DNA of 63,916 nucleotides, the filler included, from Asterionella formosa (taxonomy: Eukaryota): the NCBI GenBank assembly GCA_002256025.1. It is 21 parts of 21 records of this genome, joined end to end, with 100 filler letters (N's around TTAATTAATTAA, not from the genome) between each part and the next. Parts side by side here need not be neighbours in the genome. Positions count along the whole stretch, not along the records: positions 57,483 to 58,689 come from NKIB01003676.1; 20 more parts are not named here. One strand, given 5' to 3'. This document shows positions 1 through 63,916 of the stretch, in pieces. Below the pieces are notes generated by a model that was not told the origin of the DNA, searched no databases, and saw only the letters and a program-made list of their open reading frames with translations. Position 1 is the first letter of the stretch. Each line of letters opens with the position of its first letter. The position numbers and the translations under genes are program-made.

Positions 1-137
1 TGCCTCTCCACTTACATGACCCAAGCTAGCCTTAAATGATTTCGATGAAGCAACAACACAACCTTAAATAGCTAGGTTACTAGGCCTATTAGGGTCGGTC
101 ATCAAGAGCAAATATAACTTGCGATATTCTTAAGAGA

Positions 138-2075
138 CTAGTAGGCTGCAGCAATGCGAGCAGAGACGAACCTTTCAAATTCCTGGCAAGCTCCAAGCAA
201 ACCGGAGGTGGAGGAGTCCGCAATAACAGTATCTCCATCCACAAAGCGAACCGTCATGTTGAGGTCTATATCGTCGCTATCACAGGATTCCTCATTGATG
301 GCAGCCTCGTACTCTTCTTTCGCTCGAGTGATTTTGTCTTCCATAGGCTCTTTGAGAGCGTCCGTCCAATAATCGCCAGTAAGTTCTGCTCCAGTCAACT
401 CCTGCACAATCTCGAGGAATGGACGAGAATTACCGCACTCCCAGTAGGCTTTGGTAAGCGTGGGTCCAACATGAGGGTTGTCCACAATGTATCCGTACTT
501 GGATTTGAAGAAGGCTCGAGTCTGGTAAACACTCATCTCTGCCAAAGTGTAGCCCTGGTAGTAGCAACTAGCTTCGTCGCTGACAATATGAGGGATACTT
601 AATAATGGACGAGCGCTAAAGCCACCCTGAATTTTCAACTCCACTTTGTCTGCCAATATTTCAATATTTTCAGCAGTGACTTCATCTTCAGGTAACTCGT
701 AGAGCGCCTTTTCAAAGTAAGAGACAGACAACATGGAACGAAGCTGCAAGACTGAAAAAGCGTGAGTAGCCCGGATTTCCTCTTCAATAATGGAAAATGG
801 AATGGGGTTCCCTTCAATATCCAATGCATACTTTGCACGCCAGGCAGCATCACTGACAAGGGAGTCCAAAAACATGCTCTGATTTTCGGCATATGCAACA
901 GAAGTTGGAGCTCGCTCCTGACTGAACAAGGGCGATGGTTGTTGTACGTTCGCCATGTGAGCCGCGTGTCCTGCTTCGTGCATCAAGGTTTGAAGCGCAG
1001 TGAGGCCTGATCCCACAGCCTTGGGGTCTGCCAAGGATGTAAAGTTTGTGACCGATGGTTGCCACGTGCCATCGGGCTTTCTCCAGGCCGGGACAGGCCA
1101 ATGACAAAATCCATTGGAGTATTTCTTTGGTCTATCGAGCAGGTCCAAGTTCATGATGGCCCCTTGGTACTGAATCCCCAATTTATGGTAGGATCGCATG
1201 TAGCGTTCAACTGATTTGCTGAAGGGAAAGTAGGGATCCATCTTCTTCACGATACTGCCTTTCATCATGTATCCAGTGTTCCAAGGATCCAAAGCTGCCT
1301 TTCCAAAGCGACGCTCCAACTCCTTCAGTCCTTCTTCCATCAATGGACGGGTTCCTCTTTCCAAGCCATCCAATATCTCAAAAAGTTTGTCTTTGGAAAA
1401 GCCTTCGGCATTGGTCACTTTGTAATCATAGTAATCCACGTACCCGAGAGACTTGGCCATATTATTGCGTAGCTTGACAATCTCCACAAACCCATTGTCA
1501 CAAACAAATGGCCCAATGGTTCGCAGACCTTCGTATGCTTGTTTTCGAATAGCTTCGTCCGTCGCCGTCGAGATGAGGTTGCGGAGGGCCACGCTAGAAG
1601 CAGCTTGAAATCGTCCCTCATCATCCGTGTATCCCAGCTTCATTTGATTGCGGTTAATCTCCAAAAGACTCTCCATCTTGCTCGTTTCTTCTCTGATCGC
1701 CTTTGCCTCCGGCGTCAAGTCATTGCATTGACAGGTGCGGATAATAATGTCCAAAGTCTTGCGAAGATCTTCTGGCGCGTCGATCTTGTCACGGAAGTCC
1801 CTCGCCTTGGACAACGTTGCAGGGTCTCCAAGCAAGTCTTCCATTTCTTTCTTCGTTGACGAAAGATTGTCGGCGTTGAACTTGACGTCGCCGCGATCCG
1901 CCAAGGCCATTTTGGTCCCCCAGAACTGCTCCTCAAAGGCGTGATGTTTGGCTGCATATTCTTCGTTGAAGCGGTTGACAAAGGCTTGAGCAGCAGCGGA
2001 CACGTCTGTAGGGCTTGAACTAGTAGTGGCGAATTCACTCATGATGGAACTGATTGTGATGAATCTTCGAAGCAT
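138..2075 (-). CDS. M3-family zinc oligopeptidase (thimet/oligopeptidase-like)
   Basis: Intronless ORF with HEAGH (HEXXH) zinc motif, downstream E (YAENQS) and YSNGFCHW segment. Likely starts are ATG 2075 (MLRRF) or ATG 2042 (MSEF). Confidence 0.9.
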   Translation of the reverse strand: MLRRFITISSIMSEFATTSSSPTDVSAAAQAFVNRFNEEYAAKHHAFEEQFWGTKMALADRGDVKFNADNLSSTKKEMEDLLGDPATLSKARDFRDKIDAPEDLRKTLDIIIRTCQCNDLTPEAKAIREETSKMESLLEINRNQMKLGYTDDEGRFQAASSVALRNLISTATDEAIRKQAYEGLRTIGPFVCDNGFVEIVKLRNNMAKSLGYVDYYDYKVTNAEGFSKDKLFEILDGLERGTRPLMEEGLKELERRFGKAALDPWNTGYMMKGSIVKKMDPYFPFSKSVERYMRSYHKLGIQYQGAIMNLDLLDRPKKYSNGFCHWPVPAWRKPDGTWQPSVTNFTSLADPKAVGSGLTALQTLMHEAGHAAHMANVQQPSPLFSQERAPTSVAYAENQSMFLDSLVSDAAWRAKYALDIEGNPIPFSIIEEEIRATHAFSVLQLRSMLSVSYFEKALYELPEDEVTAENIEILADKVELKIQGGFSARPLLSIPHIVSDEASCYYQGYTLAEMSVYQTRAFFKSKYGYIVDNPHVGPTLTKAYWECGNSRPFLEIVQELTGAELTGDYWTDALKEPMEDKITRAKEEYEAAINEESCDSDDIDLNMTVRFVDGDTVIADSSTSGLLGACQEFERFVSARIAAAY

Positions 2076-2519
2076 AAAGAAGCGGGAATAGAACAGAATG
2101 AATATGGTAACAGGAAGATTTATGTGAGAAAAGGAAGAAGCTGACAAAAGCAAGACTCCTCAGCAGACACTACCACGTACAAGGTAATGGTGCCAAAATT
2201 ATATGTACAATGATTTGCTAACAACAACAATGATAACATTGGCTGGCGGGTGATGCCAGATCACGTACGATAAATAAAGAAATGAAATACCGCTACCGAT
2301 ACCTGTATTCAAGATTGCCTTCTATTTGTAATTTCCTATATAATAGGAATACGGACAGTGTCAATCGATATACATATGTTGTATGGTACCAGGGTACCTT
2401 AGTTAATTATGATGGCGGCATTATATTTTATATTGACATATTTGTCCATTATTCCTTCGCGTTCAGTGTATTACAATAGCTACCGCCAGTAATTACCGAA
2501 TCAACCGTCAGGAGTTAGT

Positions 2520-2903
2520 ATGAACGCACCAGAACGATCGGCTTCCTTCTTATTGGATGAGGATTCGGGTGAAGTAAAAGTGACACACACAGCCGATACA
2601 AAGGTTTCCAACGCCGGCACCTTTCGATTCAACAAGGAAGATCATACCGTTGGAAATCTTCTTCGAATGCAGCTTCTGCGTGACCCGTCTGTCCGATTTG
2701 CTGGTTACATTCATCCACACCCACTTCTTCATTATATTGATTTGAAGATTCAGACCAACTCAAGTACTGTTGCTCCAGTGGAAGTCCTTAGTTCAGCTAT
2801 CGAAGACTTGGCGAACGAAACAGATCATCTCATTACGCAAGTTCAAGAAGCGATTGAGAACTGGAGGAAAGATAACGAACAAGGCGTTATGGGACAATTC
2901 TAG
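2520..2903 (+). CDS. RPB11: RNA polymerase II subunit RPB11
   Basis: MNAPER start and the signature NKEDHTVGNLLRMQLL...FAGYIHPHPL. Confidence 0.95.
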   Translation: MNAPERSASFLLDEDSGEVKVTHTADTKVSNAGTFRFNKEDHTVGNLLRMQLLRDPSVRFAGYIHPHPLLHYIDLKIQTNSSTVAPVEVLSSAIEDLANETDHLITQVQEAIENWRKDNEQGVMGQF

Positions 2904-3060
2904 ACAAATAATAGTAGTAGCAACATCAAATCGGTCACTTTTGAAAGTATACCCAACACCATTTTTTATTGTTTACTTCCCCCAAGAAAGCCACGTTGCG
3001 AACATGCACCTAGATAGGGGTAGATCACAACCTGCAACACCAGTATGTAGTCCACATCGC

Positions 3061-4244
3061 TTACTTCCACAACCATAGAGCTGTGTTGTTACTGCACGAT
3101 GCCAGCATTGTGTATTTCGGGTTGGCAGCAATGCAAGTCACTGGATCTTGATGCCCTTCAAGCCTCTTGACCAAGATACCACTGTCCACGTTCCAGCAAC
3201 TTATTGATCCGTCTTCGTTTCCTGTCAACACGTACTTGTCGTCAGGCGTGAAGCAGCTACACAACGCAGATTGCTCAGAGAAAGTTCGCTTCACCGTCCC
3301 GTCAAATCCATCCAACGTTAATGTCAATCCCTGAGCTCCACTAATTAATATTTGGTTCCCAGATGCATTGAAGGTCATATTAGTCCATGGAGTTTGCGCT
3401 TTGGCAGGAGTCAAAACGTTGTTGAGAGCATTCTGGTCCACTTTCATTTCGGCAAATGCGCCGCTCGAGAAGTTTCTAGCGTCGTACAAGTGTATATAGT
3501 GGCCTTGGCCGTCAGCCATGGACGCCGTAACTCCAAAGACAAGACCTGTTGAGTCAAAAGCAGCCAAAGGAGTTCCAATCGCCTCTGCCGGAAGTTCCAA
3601 TTGCGCCAAACATCCCGCCTGTTGCAAGTTCCATAATCTAGAAAATGAAAAAAAGTCACGCCGTTTTAGTCCACTATGGTCATTTTATCAAACATTGCAA
3701 CTATTACTCATCACAGAAAAGGAAAGGAAAGGAAACTGAAGATGACAGCCTCCTCGTGTCGATACACTCACCTCACGGTTCGATCTTTACTGGAAGTAAG
3801 GAAGCAATCATCTGCTGGTGATAAACTAATCTTGGCAATTTCATCGGTGTGACCCCTGAATTTTCTCAATATTTTGTTGTCATGCACACTCAAGTAGTTG
3901 ATAGCATTCTGGTGTGTTCTAGGCTGACCAGTAGTACCTTTCCCAGCAAACATGACGCAATGCGAATGGTGCCTGTTTCATAATAAGCAACGTTTATATT
4001 AATACGGTAAATACAAACAGGGTCAGTACAAATTAGTCAGGAAGGGCAACAAGATGGCATTTACATGTACATGTATGAACTCGACACTCAAACTCACGTG
4101 GGCTCGACCAGATAAACTCCCTCCCTCTCGCAACGAATCGCAGGTTGTTCTGAAAGTCCCTTTTGACAATCAATCACTCGAAGGCGACTATCGGCTTCGG
4201 AAGCCACAAACAAATGAACACCATCCGCGTGGAAGCATGCCGAT
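3061..4244 (-). CDS. SWD2: WD40 protein, COMPASS component SWD2/WDR82-like (5' end lies in N-gap)
   Basis: Exons 4244-4098, 3972-3772 and 3637-3061 joined by GT-AG introns. Protein includes YLSVHDNKILRKFRGH, DDCFLTSSKDRTVRLWNL and IHLYDARNFSSGAF. Confidence 0.88.
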
Positions 4245-5256
4245 NNNNNNNNNNNNNNNNNNNNNNNNNNNNNNNNNNNNNNNNNNNNNNNNNNNNNNNN
4301 NNNNNNNNNNNNNNNNNNNNNNNNNNNNNNNNNNNNNNNNNNNNNNNNNNNNNNNNNNNNNNNNNNNNNNNNNNNNNNNNNNNNNNNNNNNNNNNNNNNN
4401 NNNNNNNNNNNNNNNNNNNNNNNNNNNNNNNNNNNNNNNNNNNNNNNNNNNNNNNNNNNNNNNNNNNNNNNNNNNNNNNNNNNNNNNNNNNNNNNNNNNN
4501 NNNNNNNNNNNNNNNNNNNNNNNNNNNNNNNNNNNNNNNNNNNNNNNNNNNNNNNNNNNNNNNNNNNNNNNNNNNNNNNNNNNNNNNNNNNNNNNNNNNN
4601 NNNNNNNNNNNNNNNNNNNNNNNNNNNNNNNNNNNNNNNNNNNNNNNNNNNNNNNNNNNNNNNNNNNNNNNNNNNNNNNNNNNNNNNNNNNNNNNNNNNN
4701 NNNNNNNNNNNNNNNNNNNNNNNNNNNNNNNNNNNNNNNNNNNNNNNNNNNNNNNNNNNNNNNNNNNNNNNNNNNNNNNNNNNNNNNNNNNNNNNNNNNN
4801 NNNNNNNNNNNNNNNNNNNNNNNNNNNNNNNNNNNNNNNNNNNNNNNNNNNNNNNNNNNNNNNNNNNNNNNNNNNNNNNNNNNNNNNNNNNNNNNNNNNN
4901 NNNNNNNNNNNNNNNNNNNNNNNNNNNNNNNNNNNNNNNNNNNNNNNNNNNNNNNNNNNNNNNNNNNNNNNNNNNNNNNNNNNNNNNNNNNNNNNNNNNN
5001 NNNNNNNNNNNNNNNNNNNNNNNNNNNNNNNNNNNNNNNNNNNNNNNNNNNNNNNNNNNNNNNNNNNNNNNNNNNNNNNNNNNNNNNNNNNNNNNNNNNN
5101 NNNNNNNNNNNNNNNNNNNNNNNNNNNNNNNNNNNNNNNNNNNNNNNNNNNNNNNNNNNNNNNNNNNNNNNNNNNNNNNNNNNNGCTTTTGAAGAAAAGC
5201 AAGAATCGAGTCAGCCACTGCGCAAAAAAAGTTTTTCTCATGCCTATTGCTCGACT

Positions 5257-5687
5257 TTAGTAATATCGTCTCCTCGAATCCAGGCGGTCCCGTCGAAAGC
5301 CATCATAAATGCCCATGACCAAACCCGATGCGAGTGCCCCACAAATGTACCTCACCAATAACTCGTGATGAATCATAGGATATTCCTTGTCCCAATTCCG
5401 AAGATCACTACGGATATCCATTTCTCTGGATGTACGATCTGCTGATTGTTCCATGGTCCTCCATCCCTTGATCAACCAATTCGATTCCCCTGCGCCACGT
5501 CCTGGCGTTACCACGTCAAGGAAAATCTTGATAGCCTTGTCCACAACTTTGGCGGGTTCCACCTGATGGATACATTGTTTGTGGGTACTATAATATGTAA
5601 CATCATGTTGGAATTTTCTAGCAAATGTATGCTTACCTTGTAAAAGCCAAATGCAAAGGCAATCTGTCCAAGTATCCACCTGTCCAT
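5257..5687 (-). CDS. small hypothetical protein (~118 aa) with C-terminal hydrophobic segment
   Basis: ATG 5687; a GTAAGC..CAG intron at 5636-5563 joins MDRWILGQIAFAFGFYK in frame to VEPAKVV...YICGALASGLVMGIYDGFRRDRLDSRRRYY*. Confidence 0.55.
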
Positions 5688-6243
5688 GTTGGAAATACTT
5701 TTTGAATTAGCGATAAATTGAACGTTTTCTTTCCTTGTTCTCTCAATGAAACTGCGCTTGACGAAAATGAGATGTGTCAACGATTAAAAGGCGAATGATG
5801 GGCAAGGAAGAGGGTGACACAATATGTATATGACGGTAGTTGTTTGTATTCAACAAATGGGAGTGACCACAAGAGAAAGATACATAAAAATTCTCGTCGT
5901 GCTTTTTTTCATTTTTCTTGTTAGTTATATATCATATGATACCACCGTATGATACCAGGTACCAGTACCGGGTATAGGAATTGTACATCATGTGTAAAGT
6001 AAAAAGTGATTCACCGTGTGCCGGTAGTGTCTACCGGTATGTACAAAGCTGATGGGAAGCACAAGAAGCGATTTGTTACCAGATGTACTGGTACCTGGTA
6101 CCATACTGTATTGAGAAACAGTCAGGACAATGATCACCATCAGGTCGCCATCATAACGACCTCCCCTTTTCCAACTTCATAGTGTAGCACCATTATCACG
6201 ACAAACCAGTTCTATTGTTATTTCCACACACTCTAACGCAATA

Positions 6244-6550
6244 ATGTTGACAGAAGAAGAAAAACTGGACGCCGAAAAAATAGCCAGAGCCAAGGCTGCC
6301 GGACGGGATGGGCGCCTATCCTTTCGTAATTTTGCTGAATCTCAAATCAGGCGTGAATTCAAAGATGCAGCGGTTGATGTTTGCAATCCATACATTCGAG
6401 AGTTTGCTGAGTGTGCACAAGATCAAGGCTTGATGGTTGTGTTTAACTGCCAAGGCAAAAGGAAGGCCATCAACGACTGCATGGCCATCCATAATAGCGA
6501 TGAAGCCTTTCAGAAGTACCTGCTGGCAAACCCAGATGAAGTAGCTAGCA
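6244..6550 (+). CDS. CMC1: twin CX9C mitochondrial COX assembly protein, CMC1-like (3' end in gap)
   Basis: C-NPYIREFAE-C ... GLMVVFN-C-QGKRKAIND-C twin CX9C pattern. Confidence 0.8.
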
Positions 6551-6970
6551 NNNNNNNNNNNNNNNNNNNNNNNNNNNNNNNNNNNNNNNNNNNNNNNNNN
6601 NNNNNNNNNNNNNNNNNNNNNNNNNNNNNNNNNNNNNNNNNNNNNNNNNNNNNNNNNNNNNNNNNNNNNNNNNNNNNNNNNNNNNNNNNNNNNNNNNNNN
6701 NNNNNNNNNNNNNNNNNNNNNNNNNNNNNNNNNNNNNNNNNNNNNNNNNNNNNNNNNNNNNNNNNNNNNNNNNNNNNNNNNNNNNNNNNNNNNNNNNNNN
6801 NNNNNNNNNNNNNNNNNNNNNNNNNNNNNNNNNNNNNNNNNNNNNNNNNNNNNNNNNNNNNNNNNNNNNNNNNNNNNNNNNNNNNNNNNNNNNNNNNNNN
6901 NNNNNNNNNNNNNNNNNNNNNNNNNNNNNNNNNNNNNNNNNNNNNNNNNNNNNNNNNNNNNNNNNNNNNN

Positions 6971-7898
6971 TGAATGGATCTCGCGTAGTCAAGCATCGCG
7001 GTTCCGCTTTCAAGAGCGCCTTGACTCCACCCTCCCATGTTCGATTTGTTTCAAGAGCCAGATGCAAGGGAAGTCGACCACTGATATCCGGAAAACAGGC
7101 TGCTTGGGGAAATATATCAAGCAATATTGTTAATGATAGCCAATCCATCTCCTCGTCGATTCCAGATGATGATGCACATAGAGATAGAGGAACTCGGCCA
7201 TTCCTATCCCTGACAGAAAGGTCTTCCTTGTAAATCATGGCGGCGAAGCGTAGGAATGAAGTCGGACAAGGCGTACTCGCAATTGCGTGCAGTTCTCGCT
7301 CTTGGTCTGAAGCACTCTTCACTAGTAACATGATTCGCTTCCATTGAGGCGAGCTTATAACTCGCTCCCTTCCAAAACAACCATGAATATGTAATAATGT
7401 GTCATCGTGTCTATCCCAAAGCAAAGAAACAGGAGAATTCCCTTTCATGTCGACTGTGAAACCTCCAGTGGGGTTAGCTATTAGAAGTGACTTCAAAATC
7501 TCCATCGGCAACGCCAGTCTTACAGCCCAATGCAGCGCCAATTCACCTTCGTCATTCCTCCCAGAAGCCAAGTCCGGAGAGGCAAATAACATCGCCTCGA
7601 CAACGTTTGCGGGGGCCCTGAAAAGGCAAGCGTGATGCAATGCGCTTTGACCTTCTCGGTCTACTAGCTCCGTGACCTGATCTGGTTCAAAGGCAATCCA
7701 ACTTAGTACTCGTTTCCATTTGCGAACCGCAATGGGCTCAAGGTGGTCGGGGGTCAAACCACCTCGTCGGCGAAGGACGGGTGCATGGGAATCTACGGAT
7801 TTTGGAAAAGTATAGCTTTGGTCGTCCAGGAGGGAAAATATCTGCGAATCAACAAGATTCGCCATGCTGCTGTTGTTGCTTATTTCTGAAGTGGACAT
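6971..7898 (-). CDS. ankyrin-like repeat protein (3' end in gap)
   Basis: Repeated G-x-x-(A/P)LH motifs: GQSALHHAC, GELALHWAV, GRVPLSLCA, GRLPLHLAL. Confidence 0.8.
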
Positions 7899-9164
7899 TT
7901 TGTCAGGACTACAGAATATTGAGTGGTCAATCGCAAAAGGCACGCGGCACAGTCAACGAACGTAACTCTGACTCGTACTTTCCTCACTATTCGCTGTCCA
8001 CCGCGAGCTAGATATAGATGAAAGTGAGGACTTGACCAGCCAGCCAGTGGAGAACCAGTAGATTAGCGTCGGTTTGGTTGCTTCAGATGATTTCGATAAT
8101 AACTGTATCCAGCAAGGATTTGTTCGGTTGCTTCCATTTAACTAGTAGTACAGGCAATGCATCCCGGATTTGTAATAAAATATTTGCACGAATATTTATG
8201 CCTTGTTCACAACAGTGGCTATTTTATTTTCATTCCTTGCTTTGTTCNNNNNNNNNNNNNNNNNNNNNNNNNNNNNNNNNNNNNNNNNNNNNNNNNNNNN
8301 NNNNNNNNNNNNNNNNNNNNNNNNNNNNNNNNNNNNNNNNNNNNNNNNNNNNNNNNNNNNNNNNNNNNNNNNNNNNNNNNNNNNNNNNNNNNNNNNNNNN
8401 NNNNNNNNNNNNNNNNNNNNNNNNNNNNNNNNNNNNNNNNNNNNNNNNNNNNNNNNNNNNNNNNNNNNNNNNNNNNNNNNNNNNNNNNNNNNNNNNNNNN
8501 NNNNNNNNNNNNNNNNNNNNNNNNNNNNNNNNNNNNNNNNNNNNNNNNNNNNNNNNNNNNNNNNNNNNNNNNNNNNNNNNNNNNNNNNNNNNNNNNNNNN
8601 NNNNNNNNNNNNNNNNNNNNNNNNNNNNNNNNNNNNNNNNNNNNNNNNNNNNNNNNNNNNNNNNCATGGCAATATGGTAGATGTGTTAAACGCATCCTTG
8701 TGCTCCTTCCCAACTGTGATGGGTATCCTTTACGTGGAAATCAGGTACTTACTTGCTAGTTGTAATCACTAGCACCACTTATTGTTAGCCTTCCTGCTAT
8801 CATAGATAAACTAATTGACTTTTCTGTCAATTAGCTAACACCTGTTTTTCAATTTCTGACCTATGCTTATTGTTTCCTTCACATGCATCTTTTGCTTATC
8901 ACAAGACATTTTTAGTGTCTCTTCGGATATCTAATTAACAGCTGGAATGTGATCTCTATCTTTCTCTATAGAAGTTGTCAATGTTCGATCTTGTTAGCCA
9001 GCTGATTGGCATGACATCAGTTGATTCAGAAGCAGTAGTAGTATATGGATCACAATTGGGGTTTGAAAATAGAACATTTGACAATTGAGCAAGGTTTAAG
9101 AGCATCAGAAAATTTTCCGATTCATAAATACAGCACAAAGGATAAAACCTCTAAAATAACGTTT

Positions 9165-9760
9165 AAGAAAGAGCCAATTTGAGTCAGGATTAACAGAACA
9201 TCTACAGATGAATCCAGTACTTTCAGTAACATATCTGACACCTTCATGGATTAACAATATGAGAAAGGTTTTTAGGACCCATCAATTGAGAGTGGAAATC
9301 AGCAATCTGTAGAGCCCAGACCTGCAGTGCCAAAATGATTCCATAATTATGCAAATCATGGCAGAAAAGGACTGAGCAAGAAAGGACAAAATATTACGTA
9401 TAAAATAAGTGCTGGATGTATTAACAAGTTTCCTCAGTAGCGGATGTTGCAACAGCCGATGGTAGAAGACAATGACCAGATAACTTGCATGCAAAAGAAT
9501 TCCCAGACGGGTGACAAGGTGGGAATGGCCAACCCAACAAGAGGATATTTTACTAATAATGGATCCAAAGGGATGCTTATTCAATGACAACAATTGGGAA
9601 AATGGATTACACCCCTTGAGCAAGACTGGTTGACATAGATCCAGCTGGCTGGTGGAGGAAAGAAAGTTACTATGGGAATTCCACAGAGAGAAGCAAAGGT
9701 ACATGCTGAAGAGGTTATATTTATGAACAAATCAACATCAAAAAGAATCGATCCAAGAAC
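9165..9760 (+). mobile_element. degenerate non-LTR retrotransposon fragment (post-RT region, Ambal-like)
   Basis: Manual translation across stops and frameshifts gives QFESGLTEHL..YLTPSWINNMRKVF..L*SPDLQCQNDSIIM..NKCWMY*QVSSVADVATADG..WEWPTQ. This resembles the conserved region C-terminal to RT in diatom non-LTR elements. Confidence 0.6.
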
Positions 9761-10516
9761 AATGCTGTGAAAATTTTTACACCTCCTTTCCTATCAAGAA
9801 GTGAACCCCACCAAAATTCCGTTGCCCTTCTAGTAGCTTGATGGAACCTACTAGCTAGTAGCTCCTATATGGGCCATAGAACACAAAGGCTGCGACTCTA
9901 GAAATTGCCTAGTAAGAATTCACAATAAAAACGATGTATGTATATACTACCGGTATCTAACATCATTGTTACTAGCTAGGTGTAGTCATAAATCCTGGTT
10001 ACTAAGATAGAATTGTTCCTATGCCTAGTGACATTTTCAACAAGAACGATCAGCCACACATCAAATAATTATTTTGTACATACAGAGTAAAAAATATTAA
10101 GTGGATGTTGTCATGATCGCTCCAACTCTATTTACCGAAATTCGGAATTTGAGCGGACGCGTTCTTCTTTAGAAGAACGCACGCTTCTCAAAAGAATGGA
10201 TTTCTCAAAAGAACGACGCCAACGAACGCAAGATTTATGAGAAGCGAAGCGAAATCTGTGCAAACGATTCATAACAGCTATTTTACACGTAGCGTAGAAG
10301 TACCGGTACGGAGTTTCATGTTCCACCCATGTATGTTGACGATGACAACTGGGTGTATAATTACATTGTTTCTGTTTTTATTGGCCGGGAGGTGCAGCAC
10401 TGGATGACTATCCTTGTCAGACCCGTCACTATCGGGTACAAGTAACGAAGGCAAGAAGAAGCTTACAAAATTATTAAATCTATAGGCGTTGAGACTGCTA
10501 AGAAAGAAAAAACATA

Positions 10517-11995
10517 ATGAGCGCCGAGGCAAAAGAAATTACATATTCAGGAAGTGTCCCCTCCTGCTTCTGATGCCGATGATCCCCCCTAAACAATAAC
10601 CAAGTCCTACCTATCAAAGCTCTATAAACGATTTTTTACAATCTATTTCGCAAATGAGTTCATGATCTTGGCCATATTGGCAATCATGCTCGCCAAAGCT
10701 TACCCTCCTTTGGGTGCCAAGTACCTAGAGCCGAAAATAAGCCTCATGGATTGCTGTAATCTTTACCTTTTGTAAGTTTTGACACAGTTGATTGCAATTC
10801 ATGGAAACCCTCATTCAAAGTACGTTGTGTGGAGATTCATGTTCATTGACAACTCACTCGTAGGCCCTTCTTGCCTCTAAAATGCTGGCTGGGATAGCTC
10901 TGAGGACTGATAAATTTGCCAAAGCCTTTGTGAAAGTTTATTTAAATCTTCTATTTGTTCAGGTTTTCAACTTTGGCGTCGTTTTATCAATGGTATTCGG
11001 ATTTTCTCGTTTAATGATTGCGATCGGAGCTATTTCGAAGGCTCTAGGAGATGGAATGACAATTTGTGGTTTTCTTTCAATCAAAGTGAACGTGTGTGTG
11101 GTGATGACCATTGGGGCAGGTGGAGGTGAGGCATCAATTTATAATTTCTTTAGTTATGGACATAGCTAGTAGTCATATTTTTCAGACACCTTGCTTTTGA
11201 AGGAATTGTCGCTCACTTTGTTCCCTGGATATCCCAACAGACGCAGCTGCTGCTATCTTTAATGCTACCTTCGGAAACATTGTTAGACTTTTCTTAACTC
11301 CATTTTTAATCCTTGACTATATTGGGTCGTCGGGAGGAGTTCCTATTGGCAAAACGATCTACACGCTTGCAATTCGAGTTTTACTTCCTCTTTTCATTGG
11401 TCAGGTGGTGAGAAGGACTTCAACTCGTCTTATTGCCTTTGTCAAAAAGTACCAATTCTACATTGACAAGGCGATTGAGTACACCCTTGTTTTCATTATT
11501 TACACCTGCTCATTTTGCACAACATTTGCGAAAAGTAAACACAATACCAATTTTGGTGATTTATGTTTTCTAGTTTTGTTTCAATTCAATCTTCTTTGCA
11601 TTGCCATGGTCTTGGCGTGGACCCTACTACAGGCACTGTTTCCTCGGGACCCAAAGCTCCGTTTGATGGGACTTTTTGGATGTACTGAGAAAACACTGAT
11701 GGTGGGTCTCCCTCGTCTTATCAGTGCAATTTATGCTGGCAATCATAACCTTGGACTGTACACTTTGCCCCTCTTGATTTGGTAAACCTTGAAATTTATC
11801 CTTGGAGCAGATCTTGCTCCCAGGCTCAAGGCCTTTGTGGAGGCTGAGACTAATAGGTTAGGCACTGTCAATGAGAATCCTGAGGCTGCAGATGTAGAAG
11901 CAGTCATTGAGATTCCAGGGGCTGTAGAACCAGCGGGCTTGGAAGGCGAAGCTGCACAAGCAATTGATGCTGAGAAACTTATTACTAAAGCATAG
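10517..11995 (+). pseudogene. SLC10A7/SBF-like sodium:bile-acid symporter family pseudogene
   Basis: Motifs AKAYPPLGAKYL, VQVFNFGV, AGGDAAAAIFNA, LMGLFGC and LYTLPLLIW. Frameshift near 10740 (KI-A-SWIAVIF), early frameshift/stop after ATG 10517, and in-frame TAA at 11783-11785 before the last helix. Confidence 0.8.
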
Positions 11996-12647
11996 ATTTT
12001 CCTTTTATAGAAAATCTGAATGTTGAATGTTGAAAATCTGAAGCTTGCGTTTGAACCATATATATGAATACATACTCTAATATTTTGGCTGTGTCAGTGC
12101 TATTAGTGTGGTAGTTCCACATTTAAAAATAATGGTTATGCTCATCACCTTGCATCTCCATCTGGGGGATTGTTCGGCGAGAGTATCCGTAAGTTCTATG
12201 TGTTGAGCATTAACTAGATTATCAAGTATCAGCAAGCTAGCGAGAAACATGGAATCATCTTCGCGAGGACAACCTTCCCCTTGAAGCAACACTATTTTCG
12301 CAACATATAAGACTAGCAATGAAAAAATATCGTGGCAAACAGGGAGCAATGTAAACGAAATCCTTTCGATTCAGGACTACCTAACAATACTGCACGACAC
12401 TCATTTTTCAAATAGGTTCTTGAAGGGCTGGACGGATATTTCGAGTACTCGACTTTACCAGTCCCATCTGGTGGTCTCATACCCAAGGTAAGATCAGCTG
12501 TTTACAAGTGACCTCTATGAGAACACAACAGACATTTATAAAGGACGACTGTAAAAAGTTTTTTCTTAAATAGAAATAGATCACAAAGACAGGTAGCTGT
12601 TTGATCTAATTGATACAATTTGACTCCCAAAACTCACTCTCTGCCTT

Positions 12648-13843
12648 TCAGACCATGTTATTGTTGGCCGCCTTCTCCATCTGATGAATCGCTTCTTCGG
12701 TTATTTCCTTCATTGAATCATTAATATCTTGGTGATGATGGTGGGTTTGATGGAGCATCTGGTAGTTAGGTGTGACAAACTGGGGCTGGTTCATCTGATG
12801 AACCATATGATGCTGCATCATCTGAGGCTGGTGGTGATGGTGCTCCATCTTAGGCAATATAGGCTGAATTGGCGTCAATCCAACCATGATAGGACCTTGA
12901 GCAGTTGCAACCTCGTTAGCAATAATCCCCTCATCCTTCGGACCACGGCCCTTCAATGACCACACAAATTCGCATGTATTGAGTTTTTCCAAGCGGTCAG
13001 GAGACAAGAAGGAGTGCTTTCCTTCCTTTAAGAAACGATACTTTGGATGGTGAGGTAGTAAGTGTTAGGATATATTCTTTTATCGTGAAATTATGTAGCA
13101 ATACAGAAAAGTACGCAACTTACTTGTTCACGCTGCTTAGCAACCCACTTTCCCAACGCCTTGTTTTCCTTAAAGTGCTGTGGTACGACGGTGGTTCCGT
13201 TTTTCTCTTTGAATTCCACAAGTTCGTAGAATCTAATATCCCAGTTGGTCTTGTTTCGGATCTGCCAGGTAAAGTCAAGATCGTCCAGCAACTTCTGACG
13301 TTCCTTTGTCATAGTGGTCTGTTTTCCTTCTTTCCAGAGCTTCATTTGACGTCTCTGGTCCACCACCCACATACTCAGCTTCTGGTTTTCCTGATCACTG
13401 CGAGAGACCATCGTGTGGCCGTGTTGCTTGTGAAACTTTACCAAGCTATCATAATTCAAGTTCCAATGGTCTTCCCCTCTGGTGTTCCAAGGAAACTGGA
13501 GTGAGTTCAACACTACAATGTGTTCTTCGAGGAGGTTGGAAGTGCTAGGGTCTTCTTGAAAAGCCTTGAATTCCTTTCTCTGCACCACAATCCAATCGTA
13601 GAGTCGACGATACCTAGCATCCTCCTTCGCCCGAACCTTCATATCACCATGTTCAGCGCGATAAAGTAGGAGTTCAAAAAACATGGCGTTCCAAGCATTA
13701 CGAGGACCTTCGTCCTCAAGTTTCTGACGCTTGGGATCTGGAGTTTCCAACTGCTGAGCTTCAAGGGGAAGATCTGGATCCATTTGCAACCCATACGATA
13801 CCGACATTGTTTCATGCTTGAGTTTAGGAGGTGTTGGAGGCAT
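12648..13843 (-). CDS. helicase-associated (HA) domain repeat protein with His/Gln-rich tail
   Basis: Three HA repeats (W...L..F...HG...V...L..WV..QR....R...L..L.F.W). Intron 13123-13041 (GTAAGT..AAG) joins QREQ to YRFLKEGK. Confidence 0.88.
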
Positions 13844-14924
13844 GATCAGTTTGAACGATGGGATGAGAAGGACGCTGATGATTGAGATAAGGTTTATCCC
13901 TTGATAATCGTTGTTGTGTTTGGTGCTGAAGCTTCGGGTTTATTCTTCTGACTGGGCGGGGATTGAAGGCTCCTTGTTGGAAAGGCAAGCAGGGAACGAA
14001 ACATGTAACTATCGTACCAGTTCATATGTACCGGTAGAATCTACCTGTACATTTCTACTTACGTAAACAATACAATTTCTAGTCGTACAACGAGCGCCAG
14101 AGAATGTGGAGTACTCCCGACATAATTAACAAGAAAGCACCGTGTGTCGTATGCAACGAATTCAGACTCTGCCTGCCGTGTGTTGTTTTGCTTATATACA
14201 TTTATGTTCGGGTATTTGTATATGTATATAGTCCACCCGGCTACGCGAAACAATCGCTTCAACTTCCATTTCAACATGACACTACCGGTATGTTGTACGT
14301 GGTACCTGGTACCTGGTATCTGGTATCTCGTATCTAGCACCTAGTCCTCGAGTCCTAACTGTCCTACATAACCAAACCAAACCATTAACCAAACCCCCTC
14401 CTGTACTCCCAAGTCACGCAGGAAGTATGTAGGATCATGCAGTAGCCAGCCAAACGTGGGTATGATTTACGACACTACCAGGTACTTACTACACGCACAC
14501 ACTTTCAAATTGAACACAGATTTATTACAATGTTTATTTTAGTATTCCAGTCAATTTTCAACATAATTCACCAGTACTACCTATCGTCTACCGGTGCCTA
14601 CCGGTATGTATGTGGGCTCGTCGTCACTTTTTGCGTTTTACAATCATATTCCGGTATGCTTCAGCTAATGGTGTGTATAGTATACTGACTCGTCCCACAT
14701 TAACCGGCTTGTACAAATGCAGGGTTTAGCCTGCTTGTTTGTAATCCATGTCACATCTGTAAATGTCGTATGTTTATGGTCCATTGTCCCATGGGAAAGC
14801 TTCCTTCAATAGTACCTCTTGTAAATCAGATGGCTTAGGAGGCACCTGCCATGAAAAACAAGGAAAACCACTTGCAATGTACTGGTAGCAAATTTTAAGA
14901 ATTACTGCACGTACATGTTCCCTA

Positions 14925-16407
14925 TTACCAAACTGTTTTTGCGTCGGCAAAGAATTTTTGCCATGTTTCGTTCGCAAATGCAAGCGTCGCGTTGATTGTG
15001 CAAAATTTATTCGTCCCTTTGGCCTTGAAAAAACTGGATTGTATGCTTTTCCCAGTTTCAATGTCTAAATCCAAACCACAGTCTCTGGCATGCTGCAATG
15101 ACTCCTCGAGAAGTCTTGCTTCTTCGTGTTGGTCCAAGCAATCGAGAGGAAAGTCGCTGGGAGTGAGCCCTAATTGTATCTCCTGGAAGTTCTTAATCTT
15201 TGTTCGTAGATATGACCGAGTTTGCTCGTTTTTCAGTAGATTGTTTCTCCATGCCTCAAGCGCTAAAGAGTCATAGTTCAGTTGCCCATCATCTCGCTGA
15301 TTCAAATCAGGTGGCTTAACTATTGACGAGTTGGTCCTATGATAAGCGCACGTGTCATATGCTTTATCCAATATTTTGCAAAGAAAATCGGATACTTGAT
15401 CATGACTCTCTACGTTTAGTATCTTGACTTTGTAGTGAGCACTGAATCTGGCCATGACAGCTCTTGGTGTCGGCACTGGTCCCACAAACGAATGATTGCA
15501 ACTGTTATTCCAAAACATGGTAAATGGCGTGACAAATTTTCCATACTCAGGTGGACCTGGCCACCGTTGGTTCTTTTGAAGTTCAAAATGAGCAGATGGA
15601 ATGAAATTGTGTAAATGTCGATAGGAGACAACAATTTGAACACGTGACCAGCGTCCAAGATATCCATGAATCAATTTCCAAGTAAAAGGTCGGAGTGCAT
15701 GAAAGCCGATAACTTCATTTGACAGGATGATATTGTGTCCGAGTTGACGATGAAACTCCAAAACCCCAATAAAATTNNNNNNNNNNNNNNNNNNNNNNNN
15801 NNNNNNNNNNNNNNNNNNNNNNNNNNNNNNNNNNNNNNNNNNNNNNNNNNNNNNNNNNNNNNNNNNNNNNNNNNNNNNNNNNNNNNNNNNNNNNNNNNNN
15901 NNNNNNNNNNNNNNNNNNNNNNNNNNNNNNNNNNNNNNNNNNNNNNNNNNNNNNNNNNNNNNNNNNNNNNNNNNNNNNNNNNNNNNNNNNNNNNNNNNNN
16001 NNNNNNNNNNNNNNNNNNNNNNNNNNNNNNNNNNNNNNNNNNNNNNNNNNNNNNNNNNNNNNNNNNNNNNNNNNNNNNNNNNNNNNNNNNNNNNNNNNNN
16101 NNNNNNNNNNNNNNNNNNNNNNNNNNNNNNNNNNNNNNNNNNNNNNNNNNNNNNNNNNNNNNNNNNNNNNNNNNNNNNNNNNNNNNNNNNNNNNNNNNNN
16201 NNNNNNNNNNNNNNNNNNNNNNNNNNNNNNNNNNNNNNNNNNNNNNNNNNNNNNNNNNNNNNNNNNNNNNNNNNNNNNNNNNNNNNNNNNNNNNNNNNNN
16301 NNNNNNNNNNNNNNNNNNNNNNNNNNNNNNNNNNNNNNNNNNNNNNNNNNNNNNNNNNNATTTATTCGAACTGGTTTCTTGTCTTTCTGTCGATTCAAAT
16401 TCGACAT
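14925..16407 (-). CDS. hypothetical protein, possibly sulfotransferase-like (middle in N-gap)
   Basis: Long ORF with NIILSNE and VQIVVSYRHLHNFIPS, similar to the SSE/YR motifs of diatom P-loop sulfotransferase-like proteins. The ATG at 16407 across the gap is inferred. Confidence 0.5.
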
Positions 16408-17398
16408 GGCTGCATCATTATTATCAGTTCGGAGCGAGGAAAGTGTAAAGGTGATGGCCGAGGAAAGTGATCTGCAAACGGGTGATGGGTATTACCCCTG
16501 TGCCCTATTACAGTTTACAGTTACTGTAATAGTGCAAGGCTTTTAAAATCAAAATGCAAGCTCTCGTCATTGCAATGAACCAGACACGAACCACCTGTAG
16601 ACAGACCCCCGATTGGTGTGATTCTAAAAGATTGTAGGGGTACATACCAGGGAGTAACAAGTATATGTAGCACCATGGCGACATCATGACATCGAGTGTC
16701 GAGGTTGACGGTTAGCGACATAATAGTTATACTTTACTTTTGAGTACCGGTACCGGTATATACCAGCCATAGTCTACTTATTACTACTACCAGGTACCTG
16801 GTACCAGGGTACGACCGGTAATAGACCCACAAGAAGGCGCTACATAATTACCGGAAGCCAATAACTAACTACCGGTAACACATCATATGTATGAGAAGAG
16901 GACGAAAAATTATAGGCAGAGGCAAAGCAGAGGCACTCCTACCTGTTCACAACCTGTCCCCCCCCGTCGCGCGTAGGATTCAAGGACCGAGGACACGCGC
17001 ACAACAACGACAATTATGATCGACATATTCAACTACGTATATTCACGCACCGGATTCTTACCGGTAATCTCTAAATGTACAGCAAAGGGCAATGTCGGCA
17101 ATTGGGAAACATTTAGCTATTTTTTCTCAGGACGAGTATAAACCGGTTTTACCGCACCTTGTTCTCAAGTACCACAGCAGCATGCATGCGATTGTGTGCT
17201 CCTGGACTCCCCCGCCTTGAGAATTGAATTCCTAGTCCGTTCAGTCGAATATCTTTGTTCGATGTTCGCACATCACGAACACCGGTATATTTTGTATCCA
17301 ACATTGTATATACAACATTTGCAACAGCGAGGACGGTCTGTTGCAACAACATTTGGAAGTATTTTAGAGTCTAGCAACCAAAGCCAACAGAACTGACC

Positions 17399-18330
17399 AT
17401 GATGAAGGTTGCTTTCTTAGTCTCAACTCTCGCAGTCACTGCTCACTCTGCAACCAAGGTTGCAGTCCTTGAGTTCGGAAAGAGCGGCGTTGTTCGCCGC
17501 ACAACCTCCACGCGCACGGTTACAACATTTTCCGGCGTTGTTTCCTTTTTGGGGGCTCTTCATGGACAGCGACAGTTACAGCAAGCTGGCATGCCATTAG
17601 TTCCTGATCTCTTCAACAAGCCAGACCATGCACTGATTGTAGGAATTAGTGGCGTTGACCTTGCTTCCATGCCCGCGTTGTCCAACATTGTGGAGAACCA
17701 GGCCGTCGGGCACATGGACGTGGACGGTTCCCACTGCAACGGCATGTTGAACAAATTTGGTCCTCCGCAAGAAACGTCTGTAAACAATTTGGTTGTTGAC
17801 GCCAAGGCGAAGTTGACAGAGACTGGCTTGAAATCAATGTCGTTGACGGTGACCGACAGTGACGCTGCTGCAGTCGAGGCCCAGATTCAGACTCTCATTG
17901 CCTCGTTGAAGGAACAATCGACTGACGGAAAGTCCCGTGTTGTTCATTTCGTTTTGGAGGAAAAGGACGGTGAATCTCATCGTCGTCTTGATTCTCGTGA
18001 ACTTGCATCTGGTAAGTTTTTGCTAGAAATTGAGCAGGCTTTTTTAGGCTGTTCTACTGTATTGTTTGAATTGGGCAAACTAACTGGACTATACTATCAT
18101 CCTCAACAGCGTCTAGCGGATACTACTACGGATATGGATACTACAACGATTACGGAATTTGGGTCACCCCCTACAAGACCATGTTCCAAATTCAATATTT
18201 CAACGTTGTTTTGTGGACGTCGATTGTTTTGGTTTTTGTTCTCATTTCCACTATTTACATGATGATTGACATGCCAATGGAAGCCGACACTTTGTTGTTT
18301 GGAGAATCAGCAAAAATGATGGCAGAGTAG
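17399..18330 (+). CDS. ATP6AP2: V-ATPase accessory subunit ATP6AP2/renin-receptor-like type I membrane protein
   Basis: Signal peptide; intron 18012-18109. Spliced C-terminus QYFNVVLWTSIVLVFVLISTIYMMIDMPMEADTLLFGES resembles the ATP6AP2 FNxVLW...MxxxxDxxxY tail. Confidence 0.7.
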
Positions 18331-18482
18331 ACATTTTGCTATTCATTTAATTTATTCTTGTAGATTTCAACCACTCTCGAACATGCCGTTGTATTGTAGT
18401 TTCCAAATGATTGTGACCTCGTTGAATGATTTGTTCAGCTGTATGTTTGGTATTATTATGGATGGTTACTGCATTAGTTTAT

Positions 18483-19484
18483 CTATTTGTTTCTCATTTT
18501 CGGCAACGCTGCCTTTCCTCTACTAACATACCATTTTAGTTTGTTCCTTCTTAACCACACTTCATAGTAGCCCATTCCAAACAGCAAACCACCTAAATGA
18601 GTAATGTGCGCCACTTTCGAATGAGGAGCAACGGACCCAATGACGCTCCAAATTAACATGACCGTCAAGAACATATCAGCTTTGAGTGTGATTGGAAAGA
18701 CAGCAAGGACCATACGAAACTCCTTGTCAGGAAACAGCTTGGCTTGGAACGCCATCATTGCCAATGTTACCCCCGAGAGACCCATACACCCACCATCGGC
18801 TCCATCACGAATCAAAAATGCCATAGAACCAGCTAGAGCAGCGCCAAGAACAAAAGGAAACAAATGCCAATGTGTCGCGTTCAGCGTTTGTAGGAGTGAG
18901 GGACCAAGGGTCAGATAGGCAAACAAATTCACCAACAAATGTGTCGCTGATGCATGTGACACAGCCGATAAAAGTATACATAGTAGTCTACCATGATGGA
19001 TATTGTATCCGCTACAGACAAAGAAAGACTGAAGGAGTCCGTGAAATGCAGGGATCTGCCAGGCAATGTAAACCAGGAGGGACATTAGAGTCACTAACGA
19101 GAGGGTTGGACTGGTCTGGTGGAGTGACTTTGCGGATGAAAAGATTCTTTGAAGCGGCGTCTGCGTGGACCGTTTTCCCCAACTGGAAGTGGTGGCATAG
19201 TAGGGCTGGCTTTCTATCCGTACGTGCACAGCTGGACGACCGTCGAGCTCACCCAGGGTCATGGGTCGAGCAAGCATTTGTTGCTGTTGATTTCCTTGCG
19301 GTGGAAACATGGTCTGATGGAACTCATTTGGCAACTGTCCATTTCCATTTCCACTTCCACTTCCTCCTCGGATCCGTAAGCAGACTCTAAACGATATTGG
19401 CGTCGATTGCCTGCCATGTACAGGAGATCTAGAGCACGAAAGACTTGCTAGCAACAACAAGTAGAGCATCCTCAGATTTCCCAT
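18483..19484 (-). CDS. rhomboid-family intramembrane serine protease with signal peptide
   Basis: SHASATHLLVN (HxxxxHxxxN), catalytic GLSG, AHITHLGG and multiple TM segments. Confidence 0.9.
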   Translation of the reverse strand: MGNLRMLYLLLLASLSCSRSPVHGRQSTPISFRVCLRIRGGSGSGNGNGQLPNEFHQTMFPPQGNQQQQMLARPMTLGELDGRPAVHVRIESQPYYATTSSWGKRSTQTPLQRIFSSAKSLHQTSPTLSLVTLMSLLVYIAWQIPAFHGLLQSFFVCSGYNIHHGRLLCILLSAVSHASATHLLVNLFAYLTLGPSLLQTLNATHWHLFPFVLGAALAGSMAFLIRDGADGGCMGLSGVTLAMMAFQAKLFPDKEFRMVLAVFPITLKADMFLTVMLIWSVIGSVAPHSKVAHITHLGGLLFGMGYYEVWLRRNKLKWYVSRGKAALPKMRNK

Positions 19485-19509
19485 GGTCAATTCTCATTCG
19501 CCGCTCTTG

Positions 19510-19609
19510 NNNNNNNNNNNNNNNNNNNNNNNNNNNNNNNNNNNNNNNNNNNNTTAATTAATTAANNNNNNNNNNNNNNNNNNNNNNNNNNNNNNNNNNN
19601 NNNNNNNNN
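19510..19609. other. artificial contig linker N-TTAATTAATTAA-N (recurs about 20 times to 62710)
   Basis: Identical 12-mer with stops in all frames, flanked by ~45 Ns and separating unrelated ~1.2-kb pieces. Confidence 0.97.
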
Positions 19610-20456
19610 GCACCTCACACAAGCAAAGAGAGACTTACTCACCAAGAAGGCTTTGTACCATCTTCCATTTGCAATTGAGAAGACAGATGTAGTTGGAATT
19701 GTTGCACATGCTTGGGAAAAAAGTTTTGCGAGATTACGCACAAACAAAAAAGCGGTAGCAGAGCGAGGCTGGGGACCTTTGAACTATAATTGTTTGTTGA
19801 ATCCTGAAATACAGCTGACAAAATTTGGTGTTGTCCCATTGAATAGAATCTCACACAGCAACAGAACCTCTATTACACCTGACCAGCTCAACCTGCAAGA
19901 AGGACTTTCAGGAACTCTTACAAATCAAATCGTTGAATACATAAACAGAGAAGATGTGCGAAATGGTAATGATGCAGCAGAACATGCCAGGAAAAGAAAA
20001 CAAACAGCACAAGCAGCAATCGACACACACAAACGAATGACCGCAGGACTGCACTTTGCTGTTGGAAACACTTGTCTAGGACCACCGCTTTTTGAGCATA
20101 TGCTGGAAATCAAACGCCGGCATGAAATCCAGGAACAAAACAAGGAGCAGAAATTGAATCAACGGTTTTTTGAATTGTCACAGAAGGTACAGGCCATCAG
20201 AAAGACTGGAAAGGAAGCTGGAAGCTACAACGTAGCTGAACTGAAAACAATGGTGACATGGTACAAGCGCAATGGCGATGCGCCGCTTCCAATAACCAGA
20301 CAGAACTTGTTGGCAAGATACTTGGAGACTTGTTGCCGTGGAGAAAAGCATTCTCCATATCCAATTCGGCCTCTTGATGTTGTGCTTGTGGGAGGGCAGG
20401 AGCTTAGTAGGGATGAGGGCGATATTGCAGTGGTGTTGATAGGCACAAGCATTTAA
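19610..20456 (+). mobile_element. pogo/DDE-1-type DNA transposase, C-terminal part
   Basis: ORF is open from the contig start. DVVGIVAHAWEKSFA...KKAVAERGWGPLN is typical of the end of a DDE-1 domain and is followed by a charged tail. Confidence 0.7.
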
Positions 20457-20600
20457 TGTGGCTCAATGCATTTGTGTGTGATCGTGATATAAATATTGGA
20501 TGCGAAAATTCTTAAAAATAATTTTGCGAAAACCAAACAGGGTAATCCGTGATCATAATGGTATATAAAATTATATACAATTATAGATAAAAATTTAAGT

Positions 20601-20805
20601 ACTGCTGTGACCCATTACCAGCAAATTTTGTCCACATAAAATGGTTCGTATCTCAGTACCTCGACCTTCAATGAGAATACCGACTGATCCGCAACCTGCT
20701 GACTCCTTTGGTTAACAAGACCTGGAAGTTTGATTCTCGCAAGGCATGGAATAGGTTTAGTCGAACTAATCAAACGAATAGGAGAACTCAGTGGGTCACA
20801 GCAGT
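20601..20805. mobile_element. 205-bp segment bounded by 14-bp inverted repeats (MITE or transposon terminus)
   Basis: ACTGCTGTGACCCA (20601-20614) / TGGGTCACAGCAGT (20792-20805), downstream of the transposase. Confidence 0.55.
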
Positions 20806-22645
20806 TCTTTACTGGTACNNNNNNNNNNNNNNNNNNNNNNNNNNNNNNNNNNNNNNNNNNNNTTAATTAATTAANNNNNNNNNNNNNNNNNNNNNNNNNN
20901 NNNNNNNNNNNNNNNNNNCAAAATGGGCTGAACAAGAAGAGAAATGCAGAGTATTGTTGTGGACTTCATGATTCGAAACTAAATGACACCTATAATACGT
21001 TCTTGAATGTTGCGGCCACTCATTTAAATATATATATATATATATTATGTTTGTGCACATACTATACAGATAAATAGTCTACTGCTTAATTAAAGTTCCG
21101 GCATTTAGGGGGGGGAAGAATTATTCTGAGCAATCAAACACACATTTCAATTGTAAAATAAACATGTAATAGTACTTTTAACAGAGCTTTCACCATTCAG
21201 CACTGTTTCCATATGATTTGATGCAGCTATTGGTCAAAGCACCTTCAGGGATGACAAGTTTCGGGGGTGAAACAGACAACAAGCAGACCTAAGGCCCTTT
21301 GGGGGGCCAATTAGTAAGACTTTATAACCTCCAAAAAACGTCGAGTTCTTTAACAAAAGCATACTCTAAATTTACTCAATGATTTAACTATAGTTTTTTC
21401 TTTGACCTGCATCTCTTGATTGTGCTGTTTGTTAACCAAGTATATGCTTGCTAGCTGGTGGCAGTCTCCTCTTATCAGTACGTTTGACATCAAAAATGAC
21501 AACTTTATGAAACCAAATAATACTCCCTGTCACAACATAGGGTCCACTGCATGGTGTCGGATGCAACAACTATGTTCATTTAGAGTCGATGCCACAATGA
21601 CCATTGTTATTGGCCTTGAGGACCATGACTAGTAGCCTTGTTTAACACTTGTCATTTTGCTTTGTGATGCTAATTTTTTTAGCAAGGCCTTTTATTCTTG
21701 TTTGTAGTCTGCTGATCTTGAATGCAAGATGATACTAATCCGGGTAAAGAAGGTAAAACCACCACTATGCTACAAGTAAGCAAAATTCAAGTAAATTCAA
21801 TCCAATAGCCCTAAACAATCAACATGTATCGCTATTTAGTGTTACTATACTTCCCAAACTATAAAAATCTAACCGAAATACCTGTTGCCTGCATGGTCTC
21901 GTTTCGGCTTTTTATTCAGCTTCTAATCACTGGTAGTGATGTAACTATACCGGAAAAGGTGAGAACTACTCCACTGTCCCTTAACGCTTTGCGAATGAGC
22001 ATGATATCCACATTGGCCATCAATGTTATTTATTCAAGGAACAAAGTTCGAGGCATGCAAAAAGATGAAGAAAAATCATGTTGACAAAAAATTGCAAGAC
22101 AAGGGTCCCCTATCTGCTCAGGTGGGANNNNNNNNNNNNNNNNNNNNNNNNNNNNNNNNNNNNNNNNNNNNTTAATTAATTAANNNNNNNNNNNNNNNNN
22201 NNNNNNNNNNNNNNNNNNNNNNNNNNNGCGAGTTTGCGGTCGTGAGAGACTGTCCGTCCCTCGTCCGTATCAAGTCGTAGCTTCTCTTGCTGGGTGGCAC
22301 TTTCTAGATTCGCTGGAAGAATGAAAATAACGCTGGCGAGTTTGACTTGATGATAGTCGTTTTTTGTTAAATTTTTGTTACCACAGTGGGCGCGCTCTGA
22401 TAATAAAAAATTATTATATCATGTGTGTTTTATAACACAAATTATTCTGGTGATCTGCTACATAATATCGTCCTTGCGCTCTGATAATAGAAATATTTTA
22501 GATTACTTCTCTGACATTAAATATATTTTTAACTTTAATTTTCAACAGTTGAATTTTCATATCGATGCATCCTCTTGTATGCTATGCCGCCTCTTGTTCA
22601 TTATATGCATGAGTTCTATATATTCATCATCGTCAGTCACTGACC

Positions 22646-23237
22646 ATGTCGACTTTCATCTCATCTTCTGATGATGATGATGATGACATTATGATCACAT
22701 TGCTACTGTTAGCAATGTGCTATCCACCAGCAAATAGGACGCCATCGTTCAGGGAAAGTTTGACTGTTGATGAGGTCAGAAGAAGAAGTGGCAAAATCTG
22801 TTGCCATGCACTACAGCATCAGTAGAAATGGCTTCCAGCAATGAGAGAATCTCATTGATCCTGAACTGTTGACCCCGACTCTGCATGCTTCGGCGAGCTC
22901 TTGGAAACGTTGGTGCTTGCCTGGCAGTTGCCGTTCTTGAAACTGAACTAGTAGTAGGAGCACGTGAAAAATTGTTGTTGTTCCTTGATGGGGACTGAGT
23001 AACCCCAGAAACACCAATCTGAGAAACACCTGGGACACCTATCCTACTGTCCTCATCGTCACTGGCAAACTCATCAGCACCAGTGTCATCTTCATTCTCG
23101 TCGTCGTCCTCCTCCTCTTCTTCTGGTTGAGTCTGTTGTTGTTCTTGTTGCTGGTGACGGCGACGTTCAAGCAGCCTTGGAGAGGAAGGGAAGCCCTCCC
23201 TGGCTGCTCTCCTTTGACCAGAAGAAGATGACGACAT
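22646..23237. mobile_element. internally deleted PIF/Harbinger-like element (5' ends of convergent transposase and Myb/SANT-like ORF)
   Basis: Plus-strand ORF 22646-22825 ends FRESLTVDEVRRRSGKICCHALQH. Minus-strand ORF from 23237 ends RGQQFRINEILSLLEAIST. Both break at ~22820. Confidence 0.55.
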
Positions 23238-23535
23238 GGCCGAAATCTAAAAGCGATGACGATCGATTTATTGAGGAGGTTGATTGATTTGTAATAATAT
23301 GCATATGTATATGCATACCTATTTTGGCAAGAGCAAGCCATTTTGAGTATGAGCAAGCAAGTCTTGAAATATTCCGGGAAATTCTATATAGTCATTCATG
23401 TCTAAACATCTTTTTATATAATGCACTGTTATTTANNNNNNNNNNNNNNNNNNNNNNNNNNNNNNNNNNNNNNNNNNNNTTAATTAATTAANNNNNNNNN
23501 NNNNNNNNNNNNNNNNNNNNNNNNNNNNNNNNNNN

Positions 23536-23770
<235 letters not shown>

Positions 23771-24593
23771 CTACCGGTATTTGTTTTTATGAATGTGAAG
23801 TATTATCTCTGTTGTATAGATAATAGATAATGGTAGATGCAAGCAATGGCTTAATATAGTTGACAACCGGTATTATGACTCATAATGGGGTTTCAAGTGC
23901 TGGTGGTGAGATGACGTTATGATATCTGGAATAAGCAATGGAAATAATCGATCATCATGGTCGCTGCATTGATGCTGAGCGAGCGATGGTGTCTGCACAA
24001 ATGTACCAGTTAGGGTTAGGGATAGTGTTAAGGAATCAAATCATGCTGCCCCGCCCGCTGCCAGGAGGAATGGTGGTATACAAATGATTTACCAGTATTG
24101 TGCAGGAGTGAATCATGTATTTCTACGTATGCAAGTGGTATGATCGTACCATGGAACCAGGTACCAGGGCGCTATGTAGGCGCCTGGTACCAGTAGACCA
24201 CCCGGTTACTCCTGGAGCTATCTTGTACGTAGGAGCAGAAGCGGTCAGCGCTGAACCGCACAATCAAACAACAAGCAGTCCACAACATGTAATTGTAAAG
24301 TAAGTACCCGGTACCAGGTACCTCTGGTAAGTGCTGTACGTAAAATAGTGCAATCATACTAGGATCATACATACGTAAGCCCACTCTAGATAGTCTGCCG
24401 GTACCAGTACCCGGTAGTAGATTGTGTCATATACCCCGTAATGCTAAACTTGTAAGTATCGTTGCTACCCAGTACAGTACTGATAGTCTAGGTATTTGAT
24501 TCTCCGCCAGGTTACCGCTAAGCTAATAGTAGCAGTAAAAGCTAAAGCTAAATAAAGCAAAAGCAACAACAAGACAAGCAGCAAGGAGGAACG

Positions 24594-24743
24594 ATGATAA
24601 ACATCCCATCACCTTCTTCAGTAAGCATCATGAGGAATAGAGTTGTACTAATGATGAGTCGAGGCCTTGAGAACCATCGTACAAGCAGTAACGCGATTCG
24701 CACATTGTCAACCCGAGGTCCGAATCGATTTGCTAAGCAGCCG
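24594..24743 (+). CDS. 5' fragment of a protein with a mitochondrial-presequence-like N-terminus
   Basis: R/S-rich, acid-poor ORF running off the contig; divergent from the RRM gene. Confidence 0.4.
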
Positions 24744-25848
24744 NNNNNNNNNNNNNNNNNNNNNNNNNNNNNNNNNNNNNNNNNNNNTTAATTAATTAAN
24801 NNNNNNNNNNNNNNNNNNNNNNNNNNNNNNNNNNNNNNNNNNNAGCTAGTATGTTGGGGAAATTCCATTCATTTTAGTATCCGAGATATTTCGTCTTTAC
24901 ATATTTGGTTACCGGTAACTTACACCATACCGGCAGTTGACCAAACAAGAAATGACCATCAGCGGGGGTAGTCCCTTCACTGGTCTTGGAAGAATTACAA
25001 CATTTCTGCATGCTGAGATTAGAAATTAAAAGTACGGCGTAGACGGATTGTACCCACGCACATGTGATGTCCCATTCATACATCGAATGACCTACACCAA
25101 CAAAAAGTGGGAAACCGCTTATGTCCACTTGCAAATTATTTAAAATGGTACTCCCTACCAGGGACCCGTTGCTTAATTTCGAGTCAATCACTACATAGGC
25201 AGTATCCTAAACATACACGAACCAAGTAGCAAGTACCTGGTACCGATACAATACCAAAAGCACTTTTGTTGAACTTTGTCTTGCCTCTGGTGAACAATGC
25301 AGAGAATTTTTGCACATATGTACCGGTAAGCGGCTGGTCATGCTGTTTCGTCATCGAATTCGAATGACTCCTTTAGGGTGACGGACAGTCATCGTGTGAT
25401 TGTTTGGGGTTCCCTCCCATCCACGAAAACATGATTGGACATTTTGCAAACACAAAATTTAATTCATAAAAATTATTTCTGTTTTTATCGGTGAAGAAAA
25501 CCATAAGGCATCAAAATGGAGCGTCATTGAAGGACATAAAAGTGTCACTTTCACCCTCATGCTACGACCTGCAATATGTACCGCGCAGAGAAACCACCGG
25601 TATTCGCTTTGCATCACTCTCCATCGCTTCTCCCAGACCAGATCGATCGTACAGGCACCACGTTGCTCACGTGCCAATGTATTCTTGTACTTTAGTGAAA
25701 TCCTTTTAAAAGTCATGAAACGTTATCCGAGGTCTTTGGTGTGATTCCAAAGAGTAAAACGATCATAAAAATGAAATGAACTCGATAAAATTAACTATTA
25801 TATACATATATTGATATATTCATTCGGCTTGGTCCAATTTTTTGCGAA

Positions 25849-26051
25849 TCATTCACAAGACAAGCTCCTTCGTTGACACTGCTTCGTAATGTTTTGAACA
25901 ATATTCTCTGCCAAGACAATGGTGGAGTCTGTTGATCCGCCCCAGGAATCGCTATCATTCAATGAATCATCAAGGGAGGAGATGCTAGAATTGAAATCTT
26001 GCTGTATCATTGAAAGCATCGCTGCTGTTTGTGAGTTGCGTCGCTCAAAGC
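25849..26051 (-). CDS. 3' fragment of a hypothetical protein (ERRNSQTAAML motif)
   Basis: Open frame from the contig end: FERRNSQTAAMLSMIQQDF...WGGSTDSTIVLAENIVQ...CE*. Confidence 0.45.
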
Positions 26052-27182
26052 NNNNNNNNNNNNNNNNNNNNNNNNNNNNNNNNNNNNNNNNNNNNTTAAT
26101 TAATTAANNNNNNNNNNNNNNNNNNNNNNNNNNNNNNNNNNNNNNNNNNNNTGCCGTTGATTTGGAAACGACAGAAGAGGAAGTCTTGAAATTGAGATTG
26201 AAATTTGTAGCACCAGTATGTGGTTGTTGTAAAATACATTTTGTTTGCGATACGAGGAGGGCCCTGCCTCCTTGCCTTCCTAATTTGCAATTGCCAGTAA
26301 ATGCCGTTATCTTCAACAGGACTCATCATTCATTTTGCATGGCTGAGTGGCTGAGTGGCTGAGTGGCTCAGTGCCTTCCCTCATAATAATTCGTTCTTTG
26401 TTGTAGTCTACTACTGTTTGTACATGTACATACGACACACCGGTACCGACGGAAGTTTGCCGGTGCTCCAGCTCATCCGTTTAGTTAGTATGCATGTACC
26501 AGCATACCTGTTTATGGTGTCCATGTAGAAAACGATACCAGGTACCCTGGTACCATCCCGGACCTCGCCAACAACATCATACCGGTACAAATAATAACTT
26601 GTTGCATTTACCGCTGCTGAGAGGAGCACCTTGAGTGTTCTCGTCTTGATGGTGGCCTCTCGGAACCCAGTCGTATTGTAAAATAAAAGTTTACATCCCG
26701 GTAAGCACTGCTGGATAGGAGTAGAATTGCTATGTACTGTAGTGCTGCTGGGGTGTATGTAGTGCGTGGAGCTATGGTTGTTCTATTACTCAGAATGATA
26801 TCGTACGGACAAAAATTATGCTAGACTACTAGACCACTATTGCTACCAGGTATACCGGTACATTCTTAAATGTATGTAGGCCTTGTTGTTCAGCGACACC
26901 AATACAGCAGCATCGGTCGTCTCAGCATGTACCGGTATCGGCTTGTGAGCACAACGAAAAAACACTTGCTGTGAATCCTTCCCATTGCTTTGGTTTGTAC
27001 GTACCAGTATGTACTGGTACCGGGTAATGGTGGCCAAGACCTCGTGTCGGTACCTGTATTGTACTACCGGAACGCGGTATGTATGCTGAGGATAGACATT
27101 CCTGAAATCCAGTGCTGCCTGATGTTCAGCCTGATGCTAACATAGGAAACTACTCGACGAATCCAAAAACAGATCGACCAAG

Positions 27183-27359
27183 ATGAGCGCTGAGGAGCCC
27201 CCCTGCATCCTAGTCACCGGTGGTTGTGGCTTTATTGGATCCCACACGATCGCTGTTTTGTTGGAGCATAACTACAATGTCGTTGTCGTGGACAACTTTG
27301 TCAACTCGTCCCTGATCTCACTTGATCGAGTCGCGGAGATTTGCAATCTGTCGGAAGAC
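27183..27359 (+). CDS. GALE: UDP-glucose 4-epimerase, 5' fragment
   Basis: [14 protein letters not shown]...[11 protein letters not shown]ossmann signature. Confidence 0.9.
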
Positions 27360-27459
27360 NNNNNNNNNNNNNNNNNNNNNNNNNNNNNNNNNNNNNNNNN
27401 NNNTTAATTAATTAANNNNNNNNNNNNNNNNNNNNNNNNNNNNNNNNNNNNNNNNNNNN

Positions 27460-28667
27460 ATGATCCACCAGAATCCACCTCATCTGACCAGTCTCATTCC
27501 AAGAGTGAAGCTGACCCTCCATTTAATGATCATCTTGCTGCCTACAATGCAGATAATCCATTCTTACCAAGATTCCGCCCCATTCCAGCTACAGAAGAAG
27601 AACTCACGAACCATCTCAGAAATCTCCACATCTGCTCCTTGCATTGTAATTCTAATGCTCCTGAAGTTGCCTGGTTCCAAAGTTCAACCACTACTCTTCT
27701 TGGTCCCTATGGTGGTCAATATGCCCAAATTAGTAAAACATTCACAAAACTTGTTACACTTGATTCCGCACACTTCTTTGCATGGTATAATACACTTCGC
27801 GCAGCCTTTAATTCCACAGGATTTCACATGGATTTGCTCCCAAAAGTCATTGACATGGTCTATGATGCTGACCTCCGAGATTCTCCAACTGATGGTGAGC
27901 TTCTTGAAGGAATGCGCATCAAATTTGGTCCCAAACTTGGTATAACAGCAACTCCTCAGTATTTTCAAGGTGAACATTGTCAATTTAGCAACATTCTCTA
28001 TTCTGCTCTCAACCATGGCGACATACTTCCACTTCACCAGGGTAATCAAGCTAAGGACATACTTGAGAAATATAGCCCAACTGGAGATGGATTTGGTGTG
28101 CTTCAAGATTTTTTACTCTTATTTCATCTGAGAGATAATCAAGCCCCTAGTTTCCCTGATCATACAGCAAAGGCGCCTCAATACACGCTTACTGGAAATC
28201 AGACCACAATGGATGGTCTCACTCGCTACAATACGCAATATACGCAATGGCTTGCTCTCTTGCATCTCTACCCTGAACATTCAACTTTTCGTAAAGTGGA
28301 CATTCCCTTGCATTATTTAAATGGTTTAGGAGTTAACGCTCACTATCTTCAAGAAGAATTATTTGCACTCCGGGTTATCAAAACAAATGATCTCCAACTG
28401 TATTCAGAGCACCTTCCGGCAAACAATATTCCCAAGAGATTACAAGTGGAAAGTCTATACAACAAACTCAAATCACTCCTCCAACATTTACCTACTCCTC
28501 GCACCCATCGTTCCACTCATGGGATCACTCTACCTGTTCATGCTGATGTGGTTTCAGTCGCTACTATTGACATTGCACACACATTGGAATGTGCTCTTCA
28601 AGGCCACCCTGATACCACTACTCATGACCACAATCCCATTCATGCGCTCATGATTTCGGCCATTAAT
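27460..28667 (+). mobile_element. internal fragment of a long ORF, probably an LTR-retrotransposon gag-like region
   Basis: One frame is open across the whole contig with no introns and C/A/T-rich composition. The DGFGVLQDFLLLFH motif resembles diatom copia-associated gag proteins. Confidence 0.4.
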
Positions 28668-28767
28668 NNNNNNNNNNNNNNNNNNNNNNNNNNNNNNNNN
28701 NNNNNNNNNNNTTAATTAATTAANNNNNNNNNNNNNNNNNNNNNNNNNNNNNNNNNNNNNNNNNNNN

Positions 28768-29455
28768 TCGCAACAGGGACACCATAAACTCCCAAATCAA
28801 ATAGGCCGATTTTTGGTTCCTTTGGATAATACTTGAGTAACAAACCCGAAACTACAAGGTTGGTCGATGTACCAATCAACGTACATGTCCCTCCTAAAAT
28901 AGTAGCAAAGGAGAGCGGAATCATCAACTGCTGCCGAGGAACGCCGATATTTCTTGCCCAACGAAGGGTAATTGGAATCATGACAGCTACGATGGGTGTG
29001 TTGTTCAAAAAAGCAGACAAGGTGGCGATAGGAACCATGAGTCGGATCTGAGCGCCAGCAATCGACTTGGGGTGTCCAAGCACTTTTCCCATGTACCAAT
29101 CGAGAGCTCCTGTGCGACTAATGCCTTCCGCAACAACAAACAAAACAAGCACTGTCAAGATCCCTTCGTTGGAGAAGCCGCCGAGTCCTTCGGATATGGT
29201 AATGATCTGGCAAGCCATAAATATGGTCAATCCGGCGATCATGACCCAATCAGCTCCAATTCTGTCGGACAAAAGGATAGCAAACATAAAGAACACGGTG
29301 ATCGATACAACTAGAATTTCCCAAAGTTCGCCTGTGGTCTTTGCTGGAGCAACAGTCGCGAGATATCGCTGTTCGTCATGCGGACAAGGGCAGTGGTCGA
29401 GCCATGGAGCATCTGCTCCGGCACTGCTTAAAGGAAGGATGTCGTTAATTGCCAT
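28768..29455 (-). CDS. SLC13/CitMHS-type Na+-coupled anion (sulfate/citrate) transporter, 5' fragment
   Basis: GFSNEGILTV, SAFLNNTPIVA, LMIPLSFATILGGTCTLIGTSTNLVV. Confidence 0.9.
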
Positions 29456-30686
29456 TTCAGACAAGTGGCCTAAGATGCTGGTTATGCAACTTAAGAAATT
29501 GTGAGATGATTCGTGAAGTTTCATTTCTCGCCAGTATTTTGAAACCTGGAGTTAGCATTCGCTCTATAGAGGATGTACTGTTATGTTTCTCAGTACCTGG
29601 TACCTGGTACCAGGGTACCAGGTACCATTTACCAAATCTCAGACGCACATCACCTCATGGTCACACCGTACCGATATGTACCAGTACACACTGGTACATG
29701 CAGTGTACCGGTACACATAATCAACATACCGGAAAGCATCGCCTGACCATCTCATGCTGACTTTCAGACGTGTTCTCCTTTTTTCAACGAGACCCTCCTC
29801 TCAGACGTACATGTCATTTTATTACTTATATCATTATTATTTGTCATCTTTATTCATACAGATTCCTTGTCTGTAGATTATGCTGTACTCGAAGCAATTT
29901 GTAAATTTTTTGTATGCACTCAATGCATGTATACCATGGTTTATGTCTCATTATACACTGTTGTCCCTGTATTGANNNNNNNNNNNNNNNNNNNNNNNNN
30001 NNNNNNNNNNNNNNNNNNNTTAATTAATTAANNNNNNNNNNNNNNNNNNNNNNNNNNNNNNNNNNNNNNNNNNNNCTGTGCTTCCTTGTGTAAAGAATCA
30101 TTTTTTATCACACCTGCCCTTGTATTATTGTGTTTTGACTCATCCAGGAGTACCGGGTATTGTCACTCGTTCGAACAGTCATGAGCGATTCGTGCTCGGC
30201 GAAGTGGTGTTCTGCAGGATTAATAGCTGGGCGACGGACGGGCACATGTAGGAGCATGATGTCTACTGGAGAAGGAGTACCAGGATCCTAGTACCTGGTA
30301 CCTATTACCGGTACATAAATGGTTGCCGATATCTTTGCTTCCCTTCCAACCGCTGTTGCATCAAGGGAACAATACGTAGGATTCCACCGTCGATTCTGTT
30401 GTGACCTATTACTGGTACCAGGTGTGCACTGTGGATTACATAGAGATAATCAACTTAAAAGTGCCACATATGCTCCATTATTCAATAGCCACCCCTAGGG
30501 CTGAGATCCCTCCTCGCCCCTATTCATCTACGTACACTTCTTTCGGAGTAACACGTTGCTCACTTTTGTTGTACTGACGAATCAGAACAATATCCATTGA
30601 TATCCATTGGCTATCATATCTTGTTCCAAACCTTCTTGCAATCCAAAATCTACACCCGAGAACTACATACCACTCTCCGCATCAAA

Positions 30687-31250
30687 ATGGCTCCTGTTGT
30701 CATCTATCCAGCTAAGTCTGCCCCATCTCTTGTTTTGCAGACTCTTGATGGTGACACATTTGACTTAAAGGCAGTAAGTCCAAAGCAATGCACCATCGTC
30801 GTCTTTTACCGAGGCCTACACTGTCCCCTCTGTAAACTCTATCTCAAGGAAATCGAAGAGCACTTCGACGACTCTACTACCAAAGGCATGGAAGTGATTG
30901 CCGTGTCTATGGATTCCGAAGAAACCGCACGTCAGACTGCCTCGGACGTCAGTATGTCGCTGGGAGGAGGGCAAACTTCTCTTCTGACCAAGATTGGTTA
31001 TGGCTTGACGGAAGACCAAGCGAGATCCTGGGGCCTCTACATGTCCTCGAAGTGTCCTGGGACCAGCGAGCCTGACATCTATGGTGAGCCAGGTTTATTT
31101 GTGGTCCAACCTGATGGTACAGTCTTCTTTGCTCAAGTGCAGTCGGGTCCTTTTACTCGACCTGCCTTCGGTCAGTTGTTGGGATACCTTCAGTTTGCGT
31201 TTGACAACAATTACCCAATCCGCGGTGATTTGACTGTGAGTCAGGAGTGA
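30687..31250 (+). CDS. peroxiredoxin-like AhpC/TSA family protein (bacterial type)
   Basis: FYRGLHCPLC, VSMD, ARSWGLYMS, EPGLFVV.PDG, PFTRP, YPIRG; intronless. Confidence 0.88.
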   Translation: MAPVVIYPAKSAPSLVLQTLDGDTFDLKAVSPKQCTIVVFYRGLHCPLCKLYLKEIEEHFDDSTTKGMEVIAVSMDSEETARQTASDVSMSLGGGQTSLLTKIGYGLTEDQARSWGLYMSSKCPGTSEPDIYGEPGLFVVQPDGTVFFAQVQSGPFTRPAFGQLLGYLQFAFDNNYPIRGDLTVSQE

Positions 31251-31435
31251 GTGTCGCAATATAATATACAACATGGATAGAGGCCCTTTTCGTACTGGTA
31301 TATCACCTCGTAATAGTCCTAAACGACAAGGAAACAACATTGTGAATTTCCTTTACTGCATCATCACTATAGTTTATATGAAAACAAATCAAATGAGATA
31401 CCATTTCTCTACCTTTCCATCATTTAGGAGAATTT

Positions 31436-32684
31436 TTACTCCGCTGCCAAAAAGTATGCCACTAGATCTCGTGCACTCACCACGCCCACCACACAATCTG
31501 CGTCGTCCACCACAAACAACCGATTAAACCGAAGCTGCGCAAAATATTCAAAAATGCTTTGTAGCGTATGAGATTTAGTGCACGTGTGCAATGCATCTGG
31601 CGTGGTAACATCTGTTCGTTGCTGTTGCATAACAGTCTCCAATGTCAAATCCAAGTTGGCAATCGCATCTTCCGCATCCGAAGCGCTGGCCAAAAAAGTA
31701 ATGTCAGATCTCGAGTAGACCCCCAAAATCTTGTTAGTCTGGGCATCTACCACAGGCAAGGCTGACAGTCCATGTTGATGCAGAAGTTCCAGTGCATCTG
31801 CCAAAGATTGGGTTTGCGTGATTGTGACGAGCTTTTCATGGTAGGTCCCAATGCCCAAATCATAAATTGTATCATCAAAGAGCCTTCTTTGCTCTCGAAA
31901 GTGTGTGACCAAATGTTCCAGCATATTCGTGTACGTGACAGTTGCCAAGACTCTCATGTCCTCGGGAAAGATGATTGGTAGAAAATCTAGAGAATGATGG
32001 TGCAACAATAAGCAGGCTTGCTTCAGTGACGTGGATGTGTCAGCCGAGAGGAAGCCTCGGAAGCTGCCGCCCGCATCTGACTTGACCAACACCGAACTAG
32101 AGATCGTAGGATCGTTCAGAATTTCCGCAATGGATCTCGTTGCCAAGGCGGAGACGTCAGATTTGGTTTTACGGTAGTGCCTTAGAATATCAATAAAGTC
32201 AGTGACCGTCAAGAGGCCTACAAATTGGCAGAGGGCAGGGTCCCAAAGCGGTGCTGCTTGCATGTCTTATTGAGTAGAGAGAGGGGTATAGTATGGTTAG
32301 TTGATGAGTTCCAGGGTTCCTGATAACAAGGGTCACTTCCCTCAACCCGTTAGGAACCGCACGACAAAAGCGGACCACAGACATACCGTCCCGCCAACAG
32401 TACGTACAACACACCCAGTCTCGACATTTCTAGTAAGATGCAAGATTGACCATGAACGAGTTATGCTGCTTACCATGTTCCACTAATGCGTAAAAGGCGA
32501 GCTGGATGGGTATCCTTGTATCAAAGACGACGACTTTACCAGACGCCCGAAGGACGCTGAAGCAAGTATGACTGTCCAAAAAGGCAGAAATAGCCTGTCG
32601 GCCTGCCGAACGAACTACTTCTCGCTCATTTGTGACCATGGATTGGTGCGGAACGCTCTGGTCCATCATGTTGCTGTGTAGCAT
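31436..32684 (-). CDS. SNF4: AMPK/SNF1 gamma subunit (four CBS domains)
   Basis: SGKVVVFDTRIPIQLAFYALVEH / intron 32473-32266 / DMQAAPLWD...FVGLLTVTDFI...SALPVVD...YSRSDI. Confidence 0.92.
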
Positions 32685-34244
32685 TATACTGGTATGAAGA
32701 TAGGAACGAAGAAGCACTAAAATGGGGGACTTTGAGTGTTGGTTGGAAGGAAACAATCAATCAACGAGGTATCATCACCTTTCCTCTCTCAAATTGACAC
32801 TCTACGCCAAACCCTTCAACATGTATGTAAAATGTAAGTGCCTCGTACACCCCTTTCTACCGGTACACAAATACGTACAAAAGGGGATACAACTACCGGT
32901 ATGATTCTTCACACGACGAGTGTGCAAGAAAGCACGGTTTGTACTATTCAGAAGGCAGAGCTAAATTGCTTAATTCCCAGACATTCCAGTACATAGTGTT
33001 GTTATTTACCAGTTGTATATCATATCTACAGGCACATTAATTGGCAACCTTTAAAAAAACACAACAGAATATATTGTTGCATGTGTGGTTTATGCCATAA
33101 ATTGTTGTACCCATAACACAAAATTTGTGTTTGTGTTAACCTAATTTTTTACAGGTAGTAATAGCAGTGTAATACATACATAAAATTGTGGTTATTCATG
33201 TATGACTTCACATATTTTCCTGAAATATTTCAAGACTTGTTTCCTCATTGNNNNNNNNNNNNNNNNNNNNNNNNNNNNNNNNNNNNNNNNNNNNNNNNNN
33301 NNNNNNNNNNNNNNNNNNNNNNNNNNNNNNNNNNNNNNNNNNNNNNNNNNNNNNNNNNNNNNNNNNNNNNNNNNNNNNNNNNNNNNNNNNNNNNNNNNNN
33401 NNNNNNNNNNNNNNNNNNNNNNNNNNNNNNNNNNNNNNNNNNNNNNNNNNNNNNNNNNNNNNNNNNNNNNNNNNNNNNNNNNNNNNNNNNNNNNNNNNNN
33501 NNNNNNNNNNNNNNNNNNNNNNNNNNNNNNNNNNNNNNNNNNNNNNNNNNNNNNNNNNNNNNNNNNNNNNNNNNNNNNNNNNNNNNNNNNNNNNNNNNNN
33601 NNNNNNNNNNNNNNNNNNNNNNNNNNNNNNNNNNNNNNNNNNNNNNNNNNNNNNNNNNNNNNNNNNNNNNNNNNNNNNNNNNNNNNNNNNNNNNNNNNNN
33701 NNNNNNNNNNNNNNNNNNNNNNNNNNNNNNNNNNNNNNNNNNNNNNNNNNNNNNNNNNNNNNNNNNNNNNNNNNNNNNNNNNNNNNNNNNNNNNNNNNNN
33801 NNNNNNNNNNNNNNNNNNNNNNNNNNNNNNNNNNNNNNNNNNNNNNNNNNNNNNNNNNNNNNNNNNNNNNNNNNNNNNNNNNNNNNNNNNNNNNNNNNNN
33901 NNNNNNNNNNNNNNNNNNNNNNNNNNNNNNNNNNNNNNNNNNNNNNNNNNNNNNNNNNNNNNNNNNNNNNNNNNNNNNNNNNNNNNNNNNNNNNNNNNNN
34001 NNNNNNNNNNNNNNNNNNNNNNNNNNNNNNNNNNNNNNNNNNNNNNNNNNNNNNNNNNNNNNNNNNNNNNNNNNNNNNNNNNNNNNNNNNNNNNNNNNNN
34101 NNNNNNNNNNNNNNNNNNNNNNNNNNNNNNNNNNNNNNNNNNNNNNNNNNNNNNNNNNNNNNNNNNNNNTACTTCCACAAGCCGTTTCTGCAAACAGTTG
34201 ATCGATTGGCCATAAATACAGAGGGCGAGTTCTCAGTCATTGTC

Positions 34245-34740
34245 ATGTCGATCGCTTCTGATGTTATCGCTTCTGAGGTTATCGATTGGGATGAAGCGAT
34301 GGAACAATGTGGAGACGATGAAGAGTTCCTGCGGGAGTTATTAGCAGACCTTCGAGACGAAACAGACACCCAAGTGGCCAAGATTGAAGAAACTATTCGA
34401 GTAAGTCGGAGCTGGCTTGTAGAACTCGTGTACGAACCGCTACATACGTCAATCCATCCTTGAATCTTTCTCACAAAATGTCCACTCCACATAGAATCCA
34501 ACGGAACAACCATTTCATCGAATAATGAGAGCGTCGCATGTGATTAAAGGTGCAGCGTCGAACTTGATGTGTCAACAACTTCGACAGGCAGCCATGGAAC
34601 TGGAACAAGCGGCTTCCAATGCAAATGATTTGGATCAAAACGCTTCTGGTGCCGCCATGTCCTTGGTAAAAACCAAATACATGGATCTGAAGGAAGCGAC
34701 TGAAAATTATCAGGCTTTTTTGCGGAGTATAAGCGTGTAG
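34245..34740 (+). CDS. stand-alone histidine phosphotransfer (Hpt) protein
   Basis: IDWDEAMEQCGDDEEFLRELL; intron 34401-34494; ASHVIKGAASNL (HxxKG) motif. Confidence 0.92.
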
Positions 34741-35789
34741 TTCGGATAGTTTTCCGTTGGTGAATTATTGTTTGGAGTTGACAATCTGTGAACTGTACAC
34801 AAAAGATTTCGTCAAAGCAGGCTAGTATCGAAGATTTATGTACTAGTCTTACTTGGTTCAACAAATGGATGAAAACAAACTATAATAGTAGAAAGTAAGT
34901 TTGACAAGCACTTTGCCACGCATACCGGTTCCGTCCTATTTCCCTTTATTTTTGCTGTTGCTTTCAGCTGATGTTTCTGCTTTCGTTTTAGTGTAGAAAG
35001 GTACTTTACCCAATATTGCGATTGCATGCTGAACCACAAGGTGAAGGGCTTGAAGCGAGCAGCACTTTATAAGTTGAGGACTCCTATTTCAGCATGTATG
35101 CATGCAGTGCAGGTAAAGTTTACTAATATTATCGAGGCCTCTTCATGTACTGCAACCTGCCGAAACCTATCTAGATTGCGAACTGTATATGTAGACTACC
35201 AGTAGTCCAGTCTAACCTCTTCGTAGTAGCATACAACATGTGCTGAAGTACAATGTATCATGCTACTGTATGATGTATGTCAGTGCTATTTTTTGTCACT
35301 TGTTGCTTGCTACTCCGTACCAGTGTAGAAAACAGCTTCATACCAATCAGCCACGAGTCCAGGAATTCTCCCGACTTTCCTTCTCTCCGTAGGAGGAATC
35401 CATAATTTTGTACAGTACGTTGGCAACAGGAGAGTACATATCCCGAAATAGTATACACCAAACGGCAGTTATCTGGTGGTTAGTCTACATCATAGGTCGG
35501 TGATATGATTATACTGCAGGAGAAATGATATTGCGGGCAAGAGAAATACAGTAGTATACTGGTACACCATATTCACTTGGCGAACAGTTACGTATCATTC
35601 CAATATATTGAAATGGCAGTATACCAGTATACTGATACTGCTACCAAGAAAGCAGTATTCTTATTGTCACTCAGTATGCAGCAGGCAGTCATGGCAGCTA
35701 CTTAAGTGCTTTGGTTCTATTATGTTAATCTACTTGATCATCGTCCATTTCTTATGTGATAGTCCTACCCATTGCTTTACTGATCACAA

Positions 35790-37520
35790 CCTCATTCCAG
35801 TATTTTTTTCATTTTTAGAAATAAAATTGCTTCAAGCACAGCAGGTGATGGTGACTTCCTCACACAAGTAAGAATGTGTTTAGCAATGGAAAAGATCATT
35901 TCACAACTAACAGAAGTATCAAGGAGGACGAGGTCAAGACAAGTATAATTCTCATTGATGGACTGGCTGGAATGCACATTTGCGACTTTTAATCCTCTTC
36001 TGAGGAATCAAGTCTGCATAGTTTTGTTGGTGTTCTGAAGAATCAGCAACATCTGAATTTCAAGAACATTCTGAAGAGGAATCATTACTCATAACATTGG
36101 TAGGTACAGCATGTGCGTGTCTTTCTAAGTTTGCAACTTTATTGCTCTCATCGGCATTCAGCTCCTCACCTTTCATTACCTTTATGACAGCCAACTCAAA
36201 CAGTGTGTCATGCACAATTTGTGCATTAATGGCAAGGTACTTTTTGAATTTGGGATAGTCTTCAAGCACATGATCAAATATTTCACGTACTTGTAGGGAT
36301 GTGATTCCTCGTCTCTGGAGCGCTAGTACTGTGACTTGATTAAACTTTATCATGTGCTGAAATGCCGTTTGCAAATCCCTCACTTCCACACAAGATAGCA
36401 TAAGAGAAGCAAGCAGAAAATTGACCCTCTCAAGGTGTAACTTGATCTCAAAGAAACATTTTATGCTGGCTGGTATACTGCTGAGATGACCATCATGTTT
36501 CATTTTCTGTGATGGTCACAAGAGGAGTGTATTGTCTTAAAGTGGCAGAGTTTTTTAGCGTTCCTGCCTTCTCCATCAAGCAAAATGCTTAGATTCATAT
36601 CAATTCGAAGGAGAGACTGGCTGTTCCACCACCCAATTCTTGATTGCTAGGTTAAACTTGTGCAAGCCACAACACAACAAAGGAACTCCAAGAAGTCTTG
36701 CCATGCTTTGATTCACTGGACAGGTGTCTCCAGCAAGGCAAACAATGTTGTGTACTGTCTTCCCATAGTTTGTAAGAGTCTTGGTGATATGACAGACATG
36801 GTCTTAACTCCTTCAGCAAGTAGAGGCTGCATCGATACAACAATGTTTCAACAGCTAAGTTGCTGATAGGATCAATGTAGGATGCATGAATTCCAATGAA
36901 CTGTTCATTACCCTCTTTCCATCTATCAAATACTAGCACCAGCTGGTAGCTGCTTGTGCTTAATCTTTGTTTTTACCTCTGACTGTAACAAGAAAATCAT
37001 TTTCCGAGGAAGCAACTTTGAGGTGATATTCATGATGTACTTATACAGCCAGCCAGCCCTTGCCACTTTGCATAGGATATGGCGGATGCCAGGTGCAATA
37101 TTTCACCATTTCTAATCACTGTCCAATGTTGATGGGGCCTTGGCCTTCCACTCTCATCTACTCAAAGATTCTGCAGTAATAGTAGGCACAAGGAGTGAAG
37201 GGTGTCATGATCTGGTGCAGGTGTTGATGCACCAGCAGGAAGATCATGGAAATCAATGCAAGATTTCACTTGCAATGAATTTATATTATTACCTTGATTG
37301 TGAAGTGTGTTACAAACCTATGGTGTATGGCAACTCATTCCATTTATGTCATATCATATTACTATGTCTACACAATCTTTTTATGGATTACAAAACACAC
37401 CACTGTTGTCTCACCTTGGCCAGTTGCGCTTGCTTTCAAGCTCAGTAGTGTGCAAACCAGTCAGCAAATTTAACAAAAGAATGATGAGTTTCTTCTCTTC
37501 ATTTGCTGGGATGTGTATTT
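35790..37520 (-). mobile_element. degenerate hAT-family transposase pseudogene
   Basis: Broken ORFs with FDRWKEGNEQFIGIHASY, LALQRRGITSLQVREIFD and a C-terminal TSVSCEMIFSIAKHILT..RKSPSPAVLEAILFLK (hAT dimerisation-like); many stops and frameshifts. Confidence 0.75.
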
Positions 37521-38015
37521 GATTATCTAGGTGCAGCCGGGGTGGGTATTATTTAAGCTTGGTTCGAGTATGGGGATGGAGTAGGTATGTTATTTTACAT
37601 GGTCTACATAATGCTGTATATTAGGACTGTATTGATGTACCTGGTACTGTAGCATCACAGGAGTGGAATATTCCAAGTACATAATACTATGAATACTTAT
37701 GATGGCTGGACAGCTCCATACAACGGACTGACGTACGGACATTGTCTCGTGGACTTTTGGAGGGCACTTGACCATAAAAAATAGCTAGTAGAGGAAGCAC
37801 GCTGGTAAGTGCAGCCGCAAACGGTACAGTACGTGGTACGACTGTACCAGGTACCAGGTACCAGGTACAGCTAAGTGTATAGCAAGCACTATCATGCGCA
37901 AGAGTACCGGTACCTGGTACCACTTCATAACGGTACTATACGTAGGTAACTCGACAACAATCGACGCATTGCATTGCATTTCATTTCCATCAGGTAGGTA
38001 CGAGCAACTATAGCC

Positions 38016-39282
38016 ATGGCCGACCAAGATTTGGAGTTGCCCGAGCCCTCGCTCAAGAATATCATTGACCAAAAGTCCCTTCAATGGGTCTTTGTCGGAG
38101 GAAAGGGAGGTGTCGGAAAGACAACGACATCTTGTTGTCTCGGTGTTCAGTTGGCCAAGAGTCGGAACAAGGTGCGTTGCTGTCTGTGGTCTGGTGTGTG
38201 TCCTTGTTCTTGTTTGGTTTACATGGAGACAGACTCCTAGTTAGTTAGACCTCTCACTCAATGACTCATCATCACCTGCGCAGGTATTGATCGTGTCGAC
38301 AGACCCGGCGCACAATCTCAGTGACGCCTTCTGCCAAAAGATCGGGCGCGAACCGACTCCCATCAATGGCTTCGACAACCTCTGCGCCATGGAGATTGAT
38401 GCGAATGACGACATGGAAGAAATGCAGCGGTCCATGGAGGAAGTTGCCAGCGAGGATGATTCAGGCCTGCAGTCTCTCATGACGGAACTTACCTCTAGCA
38501 TTCCTGGGATTGACGAAGCCATGTCTTTTTCGGAGCTCATGAAGCAGGTACAGAACCTGGACTTTGATGTGGTGGTTTTCGACACTGCCCCGACGGGGCA
38601 TACGTTGCGTCTCTTGTCGTTCCCGACTATTCTGGAAAAGGCGCTCGGAAAGGTCATGGAACTCAAGGACCGGTTTGGGGGTTTGATCGGACAGGCAAGT
38701 GCCATGTTTGGCGGAGGAAACCCGGGACAGGTGCAAGACATGTTACTGGGGCGTTTGGAGGAGACCAGAGCTGTCATTAACAAGGTCAATGATGCCTTCC
38801 AAGATCCAGCCAAAACGACGTTTGTAAGTTATGTGATTTATTATTTTGGATTTATTCGATTTTCAACATGGCGCTTTCTTCTGACCATTTACTTCGGAAT
38901 ATGAATGTAGGTATGCGTCTGTATCCCGGAATTCCTTTCCATTTACGAGACGGAACGTCTAGTCCAGGAACTATCCAAGTTTGGAATCGACTCACATAAC
39001 ATTGTGGTCAATCAAGTCTTGTTCCCAGAAAAAGACGCGGAGGAACTTGGGGAATGGTTCGATAGTACCAAGGACTCGCTGCCCAAGGAAGCTGCAGACA
39101 TTTGCGGCAAGTTCATGGCTCGGAAGCGAATGCAAGACAAGTACATTGGACAGTGCTTTGATCTATACGGAGATGACTTTCACGTCATTTTGATGCCATT
39201 ATTGGACCACGAAGTGCGTGGTGTCGAAAAATTGAAAGAATTTTCTGAATATTTGATTGATCCTGTGGATTTGGAAGAGTAA
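38016..39282 (+). CDS. GET3: ATPase GET3/ASNA1 (tail-anchored protein targeting)
   Basis: [39 protein letters not shown]; introns 38172-38283 and 38824-38910. Confidence 0.96.
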
Positions 39283-39899
39283 TTGCAAACTGCATCACAA
39301 TCCACAATATTAGTCACTCATTCAATCAACGGTTGTTAAGCCAATCATTCACTGGTCTTTATTGACTGTTGGAGCGAAGCTGTTCGTGATGTAGTTCCTG
39401 TCGTGTTATTATTGCCAGATTGGTGTACTCTAAAAGGGGTTTGTAGATTCTGCCTATCTGCCGTTATTCCAATGTATATTATGACAATTTTTGAAAAAGG
39501 CACTAGGTCGGCGGTAGACGGCTATCATCTGCGCCTGAAAACCTTTCAGCTATTCCTCATAGTCATTTTTATGTTTTGAACACTAAGGTTTCACTAAACC
39601 CTTCCAAAAGAAGTGACCGAAAAGTGAGAACTCTACTGGTAACTCATTTTACGCGCTGCCTCGGGCACTATCTAATCTCTTGTGGTGGGAATCATAATGT
39701 GAAAAAATTCTTAATGAAATGTCGTTTTGCATTTTAAGCAGTCAAATAAACCCACGTTGTGACCAAGATTTAGCTGTCATCTCGATCAGCTGGTTCTCCT
39801 TTTCAGGTTGCCTACTGGCAATGCAATTGGCAAAATGCCAATGGCTTTCCAACTTGATCCCTTTGATCTACCCAGATCACAGGTGATAGAATTCTACAT

Positions 39900-40436
39900 T
39901 CACATGGCCTCTTCTGCACCTTCAATCATTGCGGAACTCAAGATATCATAAATTCTTGCCCACGCCGTCTTGACTTCATTAGTAAATCTGTCCCCCATAG
40001 CGGTCTGCAATGTATCAATCAAAGCTCTTCCTACTACGGCATAATGAGCAGGTGTAGCACCGTATTGAGCATGCTTTGTGCCCAAGTCATGGAGTACTTC
40101 AATCAGTGGATCCAAATCAGGCGCCAAGAGGGAGACAGCAGTGTCGACTGTTGAAATGACCCCACTTGCATGCTTCATGAATCGTTCCGATTGATACAGT
40201 TCTTCGGAGCCAGGTTCATAGTCTTTGGTAAATCGAAACATGCCGTGTACTTGAGGTGCGATCTCAAAGATCCTGATTGTAGATAGGGTTAGCGATGGTT
40301 TGTTCTACGAGTACATTTTTTAAATAAAAGAAAGTGCAATCATTTCTTACTTTCGAAACAACATTTCACCAGCGACTTGTTCATAATTTGGAATCGCCTT
40401 GATGATCTTCCAGCTTTCAATAACTTGGGCCGCCAT
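39900..40436 (-). CDS. single-domain 3/3 globin (neuroglobin-like)
   Basis: VIESW, LFRKIFEIAP..GMF (CD1 Phe), distal KHASGV, proximal LGTKHAQYG; intron 40350-40273. Confidence 0.92.
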
Positions 40437-40676
40437 TTTAGAGCTTAGAATGCAAGGAGGTGGGAACTTAACAGTGGGTCACGCTTGAGAGCAATGAATA
40501 GTTTAGCACAACAACACACAAGTGATACTAAATGATGGAAAAAATCGACACTGCCTCTCGGCAACATAGTCATAGACTTTATTCTATAGCTGATGCCTGA
40601 ATGGTGACATTAGGTACTAGTACAAGGTACCTTAGTACCTGGTACACACCAGGTAAGGAGTACCTGGTACTAACTA

Positions 40677-40761
40677 CCAAGCAAGTTGCTGAACTAAAGA
40701 TTTAGCTATCTTTATCCTAGATTAAATTGATGCTTTACGCAAAATGACCGCAACTTGCAGG
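40677..40761. mobile_element. MITE family A, copy 1 (partly deleted)
   Basis: TA|CCAAGCAAGTTGC...TTTAGCTATCTTTATCC...GCAAAATGACCGCAACTTGCAGG|TA; homologous to 49212-49308 and 55765-55905. Confidence 0.7.
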
Positions 40762-41457
40762 TATCGGTACCTGGTACCAAGTACATGGTACCCTGATATG
40801 AATGATATCGGTATCAGGTACTACCAGGTACCACCTAAAAACTGAAAGTCATCCTCATCTTCCCCATGCTTCGACCCAAATTACTTGAGTCCGATTGCAT
40901 GAGTATGAAGGTCATTGTAGCTACAAATAGGTCTGATTATAACTAGGGTGAAATTAACATTTCTTGAGAATGAAAGTTTCTAATGCCATCATTTTGCCTC
41001 ATAAGGATGACTCTCCATACATTGGTTTCTAATACAAAAATGAGGAGTTTTTAACCTGCCATTTTTCGATTACCCTAGCTATTATTGCAAGAAAAACTTT
41101 TTGATGCCATAATATTATTAGTCCATTACTGATTACTACCCGTTGATTATTAGCCCGCCCTTTCGAGGAAAAACCCATAATAATAGTCATTTTCGATGAT
41201 ACGCCACTATTAATATTTGGTTTTGTGTCAAATGCAACTACTAACTAACTTTGGTGATGCTATATTTAATATTCATTACAATTGCTGCTGGACAGCCTCT
41301 TGACAATCACCAATTGTTTGTATGTAATACCACTTGTTGCTTGCATCTTTGTTCTACTTGTTGCACTTTGCTACTTGTCATCATGTAGTACCATAGTTAC
41401 CTGTGTCCACTGGCAGAATACGCTGACAGGCATAACTTTTGTTCTTTAATTGTTTGT

Positions 41458-41755
41458 TCATTCCTCCGCCTCTTCATCATCACCAAAGTCAACTCCATCC
41501 TTAGCATTAACCACTCCTGCAGGATGCTGCACAACACCACCAGCAGCAAGGACATCCACTGTTGGGGGCTGTTGGTCACCATGGTTTGATTTTGCACACA
41601 ACCTGGTAAGTAGCGCTTGTCTGCCTTGTTTGTGGCGCTGACGCATCGCCATTGCGCCTGAACCATCGTACCATAACCTTTAGATCAGCTACTGACTGCA
41701 AGTGCTCTGGCTTTCGTTCTGTGCGCAGCGCCATAAATTTGGAGCGAAGTGCAAC
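41458..41755 (-). mobile_element. frameshifted C-terminal remnant of a pogo/DDE-1-type transposase
   Basis: SVADLKVMVRWFRRNGDASAPQTRQ/ALLTRL aligns with NVAELKTMVTWYKRNGDAPLPITRQNLLARY of the 19610-20456 ORF. Confidence 0.7.
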
Positions 41756-42540
41756 ATAGATGGTAAGAGAGGGTGCTTACCAGTGCTAGTAGGATCACTG
41801 TGATTGTACTAGTAGCTTACTTTCTTCTAATTACATTTCTTGGGTGCCTCGACAAAATTGTGTACTATTTGAAATTAATTTGGTTTTTATTAATTATTTA
41901 TGTCAGATTATTCTCTATCTTGGTTGGTTTAATCGAAACCAACTTAACGGATTACAGTAAATCCGATTTTATTGTCTGGGCTACTTCTCTATACCAGTTT
42001 GCTTATCTGGACACCTGTGATCGCCGTTCACCCGAACACTACTGGCCTTTCCTCCAACAACTACTCACTCCAATCAGTTTTTTCAAATAGGAATCAAGAC
42101 TCATGATCAATATTTACTTGGCCCAGTAAGATCTTACAAGCACAAGTTAAGCAAGCAAGGAAAGTGTCTTTTGAATGGCACACGTGCGTCTGTAAATAAA
42201 AAAATATGATATATTTACAAGATCACGCCAGGTATCATACAATATGTGATACTTATTTTGTTACATGTATTGCTTATAAATGTATCATACTAGTATAAGT
42301 ATATGATCATGTCAAGCAAACTTATAATAAACAATACACCATTTAATTATCAAAACATTATCACACTTTTGTTAGCATAGGTAACGAGTCCCCAACCATC
42401 TTTTGCGAAAAGGTGATTGTCTTCGTAGCCGCATCGTTAGGGGAAACGTCGACCGCCTAGGAAGGCGGCACACGCTTCAAAGCTGCTTTTAGGAAGCAAT
42501 CCACCATATCTCGCCCACCAGGCAAGAAGACCATGCGGGA

Positions 42541-42651
42541 TGGTAAGAGGTGTGGTAGTCGAACCCAACAATTGCTTCTAAAAAAATGAAGGAATCTAAC
42601 ATCACAAAACCAGATCACAGGCAACGTGCTAAACCACTAAGCCATTCCCCT
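42541..42651 (-). pseudogene. tRNA-His(GTG)-like pseudogene or SINE head with an intron-like insert
   Basis: A box TGGCTTAGTGG; anticodon arm GTTGC-CTGTGA..[insert]..GCAAT; B box GGTTCGACT; ends in CCA. Acceptor and T stems pair poorly. Confidence 0.55.
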
Positions 42652-43836
42652 GATAATTTTAAATATATACTATGCAAAAAATGCATAATGTTGATGCAGC
42701 ATGATAAAATTTGAATTCTTACATTTTAAATGAGAAAGTGGACATTGACAATGAATGTTATAGGAATGATAACGAAATCGGGACCATTTCTTGTCACTGC
42801 AAACAAGTGTGAGTAATATGATTGTTGTGCACTGCTTTAATCATGCATATTCTCGAGTTCTGACTGGTAAGCACAATCAAAATGTGAAGCGGAACAATAA
42901 TAATTGAATAGAAATTAGGGACTCTTCCTTTCTTTATGTGGCAATACCAGCATAACTGAGAAACAAAACTTCCCCATTGCACTGTTGCGATTACTAGTTG
43001 GTCAACAAATATTGTTGCAACAAACACACATAATTATTCGATAAGTGATAAATGTTTTTTAGAAGACATAAATTTTTGTTCAAACCAAATAGATTTCCAA
43101 ACATGCTGTAGTATAAATACATCAATTTAGGCATAAATTCAAAAAAGTGGTGCAGTAGCTATGTGCTCAGCAACATTGATGACATTGTGTATTTTCCATA
43201 GTTGTGTATCAAGGTTTTGACTGTTGTTTAAATGATATAATGGAAGCAGTATTGACTCCTTCTGGTCCAGACTGATTGGTGTCTGTGGAACTGTTCATGT
43301 TGTGATTGGCACAGGTCTAAATATAAGTAGTTCAATTTTAGATCCATGTTCTTTGCCATGATGATGTACATCCACCTTTTTAGTCAGATGAGGAAGTAAT
43401 ATCCAACAATGCATATAAAGCTAAAGGAAGAAGACATGAAGGTTTGATATTGGGCCTCAAAGATACACTGAATTCAGCTTAATGAGTTGGCATGAATGGT
43501 AGTTTAATGCTGGTATAATAGTGCATTACTGGTAGTTGCATGGATGGAATACTGTACAGGTACAAAGGACATCAAAAGGGGCCCATAATCCATTCTTCTG
43601 CCGACTTCACATTTCCGCCCTGTCCTGCCATCATGCAAAGTATGTACAGAATTCCTGTGTAAACATACATACCGTTATAATTAGTATGTACGTGGGGGGG
43701 GACGTTGGGATGGTTTCGATCCCATGCATAAAATAATAAAAATCATCGATCTGCATTGATAAAACTGATAGACGAGAGTCTGAATACACAAGTGTGACGA
43801 GTCGTAACAAGTGTAATCCATACACAACTGCCAGAA

Positions 43837-46800
43837 ATGACTACGCCTCCCACGTCCGCCATGGCAGAATTGCACGTCAGCAAAGGAACGGGCAAGCGCG
43901 ATGCACTTCGTGCGAATGAGATTGCCGTACAGAAAATGTGGGAGGAGAAAAAGGCGTTTGAATCAGATGCGTCCGCTGCCGGAGACGAGAAATTCATTGT
44001 CACCTTCCCGTACCCCTATTCCAATGGCCATTTGCACATCGGCCATGCCTTTAGTTTGACAAAGGCGGTCTTTCGAGCACAGTATGAACGCCATCAAGGA
44101 AAGAACGTATTGTTTCCGTTTGCCTTTCACTGCACGGGCATGCCAATTCAAGCGGTACGTACCCTCTTTATTCCGCACACTACCGGTACTTTGAATTGAC
44201 CTGACCGGTATCATACAGAAATGCATTTTTGATGAATGTGTTCACTGTAGATCCTTCCAAACAACGCTGACACTTTTCTACTACTGATACTACTGAATAG
44301 GCCGCCAACAAACTCAAAAGTGAAATTGACCTCTATGGGTGTCCCCCTCAGTTCCCCGAAGACGACCCTTCTGTTCGTGCGGAAATGGAAGCCGACATTT
44401 TGGCCAAGGCCGAAGCCAAGGCTGCCACAGCCCTGCCGGACAAGAAAGCAAAAGGTAACAAGACCAAGCTTGTTCAAAAATCTGGGACTGGCATTGTCAG
44501 ACAGTGGAATATTTTGGCCAAAATGATTCCCATCGAAGAGATTCCTGCCTTTGTTGATCCACTCCATTGGCTCCATACGTTTCCACAAGTTGGAGTTACA
44601 CATATGAAGAAATTTGGATCTGGTGTGGATTGGAGACGTTCTTTTATTACCACTCATGTCAATCCATACTATGACGCCTTTATTCGCTGGCAATTCAATG
44701 TCCTCAAGAGCAAAAATAAGATTCTTTTTGGAAAGCGTAATAACGTATTTTCATTGTTGGATGGACAGGTTTGTGCAGATCATGATCGTTCAGAGGGCGA
44801 AGGGGTTGGAGCGCAAGAGTACGTATTGATTAAGTTGCAGGTGTTGGAACCAGACCATGGTCAAGCACGCCACGCCAAGATGCAAGCCTTGTTGAACAGA
44901 TTTCCAGATAAGCACATATACATGGTGCCCGCGACTCTTCGTCCTGAAACAATGTATGGACAAACTAACTGCTTTGTGCTTCCAACTGGAGAGTATGGTG
45001 CGTATTCTGTCGATGCTACGAACGAAATTTTTATCATGTCGGAAAGGTCAGCTCGTGGGCTCTCGTGCCAATTGTTTGATAAAGAAAACTATTTCATGAA
45101 GGAATTTGGAAAGATTGAGTGTCTCGAAACGTTTACCGGTGATGAATTGCTGGGCATTCCTGTCCGATGTCCTTTGGCCACTTACGAAAAAGTTTACACT
45201 TTGCCCTTATTGACCATTAGCATGTTTAAGGGAACCGGAGTCGTCACCTCTGTTCCTTCCGATGCTCCTGATGACTACATTGCCCTCAAGGCCCTTCAGG
45301 ACAAGCCGGACTTTGCTGCCAAATACGACATCACACCTGACATGGTTGACCCCTTCCACGTAGTACCAATTATTGAAATCGAAGGGTACGGTAATACAAG
45401 TGCTGTCTTCATGTGCGAAAAGCTCAAGATTCAGTCTTTCAACGACAAGGCAAAATTACAGGAAGCCAAAGATGAAACATATCTTAAGGGATTCAACTTT
45501 GGCATCATGACCATTGGGCCATATTCCGGAAAGAAAGTGTCGGAGGCCAAGCCAATTATCAAGCAAGAAATGATTGGCGCAAACCAGGCTCACCTATATT
45601 TTGAACCCGAATCTCGTGTTGTGTCAAGGACTGGAGATGAATGTGTTGTCGCGGCCACAGATCAGTGGTATTTGTCATATGGAGAAGAGTCTTGGTCGCA
45701 ATTGGTCAAGGATCATGTCTTGGATGGAGCCAGATTCAATGCTTACGACCCCAACGCGCTAAGCAAGTACGAGTACACAATTGGTTGGTTAAAGGAGTGG
45801 GCGTGCACTCGCCAATTCGGACTCGGAACTTTTTTGCCTTGGGATCCAGTGTGGGTCATTGAGTCCTTGAGTGACTCAACGATTTATATGGCATACTACA
45901 CTATTGCTCATGTGTTGCAAGGGGTCGACAATCTAGAGGGGGAGTCTGCGAAGTCACCTGGAAAGATTAATCCCGAGGATTTGACCACTGAAGTCTTTGA
46001 TTACATTTACCGAAATGGGGTTTTGCCTGAGACTCCCATCGCCACCGAAACTCTTGACAAAATGAGAGCTGAATTCCGATACTGGTATCCTATGGACTTG
46101 CGCGTATCTGCGAAGGATTTGATACCTAACCACTTGACAATGGCTCTATTCAACCACGCTGCCATTTGGGAAGATGAGCCGGAGTTGTGGCCTAAAGGTT
46201 ACTACTGCAATGGTCATGTCTTGGTTGACGCTGAGAAAATGTCGAAGTCTAAGGGTAACTTCTTGATTATGAACGAGACCATTGATATGTACACTGCTGA
46301 TGCCACTCGATTTGCGTGTGCTGATGCTGGGGACTCTTTGGACGACGCAAATTTCAGCCGAGAGACCGCAGATTCTGCAATCATATCACTAAGTAACGAG
46401 GAGACCTGGATCAACGAAGCGGTGGCTTCTAGCAGTCTCAGAACGGAAGGCGAACTCAACTTTATGGACCAAGTGTTGATTAATGAGACTAACAGTCTCG
46501 TTGAGGCGACCGGTGTTTCCTTCGCGACAATGCAGTTCCGAGAGGGCCTTCAACATGCATGGTTCGAAATGATGATAGCTCGAAATGACTATCGTACTTG
46601 GTGCCAAGATAGTTCAACACCAATGCACCGTGATGTGTTGCGGAAGTGGTGCGAAGCGTTGGTCATTCTCATTTGCCCCGTCTGCCCTCATTGGTAAGTA
46701 ATACTGTCTATTGTAATCCGTGAACCATTGTTGTTGCTGTGTATAGGCTTATCGAAGTGCCTCCTTGTTCTCAGGTCTGAAAAGATTTGGAAGGCACTTG

Positions 46801-47345
46801 GAAAGGAGGGACTTGCAGTCCAGGCGCCTTGGCCGGTTGCCGAAGCAGAGGATAAGATCTTAACTCGTCAATCCAAATTCCTTAGCTCGTCTATCAAGAC
46901 CTTCCGTGCTCAAGTTGGTAAGGCCAAGAAGGGCTGGAAGGAGTCGACCATTCTCGTTACCGACTCATACCCTGAATGGAAGATTGAGGTCCTCAAATGG
47001 ATGCAAGGACAATATGATGGAACTTCTTTTTCTGCTACTTTTATGAAAGATATTAAGGATTGGACTGCCTCCAGCTTTTCTGACAAAAAACTTGTAAAAT
47101 TTGCCTTGCAATTCGCCTCGTTTATCAGAAAGGAAGTCGAAGATGTTGGAGCCCCGGCCATGGACTTGACCCTTCCTTTTGACCAAAAGTCCATCCTTGA
47201 TGGAAGTTCACTGTATCTCAAGGCACAATTGAGTCTGACGGAATTATCGGTTGTCATGGTTGGCGACAAGGATACTGCCAAGGACGTTCCCGATCGTGTT
47301 CGTGAGAACGTCACACCGGGAAAGCCTTACTTGTGGCTGCACTAG
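43837..47345 (+). CDS. LARS1: cytosolic leucyl-tRNA synthetase
   Basis: [35 protein letters not shown] editing motif, KMSKS; introns 44155-44300 and 46694-46774. Confidence 0.97.
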
Positions 47346-47662
47346 ATCTAACAAGAGCTAAAAGAAGGCACAACAATTGATCGAACTATCTCAACGATAC
47401 CAGGGTTTTATTTTGCTAGTTATTCCATTAATTAAAGGCAGCGAGAAAATTCTAATAACTTGCACAACAGGGTGCCTTCGAGGGTGCGACGGGTCTCTCC
47501 TCTGTTGAAGGCCGATAGTTTCGGGGATAACTGTTACGTACTCCAATGGTAGCATGACATGTTCTCGTAGTTAGCTTTTGCTACAATACCAGTTAGAGTT
47601 GACTGGTTGCGGAAGGTGCCATGATGGTCGCTCGTCCCGAGGCTAGACTGTTTATGCACACA

Positions 47663-48745
47663 TCACTCTTTATCATTTCCAAACAGCTGCTTTGAGATGG
47701 GCACCAAACCTGGTATTGTTGACTTGGACAGTTCTTCGGCATGAATAGCAAAGCACCTTTTTGTGTGCTCTTCATCTTTGAGCAAGGCCTCAATAGCATT
47801 AGTTACAATTGTATGAGTTGCACCGACTATTGCTTGCTGTTCAAAGGGAGCCGCCTCTTCTTCTTTAGTGACGGCCACTTGCTGAATTTGAAGCTTTTCA
47901 GTTGTAATCGACCTCGCTATGAGCCGATGCTCCTCCGATAAAGTTGTTCTCCTTCTGAAAAACTCATTGTCATCTCCATGATCGGATCCAGATTCCTGAA
48001 GTCGTATCTTTCGTGAAGACTCGTCCGAGTCTTCTGAGCCTTTCCGGTGGCCTGACGACAGTCGTCGTTTTACCATGATCACTTCCTCGGTGTGTGAGTC
48101 ATTATCATCTATAGAATAGGTCTCATGACGACCAATTAGTTTACATCGATCCCAGTCCCCTTTTCGGAAAAGCTTGTGACGAAAAACTTCAATCCCTGTC
48201 CGCTGGGTCGCAATCAAGGCGAAACCCCAAGTAGCTAGTTCTGATAGAAATGACTCCATAGAGTCTAAATCGAAACGATCGTTCAGAATCATCCGATCGA
48301 ACTTATCGCTCCTTAGCGCAAAGTACTTTCCGTCCGGTAGCCAAGTTATCATATTATTGTATTCAGATTCCATCAAAAGTTTCATTAGCTTCTTTGGAAA
48401 GGTTGGCAACTTAGATGCACCACTATGACTTTCAGTGACCATGGTAGGATTCGTTCTTTGCATAGGAGATACGTCCTCTTCGTCCTCTGGTTGGCCTACG
48501 ACTGGTGATGTCGACGCATTCTTCTTCATTTTGCACTCTTCGTTATGTCCATCCTCGCTACTTTCACTCAATTGAAGGGTCACAGCACTCAACAAAGCAG
48601 AAAGACCGGAATGAGTTGATAAAGAAAAGTGTTGATCTACAGTGTACACATCATCTGACATATTCCTCCGTAATGGTTCATTTACACTGCTGTTGGAATT
48701 CTCCATACTTGAAGCCAGCAACACATCTCTATCATCTATCACCAT
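47663..48745 (-). CDS. HSF-type DNA-binding domain protein (divergent)
   Basis: FPKKLMKLL..ITWLPDGKYF..SFLSELATWGF..FRHKLFRKG; start codon uncertain. Confidence 0.8.
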   Translation of the reverse strand: MVIDDRDVLLASSMENSNSSVNEPLRRNMSDDVYTVDQHFSLSTHSGLSALLSAVTLQLSESSEDGHNEECKMKKNASTSPVVGQPEDEEDVSPMQRTNPTMVTESHSGASKLPTFPKKLMKLLMESEYNNMITWLPDGKYFALRSDKFDRMILNDRFDLDSMESFLSELATWGFALIATQRTGIEVFRHKLFRKGDWDRCKLIGRHETYSIDDNDSHTEEVIMVKRRLSSGHRKGSEDSDESSRKIRLQESGSDHGDDNEFFRRRTTLSEEHRLIARSITTEKLQIQQVAVTKEEEAAPFEQQAIVGATHTIVTNAIEALLKDEEHTKRCFAIHAEELSKSTIPGLVPISKQLFGNDKE

Positions 48746-49211
48746 GAAAAGGAATTGACGCAAAGTCAGGAGGTGCAACACCAAAACAAAAAAGACCGAG
48801 ATCTATGCACTATTGGGTGAGAAAAAGACAAGATGCTATAAAAGGGTCACTTTATGGCTCTTGCCATCAGTTTGTTCAATGGTCGGATGTACACTGGCAT
48901 ACATAAAGAATACCGGTGGTATGTATGAAGTCGATAAAATGAGTCTATACGAAGCATTCGCCGATGAATATAATGCATGCATATAGAAGGGACAGTACTT
49001 AGACAATGGTACCAGGTACTGTGCAATGTAACTAACTGGTACTCCGAGTACATGGTAACTTGTACAAGGTACCACGGTACCGTAATGACCAGCAGACCAT
49101 ACATCATGCCAATTATTTTTAAAATTTATCATTCAGGCACAACTAATTTCGTACCTGAAGGTAATATTATATACCATCTCATCATCTGATCGAATTACAC
49201 CGGTAATGGTA

Positions 49212-49308
49212 CCATGTAAGTTGCGGGAATTGTGCTAAAACTAAAACTTTAGCTATCTTTATCCCATATTAAATTGTTTGTTTAAGCAAAATGACCGCAA
49301 CTTGCAGG
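49212..49308. mobile_element. MITE family A, copy 2 (97 bp, TA-flanked)
   Basis: TA|CCATGTAAGTTGCGG ... CCGCAACTTGCAGG|TA imperfect terminal inverted repeats. Confidence 0.75.
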
Positions 49309-49310
49309 TA

Positions 49311-49538
49311 CTGGTTTGTTGAAATACCGGTATGGTGGCGCTTCGTCTTCCTATCGCGCTCCGGTACTGCCATGGAATGACCGGTCAAGATCTTTCTGTC
49401 GCCACTATTTTCCATATAAATCTGCTATGTTCATACTGTCTATGATTTCCATTTAGACATTCCTCAGACTACATCTAGTTTTCGGACACCTGTCGACATC
49501 AACAGCCTAACTGACGCATTCTGACACGAGTTTACCTG
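49311..49538. repeat. dispersed repeat family B, copy 1
   Basis: Reverse-complement homologue of 56616-56827; shared GAATGACCGGTCAAGATC and TTCGGACACCTGTCGACATCAACAG. Confidence 0.8.
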
Positions 49539-50946
49539 NNNNNNNNNNNNNNNNNNNNNNNNNNNNNNNNNNNNNNNNNNNNTTAATTAATTAANNNNNN
49601 NNNNNNNNNNNNNNNNNNNNNNNNNNNNNNNNNNNNNNAATTAAATAGGAATCGGCGCCAGATTGATAGAGTTCCATTTCAAACAAATAAAAATGATATT
49701 CAAACGCTATATGTTTATCCTCATTGCTGGAAGTAGATTTGATTTTGCCAAACGCCAAAATACATACCGGTTTTTTCAAATAGAGAGTACTGGTATACCA
49801 ACATGTACGCTCATGGTTCGTGTTTATACGTCATATTGAATCTACGTTGCTGAATGCAGGTAAAATGTACCTAAACGTACAAAGGTATATATGAAAATCA
49901 GCTCCCGGTACCGGAGTACCAGAGTCCCAGTACACCGGTACCTGGTACCAGGTGCCTAGTAGATTATCTTCGTTCATGTTGATAGAAGAGATGATGAAAC
50001 GACCGATACCCTGGTATCAGGTTCCGGTAATACTAATTTTACCTACCGGTATGGAGTACATCTAATACATTTGGTTCAAGTTTGGCTGGCGTGATTTTAC
50101 AAGACCGGAATACTTCAGCCAATCTGGAGCAGGTGAGAAAATTCAATTTAACCAATCAGAATACGTGCAATGACGCGGCAACTAACCCTGGAGTACCCTA
50201 TAAAGTTATCCCTCGTAGACTTTTTAAAAAGCTTTATAGCCCCCTTTTTTCACTATTTTTTGGATAGTTACGATTCCAAGAGGGATAACTGCAGTTTCTC
50301 TCCGGAAATGAGGTCCTTGTCATATCCAAAGTGGTCATAATGGTGAAAGCTAATTTTACCTGTAACTATTTTATTTACTTGTACGTAATGTGTCGTTTAT
50401 GGTGCATCATAAAATTATTTTGGGAAAAAACGGACCTCCTATTGTGAAACTGCGGGGCCGCAACCTTGAGCAACACTAATTTTATAAATTTAATAGATGT
50501 CATGTAATTTAATTAATCAACAAAGACACCATTTTTATCTCTAATGGCAAGAATATTATTATCACTAGCTATACTCATGGAATAATGCTTTTCATCACTT
50601 GTAAATGACTTGCGCAATGGCATCTAATCATAATTAGGTTAACAATCATTACATCTCTACTTAGTTCTTGTTATTACCTAGCTAATTCCCTCCAGTTGTA
50701 GTTGTATGCTACATTAATCCTATTTCAGTCAGTTCACGCCGTTGGCACAACACATTTGCGAGAGGTCGCCTAAACCCGTTGCTGGTGACAACATCGAGAA
50801 TAATTTGCCGAATCTGTGAAGTACCTTGTACTAGATCCAACTTCCTNNNNNNNNNNNNNNNNNNNNNNNNNNNNNNNNNNNNNNNNNNNNTTAATTAATT
50901 AANNNNNNNNNNNNNNNNNNNNNNNNNNNNNNNNNNNNNNNNNNNN

Positions 50947-51760
50947 GTCTCCAAACAGAATTGTGCCCGGTTGCCAAGAAATTTGGTTTTGCCATTCCTT
51001 TCTAGTTGCATTAGAGTTTCCAATACTTTCACAATTGTAAATGGCCCACATGACCATCCACTATCATCTTCTGGTTTAAAAAACATGGAATTATGTTCAG
51101 TGGCCATAATGATCTGCAATGGTGCTTTGGTGCCAGTATAGAAAGATTCCGATAAACCAATTTCTTCAGGTGTATGGTTTTTTCGTGGAAGATATCCTGT
51201 ATCGGTGCTTAACAATTCCAATTGTTTCGTGCATCCAGGGATGATGCAGTACCAGTACTTACGGGCAAGTTGAAATACTTGATCATAATGTTCATCCAAA
51301 CTTGCATCTTTTCCTGGATCACGGACTTGACATAATCCATCATTTATAGCAAAAAGATAATGCACAAAATGGTTGTTTTCCTCCTCATCTGATCTTTTGC
51401 AATAAACAATTAGCACATACAGTAGTTACTGTCATCAGGAAGTGGATGACAATCACCTTGGTATATATACGGTTTGTCATTACCCTTTTCTGGTTTCTCA
51501 TCCAGATCAAATAAAACCTTTACATCAGTTGGATGAAGTTCATGAATTATATAATGGATCACAGAGCACGGTAATTGTTTCAAGGTCCCAATATGCAAGA
51601 TCATTAAAATCTGAAGATGATTTTTTGATACCTTTGACTCCATAAAATACAGAGGCGTAATTGCATATTTCTTGTGCGGTACGTGTGTACAAATCTTTCC
51701 ACAATTTTAGTTGTCCATACGTTTTCGGCAAACTCAAGGAAAATGCAGTTTGCTTTGGCA
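50947..51760 (-). pseudogene. broken ORF, possibly a transposon-borne Ulp1/C48 protease-like remnant
   Basis: Three overlapping frame-shifted ORFs. NHFVHYLF and DDSGWSCGPF resemble the His and Cys motifs of C48 proteases. Confidence 0.3.
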
Positions 51761-52254
51761 TAATAACTCTACACGTGTCCTTTGGAAAGGATCATAACTT
51801 TGAATACATTGACAGTTTTACCTACTCCCCCCTGTCACAGTTTTATTTGGGACAATCCATCTTAAGTGAAGCTATGAAACATACATAATATTATGTCATC
51901 TATTAGTAGTGAAAACTTTTTTACATTAAGCTAAAAATACCAAATCCTGTTAATCTTCATCTGTAACACATCGCAAGACTTTTACAAAGACAGTGTCAGT
52001 GTGGCAATTATCCAAAAGAATCCAACAAGATGAGGTATGTACCACTGCCAAAATTCTACATGTAGAATTTTCAGTAGAATATATGCCCTCATTTTCGTAG
52101 AATATTCTACTCAGTCATACAAATTGGGTTAGGGTTAGCTGTGGGTTAAAAAAANNNNNNNNNNNNNNNNNNNNNNNNNNNNNNNNNNNNNNNNNNNNTT
52201 AATTAATTAANNNNNNNNNNNNNNNNNNNNNNNNNNNNNNNNNNNNNNNNNNNN

Positions 52255-52402
52255 CCACCTTGGATCCCTACAAGATCCACCACCTTGGATCCCTACAAGA
52301 TCCACCACCTTGGATCCCTACAAGATCCACCACCTTGGATCCCTACAAGATCCACCACCTTGGATCCCTACAAGATCCACCACCCTAAATCCCTACAAGA
52401 TT
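52255..52402. repeat. 25-bp tandem array CCACCTTGGATCCCTACAAGATCCA, five copies plus one degenerate unit
   Basis: Directly visible; same array at 61404-61551. Confidence 0.95.
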
Positions 52403-53462
52403 CACTCTTCTTGACCTTTCACACAGTTTGTCACTTAAGTTCTATACAACCTTGGATCCTTCTACAATCTGTAATCTTCTGGAAATTTCTAGTTTTCATT
52501 ACCTTCCATTTAAGACTCAATCTCTTATATATATCACTACATCATCAAGTGATATACTGACTGGTTATCAAGCCCAATTGCGCTTATTTTCTGTGAAATA
52601 AAAGCAACCTCTACAAGATTAAAACAATCTCAGTCACTTTCCTTTCTATTACTCAAGGAAATCTTCTTTATAGTCCTTCCTCATCATGTCAGGCAATATT
52701 CCTGATCCTCTCCCTTATTCCATGACCATCGACAAACCTATTATGGGAGGACTCACCATTTGTCCAACCGAAATTGTTGCATGGACTGGAGGTCAACCTA
52801 ACATAGATTGGACTGGATTGACCAATGTCAAAGCAATCAAGCGTTCTCCCAACTGCTCTCGTCCAACTAAGTCCAGTGATCAGTCAAGGAACTGGAACTA
52901 CCGCACAGCTCCACCTCTCATTCTGTTTAAAAAGGATGGCAAGGACCTAGACCTATACTCCTATGGTGTTAAGGTTTTGGCACATCTTGAACTCACAGGT
53001 ATGGACTCCATCATGTATGTCAAGAGTCTCAGTGATGGCACCAATATGGTCAATGTCATCAAGGACTTTGAGCAGGTCACCCTTTCCCATGTCCTTGACG
53101 AATCTGAGTACTACAAGAACAAATTTGATTCATATGACCAGGACAATGACACAACTGCTCGCTTGTATCTTGAATCCACACTTGATCCCTCACTCCTCAA
53201 GGAACTTGACCTCCGTCAGGAACCAGGTGACTCTGCTGCCGTTACCTGGATGCGCATCCTTCGCCTGGTTAGCAGTGGATCTGTTGAGCGATTCAACCGA
53301 AAGAAAGATGAACTCAAGCAACTGTCTCCAATTAAGGAACCTGGTGAAAGTGTCTCACTTTATGCCAACAAGATCCGCAGAATTTGCCGTGAACTTGAAA
53401 ATGCCCATCAGTTTGAATGGGTGTTAGTGTTGGCAATCATTAAGGCACTCTGTCAGGTTTCA
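52255..53462 (+). mobile_element. Ty1/copia (CoDi-like) LTR retrotransposon 5' part: LTR end, PBS and gag (52686 onward)
   Basis: 25-bp tandem repeats, PBS-like GGTTATCAAGCCCA, and gag with HLELTGMDSIMY and PGESVSLYA. Confidence 0.8.
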
Positions 53463-53562
53463 NNNNNNNNNNNNNNNNNNNNNNNNNNNNNNNNNNNNNN
53501 NNNNNNTTAATTAATTAANNNNNNNNNNNNNNNNNNNNNNNNNNNNNNNNNNNNNNNNNNNN

Positions 53563-54769
53563 TTGGCCATATTTTGGATAGCCAAAATACCCGTGTTTGG
53601 AGGAACTTGAGGTCCATAGAACGTTGCATGACAATGCATATGCTCAGGTGTATACTTAAGATAGCGGTGACGTCCATTTTGATCTTCGGTGGAAAAAAGG
53701 GGAATACTTTGGAATCTCCTCCAACCAACGCTGAATACCAAAGGATCGTTGCATTTAAGAATCCTTTTATGCCACCGATGCTTCTTGAATCTACATCGAA
53801 CCAAGCCAAGGTTTGTTTCTTGAGGAGTGAGTCCTCCAATTACCAGTGGCATGTTGGGATCAAATGAAGTGAGAAACTTTGCAGGTATGCCGTCAATGCG
53901 AATTCTGCAGTAAAAACCTTGCCGGAAGCCTTCATGACGCACCCTCGAACGATCTCCCTCATCATCAAACTCCTCCTTATTGCGTTTTAGTCGCTCATCC
54001 TTTTCATGTTTCAAGGCATCCAGGTAATCATTTTCTGCATCTTCATCCTTCGCGTCAACAGCCCCAGGTCCCTTTGCCTTTTTCTCGCCGTCGTAAAGTT
54101 CGTTAAATTTATTTTTTTGGCTGGCTTTCTTCTCAGCATGGTATGCACGGATCTCGTCATCATTGCGGATATCAATATGATCATCGAGATCGCTGTTCAC
54201 TTCATCGTCATTGTCGTCGACTCCAAATTTTTCGCCAGTTTCGAGATCTTGAAAGTCGCCTCGCACTGATTCCTCATCGCCCTCTGCATTCTTTTCCCAA
54301 TTACAAGTGACAAAGTTGTCTCGAAGACTTTCCAAAAGACAATCATCTCCCTCTTGCAACCACATGCTGACATCGAATCCAGTGGTATCACAAGAAAAAA
54401 TACGAGACGAGTCCTCTTCTCCAAGGCTGCTACCCTGTTGATAAATGTCTTGGGTTTCCAAGCCTGTTTTTGAAACATTGTCATTGTTCTTTCCTCTAAC
54501 TTTGAAGAAGTCACCATCATCCTTTGATTCCTTATCATCGTCGTGTTCGCCATCATCACTTGTGACAACAGACGATTTCGAAGTGCCATAAATCATCTCT
54601 TGAAGGTTTACATTTTCATCTCGTCGGTTCAGAAAAGATTGAGTAGCACGTTCAGCTATGTTTCGCTTCCATAGAGGACTTTCCGTTACAATTTCAATTT
54701 GCTCTTCATCATCGTAACTATCGTCAGACTCTCCCGAACTTGAGTCATCGCTTGACACCCCTTCATCGC
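53563..54769 (-). CDS. BMS1: ribosome biogenesis GTPase BMS1, internal fragment
   Basis: EGFRQGFYCRI, RFKKHRWHKRILKCNDPLVFSVGWRRFQSIP, RYLKYTPEHMHC. Confidence 0.95.
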
Positions 54770-54869
54770 NNNNNNNNNNNNNNNNNNNNNNNNNNNNNNN
54801 NNNNNNNNNNNNNTTAATTAATTAANNNNNNNNNNNNNNNNNNNNNNNNNNNNNNNNNNNNNNNNNNNN

Positions 54870-54934
54870 CTACCAGCAAAGGCAAATGATGTGCAGAGCG
54901 CAAGAACTATCCCAACACTTCTGAAGAGCTTCAT
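54870..54934 (-). CDS. 5' end of a secreted or ER-targeted protein
   Basis: MKLFRSVGIVLALCTSFAFAG signal peptide at the contig edge, preceded by a candidate 5'UTR intron (GTAAGT 55152 to CAG 54938). Confidence 0.5.
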
Positions 54935-55764
54935 AGTCTGCGAAACGAGAACAATCATAGTCAGATAGCTACCATCACATGATGTGAGTTCATAAGATCA
55001 AATTGGTAGTCTGTGGCGGGCGCAGGTTCATTGTCGGTAGTTTGCTTGTTGATGCCATGCGAAATTACAGAGATCTATTCATTTACATTGTACGTAGTAT
55101 TGGAGCAAACTGCCTGCGATGCATGATTGGAAATACATGATCGTTCACTTACCTTGAATGCAGGAAATTGGTAAATTTGATAGATTATGGGAACATGTTA
55201 TAATTAAAATCAGAAAGCAACTGAAGTGTCGCTCATATTTTGTTGTTGCTTTGATGATGGCTTCGCGGCTTCGCATTCATTCAAAGGTTTTCCATCATAC
55301 CAAGTCAGATTCATCGGCGACACCTATTCTTCAGAACCACATATATTACTGCCATAAAAACCAGTATTCATTGACATCCCTATTCGAAGGTTCGTTGAGC
55401 ATATTGCCCACATGATATCTTCAGCATTCCCATTCATTTGATGGAGTGCTTCTCATTTCAATTTTTTTTCTAGCAGGCAAAGGTGAGTATTACCAGTACC
55501 GGTATTCCATATAATTTGAACGATGATCGTGTGAGGAAACATTTTCCACGTCATGATCAAAAACAGTGATTTTTTTATATACAGAAATATCTTAGATGAT
55601 GATAACATCACAAAGGGGTATTCGTATATGAATATGTGTATGGCTAATCCATTGTCATTTAAACACCCGGAGATACCGCCATCTATACCGGTACCGGTAC
55701 TCGAAATAATTAGCAATTCTGCACAGTATTCCTCTGGACCCATTGCTGATGACGAGAAGCGATA

Positions 55765-55905
55765 CCTGCAGGTTTTTGCGGTCATTTTGCTGGTACCTTG
55801 TATGTACGAGCAAGTTCCAGTCATTTGGCTTAAATCAACAAATTAATTAAGGATAAAAACAGCTAAACCTTTAGTTTCAGCACAATTACCGCAACGACCT
55901 GCAGG
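55765..55905. mobile_element. MITE family A, copy 3 (inverted, with internal insertion)
   Basis: TA|CCTGCAGG..TTGCGGTCATTTTGC...GGATAAAAACAGCTAAA...CCGCAACGACCTGCAGG|TA. Confidence 0.7.
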
Positions 55906-56615
55906 TACCAGGTACTATGCATACAAATACCGGTACCAGTACCGGTAGGCAGCTGCGTTCACACGAGGCGAGAAACAGTCCTCGTCGCTCAGCCACATCC
56001 GGGCCCTTTTGTCGGCGTGTTCGGATGAGGAGAAAATCGTTCTATCGCTCTTCGTTCCGGCCATTCAGTATTCCTNNNNNNNNNNNNNNNNNNNNNNNNN
56101 NNNNNNNNNNNNNNNNNNNTTAATTAATTAANNNNNNNNNNNNNNNNNNNNNNNNNNNNNNNNNNNNNNNNNNNNACACTAAAGAGCCCGGAGAATTCTC
56201 ATTTTGATGTAGCAGGCAGTGGTCTGGGAGTTCGCTTATTGCTAGCCTTCCACGATGTTCCCGACGATTCTAACTACAATACCCGTAGTACAATTCTCTT
56301 TTGCTTGCTTCTTGCCTCCTAATCACGATTAATGGCTCTTGGATGTTCATTCGAAATGATTTACGGTATGCATGTACACATATAGGCATGTACGATGTAC
56401 CCATGAGTAGTACTTTATGTTCCATACGTAACTTATGTACACCTACTTTGTACTGTGTTATGTTGATGTTTTTCGACTACCGGTAGACGTACAGTAGTTT
56501 GTATGATTGAGATGATGTTACCCCCAGGTACCTGGTACCAGGTACCCTGATACCAGTTACCGGTATGTATTTACCGGTTCGTTAGTACTTGGTACGTAAA
56601 ATTTTGATGATTGGT

Positions 56616-56827
56616 CTTGTGTTCAGGTATGTCAGAGTGTGTCTGTTAGACTGTTGATGTCGACAGGTGTCCGAAGACTAGGTAGTCTGAGGAGTGTCTA
56701 AACGGAAATAGACAGGATTTATACAGCAGAAGAATCTGCAGACGAGCGGCGTGAGAACGATCTTGACCGGTCATTCCTGGGCAGTACTGGAGCGTGCTAG
56801 AATAGGCGCCATATATTTCAACACAGG
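56616..56827. repeat. dispersed repeat family B, copy 2 (possible MITE)
   Basis: Homologous to 49311-49538; weak terminal inversion CTTGTGTTCAGGTAT / ATATTTCAACACAGG. Confidence 0.75.
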
Positions 56828-57482
56828 TACCGGTACCTGGTACTCCTTACCAAGTACCAGGTACCACGACCAAGCTGCTGGGCCGGTGTCAACAAAGCAA
56901 TTCTATTTTATTCACTTCCCTGTCACACCTTACCAGTACTGTATCTATTTATTAACTCTGTATATTCCAAGGTACTTACTATACACAACTTCCGCTATGG
57001 TACAGGTCGTTACTCGCAATTCCTTCCCTCCTTGTCATGTGGATGTGAACCTGCAGGCGCTGGCGGACCAAAATGCCCTGTGCAGGATGTTCGCTGACTG
57101 CCTTGATTGCACCTGGTACCTGGTACCTGATCCTACCTACTATGTAAATATTCAAAATTTACTCCTAATTATCTAATAATCATTCAGCATTTATGTAGTA
57201 TGTACTTGTAGGGGCAACCCAGTACCAGGTACTACATAGATGTCGGTAATGCATATATCCGGGAAACTCATGGCAAGACGGTACATACATAGGGTACATG
57301 CTCCGCATTCATTTGAACATCATTTTTCAATCTTGTATGCTTCGCGTTATTACAGCATATTGGTCTTGTGGTACCTGGTACCNNNNNNNNNNNNNNNNNN
57401 NNNNNNNNNNNNNNNNNNNNNNNNNNTTAATTAATTAANNNNNNNNNNNNNNNNNNNNNNNNNNNNNNNNNNNNNNNNNNNN

Positions 57483-58580
57483 TGTTGTCCTGCCTCCCAA
57501 CGATTGTCATCCAAGTAGCTACCACATTGATGGCTTCATTACCTTAAACATTCTCCATCCTTCGAATGCGCAATGTGTCGAAGTCACAATGTTTTTCGTT
57601 ATGTATTGCAAAATTTTTCTTTTCTTGTCATGTGCTTTACTACGACGTATCTTTTCATGAAGCAGCAGGCATTGTTTGTTAACATGACAGAACGATTTCA
57701 AAAATATATATATGCCATGAATATAGAAATAAAATTTGTAAATATATATATATATTAAGTGTTGTACATTTATAAAATTCAAACGCGCTCTCGACATGGA
57801 ACATCTGATATGGTTGAGATGATCATACTCGCATATACATAATTCGAAAATACTCAATGCACTATATGTCCATTGTTTTCCACGACTACGTGTACCGGTA
57901 TTATCTCTGAAATTTGTTTGCATCGATGCTTTCTACGTCCGTTGAAACTAATTATTTAGACCGTTAAATAGCCGCCAGGGTTTTGGTAGCAAATTGTTTA
58001 AGCCCCTTTTTTGGTCGGGAGCTCTTCATGTGTACCGGTACATCATATGACAATAACAATATACCATATATATATACAGAGTACCAGTAGCAGGTAGTAA
58101 GTGATATACTGGGGGTAGTCGGAGTAGTAAACTAGCAACAGAACACCATATGTTCAGGACTGTTGCTACTGCAGTGGGACAGTAAATCATCATATTTTTA
58201 GGATCGTATGATCATAAAACTAAAAACCAAAAGAACATCATATGTTTATGACTCTTGTAATTACATTGGGACAGTAAATCATCATAGTTTTAGGATCGTA
58301 TGATCGTAAAACTAAAAACAAATAGAACACCATATGTTCATGACTGTTGCAATTACAGTGGGATAGTAAATCATCATAGTTTTAGGATCAAATGATCGTG
58401 AAACTGAAAAGCGGTACCGGTAGTCGGAGTAATAAGCAAGCAATAGAACACCATAGTAAATCATCATATTTAATATTGTATGATCGTGAAACTGAAAAGC
58501 GGTAGTCGGAGTAATAAGCAAGCAATAGAACACCATATGTCTATGACTGCTGCTACAACAGCGGGACAGTACCGGTAAAT
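57483..58580. repeat. non-coding repeat family C, copy 1, with an internal ~92-bp tandem array (58140-58580)
   Basis: Highly similar to ~63200-63916; GAACA(C/T)CATA recurs at 58141, 58233 and 58325. Confidence 0.9.
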
Positions 58581-60599
58581 GAATTTAAGATCATCGAACT
58601 TTAAGGAAGACAACGACAACAGCTGGTCGTGTTGCTGGTCCACTTTTAATGGCCGAAGAAGGAAGCGACGAAAAGATCACCATTACGAGNNNNNNNNNNN
58701 NNNNNNNNNNNNNNNNNNNNNNNNNNNNNNNNNTTAATTAATTAANNNNNNNNNNNNNNNNNNNNNNNNNNNNNNNNNNNNNNNNNNNNAATCATATGAT
58801 ATACAACAATCAATATGAACCTTCACCTCATTTGAAACAATATAGTATATCTTGTCGTGGTATTGACTTCTACGGAGATGGCAAACTATTTAGGCGCACG
58901 GCATCATCAAGCAAATGCGTTATGATTGAATTTGGGTATAACATGTAGGGAGTACATAACAGGTTTTCATGCAACTTTCTAATAACACGCATGACAAGTG
59001 CTTTAACACGTGACCTAATCCGTCCTCGAAAACGTATATAAATTTATATTCATTTATCTAGAAGAAAAAAATACTGCCATGACCCATTGAAATCACTTTT
59101 TATCTGCTTTTTATTATCATCGTATCTTCTAAGGAAATCGTTCAATCAGCATTCTAACACAACAGCTAACAAGGTGACGGAGAGTTTCTGTACACTCAAA
59201 AGAGATCATACCGTTGACATCATTTTATCTTATGATTACAACAGTGAATTTATAATTTATTATCACGTAGTCACAGTCACTAGTAACTAAGCCTATGATA
59301 GTTTGATCACATTTATAAGATCAAATAAAAACACATTTTTTTAAAGGTTCTTCATAAATATTTCTAATATACATATTACTAAATAATTTTACAATAATAA
59401 GATGTTATTATCATCTCTATCATTATGTCAAAATATATAATTTGATGAATGTATTGCTATAGTGGTAAATACCAATAGGTATTCTCTTTGAGTTTACACT
59501 AGAAGACGTCTTTACATCGAGGAAGAAATTGAAACAACTCATTGAATCGGTTGAGAGCACATGTCTGTTCCTTTGCCAATTTCATAATTTCGAGAAGGTT
59601 TACAATTCTCCAGAATAAAGAGTTCATCTGTTAATTCAATTGTTGCCCCAATTCATTTATCAGAGAGGTCATCTTCTACAGCAAATTCCAAACATTTGAA
59701 CCATGTTTTTCCAATGAAAAGTAGCGGGCTATTCTTATTGATTGTTCACCAAATCGAGAAGAAGCCAGTCGATCTCTCTAATAATGCACGATATTTCCCG
59801 TGACAAGACAAGGGCACCTCTACATGTAGAGGCTAAGCTTTCTAAAACAGAATATGTCAACAACCCTACCCCAGATTGCCTGATGAATAAAGATGATAAT
59901 GACTTAAGTGCTGGTTTAATAGATTCTGTTGTTCTTCCAAGAAAGACAACAATATCAAGTAATGACGTCTGCAAATAAAAACAATCATATTTCCATNNNN
60001 NNNNNNNNNNNNNNNNNNNNNNNNNNNNNNNNNNNNNNNNTTAATTAATTAANNNNNNNNNNNNNNNNNNNNNNNNNNNNNNNNNNNNNNNNNNNNAATG
60101 CCTGCCTGTTTCTTCCAGAGGAACCGGCCCACAACAGAGTCCTTCTTGTTATCTGGAAGCGAAGAACAAGATTCACAGAGTCAGATGATGGCTGGTTTTT
60201 AACAAACAAGACCTTTTTACATTCCATATCAAACAATGCATGTTCAAGTTCAAACGCAGGGCGAGGAACACCAAGGAAGAGAAGGGTATACAGCCACAGT
60301 AAACACAACGAAAGAACAATAGAATAAGAACAAGAAAAATGACAGCAGAAACAGCAGGGACAGCGATAACGACAACGAGAACACAACCATGATAGCAGAA
60401 AAGACGACAAAAACGACAACAATAACAATAACAATAATTTCATTTTACCATGAATGTGATATTTTGTTCCTTTCATTCCAGCAGCTGCTTTTCGTTAAGA
60501 AAACTGGCGCGGACGGTTTTCCTCGCCGACATTCATTTTGTACTAAATTTGTGTACATTGTACTTCAGAAAAAGCTGGCGCAGTCTATGCGTAGTCAGC

Positions 60600-61303
60600 A
60601 TTGATCAAATTCGTCATCAGGATGCGTAAAATATTTTCGGTGCTTGCTGTGGACTGATGACCAGTGCTGTAGCAACCTAAATTCCAATTCATTTCTTTCT
60701 CAACCAATTTGATGCCGACTTCTATCTAATATATTATTTGATGTACCCGAAATCAAAGGCTTTTTGTCGAATGTCGATATGCTCAGAACAAGAGTATATT
60801 GTCCAAAGTATGCATCAGGATGGCGTGTAAATTTTAGGTGTCTGCTGTGGACTGATGACTACTGCTTTAACAACCAAACTTCCAATTCATCTTTCTCTAC
60901 CAATTCATTGTCAATTTCTATCTAGCATAGTATTCGATTTATACGAGATATCAATGCCGATATTTCGAATGTCGATATGCTCGCTCAGAACGAACATACA
61001 TTGATCAAATTGCTCATCAGGATGGTGTGTAAATTTTCGGTACTTGTAGCTTGATCATTAGTGCAGTAGAAACAAAAATTCCAAACCTCCTTTCTCCACC
61101 AATTTAAGGCCGATTTCTATCCAGCATAGTATTCGATGTACACGAGATCAAAGTCGTCATGAAAAATGTCGATATTCTCAGAACGACTATATATTGATCA
61201 ATGGAGGCATCAGAATGAGTAAAATTTTTGGATGCTTGTGCACTGATCATCAGTGCTGTGGCAACAAGAATTCCAAACCTCCTCCTTTCTCCACCAATTT
61301 AAG
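60600..61303. repeat. diverged ~200-bp tandem repeat (~3.5 units)
   Basis: CATCAG(G/A)ATG at 60615, 60813, 61015 and 61208; AATGTCGATAT and TTCCAA..C..TT.CT..ACCAATT recur in the units. Confidence 0.88.
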
Positions 61304-61403
61304 NNNNNNNNNNNNNNNNNNNNNNNNNNNNNNNNNNNNNNNNNNNNTTAATTAATTAANNNNNNNNNNNNNNNNNNNNNNNNNNNNNNNNNNNNNNNNN
61401 NNN

Positions 61404-62610
61404 CCACCTTGGATCCCTACAAGATCCACCACCTTGGATCCCTACAAGATCCACCACCTTGGATCCCTACAAGATCCACCACCTTGGATCCCTACAAGAT
61501 CCACCACCTTGGATCCCTACAAGATCCACCACCCTAAATCCCTACAAGATTCACTCTTCTTGACCTTTCACACAGTTTGTCACTTAAGTTCTATACAACC
61601 TTGGATCCTTCTACAATCTGTAATCTTCTGGAAATTTCTAGTTTTCATTACCTTCCATTTAAGACTCAATCTCTTATATATATCACTACATCATCAAGTG
61701 ATATACTGACTGGTTATGAGCCCAATTGCGCTTATTTTCTGTGAAATAAAAGCAACCTCTACAAGATTAAAACAATCTCAGTCACTTTCCTTTCTATTAC
61801 TCAAGGAAATCTTCTTTATAGTCCTTCCTCATCATGTCAGGCAATATTCCTGATCCTCTCCCTTATTCCATGACCATCGACAAACCTATTATGGGAGGAC
61901 TCACCATTTGTCCAACCGAAATTGTTGCATGGACTGGAGGTCAACCTAACATAGATTGGACTGGATTGACCAATGTCAAAGCAATCAAGCGTTCTCCCAA
62001 CTGCTCTCGTCCAACTAAGTCCAGTGATCAGTCAAGGAACTGGAACTACCGCACAGCTCCACCTCTCATTCTGTTTAAAAAGGATGGCAAGGACCTAGAC
62101 CTATACTCCTATGGTGTTAAGGTTTTGGCACATCTTGAACTCACAGGTATGGACTCCATCATGTATGTCAAGAGTCTCAGTGATGGCACCAATATGGTCA
62201 ATGTCATCAAGGACTTTGAGCAGGTCACCCTTTCCCATGTCCTTGACGAATCTGAGTACTACAAGAACAAATTTGATTCATATGACCAGGACAATGACAC
62301 AACTGCTCGCTTGTATCTTGAATCCACACTTGATCCCTCACTCCTCAAGGAACTTGACCTCCGTCAGGAACCAGGTGACTCTGCTGCCGTTACCTGGATG
62401 CGCATCCTTCGCCTGGTTAGCAGTGGATCTGTTGAGCGATTCAACCGAAAGAAAGATGAACTCAAGCAACTGTCTCCAATTAAGGAACCTGGTGAAAGTG
62501 TCTCACTTTATGCCAACAAGATCCGCAGAATTTGCCGTGAACTTGAAAATGCCCATCAGTTTGAATGGGTGTTAGTGTTGGCAATCATTAAGGCACTCTG
62601 TCAGGTTTCA
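61404..62610 (+). mobile_element. second near-identical copy of the copia 5' segment (gag from 61834)
   Basis: Identical to 52255-53462 by eye except the PBS, which reads GGTTATGAGCCCA. Confidence 0.85.
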
Positions 62611-63199
62611 NNNNNNNNNNNNNNNNNNNNNNNNNNNNNNNNNNNNNNNNNNNNTTAATTAATTAANNNNNNNNNNNNNNNNNNNNNNNNNNNNNNNNNN
62701 NNNNNNNNNNGCATTTAGGTACACAACAAGAACACACTCACCATTCAACTGTATTGCAGAGTTCTTTTGGATTTCATCCGAATGCTCCTGAATTGAAAGG
62801 GTTTGCTGCAATGTCAATTGAATGTAGAGGAAGATCAGTGTGAGTTATCAGTAGCGTTGCTCATATAGCCGTCAAAATAGCGCAGTAATCTTACCAGAAA
62901 AACTTCCATTCCGGACCTCATTGTCCCTGCCTGTTGTCAACAACAATGCGTGAGCTGACAAGCCATACTAGCATTTTTCGCCGACTATTCCGTTGTTTGA
63001 TTGGTTTTATGGTCCTATGCAGTTACAGAAACAATGAGAAGGAATGATTTGTTAGCTAGTAGTCATGATAGCTTTGTTCCAACAGAAGTGAATAGGTCCA
63101 ACGAGCGACAAGAGCACTTACGCAATTTGGTTTGGTTTTGTTTGAGCTGTTGAATCAACTGAGAAAAAAGGAAATGTGCGTTTAGTTAACAATTTGTTG

Positions 63200-63916
63200 T
63201 TGTGCTGCCTGCCTGCCTCCCAACGATTGTCATCCAAGTACCACGCACATTGATGGCTTCATTACCTTAAACATTCTCCATCCTTCGAATGCGCAATGTG
63301 TCGAAGTCACAATGTTTTTCGTTATGTATTGCGTAAACTTTCTTTGCTGTCATGTGCTTTACTACGACGTATCTTTTCATGAAGCAGCAGGCATTGATTG
63401 TTAACGTGACAGAACGATTTGAAAAATATATTGGCCATGAATATAGTAATAAAATTTGTAAATATATATATATATATAGAGTAATACATTTTATAAAATT
63501 CAAAGGCGCTCTCGATATGGAACATCTGATATGGTTGAGATGATCATACTCGCATATACATAATTCGAAAATACTCAATGCACTATATGTCCATTGTTTT
63601 CCACGACTACGTGAACCGTGTAAGTCATAACCGCCAGGGTTATGGTGGCAAATTGTTTAAGCCCCCTTTTTGGGCGGGAGCTCTTCATGTGTACCGGTAC
63701 ATCATATGACAATAACAATATATCATATATATATACAGAGTACCAGTAGCAGGTAGTAAGTGATATGCTGGTGGGGGTAGTCGGAGTAGTAAACTAGCAA
63801 CAGAACACCATATGTTCAGGACTGTTGCTACTGCAGTGGGACAGTAAATCATCATAGTTTTAGGATCATATGATCGTAAAACTAAAAACAAATAGAACAC
63901 GAAATGTCTATGACTG
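63200..63916. repeat. non-coding repeat family C, copy 2
   Basis: Aligns with 57483-58340 but lacks the segment ~57895-57965. Confidence 0.9.

Follow-up and report, generated by a model that had tools for sequence, protein, structure and literature searches.

The short palindromic words dispersed through the window (the whole stretch of 63,916 nucleotides of Asterionella formosa DNA that was analyzed, filler included) appear from sequence comparison to be TA-bounded micro-insertions in which a plain TA becomes TA-CCGG-TA or TA-CC(A/T)GG-TA, and the units probably are footprints left on excision of TA-targeting, Tc1/mariner-type elements. Direct support comes from the enrichment of the words, their exclusion from long ORFs, the filled/empty polymorphism of TA sites, the polarity of three insertions and the structure of the ends of an abundant MITE.

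All of the words fit the form TA(core TA)n in which the core is CCGG, CCAGG, CCTGG, CCAG or CTGG. The sequence-only reading, which preceded this analysis, had parsed them as TA, core and TA, and the filled and empty TA pairs described below indicate that this parse is right and reflects a mechanism. It yields 82 arrays and 97 units in the window, with 69 arrays (84%) consisting of one unit (Table 1); a CCTAGG core was seen once, in metagenome sequence L060. Direct counts in the whole window were 37 for TACCGGTA, 16 for TACCAGGTA, 18 for TACCTGGTA, 14 for TACCAGTA, 12 for TACTGGTA and 58 for GGTACC, as the earlier reading had implied. The 12 clusters that it named all contain TA-bounded arrays (1 to 8 each), and the chain that it placed near 37845-37870 lies exactly at 37844-37868. 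In 100 dinucleotide-preserving shuffles the expected numbers were 0.26 (sd 0.46) for TACCGGTA and 0.31 (sd 0.60) for TACCWGGTA, which was observed 34 times, and no shuffle matched the observed counts. Enrichment over a Markov background, which had been proposed as a check, also was present with a third-order model (37 vs. 2.1 and 34 vs. 1.2, respectively). GGTA followed TACC at spacing 0 in 37 instances and at spacing 1 in 39, compared to 0 to 11 at spacings 2-15 and an expectation of 1.5. The words are spread over many independent contigs and independent public assemblies. The surroundings of the arrays are unrelated genome-wide: consensus agreement at the loose ends at 37844 (32 contigs) and 37868 (55 contigs) in run X2 was only 0.34-0.39, and the arrays of 37638..37919 are common to dozens of contigs from other loci with unrelated flanks.

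Stop-to-stop ORFs of at least 200 aa (19,179 bases) were used as a proxy for coding sequence, and the remainder comprised 39,698 bases. These ORFs contained no TACCGGTA, TACCWGGTA or GGTACC and a single TACCAGTA/TACTGGTA, vs. 37, 34, 58 and 25, respectively, outside them. The suggestion that the words are rare in coding sequence thus is upheld by this proxy (0 of 71 TACCGGTA or TACCWGGTA). Their reported frequency upstream of ATG codons also is true, but is not specific to that place: the unit at 44181 is in an intron proven by RNA contigs, that at 39634 in a transcribed 3′ end and that at 31293 in a convergent 3′ spacer. Footprint density is ~2.4-2.9 per kb of non-ORF DNA, and ~7% of non-ORF TAs sit within units as derived from unit and TA counts. 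Coding sequence may be kept free of units by selection or by an insertion bias towards open DNA.

A plain TA was found opposite TA-CCGG-TA or TA-CCWGG-TA when sequences of the same locus from different metagenomes were compared, and also among paralogous copies of repeats. An automatic search with near-identical 18-nt flanks gave 13 hits which, after removal of three self-overlap artefacts, left 10 hits at five distinct filled sites. Filled/empty pairs included window 58415 vs. 58485 (0 mismatches in 38), L072-494 vs. L042 (0 mismatches), L042-963 vs. L072 (1 mismatch), L116-462 (= L042-465) vs. L072, and L072-822, with two units, vs. five MITE copies. Additional sites were identified by eye in the alignment of L042/L116 with L072, which derive from one locus in different metagenomes: ~540 shared columns, compared by eye, displayed ~9-10 unit-level indels, ~5 substitutions and two other indels. 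On this comparison, the presence or absence of units appears to vary between haplotypes more than base substitutions do. Within GCA[TA]TT[TA]TTTG, one haplotype carried CCGGTA at the first TA and the other carried it at the second; these two neighboring TAs were hit independently. In a second orthologous set (six sequences of ~1.1 kb with few units) the differences were confined to substitutions and simple indels. Three cases can be polarized as insertions because the consensus of the repeat family has a plain TA. The MITE consensus (seven other copies) reads GCT-TA-AAC where L072 reads GCT-TA-CCAGG-TA-CCGG-TA-AAC, and in both the tandem repeat and the abundant repeat more copies lack the unit than contain it. 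The unfilled form of the site at 49325, GAAA-TA-TATGG, was present in a paralogous copy near 56805-56822 (minus strand) and in six metagenome sequences of one locus. Birth of units by insertion at TA with regeneration of TA on both sides, as previously proposed, is borne out by the filled/empty pairs, the independent neighboring insertions and the inserts within repeat copies.

These comparisons also bear on the view that the units are a cis-regulatory or epigenetic word that selection retains in promoters, either because a dimeric factor binds the palindrome (TACC half-sites 0 or 1 nt apart) or because CCGG/CCWGG is methylated. Strict palindromy with just two spacings, clusters that precede ArsA-like, globin-like, HSF-like and AhpC-like genes by no more than a few hundred bases, the lack of units in long ORFs, and a ~twofold clustering of units (26 gaps ≤100 bp vs. 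13.7 ± 3.0 for random TA placement) accord with this view. However, sites are gained and lost between near-identical haplotypes faster than bases are substituted, they are born by insertion instead of by substitution toward a consensus, and units also are located in an intron, a 3′ UTR, a convergent spacer and repeats. That units are polymorphic for presence or absence speaks against strong conservation of the sites, and the abundance of CpG decay products (26 vs. 37 intact CCGG units) suggests that there is no strong constraint. Selection thus is an unlikely origin of the words, although units may secondarily have been exapted. The CCAG and CTGG sequences, which had been listed as core variants, fit the parse but are better read as products of CpG-transition decay of CCGG.

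The inverted ends of an abundant ~86-bp MITE, TA-CC(T/A)GCAAGTTGCGG...CCGCAACTTGC(A/T)GG-TA, have terminal letters that match the unit cores. The element is short and non-coding, and possesses terminal inverted repeats, a TA duplication and many copies, as do Stowaway-like MITEs mobilized by Tc1/mariner elements; presumably it is akin to mariner-family repeats. Among 16 ends of eight independent copies, read from the flanks, CC[T/A] preceded GCAAGTTGCGG exactly at nine, with 1-3 extra letters at four, and was absent at three. TA flanked 10 of the 16 ends, and CC[T/A] also was present at three ends flanked by CA or GA. As CC...GG is inverted at the MITE ends, it is part of the repeat and not a target duplication. 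Two letters from each end correspond to CCGG (37), three plus two or two plus three to CCWGG (34), and three plus three to CCTAGG (1). MITE copies were found in 20 metagenome loci, with contig depth far higher than that of adjoining single-copy DNA. Unit density was 0.063 per kb in 97 unrelated metagenome loci (110.6 kb) vs. 5.6 per kb in 21 MITE-bearing loci, redundant sequences included. In three DNA runs (17-29 contigs each) the consensus of the loose ends at the right-hand terminus of MITE copy 2 reads on from ...GCAGGTAC into CAGG, and therefore many copies abut a unit. The TA-flanked MITE ends, with CC(T/A) at the start and (A/T)GG at the finish, fit the earlier proposal of iterated, transposon-generated units.

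Tc1/mariner excision is described as leaving the duplicated TA target on both sides with a few end letters between (PMC3660474, PMC7913693), the footprints being 2-4 bp (PMC7913693); the cores of 4-5 letters here are at the upper edge of that size. A single TA marks each empty site, and its filled counterpart has a TA on either side of the inserted letters (five automatic sites plus cases detected by eye), and the letters between the TAs are those of the termini of the resident element, TA-CC(T/A)G...C(A/T)GG-TA. We infer an excision step, a transposase and growth of chains by re-insertion, and cut-and-paste transposition of TA-targeting Tc1/mariner (Stowaway-like MITE) elements would be the most likely source. 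Insertion of the element would duplicate TA, a cut staggered by 2-3 nt at excision would leave CC or CCW plus GG or WGG between the TAs, and end joining would seal the remaining letters. Each footprint would then offer two TAs to the next insertion, by which heterogeneous chains would form. CpG transitions would change CCGG to CCAG or CTGG, and homogeneous runs could be lengthened by replication slippage or by repeated same-orientation re-hopping beside the donor site. No locus at which one copy keeps the element while another has the scar was found among three orthologous/paralogous sets or among the contig-comparison matches listed, and window ORFs of at least 75 aa contained no transposase Pfam domain. 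The only transposase hint in the window was a sub-threshold hAT dimerization hit (E 0.018).

The window holds only three copies of the ~86-bp family vs. 97 units (~30 units per copy), so that one has to suppose either that each copy has moved many times or that additional families contributed. This ratio, and the lack of both a transposase in the window ORFs and an excision event in the compared sets, would suit TA-directed insertion without a mobile element, for example through cutting at TA by a domesticated transposase or nuclease, or through palindromic letters added in hairpin-type repair. Hairpin opening would also fit palindromic cores. However, the core letters CC...GG stay the same irrespective of the flanks, contrary to what hairpin P-nucleotides would yield, and the same letters terminate an abundant TA-flanked MITE, making an element-free process improbable.

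Neighboring units were identical in 23 of 47 pairs vs. an expected fraction of about 0.27, and CCWGG-CCWGG neighbors in 20 of 26 (hand count) vs. 0.5 if A/T were random; adjacent links numbered 15 vs. 3.8 expected under random TA targeting. The excess of identical neighbors indicates that array growth is partly other than by independent insertion: slippage or same-orientation re-hopping also builds arrays, as independent events by themselves would not yield so many homogeneous runs. Tandem Repeats Finder identified period-7 arrays at 14295, 29593, 37844 and 56524. The same (GGTACCW)3 arrays exist as ordinary period-7 repeats in >110 prokaryote contigs, where 93 of 110 are homogeneous and lie beside other period-7 arrays; thus, arrays by themselves are not diagnostic. 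These patterns would accord with replication slippage as the primary origin, with a GGTACC(W) hexamer/heptamer microsatellite expanding, contracting and decaying without a transposon. Nevertheless, 24 of the 47 pairs differ, including 4- vs. 5-letter cores, and the prokaryote loci mostly possess one array apiece (range 1 to 4). A microsatellite produced by slippage alone was rejected, as single units prevail and units appear at naive TAs that offer no repeat for slippage, some of them within MITE and repeat copies whose consensus lacks units. Slippage is supported as a secondary process, but is very unlikely as the primary one. A reading in which the words predate the MITEs, which then simply insert into them by preference so that ends and units match as a target-site effect, is very unlikely: although three of the 16 MITE ends abut a canonical unit and three more a degenerate unit as read from the flanks, a share of non-ORF TAs is in units and CAGG follows many copies, CCW stays on GCAAGTTGCGG even with a non-TA flank and no unit near, and the birth of units at naive TAs is left unexplained.

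Table 1. Units, arrays, MITE copies and filled or empty TA sites, in window coordinates.
Position	Feature	Context
5953..6100	3 arrays, 5 units: TACCAGGTACCAGTA; TACCGGTA; TACTGGTACCTGGTA	between minus-strand ORF and Cmc1-like ORF at 6157
9948..9955	TACCGGTA, single	
10301..10308	TACCGGTA, single	
14029..14606	5 arrays, 6 units; includes TACCTGGTACCTGGTA at 14303	
14880..14887	TACTGGTA, single	
16745..17066	4 arrays, 6 units: CCGG-CCGG; CCAGG-CCTGG; two singles	
20810..20817	TACTGGTA, single	at contig end
23772..23779	TACCGGTA, single	
24090..24409	4 singles and GGTACC words	
24910..24917	TACCGGTA, single	
25234..25328	2 singles	
26536..26587	2 singles	
26844..27019	5 arrays; includes TACCAGGTA and TACCGGTA abutting	
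29594..29713	4 arrays, 5 units	
30292..30417	3 singles	upstream of AhpC/TSA-like ORF (30552, +)
31293..31300	TACTGGTA, single	spacer of convergent AhpC-like (+) and CBS (-) ORFs
32687..32901	3 singles	
35197..35204	TACCAGTA, single	
35557..35629	2 singles (CTGG, CCAG)	repeated region
37638..37919	3 arrays, 6 units: TACCTGGTA; CCAGG x3 at 37845-37867; CCGG-CCTGG at 37905-37919	just upstream of ArsA-like transcript
39634..39641	TACTGGTA, single	3′ end of globin-like transcript, covered by RNA contig
40636..40830	4 singles	around MITE copy 1
40675..40763	MITE copy 1, internal deletion	TA + CCAAGCAAGTTGC ... CCGCAACTTGCAGG + TA
43527..43534	TACTGGTA, single	upstream of LeuRS-like gene
44181..44188	TACCGGTA, single	GT..AG intron 44154-44299 of LeuRS-like gene
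46080..46087	TACTGGTA	within LeuRS-like coding ORF; possibly chance (Markov model expects ~2 per window)
49010..49018	TACCAGGTA, single	upstream of HSF-like gene (-)
49210..49310	MITE copy 2	TA + CCATGTAAGTTGCGG ... CCGCAACTTGCAGG + TA; arms 37 nt, 78% complementary
49325..49332	TACCGGTA, filled	copy of very abundant repeat; GAAA-TA-CCGG-TA-TGG
49788..50051	3 singles	
51250..51257	TACCAGTA, single	
55491..55947	4 arrays, 8 units: CCAG-CCGG; CCGG-CCGG; CCAGG; CCGG-CCAG-CCGG	around MITE copy 3
55763..55907	MITE copy 3, composite, two left ends	TA + CCTGCAGG ... CCTGCAGG + TA
56478..56565	3 arrays, 4 units	
56828..57380	6 arrays, 7 units	
57893..58089	3 singles	57893 unit at edge of ~62-bp indel vs. 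93%-identical contig 63212-63915
58415..58422	TACCGGTA, filled site	one copy of 82-92-bp tandem repeat
38-mer from 58485, TA 58503-58504	empty counterpart of 58415 site	next repeat copy, identical flanks
58570..58577	TACCGGTA, single	
63692..63748	2 singles	common to 93%-identical stretch at 58033-58089

Several known systems resemble these words in part. HIP1 is a highly iterated octamer palindrome of cyanobacteria that also occurs in genes and is not known to be insertion-born. The analogy with HIP1 in the sequence-only reading holds for word statistics, both being 8-letter palindromes strongly over-represented genome-wide, but fails for coding presence and for origin: the words here are absent from long ORFs, TA-bounded and insertion-born, and have 8- and 9-letter forms. 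Micro- and minisatellites, including the prokaryote period-7 repeats, share head-to-tail units of 6-7 bp and homogeneous runs of varying copy number, whereas here single-unit arrays predominate, unit lengths are mixed and birth is at a plain TA. The STRR heptamers of cyanobacteria are comparable short repeats. The GC clusters of yeast mitochondria are ultra-short mobile GC-rich palindromes that, like the units, are scattered through AT-rich spacers with a duplicated target. In contrast to the organelle clusters, the present case is nuclear, as GT..AG introns and nuclear-type genes indicate, and the cores of 4-5 letters are too short for recognition as elements. The closest likeness is to Tc1/mariner footprints and Stowaway-like MITEs, in which TA is duplicated and retained with a few end letters between, and a TA-flanked MITE with matching ends is resident here. 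No description of a genome-wide build-up of footprints of this sort was found among the titles and abstracts searched. Unlike typical Tc1/mariner footprints, those described here have cores of 4-5 letters, are dense, are chained into arrays and dominate the haplotype differences at one locus.

Palindromic words bounded by TA, as noticed in the sequence-only reading, were confirmed in the window in which TACCGGTA, TACCAGGTA, TACCTGGTA, TACCAGTA, and TACTGGTA occur 37, 16, 18, 14, and 12 times, respectively, and GGTACC occurs 58 times. Dinucleotide-preserving shuffles predicted 0.26 copies of the 8-mer TACCGGTA and 0.31 copies of the 9-mer TACCWGGTA, where W is A or T, and none of 100 shuffles reached the observed counts. 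Against a third-order Markov background the values were 37 versus 2.1 for the 8-mer and 34 versus 1.2 for the 9-mer. TACC was followed by GGTA 37 times at a spacing of 0 and 39 times at a spacing of 1 compared to 0–11 times at spacings of 2–15 and an expectation of 1.5. When all TA-bounded words were compared, none other was comparable except for simple AT repeats and the linker. Every cluster named previously was present, and the suggested rarity of the words in coding sequence was borne out: all 71 copies of TACCGGTA and TACCWGGTA and all 58 copies of GGTACC lie outside ORFs of at least 200 aa (19.2 kb), which served as a proxy for coding sequence. A few units lie in ORFs of 130–199 aa; by our interpretation these ORFs have no Pfam support and either overlap repeats or are antisense to real exons. 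The proposed placement upstream of ATGs stood only in part, as units are not restricted to 5′ regions and also were found in an intron, at a 3′ end, and in a convergent spacer (table), a sample that is too small for a comparison of densities. Separately, GTAC occurs at 7.4 per kb outside long ORFs and 1.8 inside, and therefore is ~4-fold denser outside; GTA/TAC is the most over-represented trinucleotide of non-ORF DNA, which the units explain only in part.

The words do not result from an assembly artefact. They are plentiful in independently assembled metagenome contigs, and in three independent DNA runs dozens of contigs share the arrays at 37844–37868 and 37905–37922 but have unrelated flanks, with a loose-end consensus agreement at these arrays of only 0.34–0.43. 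The window is 63,916 bases long, including 5,039 N. Its linkers are identical throughout, consisting of 44 N, TTAATTAATTAA, and a further 44 N, and constitute a six-frame-stop linker; thus, pieces that adjoin are not necessarily genomic neighbors. The 44-N pairs that flank TTAATTAATTAA recur every ~1308 bases at 19510–30075 and 49539–62710. The gene set is nuclear and eukaryotic, and includes an M3 peptidase, LeuRS, an HSF-type factor, a helicase-associated (HA) domain protein, an ArsA/GET3-like ATPase, a globin, and a rhomboid protein, among others, with GT..AG introns verified by RNA contigs. Both HSF and HA domains are typical diatom features. The public runs that contain the stretch are labeled as algae, freshwater or lake-water metagenomes. 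A tRNA scan of the whole window returned no hits, and an Rfam scan of 34170–49538, which includes a high-depth region, produced no match.

Features of the window, with repeats and related contigs observed alongside the words
Feature	Position	Remarks
Gapped scaffolds	1–19509; 30076–49538	
Other contigs		19 contigs of 1206–1209 bases
MITE copies	40675–40763; 49210–49310	
MITE, composite	55763–55907	
Unit	31293	Convergent 3′ spacer
Unit	39634	Transcribed 3′ end
Unit	44181	Intron shown by RNA contig joint
Repeated region	35196–37760	Depth 2–9x baseline; may be a decayed hAT element
High-depth region	42378–42890	Contig depth 5,936 in X2 (one DNA run); joints skip 134–139 bases; dispersed or tandem repeat
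~180-bp repeat	49351–49526; 56630–56800	Also in L016, L038, L042, L062, and L076 (loci outside the window); ends without CCW/TA structure; bin 49047–49538 has contig depth 35,882 in X2 vs ~80 for single-copy DNA, and 16,725 in a poly-A RNA run
Contig pair	52255–53462; 61404–62610	99.8% identity over 1208 bases
25-bp unit x6	52255–52405; 61404–61554	Opens both 99.8%-identical contigs; continues into a 263-aa ORF without Pfam match
Contig pair	57483–58253; 63212–63915	93% identical; alleles or recent paralogues; ~62-bp indel between them starts at a TACCGGTA word
Tandem repeat	58136–58537	82–92 bp, ~3 copies
Tandem repeat	60599–61303	198 bp, 3.6 copies

The words parse as arrays of the form TA(core TA)n, with 82 arrays and 97 units in the window. 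The origin of units was apparent from pairs of filled sites (TA-core-TA) and empty sites (a plain TA in the matching copy). A 17-letter pattern from the end of the MITE in the clusters, an ~86-bp TA-flanked inverted-repeat family, was used to search metagenomes and returned 118 loci, among which 20 possess real MITE copies, one has an end with units, and 97 are chance matches. The metagenome loci L042, L116, and L072 are a single locus from different assemblies that is near-identical apart from the arrays: across ~540 shared columns inspected by eye, the haplotypes differ by ~9–10 unit-level indels, ~5 substitutions, and 2 other indels. In this alignment, GGAC-TA-(A/G)CGG is opposite GGAC-TA-CCGG-TA-GCGG, and GATGA-TA-CTCTC is opposite GATGA-TA-CCGG-TA-CTCTC. 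In GCA[TA]TT[TA]TTTG at this locus, CCGGTA is located at the first TA in one haplotype and at the second in the other, and the MITE interior alternates between GCT-TA-AAC and GCT-TA-CCAGG-TA-CCGG-TA-AAC. Six sequences of another orthologous set, in which units are few, showed substitutions and simple indels only. Filled and empty sites also were sought automatically by excising each array, retaining one TA, and allowing at most 4 mismatches in a search with the 38-mer thus obtained. Thirteen matches were obtained of which three were self-overlaps and the remainder represent five distinct filled sites with empty counterparts, including a pair within the window (58415 vs 58485) with 0 mismatches. 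Repeat families supply the polarity of the change. The plain TA is present in seven other copies of the MITE, in the next copy of the 82–92-bp tandem repeat of the window with a third copy read likewise, and, for an abundant repeat at 49325, GAAA-TA-CCGG-TA-TGG corresponds to GAAA-TA-TATGG in a paralogue and in six metagenome sequences of one locus. Thus, the units are insertions of core plus TA at TA, the pattern that, judged from sequence comparison, marks a duplicated TA target which outlasted a departed insert. The filled and empty pairs, their polarity, and the matching MITE ends described below support the earlier proposal that units derive from transposon insertion and excision at regenerated TA sites.

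The MITE in the clusters consists of an 86-bp core with inverted arms that may resemble mariner-family repeats, and contig depth at its copies is far above that of single-copy DNA. Among 16 ends of 8 independent copies read from the flanks, CC(T/A) immediately precedes GCAAGTTGCGG at nine, is separated from it by 1–3 extra letters at four, and is absent at three. Ten of these ends have a TA flank, and CC(T/A) also is present at three ends with a CA or GA flank instead. As CC… and …GG are mutually inverted they form part of the element, with the palindromic TA as target duplication. If two or three letters were left from each MITE end, the joints CC+GG, CCW+GG, and CC+WGG would correspond to the observed cores. 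CCTAGG, the 3+3 form without trimming, was seen a single time, within an array in the metagenome locus L060. A sub-family with CCGGCAAG ends (L078, L070) would yield rare CCCGG/CCGGG cores, for which there are five occurrences. The joints agree with published work on the superfamily: relic end residues are described in the scars of Stowaway elements (PMC3660474), and the scars of Tc1/mariner elements are given as 2–4 bp (PMC7913693). When the window was scanned for further TA-flanked inverted-repeat elements that begin with TACC (arms of 16 nt, at least 12 matches), 11 pairs were obtained, 10 of which were word against word and one the MITE; by comparison, none resulted from six control end-pairs and seven from the reversed pair. 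No transposase was revealed when sets of 27, 36, and 87 window ORFs were scanned against Pfam, and the sole hint was a sub-threshold hAT dimerisation match at 35795–36007 on the minus strand (E 0.018). No locus had the element in one copy and a scar in another among the orthologous and paralogous sets compared, and the joints and indels listed included neither precise MITE removal nor an indel inside a word array. Viral contigs gave four matches to the MITE-end pattern that are assumed to be due to chance. Other TA-bounded cores, TA-TGA-TA and TA-CA-TA, were noted in the MITE copies of L042, L116, and L072, and might have been left by different families of elements; TACATA/TATGTA occurs 78 times in the window compared to 38.9 expected.

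The cores comprise CCGG (37), CCTGG (18), CCAGG (16), CCAG (14), and CTGG (12), arranged in 69 single units, 11 doubles, and 2 triples that total 780 bases. Units are distributed on 16 of 26 sequence pieces, and array density in non-ORF DNA reaches 9 per kb. Neighbors were separated by ≤100 bp in 26 cases in comparison with 13.7 ± 3.0 (maximum 24) in 2,000 simulations on 2,485 non-ORF TA sites, and units therefore cluster ~2-fold beyond random TA placement. Adjacent links also were more frequent than random TA targeting of 97 units predicts (15 vs ~3.8). Approximately half of the links are heterogeneous, with 4- and 5-letter cores mixed, which is as repeated independent events predict. Six of 15 neighboring pairs in the window and 17 of 32 in non-redundant metagenome loci consist of identical units, where the expected fraction is ~0.27, and a hand count of CCWGG-CCWGG pairs found 20 of 26 identical where half are expected if the middle letter settled randomly. 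This excess of homogeneous runs fits either ordinary slippage or re-insertion in the same orientation at a TA of the element's own scar. Such re-insertion also would account for the frequent adjacency of MITE ends to units; by our interpretation, a canonical unit adjoins three of 16 ends and a degenerate unit another three. The loose-end consensus reads CAGG beyond the flanking TA-C in 17–29 contigs per DNA run.

No viral contig among 2.9 million contains the chain GGTACCWGGTACCWGGTACC, but it is present in >110 contigs of prokaryotes that span many phyla. The prokaryote chains are an ordinary period-7 repeat, in which the two W positions have the same letter in 93 of the 110 matches listed. 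Among these listed matches the flanks are GC-rich and bacterial, there are 1–4 arrays per locus and mostly one, and the same loci harbor 39 further exact heptamer arrays that belong to 33 other classes, whereas arrays with a period of 6 or 9 number only 7. Thus, arrays by themselves are no proof of footprints. The alga differs from the prokaryote loci in possessing single units at naive TAs. As a separate observation on the prokaryote loci (L123–L232), 122 of 129 exact arrays (at least 3 copies, periods 5–9) in the matches listed have a period of 7 and fall into 34 heptamer classes, and only this period is common among the loci sampled. Loci dense in such repeats are present in many bacterial genomes from several phyla; differing heptamers often adjoin, and some are located in long hairpins (for instance, L228 and L127).

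The CCAG and CTGG words might be viewed as products of 3+1 end joining. However, among the 24 single-substitution neighbors of TACCGGTA only TACCAGTA (14) and TACTGGTA (12), which correspond to transitions at the central CpG, are frequent with the other 22 at ≤5 each, and CCAG is opposite CCGG in one aligned array, so the 3+1 reading was set aside in favor of CpG transition. CCAG and CTGG accordingly are read as probably decayed CCGG, with 3+1 end joining as a less likely source. The observed/expected ratio of CpG is 0.74, and those of TG and CA are 1.22–1.26.

Overall, the words probably are excision footprints of TA-targeting cut-and-paste elements. The chemistry of such footprints is known for TA-targeting transposons. 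What appears to be new is their scale (~2.4–2.9 units per kb of non-ORF DNA), their chaining, and their dominance of haplotype differences at the hot locus. In the titles and abstracts of open-access literature, no description was found of the word family or of a genome-wide build-up of footprints. As a consequence of the footprint reading, a genome-wide iterated palindrome would arise without a need for selection. More tentatively, a very active TA-targeting system that includes MITEs may leave scars at ~3 per kb of non-coding DNA that contribute more than substitutions to intergenic variation at hot loci. As each scar would renew the TA target, an element that re-hops beside its donor site might then build palindromic arrays one unit at a time. 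CCGG, CCWGG, and GTAC sites and hairpin-prone palindromes then might be made continually in promoters, feeding regulatory or epigenetic exaptation.

Transposon excision scars usually are seen as rare, single-locus curiosities. Here they appear to be a major and ongoing mutational force on word statistics and promoter-proximal sequence, and to account for a large part of what distinguishes haplotypes in a freshwater alga that is widespread. If this is true, the scars would allow past cut-and-paste activity to be counted directly without reliance on surviving copies, and a striking genome-wide palindrome would be accounted for without selection. Motif-discovery and methylation studies in diatoms would be warned that such words are mutational products, and the alga would offer a natural system for end joining after transposon excision and for local re-hopping.

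Follow-up and report, generated by a model that had tools for sequence, protein, structure and literature searches.

Content of the window and a family of TA-bounded words

The window, i.e., the whole stretch of Asterionella formosa DNA that was analysed (63,916 nucleotides, filler included), comprises 26 N-free segments, most of which are ~1,207 bp from position 19610 on, with linkers of the form N-TTAATTAATTAA-N. The three best look-alikes of an ankyrin-repeat protein encoded in the window fall in clusters in which Bacillariophyta predominate, and the named metagenomes that contain this DNA are mostly of freshwater, lake or algae type, in keeping with a freshwater diatom. A transporter-like gene at 10519-11990 (bile-acid:sodium symporter type by eye) has apparent frameshifts or stops and is possibly a pseudogene. 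The contigs at 52255-53462 and 61404-62610 are 99.8% identical and carry six 25-bp tandem units followed by an ORF, which has the look of a copia-type gag by eye and no Pfam match. The decayed, multi-copy transposase-like sequence at 36000-37300 (minus strand) also has no Pfam match, is found at 5-8x the depth of single-copy DNA and is presumably hAT-like, judging by its motifs. Two degenerate tandem arrays are noted: (i) an array of 92-bp and then 82/88-bp units (58110..58600, plus strand; second copy at 63772-63916), which holds the first two indel cases discussed below, and (ii) a 198-bp array (60599-61303) with units 72-77% identical, from which the words described next are absent.

Words with a C...G core between two TA dinucleotides are heavily over-represented in the window (all expectations from an order-3 Markov model). 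TACCGGTA, which the earlier note had called ubiquitous, is indeed far above chance at 37 observed vs 2.1 expected (2.12 unrounded). The five-letter cores TACCAGGTA/TACCTGGTA (TACCWGGTA) are observed 34 times vs 1.2 expected, and these two classes hold the top two ranks among TA-x-TA words. The family extends to TACCAGTA/TACTGGTA (26 vs 4.6), TACCAGGGTA/TACCCTGGTA (5 vs 0.2) and TACCSGGTA (5 vs 0.5), such that inner cores of 4, 5 and 6 letters are all enriched between fixed TAs. By comparison, 11 control words of the same TA-nnnn-TA shape have 0-6 occurrences each in the window. CCGG or CCWGG within nine other symmetric flank pairs occurs 0-2 times each, and an effect of CCGG/CCWGG methylation sites is thus rejected as a sufficient cause. 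Other palindromes of the TA-bounded type include TACGTA (21 vs 6.8 expected), TAGCTA (21 vs 7.2 expected) and TACATGTA (6 occurrences), each of which may be a scar from other TA element families.

The words are nearly absent from coding DNA. Within the 22.9 kb of hand-listed coding sequence, none of the 37 TACCGGTA or 34 TACCWGGTA copies is found, and the whole family is represented by two of its 107 members. In non-coding DNA, the density is ~3 words/kb, and the words make up ~2% of the bases. When words that share a TA are merged, the 107 occurrences reduce to 84 collapsed sites, of which 67 hold one word, 12 hold two, 4 hold three and 1 holds four; two pairs of these sites are copies of one repeat. 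Using hand-placed genes, 42 sites lie in 9.2 kb upstream and 5 in 3.3 kb downstream of genes (odds ratio of 3.0 for word density per TA, p 0.016), while 30 of the 84 lie away from annotated gene ends. A copy of TACCGGTA at 44181 resides within an intron of a leucyl-tRNA-synthetase-like gene; thus, the words also occur outside promoters. At 22 of the 28 lone TACCGGTA copies, at most one of the four flank letters matches CCGG.

Resident TA-flanked elements

A C-terminal fragment of a putative pogo-type (DDE_1-like) transposase is encoded at 19611..20453 (plus strand). Eight longer homologues of this protein (43-51% identity) carry FVDEVG, LDGHGS and QVGD motifs, and a spacer of 37 residues separates the final two Asp residues in all eight (D-D37-D). 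The homologue core resembles DDE_1 (pogo) clusters with scores of 0.91-0.96 as judged by language-model look-alikes, with DDE_1 carried by 12-100% of the members of these clusters. Searches of Pfam (E 0.001-0.01) and PDB sequences returned no name for the transposase; the pogo assignment is instead drawn from the visible D-D-D triad and the look-alikes. Two proteins of the pogo transposase cluster (P0013 and P0017) are labelled in NCBI as bacterial MAG, which is probably eukaryotic contamination. Downstream of the fragment, a subterminal region (20601..20817, plus strand) includes a 14-bp inverted repeat and the sequence ...ACTGG-TA (20815-20817). The latter may be a right end with a CC...GG tip; it has loose support from a diverged paralogue and could itself be a scar. 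Reading 20601-20805 as a separate CTG...CAG MITE was dropped, as the motif belongs to a longer segment common to 59016-59088. No confirmed locus of a full-length element with its transposase was found in viral or prokaryote collections, and any mobilisation of the MITE described below by a transposase of the 19611-20453 type is hypothetical.

The earlier note had predicted a TA-flanked element family with CC...GG termini, and a MITE with CCAG...CAGG ends answers to this prediction in the window. The MITE fits the Stowaway/pogo type: it is non-coding, 85-97 bp long (about 90-100 bp in round figures), high in copy number and has imperfect TIRs with TA at both ends. Each of the four copies (at 49210, 40675 and 55763 of the window and 949-1042 of contig L001) is bordered by a TA at either end, and ...CCGCAACTTGCAGG-TA forms the end of three of them. 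The copy at 49210..49310 (plus strand) is flanked by TAs and has the right end ...CTTGCAGG-TA, while the left end of the family, TA-CCAGCAAG, is provided by the consensus of other MITE copies. Loose contig ends at 49218 number 77 in run X2 and 85 in run X5; they share the left-end consensus TA-CCAGC(AAG), and one joint among them is the variant CCGGCAAG. An internally deleted copy at 40675..40763 (plus strand) is followed by a stack of scar-like words, and six letters are missing beside the MITE end, at 40760, in 8 contigs of X2, 9 of X5 and 8 of X6, where depth is ~100x that of single-copy DNA as a rough figure. A composite MITE at 55763..55907 (minus strand), found by a search for TA-bounded inverted arms, has outer arms complementary at 20 of 24 positions and is followed by TACCAGGTA. 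The 29-bp mini-element inside it (CCAGCA...CCTGCAGG between TAs, 55763-55795) demonstrates that copies also become smaller through internal deletion.

The MITE tips, CCA...AGG, spell both CC+GG and CC(A)GG, and the inner letters of the words are the terminal 1-3 bases of this resident TA-flanked TIR element, as seen at three window loci, in L001 and in the contig consensus. Outside the MITE, the consensus reads TACCTGG on the left and CCAGG/CCAGGTA on the right (X2 and X5; overall agreement only ~0.4). This consensus, together with the contigs without six letters at 40760, indicates that MITEs sit among scars. Beyond the window, the MITE right-end pattern has one match in metagenome contigs (the 1.1-kb contig L001) and none in viral contigs or prokaryote genomes; the stack pattern has no match in viral contigs. 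The 26 viral loci with a 16-letter MITE left-end pattern are set aside as chance, as none resembles the window or includes TACCGGTA or TACCWGGTA. A repeat at 42367-42580 (depth ~75x single copy in its bin) is common to L001:658-836, and a MITE copy accompanies this repeat in the same contig both in L001 and in the window.

Indel cases, stacks and strain comparison

Three sites had been offered by the earlier note as direct evidence that TACCGGTA is a 6-bp insertion at TA. The letters and coordinates given for all three are correct and the first site is a clean 6-bp difference; the term "direct evidence" is overstated, as the first site is unpolarised, the second is poorly anchored, the third does not differ by 6 bp, and no single case proves excision. 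Case 1 (58415..58422, unstranded) lies in a duplicated 82/88-bp array unit, the sister of which has a plain TA at 58503. Alignment of the two units has one 6-letter gap with flanks that are otherwise identical (20 letters on the left, ~38 on the right). The gap slides over a direct repeat, CGGTA (58412-58416 and 58418-58422; 5-bp microhomology); thus, the difference may equally well stem from slippage that deleted the six letters from the sister unit or from a near-perfect duplication. Polarity is not fixed, since the only two outgroup units (58090 and 63749) have the right flank alone in common with case 1.

Case 2 (58570..58577, unstranded) resides in the last unit of the array. The sequence comparison favours a gain of the word, because all four sister units (58183, 58275, 58367 and 63845) have a plain TA. 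The unit forms the array end, however, with right-hand homology of only three letters (AAT), and its alignment is not unique: MAFFT places no gap, while pairwise alignments introduce several, one of them of 5 or 6 letters. Case 3 (49325..49332, unstranded) is near the left end of a high-copy repeat whose paralogue reads TATA at 56812-56815 (minus strand). Here, a 6-bp insertion is not upheld: in the best alignments of TATA with TACCGGTA, one gap spans the four letters CCGG and a second, separate one spans the three letters TGG, and the case has a simpler reading as slippage. The repeat itself belongs to a second family (49311-49527 and 56630-56826, the latter on the minus strand) whose first letters, directly after a TA, are C(C)TG(G)TGTTGAAA and which has a depth of ~390x single copy at 49473 (X2); it is possibly another C-tipped TA element.

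Stacks, in which neighbouring words share TAs, form 17 of the 84 collapsed sites and are exemplified by 16745..16811 (unstranded), upstream of a gene. In total, 40 of the 107 words share a TA with another word. The sites are also distinguished by context, as 27 of 84 collapsed sites read G-TA-C, compared with 6.6% of the remaining TAs (p 2e-12). Once GG sides are removed, 56 of 138 sides have a G ahead of the TA (background 20%). Since C is its first letter and G its last, each scar recreates G-TA-C. Insertion at random among non-coding TAs is rejected as the cause of stacking, with a mean of 8 stacked words and none of 500 simulated runs reaching 40. With a fitted context preference alone, 20 words are stacked and no run of 300 attains 40; when 500-bp regional clustering is added, the figure rises to 30 (range 20-42), and 13 of 300 runs attain 40. 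Under these simulations, target preference and local clustering would largely account for the stacking, at ~30 of the 40 words and perhaps not all. The G-TA-C preference could partly reflect decayed stacks, which makes the fit partly circular, since decayed stacks would raise G/C flanks too.

Strains were compared using 4 of 24 runs over 30076-49538 (19.5 of 64 kb), DNA that is separate from the contig of cases 1 and 2; coverage of the stretch by X15 is too thin for use as an outgroup. Among the orthologous long records listed, X2 is gap-free over 30076-33249 and 37442-40715, while X5 shows a net difference of +6 from the window and X2 in each of 30076-33249 and 37379-40715 (records 17 and 20; single-copy DNA). 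These two X5 records have only 4 and 5 substitutions and mark the only listed places with gaps in X5 and none in X2. Compared by length only, the two differences are consistent with CCGGTA. Four other regions have equal gaps in X2 and X5 (net +8, +15, -3 and +2), and one X6 record is net -4. Among the rows listed for the four runs over the 19.5 kb, no orthologous site was seen at which one strain retains the element where a second has a scar. An assembly artefact as the source of the words is rejected, in that a 3.2-kb stretch with three TACCGGTA recurs in long contigs from independent runs (X2 with no gap, X5 with net +6); this stretch is other than the contig of cases 1 and 2.

Origin of the words and comparison with known systems

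The words are quite probably excision footprints of TA-targeting Tc1/mariner/pogo-type elements with C-C...G-G tips, present at unusual density. In Tc1/mariner elements, the non-transferred strand is cut 2-3 bases inside the element ends. An element would insert at TA with duplication of the dinucleotide; on excision, the transposase would cut so that either flank keeps a 3' overhang of 2-3 element bases, as is established for this group, and end joining would fill in these overhangs. Two bases kept per side would give TA-CC-GG-TA. For the MITE tips CCA/AGG, three bases may be kept, with the overhanging A and T pairing to give TA-CCAGG-TA; such tips would predict that the central letter of the core is more often A/T than C/G, in agreement with 34 A/T and 5 C/G among the 39 five-letter cores. 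The 3+3 product, TACCATGGTA, has no occurrence in the window. The rarer CCAG/CTGG, CCSGG and CCAGGG cores may derive from other trimming or from other C...G-ended families. End joining would also produce fixed TA borders with a variable inner length. As suggested by the counts and simulation, a scar formed at G-TA-C would leave two G-TA-C sites, the most-hit context, and stacks would thereby be seeded.

The inference of an excision scar, as made in the earlier note, is supported in part, by the word family, the coding exclusion, the CC...GG element and the fit of the X5 +6 differences, and not by the three indel cases as direct proof. The word excess, the exclusion from coding DNA, the matching element tips and one clean 6-bp indel are observed directly, and the excision chemistry, a responsible transposase and a polarity of gain at most sites would follow from the footprint reading. 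A footprint is a known kind of event, and what is unusual here is the density and stacking. Several observations speak against a footprint origin: the zero count of TACCATGGTA, the simpler slippage readings of cases 1 and 3, the net +8, +15, -3, +2 and -4 of the other gapped records, and the failure to find an element/scar pair among the rows listed or the ends of an autonomous partner in the viral and prokaryote collections. In addition, ~3 words/kb of non-coding DNA would imply an extreme number of fixed excisions, and the upstream bias of the words also fits a promoter signal.

Such a signal is the substance of one alternative, in which the words are transcription factor (TF) binding sites that arose by point mutation and are kept by selection in promoters, as proposed in oomycetes for TACATGTA and (G)TACCGGTA. 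The upstream bias (p 0.016) agrees with this proposal, as do the Phytophthora motifs M93 TACATGTA and M94 TACCGGTA (PMC3597505), the binding of TACATGTA by PsMyb37 (PMC11134190) and the judgement of Seidl et al. that a footprint origin is unlikely (PMC3520976). The bias is, however, predicted alike by promoter-seeking insertion and by selection for binding sites. A binding site would be expected to keep its length and spacing, whereas the inner length of the words varies over 4-6 letters between fixed TAs; in addition, the words arise in a satellite array and repeats and by a 6-bp indel (cases 1 and 2), 30 of the 84 sites are away from annotated gene ends, and the word letters match element tips. 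A TF-site origin is, thus, considered unlikely, while selection that keeps scars once made may act as a second step and is compatible with a footprint origin.

Two further alternatives concern how the words were made. The words may be transposon-derived without cutting and rejoining, by aborted gap repair or microhomology deletion of a MITE (C-CAG + CAG-G to CCAGG) or by abortive cutting beside element ends. The 29-bp mini-element at 55763-55795, which is joined via a short GCA(A) homology, the internally deleted copy at 40675 and the TACCTGG and CCAGGTA that flank MITE ends in the many-copy consensus are in keeping with such events, and microhomology-mediated miniaturisation is known for Tc1/mariner MITEs (PMC3814204). 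This route is nevertheless improbable as the main source of the words, as it yields CCAGG and not CCGG, the commonest single word, and intermediate sizes are rare compared to the 107 minimal words of the window. The other alternative, local slippage or fold-back (palindrome-templated) synthesis at TA, dispenses with transposons altogether. It draws on case 1, where CGG stands ahead of TA within a 5-bp direct repeat, and on the palindromic and tandem nature of the stacks; yet there is no flank template for 22 of the 28 lone TACCGGTA, other palindromes of the same shape are without enrichment, and the match to element tips is left unexplained, which makes this the least credible of the readings and a very improbable one.

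Footprints are usually regarded as rare by-products. If ~2% of non-coding bases are scars, excision would be a leading mutational force on promoters, and the commonest palindromes of a genome would record the ends of past transposons. A wider proposal, which is speculative and doubtful at present, is that a self-feeding scar process writes diatom promoter DNA and also made the oomycete TACATGTA/TACCGGTA motifs, some of which were later adopted by TFs (e.g., PsMyb37). If so, excision rather than insertion would be the mass source of regulatory motifs in stramenopiles. A footprint origin for the diatom words would reopen the published call that abundant oomycete motifs are not footprints. No description of these words as footprints in diatoms was found in the literature, as searched largely outside subscription journals, and diatoms are not mentioned in PMC7325037.

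Footprints of TA-targeting elements are described from several systems. The Tc1 footprint of Caenorhabditis elegans, TA-CA-TG-TA, is called rare (as cited in PMC3520976). The diatom words are similar to it in the duplicated TA and the two terminal bases per end between the TAs, and differ in the CC/GG tips, the 5- and 6-letter variants, the ~3 words/kb of non-coding DNA and the stacking. Mariner/Stowaway excision leaves a duplicated TA and element-derived overhang bases after NHEJ repair (PMC4561436), pogo Passer footprints are 0-4 bp (PMC9976928), ZB/Sleeping Beauty footprints are 0-3 bp (PMC7913693), and the Emigrant MITE has footprints at empty sites (PMC1636448). These systems share with the diatom words a TA target, element-derived bases after end joining and likely MITE donors. 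By contrast, footprints of Passer, ZB, Stowaway/mariner and Emigrant are documented in assays or at few loci, whereas here no other words in the window would be as over-represented as the scars. In the local transposase homologues, the spacer between the final two Asp residues is also 37 residues vs the 35 of Passer. In rice, most excisions occur with deletions or filler DNA and 8 of 94 are perfect (PMC4423477); thus, uniform scars at such density are unusual.

The words also resemble the oomycete motifs TACATGTA (motif-1/M93/AM-20) and (G)TACCGGTA (motif-9/M94), the latter quoted as motif-9 GTACCGGTA in PMC10031896. The same word, a G before TA and an upstream bias are observed in the diatom, which belongs to another stramenopile lineage. 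For the oomycete motif, taCATGta was recognised as a rare Tc1 footprint and that origin was rejected on grounds of abundance and conservation (PMC3520976). While the oomycete motifs are published as TF sites, in the diatom DNA the word is found as an indel difference, and its letters agree with the tips of a resident element.
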